A stretch of DNA of 44,769 nucleotides from Archangiaceae bacterium (GTDB taxonomy: Bacteria > Myxococcota > Myxococcia > Myxococcales > Myxococcaceae), in assembly GCA_023248915.1 (NCBI GenBank), contig JAHFDQ010000001.1, positions 1 to 44,769 on the forward strand. Reading direction: 5' to 3'. The position numbers and the translations under genes are program-made. Below are positions 1-44,769 of this stretch, piece after piece. The notes beneath the pieces are model-generated. The model had not been told where the DNA came from. It saw nothing but the letters and a program-made list of their open reading frames with translations, and made no database searches. The stretch's first letter is position 1; each line of letters begins with the position of its first letter.

Positions 1-1
1 G

Positions 2-163
2 GTGCTCGACCCCGACTGCCGCGCCCACGAGGTGCCCAACCTCTACGTGGTGGACGGCAGCTTCATGCCGTCGAGCGGCGGCGTGCCCACCACCCTCACC
101 ATCGCGGCCAATTCGTTCCGCGTGGCGGCAGGGCTGGTCCGGCGGCTGAAGCGCGGCGGTTGA
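2..163 (+). CDS. GMC-family (glucose-methanol-choline) flavin oxidoreductase, C-terminal fragment; 5' end lies outside the window
   Basis: The frame is open from the window edge (codon phase of nt 2) to TGA at 161-163. The tail ...VPNLYVVDGSFMPSSGGVPTTLTIAANSFRVAAGL matches the conserved C-terminal motif of GMC oxidoreductases. Confidence 0.6.
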   Translation: MLDPDCRAHEVPNLYVVDGSFMPSSGGVPTTLTIAANSFRVAAGLVRRLKRGG

Positions 164-224
164 GGCCTTCCGTTCAGCGGTTTCTAGGGTCCTCCAGCCG
201 GTTGGGCCTCGGCCGGGACTGGCC

Positions 225-1505
225 TCACTTGCTTCGGGCGGCCCCACCGCGCTTCACTGCCGACTTTCTGGGCCCTGCCAGCGGCACGCGCAGGATTCTG
301 GCGACGTCCTGCGCCGCCTTCTTCGGCACCCCGGCTTCATCGGCGTGGCGACCGAACTCGTTCACGGCATGTCGAACTTCATCGATGACTCGCCGAGGCC
401 GCCTCACGTCGACCGACGAGGCCAACTCGAGCAGGTCCTTGTCGGTGGGGTTGGCCCCCTCCCGCCCGACCAGCATCCAATGTTCCCCGCCAGGGCCTGA
501 CGAGAAGGTCAAATCATACGCCGGGCTCGGGCTCCACTCGCCGCGCTCGCTCATGAGAAAGGCGAAGTTCCGGGCGTGGTCGTCACGGTTATGGGCGTAG
601 ACGTTGAAACACGCCCTCCGGAACATCTCGGTGACGGCCGCTTCGTTGCGCGTGAGCTTTCGCGTCGCGAGCAGCAGGTCCCTGTACGTGAGGGACGGAT
701 TTCTGTGTGACGCGTGCAGCACGCCCGCAAGCGTGTGGAGGTGGATTTTCCGGCGTCCGTTGCGATCGAATCGGCGGACGGCGAAGTACCCGGCGTGCCG
801 CGCCGTTCGGCCGAGCAGCGTGGTGGAGGGGACGTCGAGGCCCGCCGCGGCGGCCATCCTGAAGTAGGCGTGCTCGAGCACGCCCGCGTGGGGTGCGTCG
901 TCCCTCGCGGGGAACTTGACGATGTAGGGGGTGCAGCCCGGGCGCGCCTTGCGGTCGCCGTAGATGACCTTCCCCTCAGCCCCGACCTGCACCAGCGCCT
1001 TCGGGCGAGCTCCCTGCGGTGAACCTCCGAGCGCGATGAGTCGGTCCAGGTCTGGCGCCTTGGCGTCATGGAGGACCGCCTCCACCTCGGCGGCTATCTG
1101 CGGCAGACTCACGACGCTCGGTGGCTGGAGGTCGACTTCGGGCTGATAGACGAGCGCGCCCATCGAGCGGGCTCCGATGAGGGCAAGCCGGTCGAGCGGA
1201 CCCAGCTCTGCGGGCAGCAGTCCCGCCCTCGCCGCGCGACGGTCGATGAGGAGCCGCCCCCACCCGTCGGGCAGGCTGTCGTCGAACACCCCGGGCAGAC
1301 CGTCGAAGAGTTGAGGTTCCCCAACGAAGACGCCACCCCGGAGCGGCAGCTTGATGGGGGACAACTCGATACCCCTCGTCAGCCACTGGGCGTCGTACTC
1401 GAAGAGGATTTCGCGGTCTTTGGTTGCGAGGCGGCCAACCTTGAGGAACCGGTCCTCCTCGGGCTCGTAGAAGACGGTCAGCAGTCGTACCTGCTGGACT
1501 GTCAC
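225..1505 (-). CDS. hipA: Type II toxin-antitoxin system HipA-family serine/threonine kinase toxin
   Basis: 426 aa. The N-terminal region looks like the HipA coupling domain (VGRLATKDREILFEYDAQWL...ELSPIKLPL). The C-terminal kinase core carries DDHARNFAFL...WSPSPAYDLTFS. The GTG start overlaps the upstream gene's stop (GTGA). Confidence 0.9.
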   Translation of the reverse strand: MTVQQVRLLTVFYEPEEDRFLKVGRLATKDREILFEYDAQWLTRGIELSPIKLPLRGGVFVGEPQLFDGLPGVFDDSLPDGWGRLLIDRRAARAGLLPAELGPLDRLALIGARSMGALVYQPEVDLQPPSVVSLPQIAAEVEAVLHDAKAPDLDRLIALGGSPQGARPKALVQVGAEGKVIYGDRKARPGCTPYIVKFPARDDAPHAGVLEHAYFRMAAAAGLDVPSTTLLGRTARHAGYFAVRRFDRNGRRKIHLHTLAGVLHASHRNPSLTYRDLLLATRKLTRNEAAVTEMFRRACFNVYAHNRDDHARNFAFLMSERGEWSPSPAYDLTFSSGPGGEHWMLVGREGANPTDKDLLELASSVDVRRPRRVIDEVRHAVNEFGRHADEAGVPKKAAQDVARILRVPLAGPRKSAVKRGGAARSK

Positions 1506-1819
1506 TTCCGCCTCCGGACTCGCTGTCGCTCGACGCCCCCTGGCTCTTCCAGCGCTTCGTCGAGCGAGCGGTACCTGGGGACCTCGAAGAGCTTCTCGAG
1601 GCCGCCCTCTACGCCCAGCGCAGTGGCTATTCGCAGCAGGTTCTCGAGCGATGCACGGCCAGTGTTCTCGAAACGCACCACGGTGCCGGTTCCTACGCCA
1701 GCGCGCGCGGCGAGCTCGCGTTGCTGGAACCCGCGCAGGATTCGGAGTCGACGGGCGCGGCGCCCCAGGTCGACCAGGCTTGTTTTGTATGAATCCACTA
1801 GTGAAATACTAACTACCAT
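1502..1819 (-). CDS. hipB: XRE-family helix-turn-helix antitoxin (HipB-like)
   Basis: 105 aa with an HTH_3-like segment LRILRGFQQRELAARAGVGTGTVVRFENTGRASLENLLRIATALG. It lies immediately upstream of hipA with a 4-nt overlap. Confidence 0.8.
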   Translation of the reverse strand: MVVSISLVDSYKTSLVDLGRRARRLRILRGFQQRELAARAGVGTGTVVRFENTGRASLENLLRIATALGVEGGLEKLFEVPRYRSLDEALEEPGGVERQRVRRRK

Positions 1820-1832
1820 GCAGCCACTTAAG

Positions 1833-1849
1833 CAACCACATGTGAGTTG
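1833..1849. promoter_or_regulatory. Candidate HipB operator: imperfect palindrome CAAC-CACATGTG-A-GTTG
   Basis: A perfect 8-bp palindrome CACATGTG (1837-1844) is flanked by CAAC/GTTG arms. It sits 14-30 nt upstream of the hipB ATG, in an unusually AT-rich stretch of a 70% GC sequence. Confidence 0.3.
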
Positions 1850-1887
1850 TTACCGGCGAGTCATAGGCTCGGGGTGAACCGGCCGCC

Positions 1888-2436
1888 TCACTGCCCCTGC
1901 TGGTCCTTCAGCCGGTCGGGAATCACCTCGAGCTTCGCGGCATACGTCAGCCTCGAGTCCGACGTGAACTCGATGAGGTGGTCGCCGACCCCGGCCAGGT
2001 CGGCCTCGCGCGCGACGTACCCCACCTGCTCGGACTCGCCGACGAACGTGCGGCCGGTGACGGTGTGGCGCACCCGCGACCGGCACTGGTCCTCGTAGAA
2101 GTTGATGACCGTCTCGTCCCCCGCCGCGATGATGCCGTCGAGCAGGAAGAGAATGCGAACGACGGACGGCTCGAAGAGCTGCACGGCCAGCCGGCCGTCC
2201 CCCGGGAACTTGCCCTGAATGTAGCTGGCATCGCCGAGCAGGCAGCCGACCACCTTGTCGCAGACCGGCCACTGCGCGTCGCAGGTGTCGGCCACCCGCG
2301 ACCCGAGAAACTCCTCGCGGCGGCTCTCGGGGGTGCAGCCCGCGGCCGCCAGGGCGGAAACCAGGGCCAGCCCCCACGCGGCCCGGGCGACCGGACCTTG
2401 GACTCCGGACCGAAACGCGACTAAGAATGGCGGCAT
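1888..2436 (-). CDS. Hypothetical lipoprotein
   Basis: I chose the internal ATG at 2436 rather than the ORF-track start at 2625. It gives a signal peptide plus lipobox (MPPFLVAFRSG...LALVSALAAAGC). Composition and GC3 look normal. I recognise no family. Confidence 0.55.
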   Translation of the reverse strand: MPPFLVAFRSGVQGPVARAAWGLALVSALAAAGCTPESRREEFLGSRVADTCDAQWPVCDKVVGCLLGDASYIQGKFPGDGRLAVQLFEPSVVRILFLLDGIIAAGDETVINFYEDQCRSRVRHTVTGRTFVGESEQVGYVAREADLAGVGDHLIEFTSDSRLTYAAKLEVIPDRLKDQQGQ

Positions 2437-2485
2437 CGCCGCTCCCGCTGCATTGGCCACGGGGGCCGTCTCGAGGGTTACCGAC

Positions 2486-2911
2486 ATGCCGTTGCGCACC
2501 GTCCTTGGCTTCACCATCTTCCTCGCTCTGGTTGCCTGTGGGAATACCCCTTCGCTTCCCCAGAAGCCGCAGCTCATCACCGACCGCGACTCGCTGGGCT
2601 TCGGCCAGGAGTTCGGCAGCGGCACCTACATCGGCACGTCGACGCAGAATTCGCTGATGATCGAGAACCAGGGGCTCGACCCGCTGGTGCTCAACCAGGT
2701 CACCATCGCCGGCGACAGCGCCTTCGTGCTCGACCCGGCCTCGAGCACCACCATCAAGGCCAAGGCCCGCGCCTTCCTGCGCATCACCTTCACCCCCACC
2801 CAGGCCAAGGTTTACACCGCGACCATCACCATCGACTCGAACGCCGAGAACACGCCCCACAAGACGGTGGACGTCACCGGCAAGGGCATCGTCGGCGGCG
2901 ACGGGGGCTGA
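2486..2911 (+). CDS. Small lipoprotein with an ASH / choice-of-anchor-D-like (PapD-fold) beta-sandwich domain
   Basis: The ATG at 2486 gives MPLRTVLGFTIFLALVACG (lipobox LVAC). The body (DSLGFGQEFG...QNSLMIENQGLDPLVLNQVTIAGDSAFVL...ARAFLRITFTPTQAKVYTATITIDSN) fits the ASH/HYDIN-like pattern common in myxobacterial surface proteins. Confidence 0.6.
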   Translation: MPLRTVLGFTIFLALVACGNTPSLPQKPQLITDRDSLGFGQEFGSGTYIGTSTQNSLMIENQGLDPLVLNQVTIAGDSAFVLDPASSTTIKAKARAFLRITFTPTQAKVYTATITIDSNAENTPHKTVDVTGKGIVGGDGG

Positions 2912-2925
2912 GCGGGCCTTTACGC

Positions 2926-4710
2926 CTACGGCTTCTTCTTCACCTCGCACCGGTCGAGCAGGTCTTCCGGCGCCACCTCGATGACGCCGTCGACGGGCGA
3001 CTTGATGCCGCCTATCGGGTAGCGCATTCCCTTGAAGCGGGCTCCGCGCACCAGCGTGCGCCCGGTGGGGTCGTCGGCGGGAATCATCGCCAGCGAGACG
3101 AAGAGATCATTGTACCCGGCGCCCCGCCCCGAGCCTCCGTCGCGGAAGTCGGGCAGCGTGGGCGCCAGCGCGATGTTGGCCACGCGGAAGCGGTAGCACT
3201 GCCGGCCTTGGGGGTCGACCGGCCCGTCGGCGTTGATCTGGTACCGGTAGCCGGTGGTGGTGAGCTTCGACCCGTCGGCCAGCAACGGGTCGGTGTGCCT
3301 CTGAATCTCCTGGTAGTTGTACATGCCGTCGCTGTCCGGGTCTTCGTCGCGGTCGTAGCTCGACGGCTGGGTGCGCATCTGCCACTCGATTGAATCGGGA
3401 ATGCCGTCCTGGTCGCTGTCCGAGCGCAGCCCGTTGGTGCCGATGATCTGCTCGTCGCAGTCGGTCAGCCCGTCGCAGTCCGAGTCGATGGCGCGCAGGG
3501 CGGGCGGGCAGCCCGGGTCGAGGCCGCCGCCGTCGGGCTGCGCGAGCTGGTTGGGCACGAACGAAGCTCCCAGCTTGGCGAAGTGCACCTCGACCCCGTC
3601 CGAGAAGCCGTCGCCGTCGGTGTCGGGGGCGAGCGGGTCGGTCCCGGCGGCGAGCTCTTCGGCGTCGGTCAACCCGTCGCCGTCGGAATCGGCCTCGGTG
3701 TCCGGTGAGTCGGCCGGCGCCGAGAAGTTGGTCACCAGGAATTCCTTCAGCGCATAGTCGCGGCGCACCTCGCCGAAGTCGAAGTTCAGGAAGTTGATGG
3801 GTTCGTTGTTGCGGAAGTCGCGGAAGGCGCCGCCGCCTATCTGGGCCATGCGGTCGAGCCGTTCGGCGTCTTGGTTGATCATCAGCATCGGGCAGGCCCC
3901 CGCGGGGACCACCGGAAACCGGCACGAGCTGCCCGTCGGCGGAGCCGTGTACCCGGTCAGGTCGCAGACCGCGGACAGCGGCTGGGTCGGGTTGAACACG
4001 TGCACCGTGTTGACCCGGACGTCGTCGGCCAGGTCCTTCAACTGGCGCACCCGAACCACCGCGTCGCCGCACAAGAGCTCGTCGTCCTGGTTGATGGTGG
4101 GGTGACCGTCGGACAGGAAGATGACCGAGTACCGGGCGACCGCTTCCGACTTGCTCAGCCGGGCGATGGCCAGGTCGCGGTTGATGAGCGCGTAGATTTC
4201 GGCCAGCGGCTTGATGAAGTCGGTGGCGTCGGCGTTCGCCCCGCCGTCGGGGTTCAACCCCGGGGTGGGCACGAAGTTGAGCAGCCGTTCCTTCAGCATC
4301 AGCCGGTCGTTGTCGGTGAAGGTGATGAGCTGCTCGAACTCGGGCAGGTTGCTGCGGGTCAGGAACGCGGGGGTCGAACCGGCGAACACCATCACCGAGA
4401 TGTAGATTTCCGGGTCGGTGGGCAGGGCTTCCATCAGGTCGATGATGGCCGTGGCGCGCGTGCCGTCGGGGTCGGTCACGTTCATCGACTGCGACGCGTC
4501 GAGCGCCATCATGATCTTGATGGGCCGGACCACCTCGTTGGTGCCCAGGGTGCACACCCGGCCCTCGACCGTCACCGTGCGGTCCACCGGCGCCGACGCG
4601 GTGTTGAGCGGATCGTAGACGTAGACGTCGGTGCACGACCAGGCGGCCACCGCCAGGGCCGCCGCGTGGCCAGCCCGCCACCCGGCCCCCTGCCGCCGCC
4701 GGACGGTCAC
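2926..4710 (-). CDS. Lipoprotein with a VWA domain (intact MIDAS), TSP3-type calcium-binding repeats and a family-specific C-terminal domain (paralog 1 of 3)
   Basis: 594 aa. The signal/lipobox is ...AALAVAAWSC-TD. The MIDAS motif DASQS lies in IKIMMALDASQSM. Asp-rich repeats include DSDGDGLTDAEE, DTDGDGFSDG, DSDCDGLTDCDE, DSDQDGIPDS and DPDSDGMYN. The C-terminal motif is GYRYQ...PQGRQCYRFRVANIAL. The GTG start overlaps the upstream stop (GTGA). Confidence 0.85.
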   Translation of the reverse strand: MTVRRRQGAGWRAGHAAALAVAAWSCTDVYVYDPLNTASAPVDRTVTVEGRVCTLGTNEVVRPIKIMMALDASQSMNVTDPDGTRATAIIDLMEALPTDPEIYISVMVFAGSTPAFLTRSNLPEFEQLITFTDNDRLMLKERLLNFVPTPGLNPDGGANADATDFIKPLAEIYALINRDLAIARLSKSEAVARYSVIFLSDGHPTINQDDELLCGDAVVRVRQLKDLADDVRVNTVHVFNPTQPLSAVCDLTGYTAPPTGSSCRFPVVPAGACPMLMINQDAERLDRMAQIGGGAFRDFRNNEPINFLNFDFGEVRRDYALKEFLVTNFSAPADSPDTEADSDGDGLTDAEELAAGTDPLAPDTDGDGFSDGVEVHFAKLGASFVPNQLAQPDGGGLDPGCPPALRAIDSDCDGLTDCDEQIIGTNGLRSDSDQDGIPDSIEWQMRTQPSSYDRDEDPDSDGMYNYQEIQRHTDPLLADGSKLTTTGYRYQINADGPVDPQGRQCYRFRVANIALAPTLPDFRDGGSGRGAGYNDLFVSLAMIPADDPTGRTLVRGARFKGMRYPIGGIKSPVDGVIEVAPEDLLDRCEVKKKP

Positions 4711-6656
4711 GGGGCGGTCCCCACGCAGCGGCTCTTGAAGGCCGCCGGGTCGCCGGTCATCTGCGACGGCGAGAGGAAGTTCGAGTTCAGCACCTCGACC
4801 TCGGGGCCAGTCGGCACCCGCACCGACGGCGGGTCGTACTGCGCCCAGACGCAGGCGGTGCGCCAGACGCCGTAGTCGGTGCCGACGCCGCTTTGCGGGG
4901 CCTCGCCGAACCAGACCTTGTACAGGTTGTAGCCTTGGCGAAGCCCGGCGCGGGACGGGGGCGTGACGAGCGTCAGGTTCGACACCGAGAAGTCGTAGCA
5001 GATGGTGCCGTCGGGCTGGGTCTGGGCCGAGGTGGCGTACTGGTAGCCAAACTCCTCGATGAAGTCGCGGTCACGCACGGTGGGGTCTGAGTCGAGGCTC
5101 AGCTCGTCCATGTCGGGAATGCCGTCACCGTCGGTGTCGAGCCCCACCGAGGCGGGCACGAGCGGGTCGAGGCCGTAGCGCACCTCGACCCCGTCCGGAA
5201 TGCCGTCGGCGTCGGAGTCGACGATGCCGGTTCGCGACTTCAGGAAGTCCTCCTCCGCGAACTGGGACAGGCCGTCGCCGTCGGTGTCGCGGCACGAGCA
5301 GCCGAGCGTCGCCGGGTCCGTCGGGTTGCACCCCCGGCCGTCCTTCTCGTTCGGCACGAAGCCGCGGTCCCCTCGCATCTGTTCGAAGCGGTCGTCGAAG
5401 CAGTCGCCGTCGGTGTCCGGGGCGAAGTTGCTCGTCTTCCAGGGCTTGTAGGGCTGGTCCAGCGTGTCGGCCAGTCCGTCGCCGTCGGAATCGACCAACC
5501 GCCCGGTGGGCCCCGGCACCGAGGTGACCGACTGCACCAAGAGCGTCTTCATCACGTTGGGCGCCGCCAAGGACGAGTAGTCGAGGGCGCCCAGGCCGAG
5601 GTTGGCGATTTCGCTGTTGTTGAATTCCTGGAAGACGCCGTTGCCGCGCTGGGCCATCTGCCGCAACAGCCACGAGGCGATGGCCTTGGTCGCCGCGGGG
5701 TAGTTGGCGGGGGTGGTGTTCGGGTAGGTGCCGTATAGGTCTTGGCAGATGGGGCCGCAGGCCTCGACCGCCGCCTGGTTGAACAGCAGCACGGTGTGGA
5801 AGCGCACGTCGCCGACGTTGAACTGGTCTCGGAGCTCGATCATCTGGTCGACGAACGAGAAGAGCTGGTAGTTCTGGTTGCGGTCGGTGCCCATCACGAA
5901 GCCGGTGATGGCGTCGGGGTCGGTCGGGTCGATGGTGTTGCAGTAGGTGCCCGACCCCGACGAGTCCGCGAACGTCAGGTCGGGGTTGTCCGAGTCGGCA
6001 TACTTTGTGAGGTTGTCGTTGGCCGAGCAGCGCGGAAACGGCGCTCCGTCGGTCAAGAACACCGTCACGTACCGGGTGCGCGGCAGTTGTTCGGGGCTGC
6101 TGTTCGACACGTCGGCGATGTCCGACGCGATGAGCGAGTAGGCGTAGGACATCGCCCCCTGGTAGTCGGTGCCCTTGCCGAGCTGGTTCTGCAGGCCGGT
6201 GATGTACGAGCCGAGCGAGCTGTCGGGCCTCGCGAAGCGCGACCCCGAGGTGGTCGGCGGCCAGACGTTCTTCACGTTGGTCTCGAACGGCACGATGGCG
6301 ATCTGCACGTTGGGCTGGTTCTGAAACTGCCCGATGAGCTGGTTCAACGCGCGCACCCGGGCCGGCTGGGTGACTCCGGGCGGCACGATGGCCACCACCG
6401 CGGCCTGCTCGCAGAAGCCCGACCCTTCCTGCGACCCGGGAGGGTCTGACACGCACATCGACCCAGACTCGTCCACGATGAAGACCACCTTGACCGGGAA
6501 GCCGGTGGGGTCGGGCGGGGCGGTGCAGACGCGCCCCTGGAGGGTGAGCTTGTTGTCGAGGTTGGTGGGTTCGGACGCTTTCGGCTCGATGAATGCGTCG
6601 GTGCACGCGAAGGTCGCCAACAGCGCCGTCACCGTCAGCCATTGCTTTGACGCCAT
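4707..6656 (-). CDS. Lipoprotein with a VWA domain (intact MIDAS), TSP3-type calcium-binding repeats and a family-specific C-terminal domain (paralog 2 of 3)
   Basis: 649 aa. The signal/lipobox is LTVTALLATFAC-TD. The MIDAS motif DESGS lies in VVFIVDESGSM. Repeats include DSDGDGLADT, DTDGDCFDD, DTDGDGLSQF, DSDADGIPDG and [12 protein letters not shown]. The C-terminal motif is GYQYA...PDGTICYDFSVSNLTL. A GGGAGG RBS precedes the ATG at 6656. Confidence 0.85.
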   Translation of the reverse strand: MASKQWLTVTALLATFACTDAFIEPKASEPTNLDNKLTLQGRVCTAPPDPTGFPVKVVFIVDESGSMCVSDPPGSQEGSGFCEQAAVVAIVPPGVTQPARVRALNQLIGQFQNQPNVQIAIVPFETNVKNVWPPTTSGSRFARPDSSLGSYITGLQNQLGKGTDYQGAMSYAYSLIASDIADVSNSSPEQLPRTRYVTVFLTDGAPFPRCSANDNLTKYADSDNPDLTFADSSGSGTYCNTIDPTDPDAITGFVMGTDRNQNYQLFSFVDQMIELRDQFNVGDVRFHTVLLFNQAAVEACGPICQDLYGTYPNTTPANYPAATKAIASWLLRQMAQRGNGVFQEFNNSEIANLGLGALDYSSLAAPNVMKTLLVQSVTSVPGPTGRLVDSDGDGLADTLDQPYKPWKTSNFAPDTDGDCFDDRFEQMRGDRGFVPNEKDGRGCNPTDPATLGCSCRDTDGDGLSQFAEEDFLKSRTGIVDSDADGIPDGVEVRYGLDPLVPASVGLDTDGDGIPDMDELSLDSDPTVRDRDFIEEFGYQYATSAQTQPDGTICYDFSVSNLTLVTPPSRAGLRQGYNLYKVWFGEAPQSGVGTDYGVWRTACVWAQYDPPSVRVPTGPEVEVLNSNFLSPSQMTGDPAAFKSRCVGTAP

Positions 6657-6763
6657 ACGTCCTCCCGCGGTGCTGCCCGACCCCTTTTCAAAAGCCTACG
6701 CCCCGGCGCGCTGGGCGCCGGGGCGGTAGGTGACTTCATCTGGTGCCGCTACCCGGCCCGACC

Positions 6764-8080
<1,317 letters not shown>

Positions 8081-8262
8081 GAACAGCTCCTTTCGAAACT
8101 CCTGGTCGGACCTTCCGATAGCAAGACCCGATCCCACGTCAGTTCGTCTAGTTTGTTTAGTTGTTACGGCTGCTTGTGATTGCGTCGCCCCTTGCGTCCG
8201 AGCTGGGTGTGGGGGGGAGTCCTCAGGATCATTGGGGGTCGCACCCCACAACCTCGAACCGA

Positions 8263-9858
8263 TCAAAAGCCTAGCACGAAGTCGTCGGGGGTCACCTTAA
8301 TGATGCCCTTCGGCTTCTTCTTATCGGGGGGAATGAAGCGCACCTGTTGGATGAAGAGCGACCCGATGCCGGTGCCGCGCGGGTCGGACTCGTGGCCGAC
8401 CTGCAGGTAGAAGTAGATGTCGTTGGTGCCCGCGGGAATCTTCAGGCTGGGGAAGTTCTCGTTGGGCCGTTCGATCGTGTACACCAGGCCGACGTTGGTC
8501 ACCTTGAAGTCGTAGCAGGCGCGGCCATCGGGGGTGGGGGTGCCGTCGGTGATGGCGTAACCGTAGCCGTGCTCGGCGCGGAAACCGATGTCGGCGGACA
8601 GCGCGTCGGTGTGTTGTTTCACTTCTCCGATGTTGGAGTACCCGTCGCGGTCTTGGTCGTTGAGGTCTTCCGGTATCAGCGGGTTGGTGTTGGCGAGCAA
8701 TTCGACCAGGTCGGGAATGCCGTCGCCGTCGGTGTCGGCCACGCACGGGTTGGTGCCGAGCACCCGTTCCTCGCAGTCGTTCAACCGGTCGAAGTCGGTG
8801 TCGAGGAAGGGGTTGCAGCCGTTGATGACGTCGACGTTGCCCGGCTGGGGCTTCAAGCCCATGTGCAGCTCGACGCCGTCCATCAGCCCGTCGCTGTCCG
8901 AGTCGGGGGCGATGGAGTCGGTGCCGGCGTCGGCCTCGTCGTCGTCAGGCATGCCGTCGCCGTCCGAATCGACCAGCACCTTGCCCGACCGGGCGACGGC
9001 GTTGCGGTTGAAGGCGAAGAACTGCTTCAGCACCAGCGCCCGCTGCAAGGAAGCGTAGTTGATGGCGTTCAGCGCCGCCTTCAGGTTTCCGGGGTCGGTC
9101 TCGATGAGCTGGGTGCCGCCCTGGCGGGCGATGGCGGCTCCCTGGGCGGACGCGGTGGGGTCGGCGGTGGTGCGCACGTAGATGGGCTGTATCGAGACCT
9201 CGCCGGCGCGGTACTGGTCTTCCAGCGACTTGAGCGCGCCGGTCACCGCCGACAGCTCGCAGGCCGAGCACTGCGCCGGGTCGGGCATGGCGCTGCACTT
9301 GCCTTCGATGCCGGCGTTGAAGGCCGGGTTGGCGCACGAGGTGTCGGCGTCGGAAAACACCAACACCACCAGGTAGCGGGTGCGACCGACGGTGCCCTTG
9401 CAACCGGTCTGCATGTCGCCCGACAAGAGGCTGCGGGCCAGCCTGAGCGGCGCGCGCAGCGAGATGGGGCCCGCTTCCTGGTAGCTCGAGTACTTCATGG
9501 TCGCGGTCTGAAGCTGCGCCGCGTCGACGTAGGACGCCTGAATGCCGGTGGCGACCGTGTGGTACGCCATCAGCTCGAACTTGATGTAGGGCTCGGAGAA
9601 GCGCGACCCCAGGTCCTGGAGCGCTGCGGTCACCTGCCCCACCACGGTGCGGTCGATGTTGTCGCCGCCTTCGACCGCGAACAGCACCCGCACCGGAAAG
9701 GCCTCGCCGGTCGCCAGCGGCACGCAGACGCTGCCTTCCAGGTCGACCCGGTCGGGGCCGGTGCCTGCCCCCTCGCCTATCTTGTAGAGGCCGACGTCGG
9801 TGCAACCCGAGAGCGCCCAGACGGCGGTCAGCATGAGAATCGGGCGCGAGCGGGACAT
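8263..9858 (-). CDS. Lipoprotein with a VWA-like domain (degenerate MIDAS), TSP3-type repeats and a family-specific C-terminal domain (paralog 3 of 3); first gene of the minus-strand array
   Basis: 531 aa with lipobox [10 protein letters not shown]. The position aligned to the MIDAS reads [14 protein letters not shown] instead of DxSxS. Repeats include [31 protein letters not shown] and DQDRDGYSN. The C-terminal motif is GYGYA...[16 protein letters not shown]. Confidence 0.8.
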
Positions 9859-9965
9859 GGCGCGCCGCGAAGCCTACTCCAGCGCGCCTCGTGGGGACAT
9901 CACGCAGGCGCTCGCCGCAGCGCCCGGGCGCGCGAACTATAGTGAAGGCGGTGTGCGTGTGCTCC

Positions 9966-9994
9966 TTGACGCATTGAAACCCGTTGGCTTTAGT
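9966..9994 (+). promoter_or_regulatory. Candidate sigma70-type promoter in the divergent intergenic region (TTGACG-17 nt-TTTAGT)
   Basis: TTGACG at 9966-9971 and TTTAGT at 9989-9994 are separated by 17 nt, within the 146-nt gap between the divergent gene sets. If real, the transcript would be almost leaderless relative to the ATG at 10005. This rests on sequence pattern only. Confidence 0.25.
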
Positions 9995-10004
9995 TTGGGT
10001 CCTG

Positions 10005-10370
10005 ATGCGTCTGGCTCGTGGCTTGGTGTTGTCGGTGGTGGTTTGCGCCCTGGCGCCCGCGGCTTACGCGGGTCCGAAGGGCAAGCGCGGGGGCGCGGCC
10101 AAGGCGGCCGCTCGACGCGGTGCGGCAGCTCCGGTGGTCAAGCTGAAGCCGGCCGAGGTGCCCGCCGACGCGGCGCCGAAGGACACCGGCAGCGCTCCGG
10201 TCACCCGGGGCCCGACGCGCATCGACTTCGACGACCGGTTGATCCAAGGGCAGACCAACAAGTCGGGCGCCGTCTATCTGTACGACCGCAAGGAACTCAA
10301 GACGCGCTCGATGGTCAAAAGGCGAGAGAGCTTCCGGGACGAGATCGTCGCCACGATCTACGACGACTAG
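10005..10370 (+). CDS. Small secreted protein, first gene of the Glt/Nfs-like operon (possibly GltF-like; unverified)
   Basis: The ATG at 10005 gives the signal peptide MRLARGLVLSVVVCALAPAAYA; the ORF track starts at an upstream TTG at 9984. A basic low-complexity linker follows, then a conserved-looking C-terminus RIDFDDRLIQGQTNKSGAVYLYDRKELKTRSMVKRRESFRDEI. Confidence 0.6.
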   Translation: MRLARGLVLSVVVCALAPAAYAGPKGKRGGAAKAAARRGAAAPVVKLKPAEVPADAAPKDTGSAPVTRGPTRIDFDDRLIQGQTNKSGAVYLYDRKELKTRSMVKRRESFRDEIVATIYDD

Positions 10371-10407
10371 TGCCCGAACTTCATCCGCAGTTCTCAAGGA
10401 GCTTTTT

Positions 10408-12594
10408 TTGAGCGGGCAGCCGGCGGTCCTCCAGGTCGTCATCTTGCGCGACGGGTTGCTCGTGGGCACCGAGGTGTTCGTGCCCGGCTCGTACACCCTC
10501 GGTTCGGGGGGCGAGGCCGACGTCCGCTTGGACGACGGCAGCGTCGACGGCCTGCACGCGGTGCTCTACTTCCAGAACGGCCGCGCGGCCATCCAGGACT
10601 CGGGCAGCACCACCGGCGTCTTCGTCAACGGCCACAAGATTACCGCCTGCGAAGTCCGCTCGGCCGACGAGCTCGCCATCGGCCCGTTCAGCCTGAAGTG
10701 CCGGGTGCTCGCCCAGAAGCCGGCCTCGAAGGCCGCCCCTCCGGCCGACGTCGCGGCGCTGTTGCGGGGCGGTCCGGCGCAGGCGGGCGGCGCTCCGCCC
10801 GGCGCCCCCACCAACCAGATGCGCAGGCCCCACGCTCAGCCCGCCCCTCCGAAGCAGGCCGCGCCCCCTCCGCCGACGCCGCCGCCCAGCCAACCGGGAG
10901 GGACGATGCTGTCCGCCCGCCGCCTGGCGGCGTCCTCGCCTTCGCCATCGAGTGCCAAGGGCGGTGGCCCGCACCTTCGGGCGGTGTCGGCGGCGCCGCA
11001 GTTCGAAGACGACATCGCCTCGACCGACCACCAGACCGTCGAGGCCGACCTGATGGCGGCCACCGTTCCCACCGCCAACCGCGTGGGTCGCCCGCAGGCG
11101 GCGCGCAAGGTGGAACCCGAAGGGCCGGCGACCGAGATGGTGCCGGCGGCCCAGGCACCCGAGTCGCCCAAGAAGGTGCGCGCTCGCGGCGGCCGCAAGC
11201 TGCCTGAAATCTCGGCCTCCAAGTCGAACCCGCGACTGGCCAAGGCCGACACGGCACGGGGCCTGCCCCGCCTGTTCTTCGAGCTCTACTGGGGCGAGGT
11301 GCGGCACGGGGCGCACGGCTTCGGGCCCATTCTGCCGAAGAAGCCGGTGATGGCGGCCCACCGCGGCGACGCCAACCTGCCGCTGTGGGGCTTCTCGCTG
11401 CCCACCGAGCCGATGCTGATGGCCGAGCAAGCCGGCAGCTCGTACCGCGTCTTCGTGCCGCCAGGCGCCGCCATCGAGAAGCGGCAGACCGACGACAACT
11501 TCTACCCGGTGGCCCCCGAGCAGCTCGAGTCGCGCGGCGGCCGGCGCTGCCTGACGCTGTCGAACGGCATGGCGGCGCGCTTCTCCGAGGGCGAGATGCT
11601 GCTGGTCGTCTACGTCCAGCCGGCGCTCCAGCAGCCGCGCATCAGCCCGTTGCACGGCCTGCCCTGGCTGATGCTCACGCTGCTCACGCTGTTCATGGGC
11701 GGCTTCTTCTGGTTCCTTTTGTTCGGCCCGAAGCCCGGCGAGACCGCCGACTTCATGCAAAAGGACTTGCCGCCGGTGGCGGTGCGGCTGATAGCCCCCG
11801 AACCCAAGAAAAAGGAAGAGGCGCAGAAGAAACTCGAGGCCATCAAGGAGAAGGCCGAGAAAGCCAAGAAGAAGGTCGAGACCCCGGTCGCGAAAGAGGC
11901 GCCGAAGCCCAAGAAGAAGGAACGCGAAGAACCCCCGCCGCCCACCGCCGCGCCTCCCCCCGAGACGCGCGCCCTGAAGGCGCTGGCCAAGCTGACCGCG
12001 GCCGGGCCCGCCTCGGGCGACATCTTGGCGGCGGTGGACAAGCTGGGGAACGGGCCCGGGTCGAAGAACAGCAATTTCAAGCTCTCGGGGCTCATCGGCA
12101 AAGCCCCCATCGCCAACGCCGGGCTGGGCACCTTCGGCCTGGGCGGGGGCGGCGGCGGCGGCTTCGGCACTCGCGGGGCAGAGATTTTGCGCGGCCGCGG
12201 CGGCGGCGGCATCGGCGCCCTGGGGGCGGGCAGCGTCGGCCGGGGCTCGGTCGGCGGCACGGTCACCCGGGCCTCGGCGCGAAGCCTGGGCGTGCAAGGG
12301 AGCATCGACCGCGAGGCGGTCGCCAAGTGCGTGAACTCGCACCTGCAAGAGGTGCGCGCCTGCTACGAGCGGGCCCTGTTGAGGGAACCTGGGCTGGCAG
12401 GCAAGGTGGTGCTCGAGTGGAACATCTCGACGGCCGGCAAGGTGGTATCCGCGAAGACCAAAACTTCGACCTTGCGAAACTCGGCGGTCGAGGCTTGCAT
12501 CCTCCAAAATCTGAAGGGGTGGATTTTCCCTCCCGCCAGGGGCGGGATAGTCATCGTCAGCTACCCCTTCCTCTTCAACTCGGTGGGTTACTGA
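10408..12594 (+). CDS. FHA-domain, single-pass membrane, TonB/TolA-like transducer with an AgmX/PglI-type C-terminal domain (GltG/PglI/NfsG-like)
   Basis: 728 aa. An AAGGAG RBS (10396-10401) lies 6 nt before the TTG start. The N-terminal FHA domain reads YTLGSGGEADVRLDDGSVDGLHAVLYFQNGRAAIQDSGSTTGVFVNG. The TM helix is LPWLMLTLLTLFMGGFFWFLLFG. K/E-rich, Pro-rich and Gly-rich linkers follow. The C-terminus GSIDREAVAKCVNSHLQEVRACYERAL...GKVVLEWNISTAGKV...ACILQNLKGWIFPP is typical of the myxobacterial AgmX/PglI C-terminal family. Confidence 0.85.
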   Translation: MSGQPAVLQVVILRDGLLVGTEVFVPGSYTLGSGGEADVRLDDGSVDGLHAVLYFQNGRAAIQDSGSTTGVFVNGHKITACEVRSADELAIGPFSLKCRVLAQKPASKAAPPADVAALLRGGPAQAGGAPPGAPTNQMRRPHAQPAPPKQAAPPPPTPPPSQPGGTMLSARRLAASSPSPSSAKGGGPHLRAVSAAPQFEDDIASTDHQTVEADLMAATVPTANRVGRPQAARKVEPEGPATEMVPAAQAPESPKKVRARGGRKLPEISASKSNPRLAKADTARGLPRLFFELYWGEVRHGAHGFGPILPKKPVMAAHRGDANLPLWGFSLPTEPMLMAEQAGSSYRVFVPPGAAIEKRQTDDNFYPVAPEQLESRGGRRCLTLSNGMAARFSEGEMLLVVYVQPALQQPRISPLHGLPWLMLTLLTLFMGGFFWFLLFGPKPGETADFMQKDLPPVAVRLIAPEPKKKEEAQKKLEAIKEKAEKAKKKVETPVAKEAPKPKKKEREEPPPPTAAPPPETRALKALAKLTAAGPASGDILAAVDKLGNGPGSKNSNFKLSGLIGKAPIANAGLGTFGLGGGGGGGFGTRGAEILRGRGGGGIGALGAGSVGRGSVGGTVTRASARSLGVQGSIDREAVAKCVNSHLQEVRACYERALLREPGLAGKVVLEWNISTAGKVVSAKTKTSTLRNSAVEACILQNLKGWIFPPARGGIVIVSYPFLFNSVGY

Positions 12595-12625
12595 CGTAGC
12601 CCTTCGCGGGGACGGACGGGAAAAA

Positions 12626-13240
12626 GTGCGAAAAGCCTTGCTTGGCCTGATGTTGGTCGTTCCGACCCTGGCGGTCGCCCAGTCGGAAGAGCTCGAGAAT
12701 CCGGGGACTGTGGCCGCGGTGCAGGAACGGGCCTTCCGGATGAACCACGAGCTGGTGCTGGGCCTGGGCGCCTTGCCGCTCGACGCGTTCTACAAGGGCT
12801 ACTACGGCCACCTGGCCTACGCGTTTCACTTCAGCGACAGCTTCGCCTGGCAGGTGATTCGCGGCGCCTACACCTACAACGTCAACACCGGGCTACGCGA
12901 CCAGCTCGAGCGCGACTTCGGGGTGGTGCCCACCGCGTTCGAAGAGGTGCAGTACTTCGTGGGCACGGACATCATGTGGTCGCCGCTGTACGGCAAGTCG
13001 GCGGTGCTGAACTCGTCGGTCCTTTTCTCAGAGACCTACCTCTTGCTCGGCGGGTCGGTCTTCAAGCTCACGAATCACTTCCGGCCGGCCGTCAACCTGG
13101 GGCTCGGGGTGCGGCTGTTCCAGAGCAAGTACCTCTCGTTCCGGCTCGAAGGCACCAACGACTTCGTCATCTCGGACAAACCGTTCAACATCATCACGCT
13201 CCAGCTCGAAGCGGCGGTCAACTTCGGCGCGACCGAGTGA
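12626..13240 (+). CDS. Small outer-membrane beta-barrel protein (GltH/NfsH/GltA-B family-like)
   Basis: 204 aa with a GTG start after GGACGGGA. The signal peptide is LLGLMLVVPTLAVAQ. Alternating amphipathic strands appear, and segments such as AVQERAFRMNHELVLGLGALPLDAFYKG...WSPLYGKSAVLNS recall the myxobacterial OM beta-barrel domain family. Confidence 0.7.
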   Translation: MRKALLGLMLVVPTLAVAQSEELENPGTVAAVQERAFRMNHELVLGLGALPLDAFYKGYYGHLAYAFHFSDSFAWQVIRGAYTYNVNTGLRDQLERDFGVVPTAFEEVQYFVGTDIMWSPLYGKSAVLNSSVLFSETYLLLGGSVFKLTNHFRPAVNLGLGVRLFQSKYLSFRLEGTNDFVISDKPFNIITLQLEAAVNFGATE

Positions 13241-14859
13241 GCTCGAAGGCCTTCGTGAGAAACTCCCTCGTCTTGCTCTCCTGCGTGCTCGCCGCCGGCA
13301 CCGCTCGGGCCGGCAAGGGCACCGACCCGGTCACGGGAGAGGCACCTCCGGACGACCCGGTCGCCGATGAGGCGCCCGCTCCGCTGCCGCCCGCCAAGCC
13401 CGGGGCAGGCGCCGCTCCGCCTGCCGCCGCCACGAAGTCCGAGCCCGAGGCCGAGCCCGAAGGGGCCGCCGCCCCGCAGCAGCACCAGGTGGGGCCGAAG
13501 CTCTTCGACGAGGCGCTGCAGGACTACTTCCAGGGCCGCCCCAAGGAAGCCGCGCCCAAGCTGTTCGCCTTCACCGAGAGCGTCTCGCCCACCGACGAGA
13601 ACTACGCCTGGGCGCAGTTCTTCCTCGCGCGGTCGCTGGTCGACCTGGGGTTGCGCCACGCCGGAGCCGTCTACCTGGCCCGCATCGCGCGCGAACGGTC
13701 GAACCCCGCGGTGCTGCCGAAGGCGCTGGACGAATTGCGCGGACTGGCCGACCTGCCCCACGACGAAGAGATGATCGACAACCAGGTCTTCGGGTCGCTC
13801 GACCTGGGCTTCTTGCCCGAAGAGACCGCCGGCTTCGCCCACTACCAGCAGGGACTGGTCGACCTGAAGGTCGGCAACGAGCGCTGGGCCAACACCCACT
13901 TCGCCAAGCTTACGGAAGGGTCGGCCGAGGCGTCGCGGGCGCGCTTCGCCCTCTTGGTGACGCGCCTGAAGACGACCAAGCGCGACCTGCCGAAAGAGAT
14001 GATCGACGAGTTCCTCGAGCTGTCGAAGGACCCCAAGCTGACCCAGGACTCGCGCAACGAGTCGATGCTGGCGGTGGCCCGCCTGCGCTACGAGCAGAAG
14101 GACTTCAACGGCGCGCTCGAAGCCTACGCCTCGGTGAAGCTGCCGATGCTCGACCCCGGGCGGGCGGCGCTCTACCTCGAAGAGGCGTGGACGAGGTACC
14201 AGCTCGGCCAGATTCACGCGGCGATGGGCATTCTCACCACGCTCGACGCGCCGTCGTTCCGCGACGAGTTCCTCCCGGACAAGTACATCTTGCGCTCGTT
14301 CATCTACCGCGACCTGTGCCACTACCTGCCTGCGAAGCGGGCGGCGAAGGAATTGACCCGGCGCTTCGCCGAGTCGCTCGAGGCGATTCACGAGCGCGAA
14401 GACCTGGCCCAGGACGTGCGGCTGCGCCGCGCCGCCATCTCGCACGGGGCCACCAAGCGGGCCGAGAAGTTCCTCGAGTCGCTGGACCTGGAAGGCGAGC
14501 GGCTGGGGCGCTACGCCGGCAGCTTCGGCGACCGGCTGTTCGCCTACCTCACCAAGCTGTACGACCTGGCCCACGCCGAGTCGGCGCGCATCTTCCAGGT
14601 CCGGCTCCGCGAGTCGGTGCGGGTCGAAGCCGACAAGCTCTTGCGCGCCGCCGAGCAGGTGCGGCTGATGGAATACGAGGTCGGCCTGAAGCTGTACGAG
14701 CGGGTGAAGAAGGGCGCGAAGCTGGTCAGCGAGATCAAGGAAGACCAGCTCACGCCCACCCAGGTCCGGTACCACTTCGTGAACGAGTACTGGAACGACG
14801 AGCTGCGCAACTATCGCTTCTCGTTGAAGTCGCGCTGCATCGAGGAGACCGGCCGATGA
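13237..14859 (+). CDS. TPR-like helical-repeat lipoprotein (GltE/AglT/NfsE-like)
   Basis: 540 aa. The GTG start overlaps the upstream stop (GTGA). A signal peptide with a possible lipobox (LVLLSC) is followed by a Pro/Ala-rich linker and then an all-helical repeat body. The assignment rests on size, position next to the large TPR gene and helical architecture. The exact start is uncertain; an alternative GTG lies at 13255. Confidence 0.65.
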   Translation: MSSKAFVRNSLVLLSCVLAAGTARAGKGTDPVTGEAPPDDPVADEAPAPLPPAKPGAGAAPPAAATKSEPEAEPEGAAAPQQHQVGPKLFDEALQDYFQGRPKEAAPKLFAFTESVSPTDENYAWAQFFLARSLVDLGLRHAGAVYLARIARERSNPAVLPKALDELRGLADLPHDEEMIDNQVFGSLDLGFLPEETAGFAHYQQGLVDLKVGNERWANTHFAKLTEGSAEASRARFALLVTRLKTTKRDLPKEMIDEFLELSKDPKLTQDSRNESMLAVARLRYEQKDFNGALEAYASVKLPMLDPGRAALYLEEAWTRYQLGQIHAAMGILTTLDAPSFRDEFLPDKYILRSFIYRDLCHYLPAKRAAKELTRRFAESLEAIHEREDLAQDVRLRRAAISHGATKRAEKFLESLDLEGERLGRYAGSFGDRLFAYLTKLYDLAHAESARIFQVRLRESVRVEADKLLRAAEQVRLMEYEVGLKLYERVKKGAKLVSEIKEDQLTPTQVRYHFVNEYWNDELRNYRFSLKSRCIEETGR

Positions 14860-17800
14860 GCGCGGTCGTCCCGGTGGTGGCCGCGCTCTGGGTGCTGGCA
14901 CAGACTCCGTCGCAGGTCTTCTTGCAGAACAAGTACGAGAACCCCATCGTCTCGAAGCAGAAGGAAAAAGAAGAGCTCATCACCAAGCTGAAGCGCGACA
15001 TCTACAAGGTCGATCGGTCGATCGGCGAGACCGAGAAGCTGATTACGAAGAGCCGCAACGCCCCGTACCTGCCCGACCTGCAGTTCCGCCTGGCCGAGCT
15101 GTACGTCGAGAAGAGCCGCTACGTCTATTACCTGCAGGCCGAGACCCGGCCCGATGGCACCAAGGGCGCGGTGGTCTCGCCCGAGACCAAGCTGTTGAAG
15201 CAGAAGGCGGTGCAGATCTACTACCGCGTGCTGCACGAGTACCCCGAGTTTCACGACGGCGACAAGGTCACCTTCTACCTGGCGCACGAGCAGCGCGAGC
15301 TCGGTCAGTTCGACGACATGATGAAGACGTTGGGCGAGCTCATCAAGAAGTACCCCAACAGCCCGCTGCGCCTCGATTCCGAGCAGATTCTGGGCGACTA
15401 CTACTTCGACAAGACCGACCTGACCGAGGCCGAGAAGCACTTCAAGGCCATTCTCGACGCGCCCGCCTCGCCGGTGCACGACCTCGCCCGCTACAAGATG
15501 GGGTGGATTCGCATCAACCAGGCCAACCACGCCGAGGCGGTCACCTTCTTCGAGGCCGCGGCCGCCAGCGCTCCCATTCCCGGGGTCGACCAGGCCAAGG
15601 CGCTGAACGTCAAGCGCGAGGCGCTGCTCGACCTGGTCTACAGCTACACCGAGGCGCGCCCGGCCAAGGGGGCGCTCAACTACTTCGAGAAGCTGTCCGA
15701 GTCGCGCGCCACCTACGCGCTGGCGCTCGACAAGCTGGGCAACCGGTACTTCATCAAGCAGCAGTACGAGTTCGCCATTCCCGCGCTGCGGCGCCTGCTC
15801 GAAATCCAGCCCGACCCCGAGCTCGACCTGGAACGGGCCGAGAAGATCTACGACTCGATCAAGGCCTCGAAGGGCAAGGTGGTCGCGCGGCCAGCCGACA
15901 TCCGCTTCCTGGTGCGGGCCGCGGTGCAGACCAAGGTCGACCCGGCGAAGGACGAACCGACGCGGAAGAAGCAGTTGGCCGAGCTCGAAGAGATGGGGCG
16001 CGACCTGGCCACCCAGCTTCACGTCGCGGCGCAAAAGAAGGAAGACCACCCCCACTACATGGAAGCGGCCGCGGCCTACGAGGAATACCTGGCCCTGTTC
16101 CGCCCGCGGCAGCACGTCACCACCATCATGTCGAACCGCGCCGACGCGCTGTTCGCCGCCAAGGAATTCCCGTCGGCGGCGCGCCAGTTCGAAGAGCTGG
16201 CCACCTACCTGGAAGCCAAGGACGCCAAGGCGCACGAGGCTTCGCTCTACGGGGCGCTGTTGTCGCACTACTCGTCGCTGAAGCAGGGCGAGGTCGAACG
16301 GCTGAACGCCTTCGAGGTGGCCGACGCGCGGCAGGCGCTGAAGCTGTTGGGCGCCAACTTCGTGTCGCGCTACGCCCAGAGCGAGCACGTGCTCGAGGTG
16401 AAGTTCAACATCGCCCGCGCCTACTACGAAGACGGCGAGTTCCCGAAGGCGGCCGAGCTGTTCAAGGACTTCGCCCTGAAGCACTCCGAGCACAAAGACG
16501 CCGCCGCCGCCGGCAACCTGGCCCTCGACTCGCTGCGCCAGGTGAACGACTTCAAGGGGCTGGAAACGACCGGCAAGGCCTTCCTGGCCTCGAGGCTGCC
16601 GGCGGCCTTCCTTTCCGACGTGCAGAAGATTCTCACCGAGAGCAAGGGGGAAGAGCTGGGCGAGCTGGTGCTGAAGAGCTCGGAAGAGTCGGGCGACGTC
16701 GTCGAGGGGCTGCTCAAGGTCGCCGAAGAGAACAAGGGCAAGGACATCGGCGAGAAGGCGATGCACGGGGCCTTCCAGGCGGCGCGCGACAAGCGCGACC
16801 TGCGAAAGGAACGCGAGATTGGCGCCCGCTTCATCAACGAATACCCGAAGTCCGGCTTCCTCGCCGACGTGCTGTTGACCCTGGGCAGGGCCGCGGCCGA
16901 AGGGGCGCGCTTCACCGAGGCCGCTGCCTGGTACGACCAGGTGGGGCAACGCATGGGCGCCGACTCGACTGGGCTGGACGGCTTCCTCACCAGCGGCAAG
17001 CTGAAGCTGGCGATGGGCGACTACCCCGGCGCGGCCAAGGCCTTCGGCGCCGGGGCTGACATCGCCGGGCCGCGCAAGTCCGAGGTGCTGGCCCTGATGG
17101 CCGACGCCGAGCTGAAGCAGAAGGACCCGGCCCGGGCGCGCGCGTTGGCCGAGCAGGCCCTGAAGCTCGACAGACAGAACTCCGCCGCCGCCGCCGTCGT
17201 GGCCGAGGTGCAGGCCACCACCGCGCCGCACGAGAAGCCCGACGCGCTGGTGGCGATGCTGACCGCCATCTCGAACGGCCCCAACGGGCAGAGCGAAGAC
17301 ACGGCGAAGGGGCTCTGGTTTCTGGGCGACATCCTCTACCGGAACTACAAGGCGCTGCCGGCCGACAAGGTCGAAGAGAAGGTGGCGGCGCTGCAACAGC
17401 TCGAGGGCATCTTCGGCCAGGCGGCGCAGATGGGTTCGCCCGAGTGGGCGGTCGCGGCCCTGTGGAAGATTGGCCTGTCCTACGCCCACCTGGCCGACGT
17501 CGTCGAGGGCACGCCGATGCCCGCGGGGCTGAAGCCGGCCGAGGTCGAGCAGTTTCGCAACGCGGTGAAGGAACAGGTGAACCCGTTGCGCGAAAGGTCC
17601 GACGGCGCCTTCAAGGCCTGCCTGTCTCGCGCCGAACAGCTCGAGGTCTTCAGCGCGGCGCTGGTCGGCTGCCGCACCAAGAGCGAGACCGCCAAGTCGC
17701 CCATTCCGCTTCCGTCCGAAGGACGGCCGGTCAACGTCGACGAGCTGCAGCAGAAGGCCGAAACCACCATGAACCCGTCGGCCATCGAGGCCCTGGGCAT

Positions 17801-18119
17801 GGCCTACCTGGGGGCCGGGCAGTTGGCGCTGGCGCAGCTCACCTTCGCGCGGGCGCTCGAATTGGAAGACTCGCGGGCCTCGTCCCACTCGGCGATGGGC
17901 TACGCCATGCTGTTGCAGGGCGACTCGATGGGGGCCCGGGCCGAGTACGGCAAGGCGCTGGACGCCGACCCCACCTTCGAGAAGGCCCGGGCCAACCTGG
18001 CCGCGCTGCGCTGCCGGTTCCGCGACGCCGCGGGGGCCAAGCACGAGGTGGCGGTCATCAAGGACGCGGGGGCGCTGACCGGGCCCGACGTCGACCCCGA
18101 GTGGAAGGCGTGCCGATGA
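14856..18119 (+). CDS. Large periplasmic TPR protein (GltD/AgmU/NfsD-like)
   Basis: 1087 aa. The ATG overlaps the upstream stop (ATGA). The signal peptide is MSAVVPVVAALWVLAQT. Many TPR-like units are present (YLPDLQFRLAELYVEKSRY, GDYYFDKTDLTEAEKHFKAIL, LGMAYLGAGQLALAQLTFARALELE and others). Amino-acid composition is normal, unlike the Arg/Gly-rich antisense ORF. Confidence 0.75.
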   Translation: MSAVVPVVAALWVLAQTPSQVFLQNKYENPIVSKQKEKEELITKLKRDIYKVDRSIGETEKLITKSRNAPYLPDLQFRLAELYVEKSRYVYYLQAETRPDGTKGAVVSPETKLLKQKAVQIYYRVLHEYPEFHDGDKVTFYLAHEQRELGQFDDMMKTLGELIKKYPNSPLRLDSEQILGDYYFDKTDLTEAEKHFKAILDAPASPVHDLARYKMGWIRINQANHAEAVTFFEAAAASAPIPGVDQAKALNVKREALLDLVYSYTEARPAKGALNYFEKLSESRATYALALDKLGNRYFIKQQYEFAIPALRRLLEIQPDPELDLERAEKIYDSIKASKGKVVARPADIRFLVRAAVQTKVDPAKDEPTRKKQLAELEEMGRDLATQLHVAAQKKEDHPHYMEAAAAYEEYLALFRPRQHVTTIMSNRADALFAAKEFPSAARQFEELATYLEAKDAKAHEASLYGALLSHYSSLKQGEVERLNAFEVADARQALKLLGANFVSRYAQSEHVLEVKFNIARAYYEDGEFPKAAELFKDFALKHSEHKDAAAAGNLALDSLRQVNDFKGLETTGKAFLASRLPAAFLSDVQKILTESKGEELGELVLKSSEESGDVVEGLLKVAEENKGKDIGEKAMHGAFQAARDKRDLRKEREIGARFINEYPKSGFLADVLLTLGRAAAEGARFTEAAAWYDQVGQRMGADSTGLDGFLTSGKLKLAMGDYPGAAKAFGAGADIAGPRKSEVLALMADAELKQKDPARARALAEQALKLDRQNSAAAAVVAEVQATTAPHEKPDALVAMLTAISNGPNGQSEDTAKGLWFLGDILYRNYKALPADKVEEKVAALQQLEGIFGQAAQMGSPEWAVAALWKIGLSYAHLADVVEGTPMPAGLKPAEVEQFRNAVKEQVNPLRERSDGAFKACLSRAEQLEVFSAALVGCRTKSETAKSPIPLPSEGRPVNVDELQQKAETTMNPSAIEALGMAYLGAGQLALAQLTFARALELEDSRASSHSAMGYAMLLQGDSMGARAEYGKALDADPTFEKARANLAALRCRFRDAAGAKHEVAVIKDAGALTGPDVDPEWKACR

Positions 18120-18616
18120 GCCCTTCGGCGCTCGCCTGGCTCGCCACCGTTCCGCTGGCCGCGGCCGCCTGCGGCCCGGTGCAGCCGGGGCCGCCCAAGC
18201 CGGCCCACGCCCTCGAGGGCAGCCTGTCGGTGCTGGTGGACCTGGGCTTCGACGTCGCGCACGTGGACGTCAGCGACAACGACTTGGCGGTGCGCTACGG
18301 CCGGAAGCAGGGCGACGGCGAGGACACCGTCTTCAAGGCGACCGCCATCATCTCGGACCTGGTGCTGGTGCAAAACGGCAGCATCGACCTGGCCGAGGTT
18401 CTGCCGTCGGGCGTGCAGCGGGGCCTGATGTCGCGGGACGTGCTGAATGACCCACGGCGCGCGTTTCCAAAGCTGCAGCGGGGCCGCGTCATCCTCGACC
18501 GGGTGCCGGTGTCGGGCGAGAACGTCAACGTCGACCTGGCGGTCACCTTCGAGGCGGGCATCGACTTCGCTTCGGGGCGGACGGTGTTCGGAAAGTTCGA
18601 GGCGAACGTCCTATGA
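18116..18616 (+). CDS. Hypothetical lipoprotein, translationally coupled to the GltD-like gene
   Basis: 166 aa with an ATGA overlap. The lipobox is MSPSALAWLATVPLAAAAC-G. I recognise no family; any GltK/CglC-type relationship is only a guess. Confidence 0.65.
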   Translation: MSPSALAWLATVPLAAAACGPVQPGPPKPAHALEGSLSVLVDLGFDVAHVDVSDNDLAVRYGRKQGDGEDTVFKATAIISDLVLVQNGSIDLAEVLPSGVQRGLMSRDVLNDPRRAFPKLQRGRVILDRVPVSGENVNVDLAVTFEAGIDFASGRTVFGKFEANVL

Positions 18617-19242
18617 AGCGCGCGCGAATCGCGGCGGCGGCCGGCTTGCTCGTCCTCGCCGCGGGGTGCACCAAGCGGGTGCCCGCCGACCTCATCAACA
18701 AGCTGCCCTACGACTACCGCATCGAATTGCTCGAGGCCGAGAACGACTTCGCGCTGGCCATCGACCGGCTCGACGAGGCCCAGGCGGAAATCCTCCACAC
18801 CCGCGACACGCTGCGCAGGGCCAAGGAGAGGCTGTCGGCCGCCGAGAGCGAGACCGGCCGCGCCGAGACCAAGGCCTCGCAGGAAGTCGCCACCCTGGCG
18901 GTAGACGAAGCCGACGCCCGGGTGGCCTTCCTGAGGGCAAGGCAGGCGGTCAACGTCAAGACCGAGGGCGTGCAGAAGAAGAGCCTGCGCTGCGCCGAGG
19001 CCCGGTTCGAGCAGGCGCGGATGGTGGTGGCGCGCAAGGCCAAGGTCGAGGGTTCCGAGTCGCTGCGCCCCGAAGAGTTCGACGCGCAGGTGAAGGAGTG
19101 CGATGCCGACGTGGCCGAGCTGAAAGCGGAAATGAAGGAACAGAACGACGACGCCGCGGCCGCCAAGGACGCCTGGGAAAAGCACAAGACCGCCCTGGCC
19201 CGGAAGACTTTCGACGCGAGAGCGAGCCCGTATGTCGAGTAG
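18613..19242 (+). CDS. Hypothetical coiled-coil lipoprotein
   Basis: 209 aa with an ATGA overlap and lipobox LLVLAAGC-T. The remainder is strongly helical with a heptad-like pattern (LEAENDFALAIDRLDEAQAEILHTRDTLRRAKERLSAAESE...). Confidence 0.65.
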   Translation: MKRARIAAAAGLLVLAAGCTKRVPADLINKLPYDYRIELLEAENDFALAIDRLDEAQAEILHTRDTLRRAKERLSAAESETGRAETKASQEVATLAVDEADARVAFLRARQAVNVKTEGVQKKSLRCAEARFEQARMVVARKAKVEGSESLRPEEFDAQVKECDADVAELKAEMKEQNDDAAAAKDAWEKHKTALARKTFDARASPYVE

Positions 19243-21151
19243 CCGGAAGGCCGTCGTGACGAATCTCTTGTTCATCGCGCTGCCCGCCCTGGCGGCGGCC
19301 CCCGCGGAAGAGTCCGCCGCGCTGAAGCGCACCGTCGACGTCGAGTCGGCCAACGTCCAGGCCGCTCCGGACGACACCGACGCGCTGTACCGGCTGGGGC
19401 TGGCGTACCTCGCGCTCGGCGACGCCAAGCGCGCGGTGGTTCCGCTGACCGACCTGGTGAAGAAAGACGCGGAAGCGGTCGACGCCAAGGTGCTGCTGGC
19501 GCGAGCCTTGCGGCTGTCGTCGGAAGGCGAGAAGGCGCGGGCGTTGCTGGACGCGGCGATTCTGTCCCTGCCCGACGACGCTTCGCTGCGCGCCGAGCGG
19601 GGCCTGCTCGCCCGCAGTATGAACGAGACCGACGTCGCCATCGACCAGTACGGCAAGGCGGTGCAGTTGTCGCCCCAGGACGCCGACCTGCGCTTCAACT
19701 ACGGCGAGGCGCTGCACAAGCGCGGCAAGACGGACGAGGCCATCGCCGCCTACCGCCAGGCGCTGCAGCTCAACGCCGGGCTGACCTCGGCCAAGGTGAA
19801 CCTGGGCAAGGCGCTGGCCGAGAAGGGGCTGTACGGCGAGGCCAAGGAAATTCTCACCCAGGCGTCGAAGGAAGACTTGAAGGACGCCGAGTCGCACTAC
19901 AACCTGGGCGTACTCTTGATGCGCGAGAGCAACGTCGGCGGCGCCATCGCCGAGTACCAGCGGGCGCTGGCGGTCGACCCCAAGCACGCGCTGGCCCACA
20001 ACAACCTGGGCGTGGCCTTCGACGCGAAGACGGACCACAAGGCGGCGGCCGAGGAGTTCAAGAAGGCCATCGCCACCGACTCGGGCTACGCCGAGGCGCA
20101 CTTCAACCTGGGGCTGTCGTACTTCGGCATGGGGAAGAATCTGCAAGCCACCCACGAGTTCGAGACCGCGCTGAAGCTCGAACCGCGCGCCTCGGGGCCC
20201 TACACCCAGCTCGGCACGCTGTACCTGCAGCAGGGCAAGAAGGACCGGGCGCTGGAAGCCTTCAAGAAGGCGGTGGCCGCGGTCGGCGACGACCGCATCA
20301 AGAACACCGACGCCTACCGCGGGCTGGCGCTGTCCTACCTGGCGCTGGGCCGGCCGAACGAAGCGGTCGAGACCTTGAAGACCGCGGTGAAGGCGCTGCC
20401 CGACGACGCGTCGTCGCACGCGGCGCTGGCGCAGGCCTACCTGGCGCTGGGCGACATGGACGCGGCGGTGGAAGAGCTGAAGCGCCGGCTGACGCTCGAA
20501 CCCGGCCCCGAGGCCAAGCTCGACCTGGCCAGGGCCTGGGCGAAAAAACGCGTCTCGAAGGAAGCGCTGCCCCTGTACTTGGAGCTGTTGAAGGACGACC
20601 CGAAGAGCCTTGCCGCGCGCAACGGCCTGGTCGACCTGTACATCGCGATGAGCCAGTGGCCGTCGGCCGAGCAGGTGCTGACCGACTGGTTGAAAGAAGA
20701 CCCCAACGACACCAACGCCAGCGCGAGGCTGGGCATCATCCACGCCCGAAAGGGGCGGCCCGACCTCGCCCTGCCGGCCTTAGAGGCGGTGGCGGAGAAG
20801 GACCCGACTCAGCTCGAGGCCCGGGCCGAGCTGGGCTTCCTCTACCTGCGCGGCGGCGACACCGACAAGGCGATGCGGGTGATTGGCGACGTGCTGGCCA
20901 CCGAGCCGCGGAACCCGCTGGCGCTGCACTACCTGGGCGTGGCGCTGTACCGGAAGGGCCAGGCGGCGAAGGCCGAGGAGTCGTTCAAGGCGGCGGCCCA
21001 GCTCGACCCGAAGTTCTCGGCGCCGCACTTCTCGCTGGGCGAGCTGTACGAGGCGCAGCAGAAGCTCGACGACGCGCGGCGCGAGTACGACGCGGCCGCG
21101 AAGCTCGGCCACCCCGAGGCGGCCGACGCGCTGAAGAAGCTCACCAAGTAG
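19232..21151 (+). CDS. Secreted multi-TPR protein (GltC/NfsC-like)
   Basis: 639 aa with an 11-nt overlap onto the upstream gene. The signal peptide is VVTNLLFIALPALAAAPA. At least 12 canonical TPR units follow (ALYRLGLAYLALGDAKRAV, AHNNLGVAFDAKTDHKAAAEEFKKAI, AHFNLGLSYFGMGKNLQATHEFETALKL and others). Confidence 0.75.
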   Translation: MSSSRKAVVTNLLFIALPALAAAPAEESAALKRTVDVESANVQAAPDDTDALYRLGLAYLALGDAKRAVVPLTDLVKKDAEAVDAKVLLARALRLSSEGEKARALLDAAILSLPDDASLRAERGLLARSMNETDVAIDQYGKAVQLSPQDADLRFNYGEALHKRGKTDEAIAAYRQALQLNAGLTSAKVNLGKALAEKGLYGEAKEILTQASKEDLKDAESHYNLGVLLMRESNVGGAIAEYQRALAVDPKHALAHNNLGVAFDAKTDHKAAAEEFKKAIATDSGYAEAHFNLGLSYFGMGKNLQATHEFETALKLEPRASGPYTQLGTLYLQQGKKDRALEAFKKAVAAVGDDRIKNTDAYRGLALSYLALGRPNEAVETLKTAVKALPDDASSHAALAQAYLALGDMDAAVEELKRRLTLEPGPEAKLDLARAWAKKRVSKEALPLYLELLKDDPKSLAARNGLVDLYIAMSQWPSAEQVLTDWLKEDPNDTNASARLGIIHARKGRPDLALPALEAVAEKDPTQLEARAELGFLYLRGGDTDKAMRVIGDVLATEPRNPLALHYLGVALYRKGQAAKAEESFKAAAQLDPKFSAPHFSLGELYEAQQKLDDARREYDAAAKLGHPEAADALKKLTK

Positions 21152-21170
21152 CCCCGGGGGGGGGCAACGC

Positions 21171-22208
21171 ATGGGCGGTAATGGGAGCTATCGGGGACTC
21201 AGCCGAACCGCGCTCGCCTTCGCCGCGGGGTTCGTTTCGGTCAGCCTCTCCCCCTCGACTGCAGCGGGCGCGACCCTGTTCTCGTGGAACGCCGACTCGG
21301 TCTCGCCGTCTTCCAGTTGCACGGCGCTCAACTCGGCGACCTTAGACGGTCTTGAACGCCACGACGGCACGAACTCGATGAAGGTGACCATACCGGGCAA
21401 CGCGCAAGGAGCCTTCGGCTGCCCGGGTGCGCCGCCCGTCTTGGTGGGTTCGGGCAGCGACGGAGGCTGGTTGTACTTCCGGTGGTGGATGAAGATGGGC
21501 TCCAATTTCACTTGGGGCGGAGGCAGCCCGAAAATGCAAGTCGGCGAGATGAAGCGCCAGGGCGACCTTACTCCAATAGCGTTCCAGCTCTGGATCGACC
21601 CGTTGAGGATTTACGTCGGTACGTGCAAGTGTCAGCAGGGCGACGCCGGTGTGCACGACGACCCGAGCGCGGCGGTCGTCTACTACGACTTCGATCCAAA
21701 ACCGAACCCGGCGGTCGCCAACTGGCAGGAGTACATCGTCGGGCTGAGGATGCAGAGCGGCGTGGATAAGTCCGACGGCGAGTTCCATCTCTGGGTGAAC
21801 GGGGTCCAGGAGGGCACCGGCGTCAAGGGAATGAGCTACTGCAATGCTGACGCTGGAAACTGCGTGGGTTGGGTTCAGGTTGCCGGCTCGATGATGGTCT
21901 CACCGTCCCCGCAGCTAGGCGGGGATGCCAGCAGCGGCGGCACGATCTGGCTCGACGACTTCTCGTTCGATGATGTTTGGAACTCGAGCATCAGTGCCGT
22001 CGATGGGGGAGAGGACGCCGGTCTCGATGCCGGGGCCGACTCGGGGCCACCCGACTCGGGAACGGCTGACTCCGGAACGCCCGACCCGGGAACGGCCGAC
22101 TACCCAGCCAACTCGAGCTACCGTGCTTTGTCCTGTGGCTGCTCACAGGCCGGTTCTGGCGTGGCGCTGCTGTTGGCCCTGCTGTTTCGGCTTCGGCGCA
22201 GGCGCTGA
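21171..22208 (+). CDS. Secreted protein with a concanavalin/polysaccharide-lyase-like beta-sandwich region and a MYXO-CTERM anchor
   Basis: 345 aa with an N-terminal signal peptide. The core (GGWLYFRWWMKMGSNFTWGG...EFHLWVNGVQEG...TIWLDDFSFDD) is reminiscent of lectin/lyase-type jelly rolls. A DAG/DSG linker repeat follows. The C-terminus is CGCSQAGSGVALLLALLFRLRRRR. The catalytic function is not established. Confidence 0.65.
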   Translation: MGGNGSYRGLSRTALAFAAGFVSVSLSPSTAAGATLFSWNADSVSPSSSCTALNSATLDGLERHDGTNSMKVTIPGNAQGAFGCPGAPPVLVGSGSDGGWLYFRWWMKMGSNFTWGGGSPKMQVGEMKRQGDLTPIAFQLWIDPLRIYVGTCKCQQGDAGVHDDPSAAVVYYDFDPKPNPAVANWQEYIVGLRMQSGVDKSDGEFHLWVNGVQEGTGVKGMSYCNADAGNCVGWVQVAGSMMVSPSPQLGGDASSGGTIWLDDFSFDDVWNSSISAVDGGEDAGLDAGADSGPPDSGTADSGTPDPGTADYPANSSYRALSCGCSQAGSGVALLLALLFRLRRRR

Positions 22209-22286
22209 CGAACATCGACCTGAGCGTCGCCTTCGCCCCATTCGGGCTCCGTCAGCCCCGGTGTTTCAGGACTCCGCCAAGCGAAC

Positions 22287-23243
22287 TCAGGTGGCGTGGC
22301 ACTGATCGACGTCGACGTTCGTGGTGAACGTCCCGCCGTCGGCACCCGTGCCGGAGACGGTGGCGGTTCCGCAGCCGGTCAGGTCAATCTTGAAGTTTCC
22401 GGTGCGGCTGCCGCTGTTCTGCCCCGTCAACGTGCCCGAGGTGGCGCAATTGCAGGTGGCCGACCACTGCAGGCTCTGGACGGAGAGCGTCGTCGTGTAG
22501 CTCGCCAGCTTGTGCTCGATCACCAGGGTGCCGCCGTCGACCGAGCGGCCCGCGCGCGTGGGCGGGGCTGAGCTGTAGCTGACCTGAAGTGGCGCGCTGG
22601 TGCTGGTCACGATGTCGAAGAGAAGCCCTCCGTCCGGCTTCATTCCCTTTCGCTCGATGCCCAGTCCGTCGAACGTGAAGGCGAGCGGGCCGGTGCGGGT
22701 CACCTTCTGGCCGCCCGCCGGCGACGTCGTCGGCGCGACGGTGACGGAATAGCCGTTCTTGCTGAGCTTGATGTTCGGGAGCCGAACGAAGTAGTCGCCG
22801 GTGTTGGGGATGGTGCAGTGAAAGGGACTGCTGGTGCTGAAGTCCAAGGCGACCGAACCGTCGACGGCAATTCCGCCGAGCGAGCAGTTGCTGAAGCTCA
22901 CCGACTTCCCATAGGTGGTCCCCGCGGGCCCCCCGGAGATCGCCGCGCACGAGTCCCAGGTCAGGGTGCAGCTCGCCGCCCACGCCGGTGACTCGACGAG
23001 GTCCAGGAACTGCTCCAGCTTCGTCCTCGGCCTGTCGAGAGGGGAAAGCATGGCGATTCCCGCCCCGCTGCCGCCCTCGTCCAGGCCGGACATCGTCTCG
23101 CCGGCGCTGTTCGCGGTCTCGGCGTTCTCGTCCACGGTGACGTCGGTGGTGCCACCATTGTGCCCGCCGCCACACCCGAACCCGAGTCCGAGTCCGGCCA
23201 GTGCGGCAACCCACATCCTCTTGCCTGCCATCGAATGAGCCAT
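22287..23243 (-). CDS. Hypothetical Cys-containing lipoprotein
   Basis: 318 aa with lipobox LAGLGLGFGC-GG. The mature part is Ser/Thr/Gly-rich and beta-rich with several paired Cys. I recognise no family. Confidence 0.6.
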   Translation of the reverse strand: MAHSMAGKRMWVAALAGLGLGFGCGGGHNGGTTDVTVDENAETANSAGETMSGLDEGGSGAGIAMLSPLDRPRTKLEQFLDLVESPAWAASCTLTWDSCAAISGGPAGTTYGKSVSFSNCSLGGIAVDGSVALDFSTSSPFHCTIPNTGDYFVRLPNIKLSKNGYSVTVAPTTSPAGGQKVTRTGPLAFTFDGLGIERKGMKPDGGLLFDIVTSTSAPLQVSYSSAPPTRAGRSVDGGTLVIEHKLASYTTTLSVQSLQWSATCNCATSGTLTGQNSGSRTGNFKIDLTGCGTATVSGTGADGGTFTTNVDVDQCHAT

Positions 23244-23428
23244 GCGATGCCTCCCCGAAATCGCGTTCGGGGCGGCAGCCTACCAAAGAAACGAAGAAAC
23301 GCGACGCCCGCTTGGAACGTCCACTGCCTTCCAATCGGCGTGCGGCCCCGTCGGGACGTCACGAGGTGCGCCTTCTCTTGCGACCGAATCTGTCAGTCGG
23401 TGTTGGCTGGGGCCGCGGCCAGCTTGCT

Positions 23429-24640
23429 TCAGCGCCTCTGCACGACCCGACGGCGGATTGCCGCCTTCGAGGAGAGGAACTTCGTCAGAGGAACCGCGCG
23501 CACCCGGTCCGCGAGGGAATACTCCTGGTCGCCCGCGTGAATGACGTCGAGCGAGTCGAGCTTCAGATCCGAAAGCGCGATGCGCATGGACGGCGTCAGC
23601 GTGGGGGCGCTGCTCAATTTCATCTCGAAGCCGAGGCGGCGACTGCCGCGAATGACGAGCAGGTCGAGCTCAGCGCCCTGGTGAGTGGCCCAGAAGTAGC
23701 AGTGCTCTGGCCGGGCCTCCAGGTGGTGCACCACCGTCTCGAGGCAGAGGCTCTCCCAGGAGGCCCCGGCGCGGGGGTGGCCCGCGAGCGTCCAGGCATC
23801 ACCGATGTCGAGCAGGGCGTGCAGAAGGCCCGTGTCTGCCAGATAGGCCTTCGGGGCCTTGACCTGCCGCTTCGAGAGATTCTCGTGCCAAGGAAGCAGC
23901 GTGCGAACCATGAAGGTCGCTTCCAGGGCGTCGAGGTATCCACGCACGGTCGTGTCCGCCACGCCCATCGAACGCCCCAGGTCGGACCAATTGAGGGTCT
24001 GCCCGTGCACGTGCGCCAGCATCGACCAGAAGCGGCGGAGGGTCGCAGCCGGCACTCCGATGCCGAGCTGGGCCACGTCGCGCTCGAGGAAGGTGGACAA
24101 GAATTCTCGGCGCCACTCGAGGCTGGCCTGGTCGCTTCGCGCGGTGAAAGACCGTGGGAAGCCGCCCCGCAGCCAGAGCTTCTCCAGCGCGCGAACACCG
24201 ACCTCGGCGAGTCCCAGCCCCGGGAGGTGATGAAATGCAATGCGGCCGGCGAGTGACTCCGACGTCTGGCGGAGCAGCGCGGGCGAGGCGCTGCCCAGCA
24301 CCAGGAAGCGCGGCCCCTTCGGGCGGTCCGCGAGCACGCGGAGGGTGGGAAACAGGTCGGGCCGTCGGTGCACCTCGTCGAGCACCACCAGCCCCTTGAG
24401 TGGCGCGAGGGCGCGCATCGGCTCGGCGAGGCGCGCGAGCTGGTCAGGGTTCTCGAGGTCGAACACCGTGGTCGGGCCCCGCCACGTCCCGCTGAGCTGG
24501 CGCGCCAGGGTGCTCTTCCCGACCTGTCGAGCGCCGACGATGGCCACCACGCGGAAGCGCCGCAGGAGGTCGGTCACCCGCCGCAGGTGGTAGGCCCGAT
24601 CGATCACCGCGCGAGATGTTACCATGAATATTCGGTTCAT
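23429..24640 (-). CDS. AAA-family ATPase with a DUF4143-type C-terminal domain
   Basis: 403 aa. The Walker A motif is VVAIVGARQVGKSTLARQL and Walker B-like is LVVLDEVH. The C-terminal part (KAYLADTGLLHALL...GASWESLCLETV) is typical of the DUF4143 ATPase family. Confidence 0.85.
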   Translation of the reverse strand: MNRIFMVTSRAVIDRAYHLRRVTDLLRRFRVVAIVGARQVGKSTLARQLSGTWRGPTTVFDLENPDQLARLAEPMRALAPLKGLVVLDEVHRRPDLFPTLRVLADRPKGPRFLVLGSASPALLRQTSESLAGRIAFHHLPGLGLAEVGVRALEKLWLRGGFPRSFTARSDQASLEWRREFLSTFLERDVAQLGIGVPAATLRRFWSMLAHVHGQTLNWSDLGRSMGVADTTVRGYLDALEATFMVRTLLPWHENLSKRQVKAPKAYLADTGLLHALLDIGDAWTLAGHPRAGASWESLCLETVVHHLEARPEHCYFWATHQGAELDLLVIRGSRRLGFEMKLSSAPTLTPSMRIALSDLKLDSLDVIHAGDQEYSLADRVRAVPLTKFLSSKAAIRRRVVQRR

Positions 24641-24656
24641 GAGACCGAATATTCAT
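24624..24656. promoter_or_regulatory. Perfect 13-bp inverted repeat ATGAATATTCGGT-N7-ACCGAATATTCAT spanning the ATPase start codon
   Basis: The arms lie at 24624-24636 and 24644-24656, in an AT-rich island within a GC-rich genome. The annotated ATG of the minus-strand ATPase (24638-24640) sits in the 7-nt spacer. Confidence 0.35.
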
Positions 24657-24752
24657 GTCACCGCGGCGAGGCCAAGCTCGGCGGGCCCAAGGGCCGCGGC
24701 CAAGGAGGCCCGTTCGCGCGGCGTCAGTTCCGTCGCCCCTCGGCGCCGCACG

Positions 24753-25757
24753 CTAGCGCGGCAGCAGCAACACTTTCCCTTCGGACATCGACTTCTCGTA
24801 CTCGGCGAGAGCGGCCGGGGCTTCGGCCAGTGCCAGCCGCGCCCGCACCGCCGTCGCCACCTCGCCGGACACCACCAGCGCCTGGGCGGCGAGGCCGAGC
24901 CGGATCTTTCCGAGCAGGCCGAGCGTACGGAGGTGCCCCACCAGCTCGAAGCCGCGCACGCGCTTGGCGCCGAAGCACAGCGCCATCGGGTCGATGCCGC
25001 CGCAAGGGTCGCCGCTCAGCGCGCCGTAGACGACGACCTCGCCACGGGGGCCGAGCGCCGCGGCGAGCTGGCCGGTCATCGCACCCGCGACGGCATCGAG
25101 GGCGACACTTGCGCCCTTTTCCCTGCACCGCGCGGCCAGTTGGGCGGAGAAACCGGCGTCGGCGGAGACCAGGACGTCCCGGGCGCCGAGCTTGCGCAGA
25201 GAGTCGGCCTGCGCCGCTCGGCGCACCACGTGGATGCCGGCGAGCCCGTGCCGCCGGGCGACGCTCCGAATCATCCGGCCGAGCTGGCCTGCGGCGGCGG
25301 TCTGCACGTACGCGCGGTGACCGCCACCTCGCATCAGCGCCACCAACGCGAGGGCGGTCATCGGGTTCGAAAGCGCGGTCGCCCCCTCGTCGAACGAGAG
25401 CGCGCTGCGCAACGGAATGCACTGGTTCGCGTCAGCGACGCAGTAGGTCGCCCAGGTGCCGGTGCAGCCGTGGCCTCCGCACGCGACCCGCCTACCCACC
25501 AACCAACGGGCGAGCAGCCCCCCGCCTGAGGCGACGACGACGCCGGCCCCCTCGAAGCCCGGCGTCGCCGGGAACGGGCGGGTGATGCCGTAGCGGCCGT
25601 CGAGGTAGAGCAGATCGGCCGGATTGCACGGGGCCGCACGCATCTCGACCAGCACCTGGCCGCGCCCGGGGCGCGGCACCGGCACCCGCGCGGCCCGAAG
25701 CCCGGCGAGGCCGCCGCCATCGGCGACGAGCGCGTCCATCTCGGCAGGCAGGAACAT
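24753..25757 (-). CDS. Zinc-type/MDR-superfamily NAD(P)H quinone oxidoreductase-like dehydrogenase
   Basis: 334 aa with GQVLVEMRAAPCNPADLLYLDGRYG...PATPGFEGAGVVV and a Rossmann segment with AAAGQLGRM. This matches the zeta-crystallin/enoyl-reductase-like MDR pattern. Confidence 0.8.
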   Translation of the reverse strand: MFLPAEMDALVADGGGLAGLRAARVPVPRPGRGQVLVEMRAAPCNPADLLYLDGRYGITRPFPATPGFEGAGVVVASGGGLLARWLVGRRVACGGHGCTGTWATYCVADANQCIPLRSALSFDEGATALSNPMTALALVALMRGGGHRAYVQTAAAGQLGRMIRSVARRHGLAGIHVVRRAAQADSLRKLGARDVLVSADAGFSAQLAARCREKGASVALDAVAGAMTGQLAAALGPRGEVVVYGALSGDPCGGIDPMALCFGAKRVRGFELVGHLRTLGLLGKIRLGLAAQALVVSGEVATAVRARLALAEAPAALAEYEKSMSEGKVLLLPR

Positions 25758-25881
25758 GTCTCCTTCTAGACCGCCTGACGCCTCGGCGCAGAGCGTCTTT
25801 TCCTCGAACGAACGCGGGCGTCCTCTCTAGCCACCGCGTGCCGCGCCCGCCAGCCGTGCTCGCATTGGCGAAGCGGAGTGA

Positions 25882-26520
25882 CTACTGAATGCGCCCCGAG
25901 GTCCGCGGGCCGCGCACCGGCCGGGTGCGGCGGGTCACCATGCGCACCGTACCGGTGAAGAGCTGCTCTTCGGTGTAGACGCGGCGGACGTGGGCATGCT
26001 CGGGAGGCAGCGCCGGCCCCGGCCGTTCCAGCCACTGCAGCATGCGCACCTCGCCGTCGTACGCGAGCTGGGCGTACAGCTCGGCGGGGCAGCGCTTCAG
26101 GTACTGGCGCACCAGCGGGCGCAGGCGCAGCGCGAACCGGTTGCCCAGCGTGGCGTGGCGCCGGGTGCGCGACAGCGTGCCGTCGAAGCGCCGCGACGCG
26201 TGGTACAGCTCGTGGAGAATGGTGGCGACCCGCGTCTCGGCCGTGCTGGCCCGGAAGAATAGCGGCCGAAGGGTGATGCAGTACAGCATGCGCCGGCCGT
26301 TGATGCGCACCACCGGCTTGTGGCGGCCCTGCCGGTCTCGGCTCTTCGCGCCGTCGAAGGCCAGGGGCTTCACCGTGCCCCGCGACGCGCGCCGGGCTTC
26401 GCCGGCGACCACCAGGATGCGCGCGGGGCGAACGTGCGCGAACTCGGGCATGGTCTTCGCCACGTCGCGAATCAACGCACGGACCACCTGGGTGAAGTTG
26501 GGGCGGACGCGGCGGACCAA
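25882..26520 (-). CDS. Putative zinc metallopeptidase-like protein (HExxH)
   Basis: 212 aa, with HELYH in VATILHELYHASRRFDG. The overall layout resembles the small 'putative metallopeptidase' families. The TTG start is uncertain. Confidence 0.5.
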   Translation of the reverse strand: MVRRVRPNFTQVVRALIRDVAKTMPEFAHVRPARILVVAGEARRASRGTVKPLAFDGAKSRDRQGRHKPVVRINGRRMLYCITLRPLFFRASTAETRVATILHELYHASRRFDGTLSRTRRHATLGNRFALRLRPLVRQYLKRCPAELYAQLAYDGEVRMLQWLERPGPALPPEHAHVRRVYTEEQLFTGTVRMVTRRTRPVRGPRTSGRIQ

Positions 26521-26574
26521 GTGGTGGACATCCTACCCAAAAGCGCTTGGGGGCCACGCGCCGATTGCCGCAAG

Positions 26575-27342
26575 ATGCTCGCCATGATGCGAGCCTTCCC
26601 CTTGGCGCCGGCCCTGGCGCTGTTGGCGGCCTGCGGGCCACCGCCCGTCAAGCCGCCGCCCGACGCCGGCCCCGACGTAAGCTGCGGCCTCGACTGCGCG
26701 GCTCAGCAACGCTACGGCCTGGTGGTCGGCCGCTGCTTCGAGTACTCGAGCACGCAAGCCGCCGCGAACCCGGCCAGCCTGGGCGTGAAGGTGCTGCCCG
26801 TCTTCACCCTCGAGGGCGGCGTGGACAGCCTCCCGTTCGAGTACAGCGAGGGAGGCCTGGTGAAGCTGACCGACTACTTCACCCTGGGACAGGGCGCCCT
26901 GGTGCTGGCGCGCCGCACCTTCTCACCCGGCCAGTCCGTCACCTACCGGGACGCCGCCAACGCCATCGCCGGAGTGGCCTGGCTGAAGGCCTCAACCGGC
27001 GCGGGCGAGAACTTCACCACCTCGACCAGCGCCGACGTGGTGGGCAGCGGGGCCCGCCACGCCGACGACACCACCTACCAGGTCACCACCGCCGCTCCCA
27101 CCGTGTCCGAGCAGACGATGCCCGCCGGCAGCTACCCCGACGCCTTCAAGTTGCTCTTCTCCGAGACGCCCGACCACGGCCGCGACCCGCGCCGCGTCTT
27201 CGTGCCGGGCACCGGCTTCATCCTCTTCTCGACGCCGTTCAACATCGTGGGCGGCACCGCGGCGGAGTACCGGCTACAGAAGGTGCGCGACATCGTTGCA
27301 TCCGATGCCGGCTCGGTCGAATGTGGCTTCGGTTCGCCGTGA
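26575..27342 (+). CDS. Hypothetical lipoprotein
   Basis: The ATG at 26575 gives MLAMMRAFPLAPALALLAAC-G (lipobox). 255 aa. I recognise no family. Confidence 0.6.
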   Translation: MLAMMRAFPLAPALALLAACGPPPVKPPPDAGPDVSCGLDCAAQQRYGLVVGRCFEYSSTQAAANPASLGVKVLPVFTLEGGVDSLPFEYSEGGLVKLTDYFTLGQGALVLARRTFSPGQSVTYRDAANAIAGVAWLKASTGAGENFTTSTSADVVGSGARHADDTTYQVTTAAPTVSEQTMPAGSYPDAFKLLFSETPDHGRDPRRVFVPGTGFILFSTPFNIVGGTAAEYRLQKVRDIVASDAGSVECGFGSP

Positions 27343-27353
27343 GGAGACCCCTT

Positions 27354-28184
27354 TTGAGACCTTTCCTTCGATGGACGTGGGCGCTCCTGGCGCTGGCAGG
27401 GTGCAAGACGGCGCCCGACGTGAAGCCGGCCGGGCCCGCGCCCGAGCTGGCGTCGCAAGAGCTGTTGATTGCCGAACAGGGGCTAAGCGACTTCCGGGTG
27501 CGGCTGGAAGGGAAGGTGAAGTCCACCGACGCCGCGAAAATTTCCCACGCGGCCTACGAGCTGGTGGTGGACGGCGCGGTGGTGAAGCACGGTGAGGTGC
27601 CGCTCTCGGTCGAGGTGCCGGCCGGGGGCACCGGCGCCTTCGAGCTCGAGCAGGCGTCCAACTACGCGGCCAACGCCGACGACCTGAAGGCACTGGTGGC
27701 CAAGGGCGGCTCGCTGCTGGCGGCGCTGCGCGGGAAGGTCACCGTCGAACGGGCCGGCCAACAGGCCAGCGTGCTGGACTTCGCCAAGTCGCGCGAGGTG
27801 CGCGTGCCGCGGCTGCCTCACGTCAAGCTGCACGAGCTCGACGCCGCCCGCTACGGCGCCGAAGAGGCCAACGCCACTTTCTACCTGGGGGTCGACAACC
27901 CCAACCCGTTCGCGGTGAAGATGACTGCCCTCGCCTACGAGGTGCTCATCAACGGCAAGCACGTCGCTGACGGCGTCCGGGGCACCGGCGAGAAGGTGGG
28001 CGCGGCGTCCACCGGCGTCTTCGAGGTCCAGGTGCCGGTGAACTTGGAAACTTACGGCCCCGACGTCGGGAAACTCATCAAGACGCTCACCCTGCCCTAC
28101 CGGGTGACGGGTTCGCTGAAGGGTGACCTGCTCGACGAGCCCTATGAGCTGAAGGGCGATATCAAGCTCAACGTGTCGAAGTAG
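27354..28184 (+). CDS. Lipoprotein with tandem LEA_2 / WHy (LEA14-like) domains
   Basis: A GAGGAG RBS (27341-27346) lies 7 nt before the TTG at 27354; an in-frame ATG at 27321 is the alternative start. The lipobox is WALLALAGC-K. The LEA_2 signature reads ANATFYLGVDNPNPFAVKMTALAYEVLINGKHVADG, with a second, weaker copy upstream. Confidence 0.7.
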   Translation: MRPFLRWTWALLALAGCKTAPDVKPAGPAPELASQELLIAEQGLSDFRVRLEGKVKSTDAAKISHAAYELVVDGAVVKHGEVPLSVEVPAGGTGAFELEQASNYAANADDLKALVAKGGSLLAALRGKVTVERAGQQASVLDFAKSREVRVPRLPHVKLHELDAARYGAEEANATFYLGVDNPNPFAVKMTALAYEVLINGKHVADGVRGTGEKVGAASTGVFEVQVPVNLETYGPDVGKLIKTLTLPYRVTGSLKGDLLDEPYELKGDIKLNVSK

Positions 28185-28903
28185 TGCCGCTCTTCCGCCT
28201 CGGCCCCGACCCGACGCTGTTCCCTCCGCCCGAGGCGGCGGACGAGGACGGCCTGCTCGCGGTGGGAGGCGACTTGACGCCCGAGCGCCTGCTGGCCGCG
28301 TACCGCCAGGGCATCTTCCCCTGGTACAGCGAGGGGCTTCCCATTCTCTGGCACAGCCCCAACCCGCGCTTCGCGCTCGAACCGCGGGCGTTGCACGTGC
28401 CGAAGAGCCTGCAGAAGCAACTGAAGCGGGGCTCGTTCGAGGTGCGCTACGACACCGCCTTCGAGAAAGTCATAGACGCCTGCGCCACCCGGCGGCGGCC
28501 CGGCCAGCGGGGCACCTGGATAACGAGGGACATGCGCGCTGCCTACGTCGAACTGCACCGGCTGGGCTACGCCCACTCGGCCGAGAGCTGGCGCGGCGAC
28601 ACCCTGGCTGGCGGGCTGTACGGCGTGTCGCTGGGCTCGGTCTTCTTCGGCGAGAGCATGTTCGCCCGCGCGCCGGACGCCTCGAAGGTGGCCTTCGCGA
28701 CCCTGGTTCAAGAGGTCGACCGGTGGGGCTTCACGCTCATCGACTGCCAGCAGGAAACGGCGCACCTGGCACGCTTCGGCGCCACGCCCTGGCGGCGGCT
28801 CGAGTTCCTCGACGCCCTCGAGGCGGGAATGAGCGCGCCGACCCGGCGGGGCCAGTGGACGAAGCCTTCGCCCGACCCCTCAGGCAGCCGGCCGGTGAGA
28901 TGA
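28184..28903 (+). CDS. aat: Leucyl/phenylalanyl-tRNA--protein transferase
   Basis: 239 aa with LLAAYRQGIFPWY, GTWITRDMRAAYVELHRLGYAHSAE and GGLYGVSLGSVFFGESMF. These are diagnostic L/F-transferase motifs. The GTG start overlaps the preceding TAG by 1 nt. Confidence 0.9.
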   Translation: MPLFRLGPDPTLFPPPEAADEDGLLAVGGDLTPERLLAAYRQGIFPWYSEGLPILWHSPNPRFALEPRALHVPKSLQKQLKRGSFEVRYDTAFEKVIDACATRRRPGQRGTWITRDMRAAYVELHRLGYAHSAESWRGDTLAGGLYGVSLGSVFFGESMFARAPDASKVAFATLVQEVDRWGFTLIDCQQETAHLARFGATPWRRLEFLDALEAGMSAPTRRGQWTKPSPDPSGSRPVR

Positions 28904-28960
28904 CCATCGACACTCCGGCGCGGAGGGTGTTTTCTTCGCCCGCTCGCGCGAAGGAGAACC

Positions 28961-31102
28961 ATGAACCCGCCCGCCCGCCGCACTCCGCTCACCCACGCTG
29001 TCGCCCTGGCCCTGGCCCTCGCCGCTTGCAGCCCCAAGGCGCCGAAGGCGGTCGTGCCTGACACGGCCGAGAATGCGGCGCCGCCGGCTCCGGTCGTGCT
29101 GCGCGACTTCGCGGCCTTGAAGCCCCTCGACGTCCCCGAACTGCAGACACAGTGGACCCCGGAGGAGATTCAGGCCGCCTGCGCCGAGGCCGAGAAGACG
29201 ACCGACGCCAAGCTGGCGGCGCTGGTGTCGATTCCGGACGCCAAGCGCACCTTCGACAATTCCTTCAACGCGTTCGAGCAGGCGGGCGCCGAGTACAGCA
29301 TGGCCGTTTCGCGCCTGTCCTTCCTGAAGGACATTCACCCCGACGCGCTGGTCCGGGCGGCGGCGGCGGCGTGTGAAGAGCGCGCGGGCAAGTACTCGGT
29401 GCAGTTGTCGGCCCGGAAGGACTTGTACCTCGCGATGAAGGGCTACCAGGCGCAGGCGGGGAAGACTGACACCCTCGACGCCGAGGACCAGCGGCTGGTG
29501 CTCTTCGCGATGCGTGACTTCCACCGCAACGGGTTGGACCTATCGGACGCCGACCGCGAGCAACTGGTGAAGGTGCGCTCGCGGCTGGCCGAGCTGCAGA
29601 CCAAGTTCGCGACCAACCTCGAAGAGAACAAGACCACGCTGAACGCCACCGACGAAGAGCTCTCGGGGATGTCGCCCGACTTCGTGGCCCGGCTAAAGCT
29701 CGACAAGCAGGGCAAGCGGGTGCTGACGACGTCCTACCCGGACTACTACCCGGTGATGGAGAACGACACCCACGGCGAGTTCCGCCGGCGCATGCAGGTG
29801 GCGTTCGACAACCGCGGCATGCCGGAAAACCTGGCCCTGGAGAACGAGGCCCTTCAGTTGCGCGACCGGGCCGCGAAGCTGCTCGGGTACCCCACCCACG
29901 CCGACTTCGTCACCGAGGTGACGATGGCCAAGAACGCCAAGACGGTGGCCGACTTCGAGGCGCACCTGCAGGCGGCGTTGAAGCCGAGGCTCTTGGCCGA
30001 CACCAAGAAGATGGAAGCCCTGAAGGCGAAGGACACCCACGGCAGGGACAAGAAGATTCGCGCCTGGGACTGGCGCTTCTACCTGAACCAGATCAAGAAG
30101 ACCGAGTACGCGCTCGACGACGAGGCGGTGCGCGCCTACTTCCCGGCCGACGTCGTGATGAACGGCATGTTCGAGGTGTACCAGCGCCTGTTCTCCATCG
30201 ACTTCAAGGAGGTTCAGGTCGCCGCGCCCTGGGCGGACGGCGTCGAGCTGTACGAAATCCACGACCGGCCGAGCGGGCGGCTCTTGGCGAAGTTCTACGT
30301 CGACCTCTACCCGCGCCCCGGCAAGTTCGGGCACGCGGCCTCGTTCGACGTCTCGCCGGCGCGGGCGACGCTCTCGGGCTACCAGATTCCGATGTCGGCG
30401 CTGGTGGTGAACTTCAACCCGCCCACCGGTGGCGAGGTGGCTCACCTGTCGGTGGACGAGGTGGACACGCTGTTCCACGAGTTCGGCCACATCATGCACA
30501 TGTCGCTCACCACCGCCCGCTACGCCACCCTGGCGGGTTCGAACGTCGCCCGCGACTTCGTCGAGGCGCCGTCGCAGATGCTCGAGAACTGGGTGTTCGA
30601 GCCGAGCGTGCTGAGGCTGATCAGCCGCGACCCGGCCGATCCGGCGAAGACGATGCCGGAAGAGATGATGAAGAAGGTGGTCGCGACGCGGACGTTCGAC
30701 AGCGGCGTGAAGTACTCGCGCCAGGTGTTCCTGGGTTCGTTCGACCAGTACATCCACACCCATGGCGACGCGGTCGACGCCGACAAAGAGGCCAAGCGGC
30801 TCTGGCTCGAGCTGCTCGGCTACCCGGAAGACCCGGCCCAGCACTTCGCCGCCGGCTTCGGCCACCCGATGGGCGGCTACGACGCCGGGTACTACGGGTA
30901 CCTGTGGAGCTTGGCCTTCGCTTCCGACATGTTCACCCGCTTCCAGAAGGAAGGCGTGTTGAGCCAGGCCACCGGGCGCGTCTACCGCGACGTCATCCTC
31001 GCCAAGGGCCGCACCGAAGACCCGGACCAGCTCTTGCGCCAGTTCCTCGGGCGCGAACCGAACGAAGAGGCATTCCTGAAGATGTCCGGCATCAAGCCTT
31101 GA
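28961..31102 (+). CDS. M3-family zinc metallopeptidase (oligopeptidase A / thimet / Dcp-like), lipoprotein
   Basis: 713 aa with an AAGGAG RBS 4 nt before the ATG. The lipobox is LALALAAC-S. The zinc site is TLFHEFGHIMH, with a downstream EAPSQMLENW. Confidence 0.9.
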   Translation: MNPPARRTPLTHAVALALALAACSPKAPKAVVPDTAENAAPPAPVVLRDFAALKPLDVPELQTQWTPEEIQAACAEAEKTTDAKLAALVSIPDAKRTFDNSFNAFEQAGAEYSMAVSRLSFLKDIHPDALVRAAAAACEERAGKYSVQLSARKDLYLAMKGYQAQAGKTDTLDAEDQRLVLFAMRDFHRNGLDLSDADREQLVKVRSRLAELQTKFATNLEENKTTLNATDEELSGMSPDFVARLKLDKQGKRVLTTSYPDYYPVMENDTHGEFRRRMQVAFDNRGMPENLALENEALQLRDRAAKLLGYPTHADFVTEVTMAKNAKTVADFEAHLQAALKPRLLADTKKMEALKAKDTHGRDKKIRAWDWRFYLNQIKKTEYALDDEAVRAYFPADVVMNGMFEVYQRLFSIDFKEVQVAAPWADGVELYEIHDRPSGRLLAKFYVDLYPRPGKFGHAASFDVSPARATLSGYQIPMSALVVNFNPPTGGEVAHLSVDEVDTLFHEFGHIMHMSLTTARYATLAGSNVARDFVEAPSQMLENWVFEPSVLRLISRDPADPAKTMPEEMMKKVVATRTFDSGVKYSRQVFLGSFDQYIHTHGDAVDADKEAKRLWLELLGYPEDPAQHFAAGFGHPMGGYDAGYYGYLWSLAFASDMFTRFQKEGVLSQATGRVYRDVILAKGRTEDPDQLLRQFLGREPNEEAFLKMSGIKP

Positions 31103-32486
31103 CGTTCTGGCCGGCGAAGGCGGCGTCGGCCTCGGCCAGCGCTTCCTGAAAACTGGCCACCAGGTCGGCCACCAGCGCCGGGTCGAGCACGCTGTCCTTG
31201 TAGTTGAAGTTGAAGCAGACCTCGGCGCCGTACCGCACCACGGTGGTGTTGGCCCCTTGCGGCGGCGTGCAGGGCGTCGTCACCCTCAGCCCGTCCACCT
31301 CGAACCCCTGGCCGCGCCACCGCCCGTCCGGGCCGGCGCCGGGGACTCCGAGCGGAATCAGGTTCGAGAACGAGTAGCAGGCGAAGAGGTTGCGCGTCTC
31401 GAACACCAGCCGGCGCATCGAGGCCACGCGCATCAGCCTCGCCGCGGCCACCTCGAACAGCAGCCGCTTGAAGGGAAGGCGCCTAGCGAGTTGACGGGCG
31501 CTTTGCCGGGCCAGCGCCGCGGCGAGCTCGACCAGCTTCGACGGCCGCGCCAGGTCGCACACGAGCTGAACCGAGCCCAGGTGGTTCGCGAACGACTCGA
31601 AGGTGCCGTCGCGCGGGCGCAGGTCCACCGGCATCAGCAGCCGGGTCCGGCCCGGGGCGGTGCCGTGGCGCAGGCTCCAGCGGGCGAGCGCGGTGGCCAG
31701 CGCCGCGGCGAGCACGTCGTTCGACGAAAGCCCCAGCCGCTTGCGGCCGTCGCGCCAACGCTCGAGGCGGTTGGCCGGCAGGACGAGGTGCTCGGTGCGA
31801 TTCTGCCCGGTGTAGTCGGCGCCGAGGTTGCAGCGCAGCGGCTGCATCGGCCGGAGCGCGTCCCTGAGTAGCCCGAGCAGCGACACCGCCGCGCCGACCG
31901 CGAAGGAAGCGGCTCGCGAGAGGCCGTGCTCGGGCACCACGTCGAGCTCGGGGCGGCGGGCGAAGGGGCCGGCGGGCGGGGGAGGGTCGGCGTCGCGCAC
32001 CGCGGCGTCGAGCAGCGCCACCAGGTCGCGGCAGAGGGCGAGGAAGGCCCTGCCGTCGGCGAGCGCGTGGTGCTGCTGAACGAAGAGCGTGCCTTCCGCG
32101 TCGGCGTGGCGCACCCAGGTGAGCGAGAGCGGATAGTCGGCGCCCAAGTCGATGAACCGGTCGAGGAGGCCCTGCTCGGCGGCCGCGCGCGCCTCGGCCG
32201 GAACCTGGCGGAGGTCGAGCACCTTCACCAGCCGGCCGACATCGGGGCGTTCATCGAGCTCCCACGCCAGGCGGCGCGCCGAATCGACGGTGCCGTCGAG
32301 GCCGACGGCCCGGGAGGCGACGACTGGGTAGCGTTCGGCCAGCCAACCCGCTGCACGGCGCAGCGCAGGCTCTGGCAGTTGGCCCTTCACCGACAGGCGC
32401 CAGGTGGGTGCGAACGAGGCCCAAGGCGCATAGGTGCCGGCGAGGCACGCCTTGTCGAGGTAATCGAAGGGCAACCGGCGCGGCAT
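31092..32486 (-). CDS. Condensation-domain / WS-DGAT-like acyltransferase (HHxxxDG)
   Basis: I chose the internal ATG at 32486 (MPRRLPFDYLDK...); the ORF-track extension to 32891 is Arg-rich nonsense. The active-site-like motif is QQHHALADGRAF. At 464 aa it is the typical size for this superfamily. The substrate is unknown. Confidence 0.55.
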   Translation of the reverse strand: MPRRLPFDYLDKACLAGTYAPWASFAPTWRLSVKGQLPEPALRRAAGWLAERYPVVASRAVGLDGTVDSARRLAWELDERPDVGRLVKVLDLRQVPAEARAAAEQGLLDRFIDLGADYPLSLTWVRHADAEGTLFVQQHHALADGRAFLALCRDLVALLDAAVRDADPPPPAGPFARRPELDVVPEHGLSRAASFAVGAAVSLLGLLRDALRPMQPLRCNLGADYTGQNRTEHLVLPANRLERWRDGRKRLGLSSNDVLAAALATALARWSLRHGTAPGRTRLLMPVDLRPRDGTFESFANHLGSVQLVCDLARPSKLVELAAALARQSARQLARRLPFKRLLFEVAAARLMRVASMRRLVFETRNLFACYSFSNLIPLGVPGAGPDGRWRGQGFEVDGLRVTTPCTPPQGANTTVVRYGAEVCFNFNYKDSVLDPALVADLVASFQEALAEADAAFAGQNVKA

Positions 32487-32570
32487 CGGCGACCCGTAGC
32501 ACGGCGGAGGCCCCGGTGGTGCGCCGAGAGAGCGGCCGCACGGCCACTTCAAGTAGACTCGCTCGCATCG

Positions 32571-34431
32571 ATGAATCGACTGCGCTCGGCGATGGCCGCG
32601 TTGGGCTTGGCGGCGGTCACCCTGGTGGCGGGTCTCGCGCTCGCCTCGGCGGACGACTTCGGGCTCGGAGACGGCCACTCGGGGGCGCTGCGGGTCGACG
32701 CCGGCGCGACCGTGGTGCTGAACGCTTACGCGCTGCTCACGGCGGACGCCGGGCTCGACGCGTCGACGGTGCTCACCGCGCCCGCTGGCACGCTGAAGGC
32801 GGGCGACCTCGCGCTCTTGTACCCCGACGCTGGTCGGCCGCTTCGAGCTCGCGCGCGTCGGGTCGGTCGACGCCGGCACCGTCTTCTTCACCGGCGGACT
32901 GACCCAGGCTTTCCCCGCCAGCAGGACTCAAATCGTGCGGGTGCTCGAATTCACCTCGGTCACCATCGCCGACGGTGGGACGGTGAAGGCGGGAGCCTGG
33001 GACGGCGGAACCGGCGGGGTGGTGGCCTTCTTGGCCACAGGAGTCGTCGCCAACGACGGCGTCATTACCGCGACCGGAGCGGGTTTCCGGGGAGGCACCT
33101 ACTCCAACCCCGGGTGCGTCGGCCCGCTGAATTCGGCCCTCGACGGTGCTCCGAATGCCGCCAAGGGCGAGGGCATCGTCTCGGGCAGGTACGGCCCGAC
33201 CTTCATCGGGCTTGGAAACGTCGTCAACGGCGCTGGCGGGGGCAACACCTGCAATGGCGGTGGCGGCGGAGGGTCCAACGCTGGGCAAGGCGGTCTCGGG
33301 GGATGGTGGGCTCAAAGTCCCGGCGGGGGCGGTGGCATGGGTGGCTCGGCGCTCGTGTACGTGCCCTGGACGCGGCTGACGATGGGAGGAGGCGGGGGCG
33401 CTGGGCACGGCAACGACTCTGCGGCGGGCGTCGGCGGTAGAGGCGGGGGAATCGTCTTCGTCCGAGCGGCAGCCCTGACTGGAGCGGGCAGCGTCTCTGC
33501 CGACGGTCTGAACGGCGCGGATGCCGGCGGCATACTGGGGGCCAATAGCGACGCCGCCGGTGGAGGTGGTGCCGGCGGGACGCTGTACCTGCGCTTCTCG
33601 AGCTCCGCCGCGTGCGGGGCAATGACGGTGAACGGCGGCCGCGGCGGCAGCACTCCGGAGCTCACGGCAACGGGAGGACCCTGCGGGCCTGGGGGCGGTG
33701 GCGCGGGCGGCAACCTCTTCGTGCAGGCCGACGACGTGTCGTCTTGCCCGTCCCAAGCCCTCGCCGGGTTGGCCGGCACCCAACCCGACGGCACCTGGAA
33801 TCAGTACTTCGGTGCCGGCCCCGACGCCGGAGCAAATGGTCTCTACGCTGGGCTCGTGACCGTGACGACGCCCGGGTTCGACGCGGGACTTCCGGACGCG
33901 GGGCCTCCTGATGCCGGTCCGCCCGACGCGGGGCCGACCGACGCAGGGGCTCTGGATGCCGGCACACCCGACGCGGGCCCCCCGGATGCCGGTCCGCCCG
34001 ACGCGGGTGCTCCGGACGCTGGTCCGAGTGACGCCGGCCCCGTGGACGGCGGTCCTCCCGATGCTGGCCAAGCCGACGGCGGGCTCCCCGATTCCGGCGC
34101 GTTGGACGGCGGTGCGACAGACGCCGGCGCCAGCGACGCGGGGGCACTCGACGCCGGAACCGGCGACGCGGGCGAGCCGGACGCCGGGCAACCCGACGCC
34201 GGCAACTCCGATGATGCCGGAAGCGGGCAGAACCCGCCTGCCGACGCGGGAGCCGCAGCCCCCACCGAGCTCCATGTGGGCTGCGGGTGCGGCACACAGT
34301 CGGCCAGCACCTGGGGATGGGCCGCCTTGCTGCTCTTTGCCACTCTGCTTCGGCTTCCCTACCCTCGTTTGGCCCGCTCAAGGAACGCCAGCGCCACCCG
34401 CAGCACCCGTTCCTGGAGCGGCGAAGGGTAG
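32571..34431 (+). pseudogene. Glycine-rich beta-helix surface protein with a PDAG linker and a MYXO-CTERM-like tail, interrupted by a +1 frame change near 32797-32835 (pseudogene or sequencing error)
   Basis: The signal peptide and N-terminus (MNRLRSAMAALGLAAVTLVAGLALASADDFGLGDGHSG...GTLKAGDLALL) lie in the phase of nt 32571. The plausible continuation (VGRFELARVGSVDAGTVFFTGGLTQAF...QIVRVLEFTSVTIADGGTVKAGAWDGGTGGVVAF...) lies in the +1 phase, which is open from 32797 to 34431. The original phase decays into Arg-rich sequence until 33440. Confidence 0.55.
33880..34203 (+). repeat. About 21 tandem pentapeptide (15-nt) repeats D-[AGS]-G-x-x (PDAGP type)
   Basis: The translated stretch reads DAGLPDAGPPDAGPPDAGPTDAGALDAGTPDAGPPDAGPPDAGAPDAGPSDAGPVDGGPPDAGQADGGLPDSGALDGGATDAGASDAGALDAGTGDAGEPDAGQPDAG. 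Codons differ between units (gac/gat, gcg/gcc/gct/gca). Confidence 0.85.
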
Positions 34432-35579
34432 ATGTCAAAGGCGTGGCCGGCGGAAGGCACCTCGAGCAGGTGCACGTCGCGCGCGCCCAGCCCACGGAGC
34501 CTCTCGATGAACCTCCGCGACATGTCCGCGGGCACCATCGTGTCGGCGGTGCCCTGCACCACCAGCGTCGGCGGAGTCGAAGTCACTCGGCACGAGCTCG
34601 GGTCGAGCGACTGGTAGAGCAGCCGGCTTTCCTCGAGCGGCCGTCGCACCACGCCGTGCCTGAGCAGGACGGACAGCAAGCGGTGGTCGCGGCGCTCGAA
34701 GGGACCGATGAGGTCGGTCACGCCGTACGAGACGAACGCGGCCTGCACCCGGGTGTCGGCCGCCTCGAAGCCCGGCTGGAAGTGCGGCTCGCCGGCGGTC
34801 AGTGCGGTGAGCGCGGCCAGGTGGCCGCCGGCCGATTCGCCGTAGACGGCCACCGTCTCGGCGCTCGCGCCGAATTCCGCCGCGTGTGTGCGAATCCATG
34901 CAATGGCCGCCTTGCAGTCGATGACCGCCGCCGGAAGGGGGTGACGCGGCGGGCGCCGGTACGAGATGGCGAAGACGGTCCAACCCGCGGCGGCGATGCG
35001 GGTGAGCATGAAGCGGTTGATTCGCCGGTGGCCGAAGACCCAGGCTCCGCCGTGCACGTAGAGCAGCGACGGGTGGCCAGTGCCCTGGCGCGGGCGGTAG
35101 ACGTCGACCAGCAGCCGTTGTCCGTCCACCTCGCGCCAGAGCAGGTCGCGGGTGACCTGAACGTGCTCGCGGTCGCGGGCGCGCAACAGCAGCAGGGACA
35201 CCCAGGCCCCCCGGGCGCGAAAAGGGACGACCGGGCTCTCCAGCCCGAACGGCGGCAAGTCGTCCGAAACCGTCCGGCCGTCGAGCAACGGCAGCGTCCG
35301 GTGCACGCGGGCCAGGTGCTGCGCCAGCGCCACCCAGCAGACGATGTGGATTCCGAGGCCGGCGACGCCCGCGGGGTGTCCGAGCGCGCCGAGCCACCCG
35401 GCAACGGCAGTCACCGCGACGCCGACCAGCAACGACTGCGGAGTGAAGTCCGAGAGGACTATCAGCGGCCCGCCGAGAATGGCCCCGAGCGTCGTCCCGT
35501 AGGCCCGGTAGAAGGCGAGCTGTACGGTGAGGCCGAGAAGGCCGAGGGACAGGGCCAGGTAGACGGCCGCGGCAATCAC
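34359..35579 (-). CDS. Membrane-anchored alpha/beta-hydrolase (HSL/esterase-lipase fold-3 type)
   Basis: 406 aa with about three N-terminal TM helices. The oxyanion motif is HGGAWVFG and the nucleophile elbow is GESAGGH, with a C-terminal G..D...V and a His region. GTG start. The 3' end overlaps the convergent gene by 73 nt. Confidence 0.8.
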   Translation of the reverse strand: MIAAAVYLALSLGLLGLTVQLAFYRAYGTTLGAILGGPLIVLSDFTPQSLLVGVAVTAVAGWLGALGHPAGVAGLGIHIVCWVALAQHLARVHRTLPLLDGRTVSDDLPPFGLESPVVPFRARGAWVSLLLLRARDREHVQVTRDLLWREVDGQRLLVDVYRPRQGTGHPSLLYVHGGAWVFGHRRINRFMLTRIAAAGWTVFAISYRRPPRHPLPAAVIDCKAAIAWIRTHAAEFGASAETVAVYGESAGGHLAALTALTAGEPHFQPGFEAADTRVQAAFVSYGVTDLIGPFERRDHRLLSVLLRHGVVRRPLEESRLLYQSLDPSSCRVTSTPPTLVVQGTADTMVPADMSRRFIERLRGLGARDVHLLEVPSAGHAFDIYPSPLQERVLRVALAFLERAKRG

Positions 35580-35601
35580 GGCGCCACTGTGTCACACCTT
35601 G

Positions 35602-36168
35602 CTAGCTTGGCAGGTGCTGCTTCACCAGCTCGTCCCAGGTGTGAACTCGCGCGTCATCAGGCCCGAGCATGTCGACGACAGACCGGCGGACATAGGCGTG
35701 GTCCAAAGTCCTTCCAGCGGTGCCGACCAGTCGTTCCAGGTCCGAGACGTCCTTCCCCCGAAAGAAGAGCAACTTGAAGACCGCCAACGCCTCGGCCGAA
35801 AGAAACCAGGCATCCCTCCCGCGGAAGGTGAGGCGGCAGCGGGTCTTCAACGCCTCCCACGAGAAGGGAATGCTGGGCGTGAAGAAGTCGATGCGGACGA
35901 TTCCGGCCCAGACGACGAACAGGCCTTCCTTCTCGGCGTCCCGGCGCGCGGCGACGTCGTCGACGGCGACGCCCATCTCGCGAACGACCGCAAGAACGCC
36001 CGCCAGGTCGTCAGGCTCGACGAACACGTTCATGTCTACGTCGAGCGTGGCGCGCGGCACCGAATACATTCCGTAGGCCAGCGCGCCGCCAATGGCGTAC
36101 GGAATGTTCGCGCGCTCGAAGCGCTCGGCGAGCGCAAGCGCGACGTCGCCTGCGTCCGTCTCGCTCAA
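35602..36168 (-). CDS. Nucleotidyltransferase-fold protein (minimal NTase signature)
   Basis: 188 aa. IPYAIGGALAYGMYSVPRATLDVDMNVFV fits the G[GS]-x(9-13)-D-x-D pattern of pol-beta-type NTases. The TTG start overlaps the upstream stop (TTGA). Confidence 0.5.
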   Translation of the reverse strand: MSETDAGDVALALAERFERANIPYAIGGALAYGMYSVPRATLDVDMNVFVEPDDLAGVLAVVREMGVAVDDVAARRDAEKEGLFVVWAGIVRIDFFTPSIPFSWEALKTRCRLTFRGRDAWFLSAEALAVFKLLFFRGKDVSDLERLVGTAGRTLDHAYVRRSVVDMLGPDDARVHTWDELVKQHLPS

Positions 36169-36416
36169 CGCTGCTTCCTCTCACGCTCGACCGCGCGAAG
36201 CGCCGCCAGCTTGCGGACGCTGTCTTCCGGGAGTGGGTCACGCCAGGCCAGCACCCGCTCTCGATTCGAGTTCGACGCGAGCTGGTCCATCGCGAGGCGG
36301 CACAGGGTAGAGAGGACTTCGCCGCGCTCGAGGCCCGACATGCTCCGGTACCTGCTCACTTCTCGGCGAACCGACTCGCGGTTGCTTACCACCCACCCGG
36401 GCATTTCGAACGACAT
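36165..36416 (-). CDS. Small hypothetical protein coupled to the NTase-fold gene
   Basis: 83 aa with an ATG start and a 4-nt overlap onto the downstream gene. It is helical and charged. I recognise no motif. Confidence 0.45.
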   Translation of the reverse strand: MSFEMPGWVVSNRESVRREVSRYRSMSGLERGEVLSTLCRLAMDQLASNSNRERVLAWRDPLPEDSVRKLAALRAVERERKQR

Positions 36417-36497
36417 GAACGCATTCTAGGTCCGCCCAGCCCCCGGAGTAAGAAGGCGGCACTCAGCGAGCCCCCAATCCTCCTGGTCAGCGCTCGA

Positions 36498-38704
<2,207 letters not shown>

Positions 38705-38708
<4 letters not shown>

Positions 38709-39448
38709 GGCGTTTCCCTCATCGAAGACTGGGTGCCGGCGTCGGCCGGAGGCTCTTCGGCCGCCTCGAGCTGGTCGTCGAGCGCGACCCGACCAACCGA
38801 ACGGCGGAACACTTCCCAGAGCGCCTTCCGGTGCTCGGCCGCAGAGACTCTTCCCCCGAGCTCGAGCCCGGCCCCGAGGTACCGGCTGTTGAGCCGCTTC
38901 AGGCCGACCCCGGCCAGGCCCGCCTGCAGCGAGAGGAGCTGCCCCTGCAGCGCCGACATGGCGAAGGTGAGGTCGAGCTCGCGCGCGAGGAAGGCGTCGG
39001 TCTCGAGGACCGCCAGCAGCGCCTGCCGGCACCGTTCGTCGCCGATGCTGCCGGCCAACTGCGCCTCGCCAGCGCCGGCCTTGGCCTCGAGCCCGGGGCA
39101 GGCCTTTCGCGCCGAGGCCATGGCGGCCTCGCCCGCCACGGGCTTCGGCTTCTCGCCCTTCGCGGCGACCCGCAGCCGCCACACCACGAACTGCCCCTCG
39201 GCGTGCAGGAGCGCCAAAGTGCGGCCGGGGGCAACGCCCGAGAGCAACAGCTCGCCGCTCTCCAGCACCTCGGCGGTCGCCACCTTCGGGTCTTCCACCT
39301 CGACCCAGTCGAGCGTGCCTGGCCGGGCGAAGCGCTCGGCCCCCGCCACCACGTCGAAGGCGGCGTCCACCGGCCACGCCAGCGCCGGCCCGGGCGCGCC
39401 GAGGGCTGCCGCCGCCACCAACCCCGAGGAGAGAACCCGCGCGCCCAT
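38705..39448 (-). CDS. Secreted hypothetical protein inserted between purQ and purL, with a possible pilus-formation/secretin-N-like beta domain
   Basis: 247 aa. The signal peptide is [24 protein letters not shown]. The segment [36 protein letters not shown] resembles the CpaC/T2SS-T3SS 'pilus N' pattern. The stop overlaps the purL ATG (ATGA). Confidence 0.55.
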
Positions 39449-39453
39449 CGGCC

Positions 39454-40107
39454 CTAGCCCGCGAGCGCTTCGAAGACGCGCCGCCCGTCCTGGCCGCCCA
39501 GCACCCGCTCGGCGGCGCGTTCGGGGTGCGGCATCATACCGAGCACGTTCTTGCCCTCGTTGACGATGCCGGCGATGCCGTTCCGCGCGCCGTTCGGGTT
39601 TTGAGCGTAGCGAAACACCACCCTGCCCTCGCCCTCGAGCCGCGCCAGCCCCTCGTTGTCGACGAAGTAGTTCCCTTCGGCGTGGGCGATGGGCATGCGC
39701 ACCGCCTGCCCCCGGCGGTACCCCAGGGTGAAGGGCGTGCCGGAAGTCTCGACCACCAGGTCGACGTCGCGGCAGATGAACTTGCGCGACTCGTTCTGGC
39801 GCAGCGCCCCGGGCAACAGCCCCGCCTCGGTCAGAATCTGGAAGCCGTTGCAGATGCCCAGCACCCGGCCGCCCCGCTTGGCAAAGGCCGCCACCTCTTC
39901 CATCACCGGCGAGAAGCGGGCGATGGCGCCGCAGCGCAGGTAGTCGCCGTAAGAAAAGCCCCCCGGCAGCACCACCACGTCGGCGCCCTTCAGGTCGCGG
40001 TCCTTGTGCCAGAGGAACACCGCGTCGGCGCCGATGACGTGCTTGGCGACGTGGTAGGCGTCGTGGTCGCAGTTCGACCCGGGGAAGACGACGATGCCGA
40101 ACTTCAT
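39454..40107 (-). CDS. purQ: Phosphoribosylformylglycinamidine synthase glutaminase subunit PurQ
   Basis: The ATG at 40107 gives [16 protein letters not shown]...[12 protein letters not shown]...GICNGFQIL...MMPHPER. The catalytic Cys and His motifs are present. 217 aa. Confidence 0.95.
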
Positions 40108-40343
40108 CCGACCTCCACCCGGAAGTTCTCGACCACCGTGTTCGCCAACAGCTTCTTGCACATCTCTTCGACGCGGGCCTTGGCCTTGACGGCGTCCAGC
40201 CCTTCGACCGTCACCTCGAGGTACTTGCCCAACCGCACCAGGCCGACCTCGGGGTAGCCGAGCGAGTGCAGGCTGCCCTCGACCGCCTTGCCGGCCGGGT
40301 CGAGGACGCCCGGCTTCAGGGTGACGAACACGCGCGCGACCAT
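40104..40343 (-). CDS. purS: Phosphoribosylformylglycinamidine synthase subunit PurS
   Basis: 79 aa. [30 protein letters not shown]...VENFRVEV is the typical PurS sequence. ATGA overlap with purQ. Confidence 0.9.
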
Positions 40344-40442
40344 CGGGACGCTCCTCGCTCCAAAGGAGCGCTTCCAATATCACGGCCCCTGCGCCCGCGG
40401 CCGGCAAGTGGAGCCCACCCCGGGCGCGCGGTATGACAGGGC

Positions 40443-41801
40443 ATGCCTGTCTGGGCCCTTTGGGCCGTCTGCGGCGGCTTGCTGCTGGTTCGGGCGCTGT
40501 TGGCGGCGGCCGAGTCCGCGCTCTACGGCACGTCCGACCTGCGGGCGAAAGAGCTGGCCGAGGCCAACCCGCGCCGAGGCGGCCGGGTGCTGCGGCACAA
40601 GATGAACCGCGAGGCGACCGCGGCGGCGCTGCGCTTCGCGCTGGTGCTGACCGGCTTCACCGCGGCGGCGCTGGGGGCGCTGGTGGGGTCGAAGCTGATC
40701 GACCCCTCGGTGCTCGGCGAGGCGCCCTGGGTCGCGGTGGTGCCCCCCTTGTCCAGCGCGCTGCTCGTCGGCACGGTCGCCAGCCTCTTCGACGTCACCT
40801 TACGCGCGGCCGCCTCGTCCCGGCCCGAGCTCTGGGCGTTGAGGCTGTCCTGGCTGGTGTCGGTGATGGTGGTGACGCTGTACCCGGTGATGCGCCTCAT
40901 GGTGGCGATGCTGAACCTGGTGGTGCGCCCCTTCGGCACCCGAGTCCGATTCGAGGCCCCGCCGCCGCCGCTCGAAGAGCTCGAGAAGCTGCTCGCCGCG
41001 CAGGCCGCGAAGCACCAGGTCGACCAGGGGGCGCCGCAGCTCATCCGTTCCATCTTCGAGCTGTCGGACAAGACGTGCCGGGACGTGATGGTGCCGCGCA
41101 CCGACGTCATCGCGCTCGACCTGACGACTCCGACCGCGGAGATACTTCGCATTCTCGCCGAGGAAAACCACTCGCGCATGCCGGTGTTCAAGGACGACCC
41201 GGACCACATCGTCGGCATTCTGCACGTGCGCGACTTGATTCCGATGATGCAGCACCCCGAACTCATCGTGCTGCCCGACATCATCCGCCCGGCCCAGTTC
41301 GTGCCCTGGGTGAAGCCCATCGGCGACCTGCTTCGCGACATGCAGCGCCGGAAGATTCACATGTCCGTCGTGGTGGACGAGTACGGCGGCTTCATGGGGC
41401 TGGTGACGCTGGAAGACATCTTGCGGGAAATCGTGGGGGACATCGGCGACGAGTTCGACGTCGAGGTCAAGCAGGTCGACAAGCAGCCCGACGGTTCCTA
41501 CCTGGTGGACGCGGCGATGGCGGTGGAAGACTTCGCGCGGGCCTTCAACCTGCCCCGCCCCGACGGCGCCTTCGAGACGCTGGCGGGGTTCGTGTCGTCC
41601 CTGTCGGGGTCGGTGCCCGAGGTGGGCGAGAAGTTCGCGGTCGACGGCTGGCAGTTGACCGTCCACGCGAAGGACGGCCCGCGCATCGACCGGGTGAGGT
41701 TGACCCGGGTGAAGCCTGCGGCCGCCCTGCCCCGACCCGAAAAGGACCGCGACGGAGAAGGCCCCCTCATCCCTCCGCGCCCTTCGCCAGGGCGGCTGTA
41801 G
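40443..41801 (+). CDS. CNNM/TlyC-family membrane protein (DUF21 + CBS pair + CorC_HlyC domains)
   Basis: 452 aa. The N-terminal DUF21 domain contains TM helices. The CBS region reads [13 protein letters not shown]...RMPVF. The CorC/HlyC C-terminus reads [19 protein letters not shown]...FETLAGFV. Confidence 0.9.
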
Positions 41802-41891
41802 GCCTCGCGCGCTTCCTGTCGCGAACCCCCTCGACTGTCGCCGGGAAAGGGCCTTTGATGGCTCGGTTCAACCCCTGCCGGAGGACTCGCC

Positions 41892-42443
41892 ATGAAGAAC
41901 GAGACCCACACCCACGGAAGCAACGGGCACCAGGCTCAGAAGACGGCGACCACCACCGTGAGGTCGCCGGACGAGGCGGCCCGCACCACCGTGTTCCAGA
42001 TCATGTCGCGCGAGGTGATCTGTCTGAAGCCCGACATGACCCTCGAGTCGCTGAGGGCGATTCTGCTCGAGAACGGCATCGGCGGCGCGCCGGTGGTGGA
42101 CGAGATCGGGCACCCCATCGGCATCATCACCACGGTGGACGTCGTGCGCGACCAGCACGAGCGCGGCGACACGCTCGAGATAGAGGGCACGGTCCGCCTG
42201 CAGACCAAGGGCGGCGTGGCCTACTCGCCCGGCCCGGGCTTCCACCTGCTCGACCCGGGGTCGACCGTCGGCGACGTGATGAGCAAGAAGGTGGTGACGA
42301 TTCCCGAGGCGACCACCATCGCCCGCGCCGCCGAGCTGATGGCGAAGAACCACGTGCACCGGCTGCCGGTCGTGTCCGAGGCGGGCAAGGTGATCGGCCT
42401 GGTGTCGTCGCTCGACATCCTGGCGTGGATTTCCGGGCACTGA
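41892..42443 (+). CDS. CBS-pair domain protein
   Basis: 183 aa with a GGAGGA RBS. The two CBS motifs are IMSREVICLKPDMTL...GIGGAPVVDE and VMSKKVVTIPEATTI...HVHRLPVVSE. Confidence 0.85.
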   Translation: MKNETHTHGSNGHQAQKTATTTVRSPDEAARTTVFQIMSREVICLKPDMTLESLRAILLENGIGGAPVVDEIGHPIGIITTVDVVRDQHERGDTLEIEGTVRLQTKGGVAYSPGPGFHLLDPGSTVGDVMSKKVVTIPEATTIARAAELMAKNHVHRLPVVSEAGKVIGLVSSLDILAWISGH

Positions 42444-42459
42444 CGGGGCCCGCCCGCCG

Positions 42460-42942
42460 TCAGTCGTCTTCGCCGGGGCCGCCCATCTTCGGAGCCCCGC
42501 GCGCGAGAATCCTTCGGGTGGCCTCGAAGGGCACCCGGGCGCCGCCCTTGCCGTACTTGAGGTCGACGGCTCCGCGCACGGCGACTTCGACGCTGGCGGG
42601 TTCGGGCCGCACCTCGAGCCTCTTGAACACTACCGGCAACTGAAGCGCGATTAGCGTCCGCCGGTGGGCGGGCAGCGCAGCCCGAACCTCGAGCAGCCCG
42701 GCGGCGAACCACCGCCCTTCCAGCCAGACCTCCCAGGTGACTTCCTTGGCCTCGGCGTCGACGCCCTCGGGGTTGTCCACGTCGAGCGTCAACCGCACCT
42801 CTCCGTGGTCCGGCCCCGGGAAGTCGGCGGCGAGCGCGGCCACTTCAATCGGCGCGCGCGGCGCCGGCGAGGGGTTGGCGGTGCGGCACCCGGCGAGGCA
42901 CAGCCAGACGGCCGCGGCGGTTGGCCAGGCGCGCGCCGCCAT
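42460..42942 (-). CDS. Lipoprotein with a LEA_2-like beta-sandwich domain, coupled to the upstream kinase gene
   Basis: The ATG at 42942 gives MAARAWPTAAAVWLCLAGC-R (lipobox). VRLTLDVDNPEGVDAEAKEVTWEVWLEGRWFAAG resembles the LEA_2 core. It begins 2 nt after the kinase stop. Confidence 0.55.
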   Translation of the reverse strand: MAARAWPTAAAVWLCLAGCRTANPSPAPRAPIEVAALAADFPGPDHGEVRLTLDVDNPEGVDAEAKEVTWEVWLEGRWFAAGLLEVRAALPAHRRTLIALQLPVVFKRLEVRPEPASVEVAVRGAVDLKYGKGGARVPFEATRRILARGAPKMGGPGEDD

Positions 42943-42944
42943 CG

Positions 42945-43862
42945 CTACGCGCCGAGCAACGGCTTCAGCGCATCGACGGTGAGCGGCCAGCCGTTTCGCT
43001 TGGCCAGCACCTCGAGCGCCTTCTGAAAGTCGGCCGCCGACTGAAACCGCAGCGCCCGGTCGGCGAAGCAGGCGTGCCGGACAATCTGGGCGGCATAGTC
43101 GGGCAGGTCGGGGTTGAACGGCGCCAGCGCCGGCACCCGCGCGTCGCGCACCTTGTGCATCATCTCGAGCTCGCTGTCGCCGGTGTACAGGCGGCGGTTG
43201 GCGAAGAGTTCCCAAAGCACGACTCCGGCCGAGTAGAGGTCGGACCGGTGGTCGACCACCTGCCCCAGCACCTGCTCGGGGCTCATGTAGGCGAGCGTGC
43301 CGCGCAGCGCGCCGGCATCGCCCTTCACCACGCCCTCGACGTCGGCGACCCCGAAGTCGGTCAGCTTCACCTCGCCGGCCACCGATAGAAGGATGTTCGA
43401 GGGGTTGACGTCGCGGTGCACGATGTTCGAACCGCTGTCGCCGACCTTGGCCCTGTGGATGTAGTCGAGCGCCTTCATCAGGCAATAGACGACGTAGGTC
43501 GACGCCGAGGCGGGAATCGCCGCGCCCGCCTTGACGAAGGCTTCCTGCATGAAGGCCAAGGTCCGGCCGGGCACCAGTTCCTGCACCATCAGGTAGTCGC
43601 TGCCGGCCTTGAAGCAGCGGAAGGTGCGGACGATGTGCGGGTGCCTGAGCCGTACGGTGAGCTTCGCCTCGTCGACGAACTGCTTCACGAAGCCGCCGTC
43701 GTTGCGGTACGTCGGCAACAGCCGCTTCAGCACCACCTCGTCGGGTTCGCCCGGCGAGCGCTGCGTCTGGGGCCGCGCGCGCGCCTGGTACACCTCGGCC
43801 ATGCCGCCGATGGCAAGGCGTCCGACGATTTGGTACCCGCCGAGCTCTGTTTCCTGCGCCAC
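42945..43862 (-). CDS. Hanks-type Ser/Thr protein kinase, kinase domain only
   Basis: 305 aa. The Gly loop is IGGMAEVY, the VxxK motif is VVLKRL, the catalytic loop is HRDVNPSNILL, followed by DFG and then YMSPE. GTG start. Confidence 0.9.
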   Translation of the reverse strand: MAQETELGGYQIVGRLAIGGMAEVYQARARPQTQRSPGEPDEVVLKRLLPTYRNDGGFVKQFVDEAKLTVRLRHPHIVRTFRCFKAGSDYLMVQELVPGRTLAFMQEAFVKAGAAIPASASTYVVYCLMKALDYIHRAKVGDSGSNIVHRDVNPSNILLSVAGEVKLTDFGVADVEGVVKGDAGALRGTLAYMSPEQVLGQVVDHRSDLYSAGVVLWELFANRRLYTGDSELEMMHKVRDARVPALAPFNPDLPDYAAQIVRHACFADRALRFQSAADFQKALEVLAKRNGWPLTVDALKPLLGA

Positions 43863-43901
43863 GAGTCGGAAACCTACTTTGGTTTGCGCTGCCCGAGCAG
43901 T

Positions 43902-44769
43902 TTACGCGCCAAGTGACCGATACAGGGCCTCATATTGTCGGGCCGCCGCTTCCCACGAGAAGTCGCGCTTCATGCCGCGCAGGCGCACCGCCTCGAGGGC
44001 CGGGGCGTCCTGGTAGAGCTCGAAGGCGCGGTCGAGCGCCCCCTCCAGGGCTTCGAGGGTGAAGGCGTCGAATTTGATTCCGGTGCCGCTGGGCGTCGAG
44101 GCGTCGTCCACCGTGTCTTCCAGGCCGCCCACGGCGCGGACCACCGGCACCGTGCCGTACCGCAGGCTGTAAAGCTGGTTCAGGCCGCAGGGCTCGAAGC
44201 GGGACGGCATGACGAAGAAGTCGGCTCCGGCCTCGACGACGTGCGCGAGGCCCACGTCGAAGCCGAGCCGCACCCCCACTCGCGACGGGTACCGTTCGAG
44301 CAGTTGCCCGAGCGCCCGCTCGTAGCGCGAGTCGCCGGCCCCCAGGGCGACGAACCGCGCGCCGCGCTCGAGGGCGCGGGGCAGCGCGGCGAGCAACAGG
44401 TCCACTCCCTTCTGGTCGACCAGCCGGCCGACGAAGGCGAACAGCGGGGCCTCGGTGGGGGCCAGCCCGAAGAGCTCGAGCAGCCGTGCCTTGCAGCGGG
44501 CCTTGCCTTCCCACTGGCCGGGGCCGAAGTGGGCGGGCAGGTGCGAGTCGGTCTCGGGGTTCCATTCCCGGTAATCGACGCCGTTCAGGATGCCCGAGAG
44601 CGCGCCCCGCCGGCGCCTGAGGAAACCGTCGAGGCCGCGGCCTCCTTCGGGCGTCTGGATTTCCTCGGCGTAGCGCGGCGACACGGTGGACAGGGCGTCG
44701 GCGTAGGCGAGGCCCGCCTTCAGGAACGAAACGCCGTCGTAGAGCTCGAGCCCGTCGGGGGTGAACAGG
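43902..44769 (-). CDS. glgA: Glycogen/starch synthase, C-terminal ~289 aa; 5' end lies outside the window
   Basis: The frame is open to the window edge. It contains FLKAGLAYADALSTVSPRYAEEIQTPEGGRGLDGFL, GILNGVDYREWNPETD, FAFVGRLVDQKG, MPSRFEPCGLNQLYSLRYGT and GGLEDTV, all canonical GlgA motifs. TAA stop at 43902-43904. Confidence 0.9.
   Translation of the reverse strand, partial: LFTPDGLELYDGVSFLKAGLAYADALSTVSPRYAEEIQTPEGGRGLDGFLRRRRGALSGILNGVDYREWNPETDSHLPAHFGPGQWEGKARCKARLLELFGLAPTEAPLFAFVGRLVDQKGVDLLLAALPRALERGARFVALGAGDSRYERALGQLLERYPSRVGVRLGFDVGLAHVVEAGADFFVMPSRFEPCGLNQLYSLRYGTVPVVRAVGGLEDTVDDASTPSGTGIKFDAFTLEALEGALDRAFELYQDAPALEAVRLRGMKRDFSWEAAARQYEALYRSLGA

What the first reader, a model, noticed from the sequence alone, without database searches (positions are those of the whole stretch)
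2926..21151. Divergent ~18 kb locus pairing a VWA/TSP3 surface-protein array with a Glt/Nfs-type trans-envelope operon: candidate undescribed calcium-dependent adhesion/motility-like system
**Layout.** Two gene sets diverge from one 146-nt intergenic region (9859-10004).
- **Leftward:** four secreted or lipidated proteins built from VWA domains and thrombospondin type-3 calcium-binding repeats.
- **Rightward:** nine mostly overlapping genes. They encode an FHA/TonB-C-like inner-membrane transducer, an OM beta-barrel, three TPR scaffold proteins and two lipoproteins.

**Known parallel.** The rightward set resembles the core of the Myxococcus xanthus Agl-Glt gliding machinery and its Nfs spore-coat paralog. 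In M. xanthus the surface adhesins that the Glt machinery engages (CglB, and CglD as I recall it) are VWA-containing lipoproteins encoded elsewhere in the genome.

**Why it matters.** Here VWA/TSP3 lipoproteins sit physically next to a Glt-like core in a different gene order. That suggests a self-contained adhesin-plus-transducer module. The functional link is inference only.
Basis: partly seen in the sequence, partly recalled or inferred. Interest (0 to 1): 0.8.

Follow-up and report, generated by a model that had tools for sequence, protein, structure and literature searches.

The report
Known mts adhesin operon beside Glt-paralog G5
This locus matches a gene neighbourhood already named in the model bacteria Myxococcus xanthus and M. 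fulvus, where a cell-cell cohesion adhesin operon (mts) sits head-to-head with a gliding-machinery paralog of unknown function (G5). Their strongly conserved pairing gives a testable idea of what G5 does.

Summary
**Observation.** It is real.

**Identity.** The locus is not undescribed.
- The leftward genes are orthologs of mtsB, mtsC, mtsD and mtsE, part of the Myxococcus "cell-cell cohesion" locus (Zhang 2007). MtsD and MtsC pass NCBIfam equivalog cut-offs.
- The rightward genes are orthologs of M. xanthus MXAN_1331-1324. These include the "G5" Glt/Nfs paralog cluster of Luciano 2011. Its function is unknown, and a polar insertion in MXAN_1327 left gliding and twitching normal.
- The same head-to-head layout occurs in M. 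xanthus and M. fulvus HW-1.

**Linkage.**
- Of 57 Myxococcaceae loci, 55 have mtsA or mtsB upstream of G5. The opposite flank is conserved in only 10 of 31.
- Stigmatella and one MAG carry both sets unlinked.

**Peculiarity of the window.** It lacks mtsA and mtsF, which close relatives keep.

**Mechanism.**
- MtsD and MtsE have intact metal-binding (MIDAS) sites.
- The four Mts proteins carry 22 calcium-binding motifs.
- The MtsD model resembles the VWA modules of pilus-tip adhesins.
- A functional G5-Mts link is plausible (about 0.45) but untested.

**Verdict.** New member of a known kind.

The parts
2926..4710 (-). m1 = MtsE ortholog (594 aa). Lipoprotein-like N-terminus (…AAWSC|TDV), VWA-like domain with intact MIDAS (D71-A-S-Q-S, T, D) and 5 strict TSP3 calcium motifs.
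   Evidence: Pfam TSP3_bac 2e-21. 59% identical to M. xanthus MXAN_1336. The HW-1 ortholog is named MtsE, A7X9B0. Paralogous to m2 over residues 9-525. MIDAS and motif counts.
4707..6656 (-). m2 = MtsD ortholog (649 aa). Lipoprotein, VWA with intact MIDAS (D62xS64xS66, T163, D203), 3 strict TSP3 motifs and a C-terminal beta domain.
   Evidence: NCBIfam MtsD equivalog 1071 bits against a cut-off of 800. Pfam VWA_2. 62% identity over 99% of the query to UniProt A7X9A9, MtsD of M. fulvus HW-1. AF2 model pLDDT 79. Foldseek top hits are adhesin VWA modules.
6764..8080 (-). m3 = MtsC ortholog (438 aa). Signal peptide, 10 strict TSP type-3 calcium motifs (108-nt tandem repeat at 7259-7720) and a MYXO-CTERM sorting tail.
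   Evidence: NCBIfam MtsC equivalog 610 bits against a cut-off of 350. Pfam TSP_3 7.9e-48 with 6 stretches. C-terminal hydrophobic segment followed by RRRR. Tandem repeat. MtsC = MXAN_1334.
8263..9858 (-). m4 = MtsB ortholog (531 aa). Canonical lipobox LSGC, VWA-like domain with degenerate MIDAS and 4 TSP3 motifs. First gene of the leftward operon in this window.
   Evidence: Pfam TSP3_bac 6.8e-13. 56% identical to M. xanthus MXAN_1333. Lipobox. MIDAS alignment.
9859..10004 (.). 146-nt divergent intergenic region. It holds a sigma-70-like element, TTGACG (9966-9971), 17 nt, TTTAGT (9989-9994), 10 nt before the p1 ATG.
   Evidence: Sequence read. The same TTGACG-N17/18-TTT[CA][AG]T element lies 10-14 nt before the p1 start in 33 of 76 related loci. 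The stricter scanning tool found none.
10005..10370 (+). p1 = GltF/CglF-like small secreted protein (121 aa). Ortholog of MXAN_1331.
   Evidence: NCBIfam CglF 35.8 bits, E 6e-9, below the cut-off of 90. 71% identical to the M. xanthus ortholog. Luciano's supplementary table maps MXAN_1331 to gltF.
10408..12594 (+). p2 = GltG-like bitopic inner-membrane transducer (728 aa). Layout: cytoplasmic FHA 1-97, Pro/Ala linker, conserved domain 285-415, TM 418-441, Lys/Glu/Pro-rich stretch, Gly-rich stretch, TonB-C-like domain 633-724. Ortholog of MXAN_1330.
   Evidence: Pfam FHA 5.8e-12. NCBIfam AgmX/PglI C-terminal domain 108.8 bits against a cut-off of 40; GltG 206 bits against a cut-off of 650. Topology. 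Homologs. AAGGAG Shine-Dalgarno before the TTG start.
12626..13240 (+). p3 = GltB-like outer-membrane beta-barrel (204 aa). Ortholog of MXAN_1329.
   Evidence: TIGR04565 OMP_myx_plus 91.1 bits against a cut-off of 60. Luciano's table maps MXAN_1329 to gltB.
13237..14859 (+). p4 = GltC-like periplasmic/OM-associated protein (540 aa). Ortholog of MXAN_1328.
   Evidence: NCBIfam GltC 74.6 bits, E 7e-21, below the cut-off of 450. Weak TPR_19. 73% identical to the M. xanthus ortholog. Mapping.
14856..18119 (+). p5 = GltD-like large periplasmic TPR scaffold (1087 aa). Ortholog of MXAN_1327.
   Evidence: TPR_2 1.9e-19 and other TPR families. 69% identical to the 1089-aa M. xanthus protein. MXAN_1327 is called the gltD homolog of G5.
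18116..18616 (+). p6 = conserved 166-aa lipoprotein (AAAC|G) of unknown family, all-beta. Ortholog of MXAN_1326.
   Evidence: No Pfam or NCBIfam hit. Present in every long G5 locus. AF2 pLDDT 70, all beta strands, no PDB fold match.
18613..19242 (+). p7 = conserved 209-aa lipoprotein (LAAGC|T), probably coiled-coil. Ortholog of MXAN_1325.
   Evidence: Lipobox. Only weak SMC-type coiled-coil hits. Conserved at 52-63% identity in related loci.
19232..21151 (+). p8 = secreted TPR protein (639 aa). Ortholog of MXAN_1324. The GltE-like match is not specific.
   Evidence: Many TPR families. GltE 128 bits against a cut-off of 225, but generic TPR models score higher. MXAN_1324 is listed as a known developmental gene.
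1888..2911 (.). Two small genes that travel with the mts operon in other genomes: an MXAN_1339-like gene (minus strand, about 1888-2320) and an Ig-like MXAN_1338-like gene (plus strand, about 2480-2911). mtsF would normally lie between them and mtsE, and it is missing here.
   Evidence: tblastn 49-61% identity and 45% identity. Pfam HYDIN/ASH/Cep192_D4 Ig-like hits. The same pair follows mtsF in L083-L086.

Best explanation
**Identity (near certain).** This is the ortholog, in an uncultured Myxococcaceae lineage, of M. xanthus MXAN_1324-1336. It comprises two gene sets.
- The mtsB-C-D-E part of the mts 'cell-cell cohesion' locus.
- Head-to-head with it, the eight-gene operon that contains the 'G5' paralog of the Glt/Nfs trans-envelope complex.

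**The Mts half.**
- MtsB, MtsD and MtsE are outer-membrane lipoproteins with VWA(-like) and thrombospondin type-3 modules.
- MtsC is a TSP3-repeat protein anchored through a MYXO-CTERM tail.
- Loaded with Ca2+ (22 DxDxDGxxDxxD/E motifs) and carrying MIDAS sites in MtsD and MtsE, they act as surface adhesins that hold cells together.

**The G5 half.**
- p2 is a TonB/GltG-like protein with a cytoplasmic FHA domain, one transmembrane helix and a TonB-C-like end. It would take proton-motive energy from a TolQR/AglRQS-type motor encoded elsewhere.
- It would transmit that energy through periplasmic scaffolds (GltD-, GltC- and TPR-like p5, p4 and p8, plus GltF-like p1).
- The output would reach an outer-membrane module: the GltB-like barrel p3 and lipoproteins p6 and p7.

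**The link (inferred, about 0.45).** By analogy with Glt holding and unmasking the VWA adhesin CglB and working with the VWA/TSP3 adhesin CglD, G5 would be the envelope platform that retains, exposes or moves the Mts adhesins. Cohesion would then be regulated and energy-dependent.

**What is shown and what is not.**
- Shown: orthology, domain content and conserved linkage.
- Inferred: calcium dependence, the motor partner, and any G5-Mts contact.
For: **Orthology.**
- MtsD and MtsC equivalog models pass their cut-offs.
- m2 is 62% identical to HW-1 MtsD, A7X9A9.
- HW-1 proteins are named MtsA, MtsD, MtsE and MtsF.
- The M. xanthus locus L001 has the same order and sizes.
- Luciano 2011 maps MXAN_1327-1331 to gltD, gltC, gltB, gltG and gltF.

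**Adhesin character.**
- MIDAS is intact in m2 and m1, and there are 22 strict TSP3 motifs.
- The m2 model's best PDB matches are adhesin VWA modules: Mfa5 at 1.4e-8, the S. sanguinis PilB pilin, LapA, RrgA, GBS104 and integrin beta3.
- m1, m2 and m4 have sub-threshold CglD matches.
- CglD is a Ca-binding VWA/TSP3 lipoprotein that works with Glt.

**Transducer character.** AgmX/PglI C-terminal domain, FHA and a single transmembrane helix in p2; beta-barrel p3.

**Linkage.**
- 55 of 57 loci with at least 4.5 kb upstream carry mtsA or mtsB divergently next to G5, and 47 of 57 carry mtsB.
- On the opposite flank the M. xanthus neighbour is kept in only 10 of 31 loci, and the window's neighbour in 0 of 31.
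- Both sets persist in genomes where they are unlinked.

**Expression and genetics.**
- In M. xanthus development RNA-seq, expression levels are similar and mean r between G5 and mts genes is 0.71, against 0.33 and 0.31 for G5 and mts genes with seven control genes.
- MXAN_1324 is listed as a developmental gene.
Against: **Genetics.**
- A polar insertion in MXAN_1327 (the p5 ortholog) gave wild-type gliding and twitching colony edges.
- The mts paper's title ties the locus to social motility and development.

**Linkage is not universal.**
- The sets are unlinked in Stigmatella aurantiaca and in MAG GCA_016191815.1.
- Unrelated genes are inserted between mtsA and mtsB in 15 of 49 loci, and a further insert of about 10.8 kb occurs in Myxococcus sp. 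RHSTA-1-4.
- The tightest partner of G5 is MtsA, which this window lacks.

**Weak or missing support.**
- The RNA-seq correlation is weak evidence. One unrelated control gene correlates equally well, and the authors flagged most of these profiles as unreliable.
- MtsC surface display is expected to use the type II secretion/myxosortase route, not G5.
- No motor gene is in the window.
- No experiment on G5-Mts contact was found.
Confidence: 0.45

Rival explanations
1. **Independent neighbours.** The mts adhesin operon works on its own, exported by Lol, the type II system and myxosortase. G5 serves an unrelated cargo or process. The head-to-head arrangement is inherited gene order, perhaps kept by shared promoter-region regulation, with no physical or mechanistic coupling.
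For: - Unlinked but both retained in Stigmatella and in one MAG.
- Recurrent insertions between mtsA and mtsB.
- The polar MXAN_1327 mutant has normal motility.
- The mtsB-F unit keeps its own downstream partners (the Ig-like gene and the MXAN_1339-like gene) wherever it goes.
- The mts locus as named does not include the G5 genes.
Against: - The G5-mts flank is far better conserved than the other flank: 55 of 57 against 10 of 31.
- The neighbours belong to the rare protein class (VWA/TSP3 lipoproteins) that the paralogous Glt machine is known to use. That would be an unlikely coincidence (inference).
Confidence: 0.35
2. **Same pathway, no direct adhesin handling.** Like Agl-Nfs with spore-coat polysaccharide, G5 would move or organise a surface polymer or matrix component. 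The Mts proteins would bind that polymer through their VWA and Ca2+ sites, so cohesion needs both without a G5-Mts complex.
For: - Nfs, the closest characterised paralog, transports a polysaccharide rather than an adhesin.
- Conserved linkage and co-occurrence.
- VWA/MIDAS modules typically bind ligands.
Against: - No polysaccharide synthesis or export genes lie in or beside the locus in the window or in M. xanthus.
- No data on any G5 cargo were found.
Confidence: 0.15
3. **The reader's strong version.** This is a previously undescribed, self-contained gliding-like motility system with its own adhesins.
For: - Glt-type components next to VWA/TSP3 proteins.
- Different gene order from glt and nfs.
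Against: - Both halves are already described and named.
- No motor genes are present.
- None of the plus-strand proteins scored as GltA, GltH, GltI or GltK, and the only GltJ match lies in p2's shared C-terminal domain.
- All Glt equivalog scores are far below their cut-offs.
- The MXAN_1327 insertion mutant glides normally, and G5 cannot compensate for glt or agl defects.
Confidence: 0.03

Closest known systems
mts locus (mtsA-F) of Myxococcus fulvus HW-1 and M. xanthus MXAN_1332-1337 (Zhang et al. 2007, J Bacteriol 189:7937)
   Same: - m4, m3, m2 and m1 are orthologs of MtsB, MtsC, MtsD and MtsE, in the same order and on the same strand.
- Domain content matches.
- MtsC and MtsD pass the NCBIfam equivalog cut-offs.
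   Different: - mtsA (about 770-820 aa) and mtsF (about 780-800 aa) are absent from the window.
- Relatives at 70-74% identity keep both.
- As a result, mtsB directly faces the G5 operon here.
G5 cluster of M. xanthus (MXAN_1327-1331; Luciano et al. 2011, PLoS Genet 7:e1002268)
   Same: - p5, p4, p3, p2 and p1 are orthologs of the gltD, gltC, gltB, gltG and gltF homologs of G5, in the same order.
- The three further downstream genes (MXAN_1326-1324) are also conserved.
   Different: Nothing structural. The function is unknown in M. xanthus too. The window's organism is a distant relative, with p2 about 53% identical to Myxococcus.
Agl-Glt gliding machinery with the adhesins CglB and CglD
   Same: - Homologous GltG-, GltD-, GltC-, GltB- and GltF-type parts.
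- Neighbouring VWA and VWA/TSP3 lipoproteins of the CglB/CglD structural class.
   Different: - All Glt equivalog scores are far below their cut-offs.
- No plus-strand protein scored as GltA, GltH, GltI or GltK, and the only GltJ match lies in p2's shared C-terminal domain. No motor is present.
- Gene order differs.
- The G5 mutant glides normally.
- Here the adhesin genes are adjacent, whereas cglB and cglD are unlinked to glt.
Agl-Nfs spore-coat assembly machinery (nfsA-H)
   Same: A Glt paralog encoded as a single operon, presumably driven through a GltG-type transducer.
   Different: - Nfs keeps the glt gene order A-H, and its known cargo is polysaccharide.
- G5 has the order F-G-B-C-D plus three other genes, and no known cargo.
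TonB-ExbBD and TolA-TolQR energy transducers
   Same: p2 has a single transmembrane helix, a Pro/Lys/Glu-rich periplasmic spacer and a TonB-C-like end.
   Different: - p2 has an N-terminal cytoplasmic FHA domain and a large conserved cytoplasmic region.
- The TIGR01352 TonB C-terminal model scores below its cut-off (18.5 against 27.1).
- No ExbBD/TolQR genes are nearby.

Membership tests
mts cell-cell cohesion locus | MtsD equivalog (NF047639) at or above the curated cut-off | tested here: met
   m2 scores 1071 bits against a cut-off of 800, matching the full length. It is 62% identical to HW-1 MtsD, A7X9A9.
mts cell-cell cohesion locus | MtsC equivalog (NF047638) with a MYXO-CTERM tail | tested here: met
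   m3 scores 609.9 bits against a cut-off of 350. The C-terminal Cys, hydrophobic segment and RRRR are visible.
mts cell-cell cohesion locus | Gene order mtsB-C-D-E on one strand | tested here: met
   The order and sizes match M. xanthus, HW-1, Stigmatella and the MAGs.
mts cell-cell cohesion locus | Complete six-gene set including mtsA and mtsF | tested here: not met
   tblastn against the window finds no MXAN_1332/MtsA homolog at E<1e-3 and no MtsF homolog at E<1e-2. There is no space left at either junction.
mts cell-cell cohesion locus | Required for cell-cell cohesion, social motility and development | not testable with these tools
   This rests on Zhang et al. 2007 (title only), on the NCBIfam product names and on my own recollection of the abstract.
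G5 Glt/Nfs paralog cluster | GltG-type transducer: FHA, single transmembrane helix and AgmX/PglI (TonB-like) C-terminal domain | tested here: met
   FHA at 5.8e-12. NF033768 at 108.8 bits against a cut-off of 40. Transmembrane helix at 418-441.
G5 Glt/Nfs paralog cluster | Orthologs of MXAN_1327-1331 (gltD, gltC, gltB, gltG and gltF homologs) in the order F-G-B-C-D | tested here: met
   Collinear tblastn matches at 55-73% identity to L001. The mapping to glt genes is in Luciano's supplement.
G5 Glt/Nfs paralog cluster | GltE homolog | tested here: inconclusive
   p8 hits GltE at 128 bits against a cut-off of 225, but generic TPR models score higher. Luciano did not list MXAN_1324 as part of G5.
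Agl-Glt gliding machinery proper | Glt equivalog models at or above their cut-offs | tested here: not met
   Scores against cut-offs are GltG 206 vs 650, GltC 74.6 vs 450, CglF 35.8 vs 90 and GltE 128 vs 225.
Agl-Glt gliding machinery proper | GltA, GltH, GltI, GltJ and GltK components and an AglRQS motor | tested here: not met
   No such hits appear among the locus proteins. The only GltJ match lies in p2's shared C-terminal domain. No MotA/TolQ/ExbB or ExbD/TolR family is present anywhere in the window. The rest of the genome is not available.
Agl-Glt gliding machinery proper | Needed for gliding motility | not testable with these tools
   Published data argue against it. The insertion mutant of MXAN_1327 glides normally.
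CglD-type integrin-like adhesins | Lipoprotein with a VWA domain plus COMP-like DxDxDG calcium repeats | tested here: met
   m1 and m2 have a lipoprotein N-terminus, a MIDAS-bearing VWA domain and TSP3 motifs. This holds at the level of architecture only.
CglD-type integrin-like adhesins | CglD equivalog (NF033765) at or above the cut-off | tested here: not met
   Scores of 44.2, 26.6 and 38.7 bits against a cut-off of 400, confined to the TSP3 region.

The most novel reading that the evidence does not exclude
G5 is the dedicated envelope-spanning, proton-motive-force-driven machine that retains, exposes or moves the Mts VWA/TSP3 adhesins. Regulated, calcium-dependent cell-cell cohesion would then be a third functional specialisation of the Agl/Glt family, after gliging and spore-coat assembly. 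In that picture MtsA would be the usual bridge between the two sets, and this window would show a minimal version lacking MtsA and MtsF.
Probability: 0.3. Interest if true: 0.7.

Novelty: new member of a known kind. Interest (0 to 1): 0.38.

Why it matters
**An open question.** The function of the G5 (and G4) Glt paralogs has been open since they were named in 2011. The mts cohesion locus has had little follow-up since 2007; a 2025 review of M. xanthus milestones does not mention it.

**What this analysis adds.** G5 and mts are kept head-to-head across Myxococcaceae far more faithfully than the opposite flank. The Mts proteins belong to the same adhesin class that Glt uses (CglB and CglD). Together these points turn a function-unknown cluster into a concrete hypothesis that can be tested in the genetically tractable M. 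xanthus.

**If true.** It would show that Glt-type machines are general platforms for energised surface-adhesin control, relevant to how multicellular behaviour evolved in myxobacteria.

**If false.** The locus is simply an ordinary ortholog of two known neighbouring gene sets.

Tried and rejected
**Dead ends.**
- Zhang et al. 2007 could not be read by PMC id, DOI or PubMed id. The mts phenotypes therefore rest on the title, product names and memory.
- The 2026 barcoded-transposon preprint holds no supplement and no mention of MXAN_1324-1337.
- Sequence searches of the PDB with m1, m2, p3, p6 and p7 gave nothing useful. p2 matched only FHA domains.
- The p6 AF2 model (pLDDT 70, only 7 sequences) had no PDB fold match.
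- The promoter/terminator scanner found no sigma-70 site in the spacer, and only weak terminator-like hits after p8.
- Rfam and tRNA scans of the window were empty.

**Weak evidence.** The G5-mts RNA-seq correlation (mean r 0.71) looked supportive. It is weak because one unrelated control gene (MXAN_1362) correlates equally well, and the authors flagged most of these profiles as failing replicate correlation.

**Readings rejected.**
- That the window is M. xanthus itself: p2 is only about 53% identical to Myxococcus, and the best hit (74%) is a Myxococcaceae MAG.
- That the G5 genes are part of the named mts locus: their HW-1 orthologs carry no Mts names.
- That a MtsA homolog lies elsewhere in the window: there is no tblastn hit.

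Full report
**1. Gene models**

The window is about 68-70% G+C, so raw ORF lists are unreliable. Third-position GC profiles and start-codon inspection give the following.

| Gene | Coordinates | Strand | Length (aa) |
|---|---|---|---|
| m1 | 2926-4710 | - | 594 |
| m2 | 4707-6656 | - | 649 |
| m3 | 6764-8080 | - | 438 |
| m4 | 8263-9858 | - | 531 |
| p1 | 10005-10370 | + | 121 |
| p2 | 10408-12594 | + | 728 |
| p3 | 12626-13240 | + | 204 |
| p4 | 13237-14859 | + | 540 |
| p5 | 14856-18119 | + | 1087 |
| p6 | 18116-18616 | + | 166 |
| p7 | 18613-19242 | + | 209 |
| p8 | 19232-21151 | + | 639 |

- Five of the seven plus-strand junctions overlap by 4-11 nt.

**2. Domain content**

Leftward genes:
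- Pfam finds TSP3_bac in m1 and m4, VWA_2 plus TSP3_bac in m2, and six TSP_3 repeats in m3.
- m1, m2 and m4 are paralogs over nearly their whole length. All three start their mature form with a Cys-Thr-Asp lipoprotein-type N-terminus.
- The metal-binding MIDAS motif is intact in m2 (D62xS64xS66, T163, D203) and in m1. It is degenerate in m4.
- Strict DxDxDGxxDxxD/E calcium motifs number 5 in m1, 3 in m2, 10 in m3 and 4 in m4.
- m3 ends in a MYXO-CTERM-type tail.
- An AlphaFold model of m2 (pLDDT 79, pTM 0.78) best matches adhesin VWA modules: the type V pilus tip protein Mfa5, the S. sanguinis PilB pilin, LapA, RrgA, GBS104 and integrin beta3.

Rightward genes:
- p2 has an FHA domain, one transmembrane helix (418-441), Lys/Glu/Pro-rich and Gly-rich spacers, and an AgmX/PglI C-terminal domain above its cut-off.
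- p3 is a myxobacterial outer-membrane beta-barrel domain protein, above its cut-off.
- p4 is GltC-like.
- p5 and p8 are TPR proteins.
- p1 is CglF/GltF-like.
- p6 and p7 are lipoproteins with no family assignment.

**3. Identity**

- NCBIfam equivalog models name m2 'cell-cell cohesion protein MtsD' (1071 bits against 800) and m3 'cell-cell cohesion MYXO-CTERM protein MtsC' (610 bits against 350).
- m2 is 62% identical over 99% of its length to UniProt A7X9A9, the original MtsD of M. fulvus HW-1.
- MtsC is MXAN_1334. The source paper is Zhang et al. [quoted passage not shown] I could not read it.
- Exact look-ups of the HW-1 proteins return the deposited names MtsA (765-820 aa), MtsE (582 aa) and MtsF (798 aa), plus the NCBI product name MtsC (442 aa). 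The 529-aa protein between MtsA and MtsC carries no name and is taken as MtsB from its position. The two adjacent G5 genes carry no Mts name.
- Luciano et al. 2011 defined the M. xanthus clusters G3 (nfs), G4 and G5 as Glt paralogs. G5 is MXAN_1327 (gltD homolog), 1328 (gltC), 1329 (gltB), 1330 (gltG) and 1331 (gltF).
- The M. xanthus locus fetched through the p2 ortholog (L001) shows the same eight plus-strand genes with near-identical sizes. It also shows the leftward MtsB-E genes, collinear at 39-73% identity.
- The window therefore carries the ortholog of MXAN_1324-1336. The organism is not a named species: the best p2 hit is 74% (a Myxococcaceae MAG), and Myxococcus is about 53%.

**4. 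Is the pairing conserved?**

A genome-collection scan with an alignment of p2 orthologs returned 80 loci, all Myxococcaceae or Archangiaceae. Results from tblastn of the window proteins against them:

| Set of loci | Result |
|---|---|
| All long loci | Keep p1-p8 in order |
| 57 loci with at least 4.5 kb upstream of p1 | 55 carry an MtsA or MtsB homolog divergently upstream; 47 carry MtsB |
| 27 loci with at least 9 kb upstream | 26 have MtsA, 20 have MtsB, 18 have MtsC and MtsD |
| Control, opposite flank | M. xanthus downstream neighbour (an EamA permease) kept in 10 of 31; the window's neighbour in 0 of 31 |

- The linkage is therefore much stronger than local background synteny.
- It is not absolute. 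In Stigmatella aurantiaca the mtsB-F operon has no G5 within 10 kb, while a G5-type cluster exists elsewhere as STAU_1954-1958.
- In MAG GCA_016191815.1 the two sets sit on different contigs.
- In Myxococcus sp. RHSTA-1-4 about 10.8 kb of unrelated genes (an ECF sigma factor, CHAT-domain proteins and others) separates mtsA from mtsB.
- Among 49 loci showing both mtsA and mtsB, 34 are contiguous and 15 have inserts of 0.5-6.6 kb. The MtsA-p1 spacer is tight, with a median of about 110 nt in 66 loci. MtsA is thus the tightest partner of G5.

**5. What is particular to this window**

- It lacks MtsA and MtsF.
- It keeps the two small genes that normally follow mtsF: an Ig-like MXAN_1338-type gene and an MXAN_1339-type gene.
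- Relatives at 70-74% identity keep MtsA-like and MtsF genes. The loss is therefore recent and lineage-specific.
- L074 and L079 also lack MtsA but keep MtsF.

**6. Function**

*Published genetics.*
- A polar insertion in MXAN_1327 did not affect gliding or twitching 'at any appreciable level'. G5 cannot compensate for glt or agl defects, and its function is stated to be unknown.
- MXAN_1324 is listed among genes involved in development, citing Srinivasan 2005.

*Expression.* In the M. xanthus developmental RNA-seq, all genes of both sets run at about 25-90 RPKM.

| Gene pairs compared | Mean r |
|---|---|
| G5 with mts | 0.71 |
| G5 with seven control genes from the same table | 0.33 |
| mts with the same controls | 0.31 |

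One unrelated control gene correlates as well, and most of these profiles were flagged as unreliable. I count this as weak support.

*The parallel with Glt.* Glt uses the VWA lipoprotein CglB and the VWA/TSP3, Ca2+-binding lipoprotein CglD as adhesins. m1, m2 and m4 give sub-threshold CglD matches. A Glt paralog beside proteins of this rare class, kept so across a family, argues for a functional relation. This step is inference.

*Working model.*
- The Mts proteins are calcium-loaded surface adhesins for cell-cell cohesion.
- G5 is a TonB/GltG-type transducer plus periplasmic scaffold plus outer-membrane module. A motor encoded elsewhere drives it, and it holds, exposes or moves the adhesins.
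- I put the link at about 0.45, independent neighbours at about 0.35, and a shared pathway without contact at about 0.15.

**7. Comparison and verdict**

- The locus belongs to the mts family for MtsB-E, though the six-gene set is incomplete.
- It belongs to the G5 cluster.
- It is not the Glt machinery proper. All equivalog scores are far below their cut-offs, and no plus-strand protein scored as GltA, GltH, GltI or GltK. The only GltJ match lies in p2's shared C-terminal domain. No motor genes are present.
The Glt-like and adhesin readings and the idea of a linked module stand as a hypothesis. 'Undescribed' and 'motility-like' do not.
- Novelty: a new member of a known kind, with a reduced mts set.
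- The useful product is a testable hypothesis for the function of G5, best pursued in M. xanthus.

Noticed in passing
window 2911-2926 and 9859-10004 (compare L001, L083-L089): The window lacks both mtsA (normally between mtsB and the G5 operon) and mtsF (normally after mtsE). The junctions are clean, with only 14 nt left between the mtsE stop and the Ig-like gene. Relatives at 70-74% identity keep both genes.
   Followed up: yes
window 9966-9994; L003, L074, L079 and 30 other loci: A conserved promoter-like element, CCTTGACG-N17/18-TTT[CA][AG]T, ends 10-14 nt before the p1 ATG, which implies a very short leader. In many Archangium-like loci the spacer reads TGGCAC-N5-TTCGC, one mismatch from the sigma-54 -24/-12 consensus. 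The window is degenerate at that position.
   Followed up: partly
window 21171-22208 (+): A 345-aa ORF starts 20 nt after p8 and ends in a MYXO-CTERM-like tail (CGCSQAGSG…LFRLRRRR). It has lower GC3 (0.78) and a 15-nt x 4.5 tandem repeat at 22034-22101. None of the 80 related loci has a homolog, so it is a lineage-specific surface protein appended to the operon.
   Followed up: partly
window 1888-2911: An Ig-like (HYDIN/ASH/Cep192_D4) small gene on the plus strand and an MXAN_1339-like gene on the minus strand accompany the mtsB-F unit in every genome inspected, including those where G5 is unlinked. The raw ORFs 1888-2625 (-) and 2255-2911 (+) overlap, so their true starts are probably internal.
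   Followed up: partly
L006, L011, L017, L036, L037, L040, L048, L050, L058, L063, L065, L067, L073; L052/L083: The mtsA|mtsB junction is a recurrent insertion site: 15 of 49 loci have inserts of 0.5-6.6 kb. A further insert of about 10.8 kb carries an ECF sigma factor and CHAT/STAND genes in Myxococcus sp. RHSTA-1-4. After such insertions mtsA stays with G5, not with mtsB-F.
   Followed up: partly
L001 6998-9331 (MXAN_1332 / MtsA; not in the window): MtsA has no Pfam domain. It gives only faint hits to beta-propeller YVTN repeats (residues 473-506) and to MauG/SoxA-type cytochrome c regions (residues 651-677). UniProt labels one version 'Cytochrome c domain-containing protein'. Its role beside G5 is unexplained.
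   Followed up: no
window 225-1505 (-): A HipA-type toxin kinase gene (HipA_C 9e-46 and Couple_hipA). A short ORF upstream at 1502-1819 could be its antitoxin.
   Followed up: no
window 6764-8080 (m3, residues about 45-58): The MtsC ortholog has a Cys/Gly run ([11 protein letters not shown]) just after its signal peptide, and 21 cysteines in all. The run's conservation and role were not examined.
   Followed up: no

Follow-up and report, generated by a model that had tools for sequence, protein, structure and literature searches.

Genes and features of the locus

The whole stretch of DNA analysed here, a window of 44,769 nucleotides, carries three lipoprotein genes and one gene for a further secreted protein side by side on the minus strand, followed by a divergently oriented cluster of envelope genes (Table 1). 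Three open reading frames of 531, 649 and 594 codons had been placed at these positions when the sequence was first read without database searches (hereafter the sequence-only reading), and this was borne out; all three are on the minus strand. Since the third-codon-position GC (GC3) of the three frames is 0.92-0.94 in a window with a GC content of 68%, we regard them as real genes. The fourth, co-oriented gene with TSP3 repeats that had been pointed out is also present, between the 531-aa and 649-aa genes, and corresponds to mtsC; its start, however, is not that of the 500-aa open reading frame but probably lies near position 8080 (438 aa), as judged from the coverage of the MtsC model and a drop in GC3 upstream. 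The stop codon of mtsD overlaps the GTG start of mtsE by 4 nt (GTGA, read directly from the sequence), which suggests that translation of the two genes is coupled.

Table 1. Positions of the mts genes, of the parts of their products and of the neighbouring cluster in the window
Feature	Positions	Strand	Description and support
mtsB-like gene	8263..9858	-	531-aa lipoprotein; ORF and GC3 of 0.92
mtsB-like product, parts			lipobox ALSG-C19, putative VWA-derived domain without MIDAS, five Ca loops, C-terminal module
MtsB Ca-loop region, equivalent to that of MtsE	8608..8982	-	
MtsB C-terminal module	8266..8607	-	residues 418-531; aligns alone to the other two modules; last conserved Cys missing
mtsC gene	6764..8080	-	438-aa secreted protein; NCBIfam NF047638 and Pfam TSP_3 matches
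mtsD gene	4707..6656	-	649-aa lipoprotein, lipobox ATFA-C18; NCBIfam NF047639 match
mtsD product, parts			VWA with intact MIDAS (D62-x-S-x-S, T163, D203), five Ca loops, C-terminal module
MtsD Ca-loop region, equivalent to that of MtsE	5079..5501	-	
MtsD C-terminal module	4710..5078	-	residues 527-649; aligns alone to the other two modules
mtsE gene	2926..4710	-	594-aa lipoprotein, lipobox AAWS-C26; GTG start
MtsE VWA domain	3721..4524	-	residues ~63-330; alternating strands and helices in AlphaFold2 model, Foldseek
MtsE five TSP3-type Ca-binding loops	3277..3699	-	residues ~338-478; Pfam TSP3_bac and motif positions
MtsE C-terminal module	2929..3273	-	residues 480-594
Glt-like 'G5' envelope cluster	9984..21151	+	divergent from mts; NCBIfam family matches

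Identification as the mts locus

The 649-aa protein matches the NCBIfam equivalog model for MtsD (NF047639) over residues 4-649 with 1071 bits, the curated cut-off being 800 bits, and the mtsC product matches the MtsC equivalog (NF047638) with 609 bits, for a cut-off of 350 bits, as well as Pfam TSP_3 (E 2.6e-47). The 594-aa and 531-aa proteins remain below the MtsD cut-off (142 and 94 bits), and so do MtsB and MtsE of M. xanthus (94 and 145 bits); by these scores the two proteins are paralogues of MtsD and not MtsD itself. The closest relatives of the 594-aa protein are 55-74% identical to it, and one homologue from a MAG is annotated 'mtsE'. The 531-aa gene lies directly upstream of mtsC, as it does in M. 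xanthus, and it is from gene order and the MXAN numbering (PMC3169522, PMC12475490) that we infer the name mtsB. The order mtsB-mtsC-mtsD-mtsE is identical in all Myxococcaceae/Archangiaceae loci longer than 20 kb (44 of 44, termed long loci below), including those of M. xanthus AM003 (L022) and Corallococcus, and the Mts proteins of the window are 56-63% identical to their AM003 counterparts. Because the MtsD and MtsC models are passed, a homologue is annotated mtsE and the B-C-D-E order is the same, the region is, at the level of sequence, the core (mtsBCDE) of the mts locus for cell-cell cohesion in myxobacteria, here carried by an uncultured Myxococcaceae-like genome.

In 2007 the mts locus was reportedly linked to the cohesion of cells, to social motility and to development. 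MtsC is MXAN_1334 in M. xanthus (PMC12475490), and a passage of PMC11980579, citing Zhang et al. 2007 (J Bacteriol 189:7937), credits it with a role in cell-cell cohesion, S motility and development. The statement of the sequence-only reading that it knew of no characterised bacterial family with this C-terminal module did not hold, as the architecture belongs to a named and genetically studied locus. Under the condition for refutation that the reading itself had set, this speaks against novelty, but the known function is not an unrelated one: it is adhesion, as had been guessed. In the open literature that we searched, the paralogy, the MIDAS split and the C-terminal module of the Mts proteins are not described; the locus seems to be known genetically for cohesion, without a molecular description, and the anatomy of the MtsB/MtsD/MtsE family seems to be new.

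Three ancient paralogues with a common architecture

In pairwise BLASTP the three lipoproteins align end to end (E 5e-34, 2e-44 and 2e-28), in agreement with the earlier proposal that they arose by duplication and then diverged. The C-terminal regions (last ~115 residues) also align significantly when taken alone, with E values of 3e-5 and 1e-8 for the MtsD module against the other two and of 5e-11 and 1e-8 for the MtsB module against the other two. The modules of MtsE and MtsD, the only pair tested by shuffling, reach 26.2 bits, against a maximum of 16.9 bits in 100 shuffles. Since all three orthologue groups and the B-C-D-E order are found in 44 of 44 long loci, the duplication is, on this sequence evidence, ancient. 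These 44 loci, which are from Cystobacterineae, each have all four genes, as does L081, a single distant locus, and a similar mts-like gene set occurs in distant Myxococcota MAGs.

Every motif that had been listed for the three proteins is present and holds across 64 family representatives: a lipobox Cys followed by T/S-D/N, an L-x-G-x-[VF]-C-T motif, and a C-terminal motif [GA]-Y-R-Y...G-R-x-C-Y-x-F-x-V-x-N-[IV]-x-L, plus an invariant G-x-N. What seems to be new is that MtsB, MtsD and MtsE form a single family, in which the lipobox and the VWA domain are combined with calcium loops, five in each protein, and with a C-terminal module of ~115 residues.

The VWA domain and the split in its metal site

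A VWA domain had been assigned to all three proteins, and the assignment stands to a different degree in each. MtsD passes the Pfam thresholds for VWA and VWA_2 (29.9 bits for the latter, cut-off 27). For MtsE, the full-length AlphaFold2 model (pLDDT 90.1, pTM 0.83) gives VWA domains as top Foldseek matches (E 7e-8 to 1e-5, TM on target 0.45-0.70), those in the PDB including TEM8 (3n2n, TM on target 0.66), the integrin alpha2 I domain (1dzi, 0.63), C2a, TRAP and ITIH1; as modelled, the protein contains a VWA fold, with further strands at the N terminus (residues 45-53) and after the domain (319-328). Among the best 50 matches of this model are integrin alpha I domains and no beta subunit. In MtsB the putative VWA-derived domain is assigned by homology only, the N-terminal halves that include it being related at E 4e-4, and the metal motif is lost.

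The MIDAS residues of MtsD (D62, S64, S66, T163 and D203) are conserved in 77 of 78 orthologues and those of MtsE (D71, S73, S75, T163 and D201) in 81 of 81 sequences, while D-x-S-x-S occurs in none of 50 MtsB orthologues and is absent also from distant MtsB-like proteins; in MtsB of the window these positions read E-G-G-D-N, I and D. The same split, with MIDAS kept in MtsD and MtsE and lost in MtsB, is seen in distant Myxococcota loci.

Calcium loops and the C-terminal module

The calcium loops were predicted correctly, but not their number: in place of four to six, each lipoprotein has exactly five, of which four are strict and one is relaxed; they occupy equivalent positions, with Asp columns that are invariant across MtsB, MtsD and MtsE. 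Pfam TSP3_bac (PF18884) recognises MtsE (75.9 bits, E 2e-21) and MtsB (48.6 bits, E 6.8e-13), and MtsD scores 22.5 bits, slightly under the cut-off of 25. MtsC has about 10-11 TSP3 repeats of the eukaryotic type and a C-terminal beta-rich region, and it ends in a MYXO-CTERM sorting tail with a Cys, a hydrophobic segment and clustered Arg residues.

The C-terminal modules have no Pfam match at E<=10, TSP_C included, and no relative in the PDB by sequence. Residues 314-594 of MtsE are predicted as one compact unit (pLDDT 88.5, pTM 0.87), in which the module would begin with a single helix and continue as a beta region of five to six strands; the best Foldseek E-value for this model is 0.87, and thrombospondin/COMP entries are not matched. 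In a search of 1.84 billion representative proteins, the module was found only in this VWA and TSP3 lipoprotein architecture, with no match of the short single-domain, CglB-like kind, and nearly every named protein that bears it is from Myxococcota. The module is private to the family, as had been supposed. Cys53 is present in 59 of 60 and Cys505 in 63 of 64 family representatives, the sole representative without the latter also lacking the former, and the two residues are candidates for a disulfide (Cys53-Cys505).

Predicted location and the Glt-like neighbourhood

All three lipoboxes are followed by Thr at position +2, and position +7 is Y, E and Y in MtsB, MtsD and MtsE, respectively. In M. 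xanthus, Lys at +2 directs lipoproteins to the inner membrane and Ala at +7 is a matrix signal (PMC3222651); since the Mts lipoproteins have neither, they are predicted to reside in the outer membrane, probably at the cell surface.

The divergent cluster encodes a CglF-like small protein, a GltG-like protein with FHA and TonB-C-like regions, an OMP_myx_plus beta-barrel, a GltC-like protein, a 1310-aa TPR protein, a 209-aa ORF and a GltE-like TPR protein, the family assignments being NCBIfam matches that all lie under the equivalog cut-offs. From its size, TPR content and position, the 1310-aa protein is presumed to be the gltD homologue. In M. xanthus, the gltD homologue MXAN_1327 belongs to cluster G5, a cluster of unknown function (PMC3169522).

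A proposed adhesin assembly and its alternatives

We consider it probable, though far from settled, that MtsB, MtsC, MtsD and MtsE constitute a divalent-cation-dependent adhesin assembly of the outer membrane. MtsB, MtsD and MtsE would be lipid-anchored at the N-terminal Cys, predicted to lie in the outer membrane, and each would continue with a short linker, a beta-strand with the invariant Cys, the VWA domain, the five calcium loops and the C-terminal beta module with the second invariant Cys. MtsC would be exported and anchored through its MYXO-CTERM tail, and the four proteins would then assemble on the outer membrane into a complex that needs divalent cations for adhesion. MtsD and MtsE, in which the MIDAS metal site is intact, would use it to bind an acidic ligand; candidates are MtsC, which is Asp-rich, the matrix, and a partner on an adjacent cell. 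MtsB, having lost the site, would take no part in binding and would have a structural or regulatory role. The calcium loops, packed on the C-terminal module, may form a rigid, calcium-stabilised stalk or base. What we infer in this scheme is that the proteins lie at the surface of the outer membrane and join into one complex, what kind of ligand they bind, that Cys53 pairs with Cys505, and what calcium does. A requirement for divalent cations in myxobacterial cell-cell adhesion is mentioned in a passage of PMC7549232 that cites Shimkets 1986.

The three paralogues could instead be independent adhesins, each with ligands of its own such as matrix polymers, prey surfaces or kin cells, with MtsC separate and no hetero-complex being formed. 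Their pairwise identity of only 24-29% and the large lineage-specific insertions in the VWA domain have the look of diversified binding surfaces, the retention of three paralogues is compatible with separate roles, and VWA lipoproteins such as CglB do act as single adhesin subunits (PMC9946355); two copies of mtsC are present in L009, L018 and L039, and distant mts-like loci vary in copy number and orientation. We nevertheless regard this as unlikely, in view of the strict co-occurrence of the four genes in a fixed order, the overlap of mtsD with mtsE and the state of MtsB: because its MIDAS is lost from every one of 50 orthologues and from distant relatives, yet the gene is always kept beside the others, MtsB fits better as a partner subunit than as a stand-alone metal-dependent adhesin. 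That the Mts proteins are mainly calcium buffers or mineral nucleators of the envelope, with Asp-rich loops storing calcium, seems highly improbable. The 15 loops of the lipoproteins, the about 10-11 more in MtsC and the NCBI name of the MtsB orthologues, 'calcium-binding protein', would suit such a function; the strictly conserved MIDAS of MtsD and MtsE would not, as these sites bind ligands and are needless for buffering, and the phenotype given for the locus in the cited passage of PMC11980579 is one of cohesion and S motility.

A further reading makes Mts the surface adhesin module, at the outer membrane, of the adjoining Glt-like G5 machine, as CglD/CglB-type partners of a trans-envelope complex driven by the proton-motive force, so that cohesion would be energised. 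If true, G5, the CglF-like protein and MtsBCDE would represent a third specialisation of the Agl/Glt-type envelope motor family, the first two being Glt for gliding and Nfs for the assembly of the spore coat. Such a machine would power or regulate the cohesion of cells, and would provide a molecular basis for the dependence of M. xanthus cohesion on energy and divalent cations, which has long been known. Besides the adjoining genes in the window, at least 24 of the 44 long loci have a GltG-like gene no more than 10 kb from mts, a distant Myxococcales MAG has an mts-like set next to ExbB-ExbD-ExbD and a CglF-like gene, and the gliding Glt machine uses the VWA lipoproteins CglB and CglD as surface adhesins (PMC9946355; 10.1101/2023.10.19.562135). 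Adjacency by itself is weak evidence, however, and it is not universal: in L083 nothing Glt-like is found up to 10 kb from mts, and L018 and L076 carry their GltG-like gene on the other side of mts. Moreover, a polar mutation in MXAN_1327 left motility unaffected on hard and soft agar (PMC3169522), whereas MtsC is cited for S motility in the passage referred to above (PMC11980579). We hold a role as part of the G5 machine to be quite unlikely, and the divalent-cation-dependent assembly of the four Mts proteins is the reading that we prefer.

Comparison with known systems

Compared with the mts locus of Myxococcus fulvus HW-1 and M. xanthus, the window has orthologous genes in the same B-C-D-E order. 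It lacks two genes that M. xanthus and most relatives have, an 812-aa gene upstream of mtsB (presumed mtsA) and a ~800-aa lipoprotein gene downstream of mtsE (presumed mtsF); no match to either was obtained in the window when the M. xanthus proteins (812 and 796 aa) were used as tblastn queries. As an MtsF-like gene of this size follows mtsE in 78 of 80 other loci, its absence means that the Mts system in the window may be incomplete or otherwise organised.

The label 'integrin/thrombospondin-like' given by the sequence-only reading is apt as an analogy only, since neither the thrombospondin C-terminal lectin domain nor beta-integrin-specific domains were found. The fold and the D-x-S-x-S...T...D site are common to MtsE and the VWA adhesion domains of eukaryotes (integrin I, TEM8/CMG2, Plasmodium TRAP and C2a/factor B), but the sequences are no more than 11-19% identical, long insertions bring the Mts VWA domain to ~270 residues compared with ~185, and the integrin-specific neighbouring domains were not detected in Mts. 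In the signature domain of thrombospondins, the TSP3 'calcium wire' is wound round an L-lectin-like C-terminal domain (TSP_C) of about 200 aa. The thrombospondin/COMP domain (PDB 1UX6, 3FBY) shares with Mts the succession of DxDxDGxxDxxE loops and a beta-rich C-terminal domain; the Mts module, in contrast, has ~115 aa and no Pfam TSP_C match, and the Mts loops belong to the short bacterial kind (PF18884) and have few cysteines.

Precedents for the proposed role are found within the Myxococcota. CglB and CglD are VWA outer-membrane lipoprotein adhesins exposed on the surface of M. xanthus, and CglD is calcium dependent, with TSP3/COMP-like repeats (PMC9946355; bioRxiv 10.1101/2023.10.19.562135). 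CglB resembles the Mts architecture as a lipid-anchored VWA adhesin with a MIDAS (PMC9946355); it is set apart by its description, in which TSP3 loops are not mentioned (PMC9946355), and by its work with the Glt complex. Membership of the Mts proteins in the CglD family was considered and rejected, as their scores against NF033765 are 44, 27 and 39 bits, over the TSP3 region only, for a cut-off of 400. CglD, a beta-integrin-like gliding adhesin, nevertheless combines VWA/MIDAS with TSP3/COMP loops on an outer-membrane lipoprotein, as is predicted for Mts. In CglD, however, TSP3 precedes VWA, the opposite of the order in Mts (10.1101/2023.10.19.562135), and at 1130 aa the protein has about double the length; it carries Cys-rich repeats of the EGF-like kind and is without the Mts C-terminal module. 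CglD functions in gliding (A) motility, the link of mts being to cohesion and S motility.

Identification of the mts genes

The array of three lipoproteins, whose C-terminal module a sequence-only reading could place in no characterised bacterial family, forms the core of a locus named before and linked to a phenotype; the module itself is without a known structural relative. The 649-aa protein matches the NCBIfam model MtsD, 'cell-cell cohesion protein', with 1071 bits (cut-off 800), and the intervening repeat protein matches MtsC, 'cell-cell cohesion MYXO-CTERM protein', with 609 bits (cut-off 350). With the MtsD model the 594-aa protein reaches only 142 bits and the 531-aa protein only 94 bits, and their M. 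xanthus counterparts score weakly too; the two are paralogues of MtsD. The mts locus was reportedly discovered in M. fulvus HW-1 by Zhang et al. in 2007, and its M. xanthus homologues are said to be necessary for cohesion. MtsC is MXAN_1334 (PMC12475490), and a passage of PMC11980579, citing Zhang et al., gives it a role in cell-cell cohesion, S motility and development. The name mtsE is found as an annotation on one metagenomic homologue of the 594-aa protein. A search for genes called mtsB in the source annotations met with no other titles than 'calcium-binding protein' and 'thrombospondin type 3 repeat-containing protein'. The gene count from MXAN_1327, the gltD homologue of the neighbouring cluster G5 (PMC3169522), to MXAN_1334 agrees with the order both in the window and in the M. 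xanthus locus L022, and by this count the 531-aa gene would be mtsB (MXAN_1333). In M. xanthus DK1622 the genes mtsB to mtsE are presumed to be MXAN_1333-1336.

Genes and open reading frames of the window, by position, strand and product size
Feature	Position	Strand	Size	Remark
MtsB-like lipoprotein	9858..8263	minus	531 aa	
MtsC	8080..6764	minus	438 aa	from likely start
MtsD	6656..4707	minus	649 aa	
MtsE	4710..2926	minus	594 aa	
Glt-like cluster	9984-21151	plus		corresponds to G5 of Luciano et al. 2011; divergently upstream of mts
CglF-like small protein	within 9984-21151	plus	128 aa	
FHA + GltG-like protein	within 9984-21151	plus	728 aa	
OMP_myx_plus barrel	within 9984-21151	plus		
GltC-like protein	within 9984-21151	plus		
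TPR protein	within 9984-21151	plus	1310 aa	
ORF	within 9984-21151	plus	209 aa	
GltE-like TPR protein	within 9984-21151	plus	639 aa	
Kinase-like ORF	225-1505	minus	426 aa	HipA family; weak YjjJ match
Small ORF	1502-1819	minus	105 aa	by eye helix-turn-helix (XRE-type)-like
Small lipoprotein gene	1888-2436	minus	182 aa	no family match
Small lipoprotein gene	2486-2911	plus	141 aa	ASH/HYDIN-type Ig-like 'choice-of-anchor D' domain
ORF beyond the Glt-like cluster	21171-22208	plus	345 aa	
ATPase gene	23429-24640	minus		AAA_14/DUF4143
Small ORF	25882-26520	minus		'putative phage metallopeptidase' domain

The window has a base composition of 65-72% GC, and the four genes at 2926-9858 lie head to tail, each with a third-codon-position GC of 0.92-0.94; the mtsD stop overlaps the mtsE start in GTGA. 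After mtsE, 78 of 80 related genomes carry a presumed mtsF encoding an ~800-aa lipoprotein (11722-14112 in L022), and 35 of 80 have a presumed mtsA, an 812-aa CxxCH-containing gene, in the region upstream of mtsB (2253-4691 in L022). Neither has a tblastn match anywhere in the 44.8-kb window, where the end of a convergent gene lies 15 bp from mtsE (junction 2911-2926) and the junction before mtsB spans 9858-9984. Because mtsA and mtsF matches are absent and mtsE is followed by a convergent gene, the mts set of this lineage is either a minimal mtsBCDE or a split one, with the remaining genes elsewhere.

Nearly all of the 44 long loci keep a divergent pair of small lipoprotein genes downstream of mts; in the window, longer versions of the two ORFs (2255-2911 and 1888-2625) overlap, and codon-position GC favours the shorter starts. 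At the window edge, the kinase-like and helix-turn-helix-like ORFs overlap by 4 nt and look like a type II toxin-antitoxin pair.

Three ancient paralogues with one anatomy

MtsB, MtsD and MtsE align over their whole length (BLASTP E 5e-34, 2e-44 and 2e-28; identity 24-29%). In each, the signal peptide ends at a lipobox Cys, after which Thr-Asp stands; farther on come an L-x-G-x-V-C strand, then a VWA-type region and exactly five DxDxDGxxDxxE-type loops at equivalent positions. The C-terminal ~115 residues, the C-terminal module, also align significantly when taken alone (pairwise E 3e-5, 5e-11 and 1e-8), and for MtsE against MtsD, the one pair tested by shuffling, the real score of 26.2 bits is above all 100 shuffles (maximum 16.9). 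Since the whole-length and C-terminal alignments are both significant, the anatomy described from the sequence alone proved accurate at the positions given, and the duplication and divergence that it proposed are borne out. Chance similarity and recent tandem duplication are rejected: the pairwise E values are about 1e-28 or better, and the three orthologue groups are kept in 44/44 long loci and in distant Myxococcota.

A scan with one genome per species retrieved 80 loci, all from Myxococcaceae or Archangiaceae and with identities of at most 68-74% to the window proteins. The order MtsB-MtsC-MtsD-MtsE is preserved in every one of the 44 loci longer than 20 kb. Three distant Myxococcota MAGs (L081, L083 and L084) each encode a set of two or three paralogous lipoproteins with a ~700-780-aa gene downstream; an MtsC-like gene is present in L081 and L083, and none was identified in L084. 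Given these sets, the triplication predates the split between Myxococcaceae/Archangiaceae and the distant Myxococcota lineages. Two tandem copies of an MtsC-like TSP3 gene are found upstream of mtsD in three loci (L009, L018 and L039), and in L083 (4822-7804).

A phylum-restricted C-terminal module

An exhaustive search of 1.84 billion representative proteins with the module profile (E<=1e-3) gave only 231 matches. Every full-length match has a lipobox, a VWA domain, about five TSP3-type loops and the module near the C-terminus, in a few cases with extra C-terminal extensions, and no other architecture was found among the 231 matches; two odd matches (P0253 and P0256) are repetitive false positives. 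The named bearers belong to the Myxococcota, save one MAG labelled Pseudomonadota.

The AlphaFold2 model of MtsE (122 homologues; pLDDT 90.1, pTM 0.83) matches only VWA domains when compared with the PDB by Foldseek (lowest E 7e-8, highest TM on target 0.70), including those of TEM8/ANTXR1, CMG2, complement C2a, factor B, Plasmodium TRAP, ITIH1 and integrin I domains. Residues 314-594, comprising the post-VWA strand, the calcium loops and the C-terminal module, were modelled apart with a pLDDT of 88.5 and a pTM of 0.87, and this confident separate model suggests one compact unit. Foldseek found for it no structural neighbour in the PDB (best E 0.87) and no thrombospondin/COMP entry, a null result limited by the weakness of Foldseek on irregular loop-rich structures and small sheets. 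The module has no match in Pfam at E<=10, only a spurious 27-residue cyanovirin match and no passing stretch in a PDB profile search, and an hhalign probability of 0.7% with the C-terminal region of MtsC; together with Foldseek, these comparisons linked it to no known domain.

Metal site, cysteines and location

The metal site of the VWA domain (MIDAS), D-x-S-x-S...T...D, is complete in 77/78 MtsD and 81/81 MtsE orthologues and in none of 50 MtsB orthologues, which typically carry Q/E-x-G-x-G, I/V and S instead. It is likewise missing from the MtsB-like proteins of the distant loci. Accordingly, the NCBI name of MtsB orthologues is 'calcium-binding protein' rather than VWA. In the MAFFT columns two cysteines are near-invariant (MtsE numbering): C53, which ends the N-terminal strand (59/60), and C505 in the module (63/64); the sole representative without C505 is also without C53. 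Because both are near-invariant and are lost together, they suggest a candidate C53-C505 disulfide, which would staple the N-terminal strand to the C-terminal module.

MtsB, MtsD and MtsE all have Thr rather than Lys at +2 and no Ala at +7, and are thus predicted by the M. xanthus sorting rules to be outer-membrane lipoproteins (PMC3222651). MtsC ends in a MYXO-CTERM tail, which is used by the myxosortase/T2SS pathway for cell-surface anchoring (PMC11980579).

The adjacent Glt-like cluster

All G5 proteins of the window score under the equivalog cut-offs of the gliding proteins and are therefore their paralogues. Their position raises the question of whether this orphan Glt-like cluster powers cohesion, as an energised G5 machine for which Mts would be the adhesin module. 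At least 24 of the 44 long loci have a GltG-like gene within 10 kb of mts, and in L081, from a distant member of the Myxococcales (MAG GCA_020633465.1), the mts-like set, with its MtsB-like gene in divergent orientation, adjoins ExbB-ExbD-ExbD and a CglF-like small gene (1494-3638), which hints at a recurring tie between Mts-type adhesins and Tol/Exb/Agl-type motors. L083 is without such a neighbour, and a search of the rest of the window for an ExbB/ExbD-type motor found none. A polar mutation in the gltD homologue of the M. xanthus G5 cluster (MXAN_1327-1331) left motility unaffected (PMC3169522); this reported phenotype and the inconsistent adjacency speak against an obligatory link, and we consider the energised-machine reading improbable.

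Just beyond the cluster, the 345-aa ORF has one family match, in which it aligns with the final ~70 residues of a model for myxosortase-dependent phytase; this suggests a further surface protein with a MYXO-CTERM tag. The ATPase and phage-metallopeptidase genes, which may be mobile or defence-related, sit between the cluster and housekeeping genes for a Leu/Phe-tRNA protein transferase, a peptidase M3 and an AIR-synthase-related/FGAR-amidotransferase-type protein.

Discussion

The multicellular life of myxobacteria, from social motility through aggregation to the building of fruiting bodies, is based on cell-cell cohesion. The open literature that was searched defines cohesion proteins poorly beside pili and exopolysaccharide, and no molecular model for the mts locus was found there; the 2007 study reportedly tied the locus to cohesion genetically. 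Also not found there are the three-paralogue family, its conserved MIDAS-less member, the phylum-restricted module without a fold relative and the tie to an orphan Glt-like cluster. These additions describe a neglected system more sharply rather than a new kind of system, and they are useful and testable.

The genes co-occur strictly and in a fixed order, the mtsD and mtsE frames overlap, and a binding-dead paralogue is retained; from these four indirect signs we propose an Mts complex. It would be an outer-membrane adhesin assembly dependent on divalent cations. The MIDAS sites of MtsD and MtsE would grip an acidic ligand, while MtsB, having lost its site, would have a structural or regulatory role; a rigid base would be formed by the calcium loops together with the C-terminal module, and MtsC could be either the ligand or a co-adhesin. 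Divalent cations are required for myxobacterial cell-cell adhesion, according to a passage of PMC7549232 that cites Shimkets 1986. The testable model thus joins three conserved integrin-like VWA lipoproteins, of which two have predicted working metal sites and one has none, to a thrombospondin-repeat protein that the myxosortase pathway would anchor and to a module restricted to one phylum; as targets for mutation it singles out the Asp/Ser residues of the MIDAS and the two invariant cysteines.

Precedents from the same organisms are CglB and CglD, two VWA lipoproteins of the outer membrane with the role of surface adhesins (PMC9946355; bioRxiv 10.1101/2023.10.19.562135). CglD, which is calcium dependent, shares with the Mts proteins the pairing of VWA and TSP3 elements, but in the reverse order and in a chain of twice the length, and its family model scores the Mts proteins far below the family cut-off. 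By analogy, the Mts proteins probably work like CglD, yet they stand outside the CglD family.

Follow-up and report, generated by a model that had tools for sequence, protein, structure and literature searches.

An eight-gene Glt-related envelope operon of a Myxococcaceae-like lineage as the very probable counterpart of the Myxococcus xanthus G5 cluster

The window analyzed here, a whole stretch of 44,769 nucleotides from an Archangiaceae bacterium (contig JAHFDQ010000001.1), contains eight genes on the plus strand between positions 10005 and 21151 that form one translationally coupled operon (Table 1). Starts and stops overlap at 13237 (GTGA), at 14856, 18116 and 18613 (each ATGA) and over 11 nt at 19232-19242, and the remaining intergenic gaps measure 37 nt (10371-10407) and 31 nt (12595-12625). 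An earlier sequence-only reading had given the same overlaps and gaps and had proposed a single operon, which is supported both by the confirmed overlaps and by the coupling kept in relatives. Its count of nine genes, on the other hand, has to be corrected, since its own list totals eight and the gaps are too small for another gene. The coding signal is strong throughout: GC3 computed directly for the four genes at 13237-19242 is 0.92-0.93, and the other four are open frames with a GC3 of 0.85-0.93. Promoters for the operon and for the first gene of a divergent mts-like operon are presumed to lie in the region between them, in which a scan for the sigma-70 consensus gave no match.

Table 1. 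Features of the operon and its divergent neighbours, in window positions
Feature	Position	Strand	Basis or remark
Divergent mts-like operon, a neighbour associated with the array	2926..9858	-	NF047638, NF047639
Second MtsD-like protein (lipoprotein)	2926-4710	-	mts-like operon
MtsD, VWA and TSP3 repeats	4707-6656	-	NF047639, 1071 bits (above cut-off 800)
MtsC, MYXO-CTERM tail	6764-8266	-	NF047638, 609 bits (above cut-off 350)
MtsD-like lipoprotein	8263-9858	-	mts-like operon
Divergent intergenic region between g1 and first mts-like gene	9859..10004	.	146 nt; presumed promoters for both
g1, 121-aa secreted GltF/CglF-like protein, signal peptide (ending AYA, followed by GP)	10005..10370	+	NF033764
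g2, 728-aa GltG-like bitopic inner-membrane protein	10408..12594	+	FHA, NF033768, NF033760
g3, 204-aa outer-membrane beta-barrel of GltA/B/H type, signal peptide	12626..13240	+	TIGR04565
g4, 540-aa GltC-like periplasmic connector, signal peptide or lipobox-like N-terminus	13237..14859	+	NF033756
g5, 1087-aa GltD-like TPR scaffold	14856..18119	+	TPR Pfam families; orthology to MXAN_1327
g6, 166-aa lipoprotein, invariant Cys19, predicted all-beta	18116..18616	+	AF2 model
g7, 209-aa lipoprotein, lipobox LAAGC, predicted three-helix coiled coil	18613..19242	+	AF2 model
g8, 639-aa secreted multi-TPR protein	19232..21151	+	TPR_16, TPR_2, TPR_19

The first three genes encode GltF-like, GltG-like and GltB-type proteins. 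Residues 59-118 of g1 align to positions 26-85 of the 88 in the gliding_CglF model NF033764 (E 6.2e-9, 35.8 bits, below the cut-off of 90), and g1 is the positional ortholog of MXAN_1331, with a best local tblastn identity of 71% to the corresponding M. xanthus locus. The gene for g2, the ortholog of MXAN_1330, starts with TTG behind an AAGGAG ribosome-binding site 6 nt upstream. Its product runs from an N-terminal FHA domain (PF00498, 46.3 bits against a cut-off of 20.7) through a Pro-rich linker, a transmembrane helix at about 440-465 and a Lys/Glu/Pro/Gly-rich linker to a C-terminal TonB-C-like domain of the AgmX/PglI family (NF033768, residues 633-724). It scores below the equivalog cut-off of the GltG model NF033760 (206.5 bits against 650) and below the cut-off of the canonical TonB_Cterm model TIGR01352 (18.5 bits against 27.1). 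The phosphothreonine-binding triad of the FHA domain (Arg/Ser/Asn), at the positions we take to be those of the FHA consensus, reads Ser/Asp/Thr in the window. The triad is also lost in the M. xanthus locus (L047) and in L081, L083 and L087, and it is retained in L082, L084, L085 and L086. With these residues substituted both in the window and in the orthologs from Myxococcus, cytoplasmic partners may be bound differently than by GltG. The barrel g3, finally, is the ortholog of MXAN_1329 and matches the OMP_myx_plus family (TIGR04565) with 91.1 bits, above the cut-off of 60.

The remaining genes encode a GltC-like connector, two TPR proteins and two lipoproteins. The only NCBIfam match of g4 is the GltC model NF033756 (E 6.7e-21, 74.6 bits against a cut-off of 450, covering residues 263-379 only), and this protein is the ortholog of the 538-aa MXAN_1328, with 64-80% identity across 77 loci. 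The GltD-like g5 is 68% identical to a 1089-aa M. xanthus protein whose length equals that of MXAN_1327, and its orthologs are found at 61-75% identity in 80 species loci within a wider family of 333 representative clusters (E<=1e-30). In a neighbor-joining tree of 99 full-length representatives, g5 falls into a distinct clade (38-67% identity); the GltD, NfsD and G4 clades are unlabelled in this tree, and the placement of g5 within the GltD family rests on the published analysis (Luciano 2011). Orthology to MXAN_1327 is favored by the 68% identity together with the synteny. The small lipoprotein g6 has no Pfam, NCBIfam or PDB sequence match, and its AF2 model (pLDDT 70, 9 strands) finds nothing in the PDB at E<0.1 with Foldseek; with 31-53% identity, it occurs behind the gene of the GltD-like protein in 77 loci. 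A single-sequence AF2 model of g7 (pLDDT 76) contains helices at 33-76, 83-142 and 153-203, has only generic BAR/coiled-coil structure matches (E>=0.018) and belongs to a protein conserved in 76 loci. In g8, which keeps its position in 75 loci, TPR_16, TPR_2 and TPR_19 each score above 200 bits, higher than the GltE model NF033758 (128 bits, below its cut-off of 225). It is possible that g8 serves as a functional stand-in for GltE.

These assignments confirm that the array is a Glt/Nfs-related envelope cluster, as the sequence-only reading had it, but they show that its E-like and C-like labels were swapped. Specifically, the 540-aa protein it had called E-like matches the GltC model alone, and the 639-aa protein it had called C-like carries multiple TPRs of a generic kind, with GltE as the best of the Glt models. 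The 204-aa barrel, labelled H-like in that reading, belongs to the OMP_myx_plus family, and its ortholog in M. xanthus has been assigned to the GltB homologs. The same reading had also named beforehand the absence of an AgmX/PglI match at the C-terminus of the 728-aa protein as grounds for giving it up, and the match found there, at 108.8 bits, lies well above the cut-off of 40.

The operon is almost certainly orthologous to the G5 cluster of M. xanthus (MXAN_1327-1331), which belongs to the paralogous copies of the Glt and Nfs envelope machines. As listed by Luciano et al. (PLoS Genet 2011; PMC3169522, Table S3), G5 comprises MXAN_1327 (1089 aa, GltD homolog), MXAN_1328 (538 aa, GltC), MXAN_1329 (246 aa, GltB), MXAN_1330 (749 aa, with FHA domain, GltG) and MXAN_1331 (162 aa, GltF). 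In F-G-B-C-D order, the window proteins measure 121, 728, 204, 540 and 1087 aa, compared with 162, 749, 246, 538 and 1089 aa for published G5. The locus L047 of M. xanthus AM003 contains open reading frames of exactly 1089, 538 and 246 aa arranged as in published G5, and it is collinear with the window over all eight genes, with best local tblastn identities of 38-71% overall and 55-71% for the five G5 genes. A partial MtsC homolog lies at its upstream end, beyond the F-like gene; since MtsC is MXAN_1334, this provides a cross-check of the MXAN numbering. The two clusters share the F-G-B-C-D transcription order, the same five homologs, the absence of an adjacent motor and a neighbourhood beside mts. 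They differ in that the MXAN_1332-like gene (about 800 aa) that separates G5 from mts in M. xanthus is absent from the window, and in that the window's three further conserved and coupled genes (positionally MXAN_1326-1324), including the counterpart of g8, are missing from the published list. The window comes from a different host, a Myxococcaceae-like lineage that is uncultured, and identity to its best relatives is 74-81%. In M. xanthus, an insertion mutant of MXAN_1327 shows wild-type gliding and twitching, including twitching on soft agar (PMC3169522).

The arrangement is also preserved well beyond this pair. The comparison of synteny with related genomes that had been proposed earlier reveals that, among 80 Myxococcota loci from other species, every sufficiently long locus keeps all eight genes in order and on the same strand. 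Even at about 40-45% GltD-like identity, the full array is found in L082, L083, L085 and L086 and the array up to the GltD-like gene in L087, and wherever both the GltC-like and the GltD-like gene are called among the distant or complete-genome loci inspected, which is the case in five, they overlap by 4 nt. The genes downstream of the operon are never conserved among the loci compared.

The remark that no motor genes were in view also holds. PF01618 and PF02472 gave no match on any window ORF scanned, a six-frame tblastn search of the window with related proteins as queries (one MotA/ExbB, two ExbD) returned only a spurious match (E=9.8), and no MotA/ExbB or ExbD gene was found within about 5-10 kb of 86 related G5-type loci. 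Coupling of G5 to a motor can thus only be presumed. In the sister clade, locus L084 carries MotA_ExbB, ExbD and ExbD genes immediately upstream of its FHA/GltG-like gene, which indicates that the lineage is motor-coupled.

The available data are, overall, probably best explained by a G5 ortholog that forms a force-transducing spine across the envelope, with its power supplied in trans. How such a spine would be energized is drawn from homology, and a mechanism with an Agl- or Tol-type motor in trans seems to us slightly favored. Specifically, the GltG-like protein would dock via its transmembrane helix on a proton-driven stator of the TolQR/ExbBD type encoded elsewhere, for which AglRQS, as in the case of Nfs, or an orphan M2-type motor are candidates. 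Its periplasmic TonB-C-like domain would bind the long GltD-like TPR scaffold, and the GltF-like protein would bridge it to the GltC-like connector, which in turn would clamp the outer-membrane barrel at its periplasmic N-terminus. On the outer-membrane side, both lipoproteins and the additional TPR protein may complete the structure, resulting in a machine whose task would be to move a surface cargo or to keep it in place. AglR interacts with GltG. In the AlphaFold model of Agl-Glt, GltC clamps the N-termini of GltA/B, and GltF bridges GltC, GltD and the TonB-CTD of GltG (PMC11761067).

The nature of this cargo might be indicated by the neighbouring genes. G5 could be a dedicated envelope partner of the Mts thrombospondin-repeat/VWA cohesion proteins that retains, exposes or pulls these adhesins, an idea that refines the spine explanation rather than excluding it, since it names the cargo, and that we regard as tentative and rather unlikely. 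Divergent from the operon lie MtsC and MtsD above their equivalog cut-offs and two MtsD-like lipoproteins (94 and 142 bits, short of the cut-off), with TSP3 and VWA Pfam matches in this neighbouring operon. In contrast to the unconserved downstream genes, the adjacency to mts recurs in 26 of the about 47 loci from Myxococcaceae/Archangiaceae that extend far enough upstream and in three of five distant G5-type loci (L083, L085 and L087); in M. xanthus, G5 is MXAN_1327-1331 and MtsC is MXAN_1334. There is also an analogy to gliding, in which the VWA adhesin CglB requires the GltABH/K/C module (PMC9946355) and CglD has been described as an integrin-like adhesin (bioRxiv 10.1101/2023.10.19.562135). 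However, the genes are divergent and not co-transcribed, an unrelated gene of about 800 aa intervenes in most Myxococcaceae, and the upstream stretches examined in C. coralloides, Hyalangium, A. gephyra, L082 and L086 contain no mts-like gene. Moreover, the MXAN_1327 mutant twitches normally on soft agar, whereas the mts locus is reportedly required for S motility (cited in PMC11980579), and MYXO-CTERM proteins already have a surface route via T2SS and myxosortase. The mts genes as divergent neighbours, and the persistence of this adjacency in distant lineages, constitute a new lead. G5-type clusters might, at a similarly low likelihood, represent a third functional specialization of the Glt/Nfs family, a motor-in-trans spine dedicated to Mts adhesins that would position or tension them at the cell surface as Glt does with CglB and CglD. 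If so, orphan G5, and perhaps an orphan M2 motor, would acquire a function in multicellular development and in the cohesion between cells.

Less probable still is a static, unpowered tether or scaffold that connects both membranes and the peptidoglycan, serves the integrity of the envelope or the sorting of proteins, and lost its motor genes along with the need for a motor. Such a loss would fit the absence of a motor in cis from all 87 G5-type loci, the window included, when the sister clade has one; it would also fit the degenerate FHA triad and the fact that the GltD-like protein weakly resembles TPR modules of the YbgF/CpoB and BamD types. Against it, the TonB-C-like AgmX/PglI domain and the single-TM architecture of the GltG-like protein, which together are the stator-docking element in the GltG family, are strongly conserved, and the Nfs cluster is likewise motorless in cis yet uses AglRQS in trans (PMC3858216).

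The operon is real but not new, since its counterpart was described in M. xanthus in 2011. The sequence-only reading had taken it for a third, reorganized type of the apparatus or for the ancestral core version, and it was correct that the order, F-G-B-C-D-lipoprotein-lipoprotein-TPR, differs from those of G1/G2 and Nfs. As a previously unseen type, however, the cluster is very improbable, given that published G5 has the same genes, order and sizes and that Bdellovibrio is listed with an F-G-B-C block as well (Bd1474-1477), adjoining D and a motor (PMC3169522). The ancestral version fares no better: the core complex of Gamma- and Betaproteobacteria, Geobacter and Fibrobacter combines gltD/E/G/C and aglRQS in one operon but has neither gltF nor a gltB-type barrel, and gltF and gltB are Group A genes restricted to Myxococcales and Bdellovibrionales (PMC3169522). 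G5 shares GltD, GltG and GltC homologs with this core but displays the opposite pattern, with gltF-like and gltB-like genes present and aglRQS absent, and the sister clade has its motor in cis; G5 is therefore derived, not ancestral. That the operon is the Glt gliding or Nfs sporulation machine itself, merely rearranged, is hardly credible: its best NCBIfam models are indeed GltG, GltC and CglF, but the scores lie far under the cut-offs (206 against 650, 75 against 450 and 36 against 90), GltI, GltJ, GltK, GltA and GltH counterparts are missing from the window, and the M. xanthus ortholog is separate from G1/G2 and nfs, with a mutant that glides normally.

In common with Agl-Glt (G1 gltD-J, G2 gltK/B/A/C and M1 aglRQS), G5 has homologous GltF, GltG, GltB-type barrel, GltC and GltD, exactly those parts predicted to link inner to outer membrane (PMC11761067), and every component is predicted to reside in the envelope. 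Unlike Agl-Glt, it has one barrel instead of three, lacks GltI, GltJ, GltK, CglB and a motor in cis, carries a degenerate FHA triad and collects its genes, differently ordered, in a single operon. Neither GltI, GltJ, GltK, GltA and GltH nor the AglRQS motor is encoded within the 44.8-kb window. Lacking counterparts of these five Glt proteins, the G5 complex would be much reduced, and since no Glt equivalog cut-off is reached, its proteins are paralogs of the gliding machine. The Bdellovibrio clusters Bd1474-1481 and Bd2369-2377 and the uncultured sister-clade locus L084 place a G-barrel-C block beside a GltD homolog, as in G5; in Bd2369-2372 (G-B-C) no GltF homolog is listed, and in L084 two small genes follow the FHA/G-like gene. 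The Bdellovibrio clusters and L084 carry MotA/ExbB and two ExbD genes within the cluster, which G5-type loci never do. Nfs (nfsA-H, G3), whose proteins are the closest relatives of Glt (PMC3169522), runs from A to H with two barrels and an H protein, more parts than in G5, and functions in sporulation, a role not reported for G5. Like G5, it is a set of Glt paralogs in a single cluster devoid of its own motor, and because AglRQS powers it, Nfs provides the precedent for a motor in trans.

The eight-gene operon of the window is almost certainly the ortholog of the M. xanthus G5 cluster that Luciano et al. published in 2011 (PMC3169522), and its type has thus been described since then. In that work, the gliding genes of M. 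xanthus are grouped as G1, G2 and M1 and paralogous copies as G3 (nfs), G4, G5 and M2; its Table S3 lists for G5 MXAN_1331 (162 aa, GltF homolog), MXAN_1330 (749 aa, FHA, GltG homolog), MXAN_1329 (246 aa, GltB homolog), MXAN_1328 (538 aa, GltC homolog) and MXAN_1327 (1089 aa, GltD homolog). Taken in the direction of transcription, order and sizes agree with the first five window genes (g1-g5). A scan with an alignment of GltD-like orthologs, one genome per species, yielded 80 loci. Among them, the M. xanthus locus (L047) has the G5 arrangement, with ORF lengths that agree exactly with the published 1089, 538 and 246 aa, and is matched in order by all eight window proteins, at 38-71% best local tblastn identity. 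Past the F-like gene, its upstream end holds a partial MtsC homolog, and since MtsC is MXAN_1334, this provides a cross-check of the MXAN numbering. In a neighbor-joining tree, the window's GltD-like protein falls into a distinct clade; the GltD, NfsD and MXAN_1922 clades carry no labels there. The literature on MXAN_1324-1332 and G4/G5 yielded nothing further than Luciano 2011 and one transcriptome paper, which assigns MXAN_1327 to a Tad-like pilus cluster; an MXAN_1327 insertion mutant shows normal gliding and twitching. The sequence-only reading had proposed a further Glt/Nfs-like type without assigned function, which holds for the type itself but not for its being previously unseen.

Coordinates of the operon genes, the divergent mts genes and two features of related loci
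Feature	Position	Strand	Description
g1	10005-10370	+	121 aa
g2	10408-12594	+	728 aa
g3	12626-13240	+	204 aa
g4	13237-14859	+	540 aa
g5	14856-18119	+	1087 aa
g6	18116-18616	+	166 aa
g7	18613-19242	+	209 aa
g8	19232-21151	+	639 aa
Divergent mts operon	2926-9858	-	MtsC, MtsD, two MtsD-like lipoproteins
MtsC	6764-8266	-	609 bits (cut-off 350); MYXO-CTERM tail
MtsD	4707-6656	-	1071 bits (cut-off 800); VWA + TSP3 repeats
Two MtsD-like lipoproteins	8263-9858, 2926-4710	-	thrombospondin type-3 repeats
~800-aa intervening gene	L047 2376-4811	-	positionally MXAN_1332
Motor/GltG-like region	L084 2548-8267		'Deltaproteobacteria bacterium' MAG; GltG-like gene product 837 aa

The window has a G+C content of ~68% and encodes proteins with MYXO-CTERM-type tails, consistent with a Myxococcota origin. 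The junctions read from the sequence were borne out: GTGA at 13237, ATGA at 14856, 18116 and 18613, and at 19232 an overlap of 11 nt. So were the two gaps, which measure 37 and 31 nt. Instead of the nine genes announced, however, eight lie on the plus strand at 10005-21151; "nine" was a miscount, since the genes listed with it sum to eight. GC3, computed directly, is 0.92-0.93 in g4-g7, and the open frames holding g1, g2, g3 and g8 reach 0.85-0.93. A promoter consensus scan of the 146-nt divergent intergenic region found none, and an excess of terminator-like consensus sites was taken as compositional because they lie on the minus strand within coding sequence. Only 19 nt past the operon's last stop codon, a plus-strand gene (21171-22208) begins; its GC3, 0.79, is below that of the operon, and its 345-aa product carries a signal peptide and ends in a MYXO-CTERM-like tail (…GCSQAGSG…RLRRRR). 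It has no family match and no counterpart in any related locus, and may be a lineage-specific, co-transcribed addition. The window further contains minus-strand genes for a HipA-family toxin kinase (225-1505; HipA_C and Couple_hipA domains), close to its left end, and for an AAA_14/DUF4143 ATPase (23429-24640), downstream of the cluster in an adjacency kept in no relative.

Across the 80 loci, the order and strand of all eight genes are the same wherever the locus is long enough. The genes are present to different extents (g5 in 80, g4 and g6 in 77 each, g7 in 76, g8 in 75, g3 in 63, g2 in 57 and g1 in 51), and in the cases checked, the contig ends where genes are missing. The position of g6-g8, the lipoprotein pair and the TPR gene at the end of the operon, is as conserved as that of the published five, so the unit comprises eight genes. 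As such, G5 is larger than published, with eight coupled genes rather than five, and neighbours downstream of the cluster are never conserved in these loci. With the GltD-like protein as query, phmmer returned 333 clusters at E<=1e-30 among 1.84 billion representative proteins, and the clade of the window protein spans members from 67% to 38% identity. Among five distant clade members examined, L082, L083, L085 and L086 carry the complete F-G-barrel-C-D-lipoprotein-lipoprotein-TPR array, and L087 retains it through the GltD-like gene and differs beyond. G5 is conserved over Myxococcaceae, Archangiaceae and deeper uncultured lineages. In L085, two tandem barrel genes of ~210 aa (7135-8419) take the place of the single one in the window.

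Profile searches give further insights into the individual proteins. The C-terminal 60 residues of g1 match the CglF/GltF model (E 6e-9). The 728-aa protein g2 combines an N-terminal FHA domain and a single transmembrane helix with a C-terminal AgmX/PglI domain (108.8 bits, cut-off 40), a family match on which the sequence-only reading had staked its case, and aligns over residues 202-727 with the GltG model (206 bits). The third gene encodes an OMP_myx_plus outer-membrane barrel, g5 a long TPR protein, and g6 and g7 predicted lipoproteins that profile search assigned to no family. The sole match of g4 is the GltC model (E 6.7e-21), and for the multi-TPR protein g8 GltE is the top Glt model (128 bits), yet outscored by generic TPR models; the E-like and C-like labels initially given to these two genes were therefore interchanged. 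Overall, the original observation was real, apart from its gene count and these two labels. None of the equivalog cut-offs of the Glt models was reached (206 versus 650, 75 versus 450, 36 versus 90 and 128 versus 225), and the window proteins, judged by sequence, are paralogs of gliding proteins rather than gliding proteins themselves. The 1087-aa protein has no match to a gliding_GltD model in NCBIfam; such a model probably does not exist, since phmmer returns hundreds of homologs of this protein. Sequence searches of the PDB returned nothing but FHA matches for the GltG-like protein and no match for the 166-aa and 540-aa proteins. The 166-aa lipoprotein g6 has a predicted all-beta fold without a Foldseek match in the PDB and the 209-aa lipoprotein g7 a predicted generic three-helix coiled coil; neither structure prediction nor Foldseek suggested a function for them.

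Aligned with L047 and L081-L087, the window FHA domain (10408-10740) reads Ser/Asp/Thr at the three phosphothreonine-binding positions, as assigned from the FHA consensus, instead of the usual Arg/Ser/Asn. These residues are also lost in M. xanthus, M. stipitatus, L083 and L087, and are retained in L082, L084, L085 and L086. Directly downstream of the cluster, L082 and L086 carry genes for a Ser/Thr kinase and an FHA-sigma54 activator.

The absence of motor genes from view, noted at the outset, was borne out: no window ORF scanned contains a MotA/TolQ/ExbB or ExbD domain, and the motor proteins of a related locus, searched by tblastn in all six frames, turned up no such gene in the window or in 86 other G5-type loci. 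That related locus, L084, belongs to a sister clade (~34-36% identity); genes for MotA_ExbB and two ExbD proteins immediately precede its FHA/GltG-like gene, which is followed by two small genes, an uncalled 1.7-kb gap and the GltD-like gene. The locus looks like a motor-in-cis relative of G5. In Bdellovibrio, Bd1474-1481 likewise place the same C-B-G-F block beside D and the motor (Luciano 2011 table, PMC3169522). The motor lies in cis in L084 and Bdellovibrio and is absent from G5, which is therefore a derived, motor-less offshoot of a lineage coupled to a motor. The suggestion of an ancestral core is contradicted, as the published core (PMC3169522) consists of gltD/E/G/C plus aglRQS and excludes gltF and gltB, which are Group A genes, whereas G5 has gltF-like and gltB-type genes and no motor in cis. 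Of the initial interpretation, the Glt/Nfs-like type, known since 2011, survives and the ancestral core does not.

The genes divergent from g1 form an mts operon, with junction overlaps at 8263-8266 and 4707-4710. According to PMC11980579, which cites Zhang 2007, the mts locus has an important part in S motility, in development and in the cohesion of cells. The adjacency of mts and G5 recurs in 26 of ~47 Myxococcaceae/Archangiaceae loci with sufficient upstream sequence and in three of the five distant loci. In 39 related loci, including most Myxococcaceae, a gene of ~770-830 aa lies between the GltF-like and mts genes; its product has a beta-propeller repeat match and two CxxCH haem-binding motifs. 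tblastn found no trace of it in the window; L011 and L012 likewise lack it between these genes, and in the majority of the remaining loci that lack it, the upstream stretch covered contains no mts genes. That G5 serves the neighbouring Mts adhesins, by analogy with Glt and its VWA adhesin CglB and integrin-like CglD, would fit an adjacency that recurs even in distant lineages, but it appears unlikely: the two gene sets are divergently oriented, they are not adjacent in every locus, twitching is normal in the MXAN_1327 mutant, and the T2SS with myxosortase already provides MYXO-CTERM proteins with a path to the surface.

A decaying redundant paralog can be rejected, because all eight genes are intact and collinear in the 80 species loci, at 31-88% identity (best local tblastn segment).

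As a bare sequence finding, the window is a re-identification of a described cluster. What is added here is the eight-gene definition, the consistent lack of a motor in cis and a testable mts link. The Glt/Nfs family represents one proton-driven envelope machine re-used for gliding and spore-coat assembly, and G4 and G5 have been paralog sets without assigned function in M. xanthus since 2011; the recurrent mts adjacency makes G5 function experimentally addressable in a tractable model organism. For Agl-Glt, AlphaFold modelling (PMC11761067) predicts that GltC clamps the GltA/B barrels by their periplasmic N-termini, that GltF forms a bridge linking GltC, GltD and GltG's TonB-like C-terminal domain, that GltG tracks lengthwise along GltD, and that the AglRQS stator houses the GltG transmembrane helix; the AglR-GltG interaction has been shown experimentally. 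By analogy, the G5 proteins would form a similar spine from the inner to the outer membrane, and G5 is probably such an Agl-Glt-like spine energised in trans, since it encodes exactly the inner-to-outer-membrane connection of Agl-Glt plus one barrel. M. xanthus possesses an orphan motor, M2 (PMC3169522), and Nfs provides a precedent for energising in trans, as it uses AglRQS (PMC3858216).
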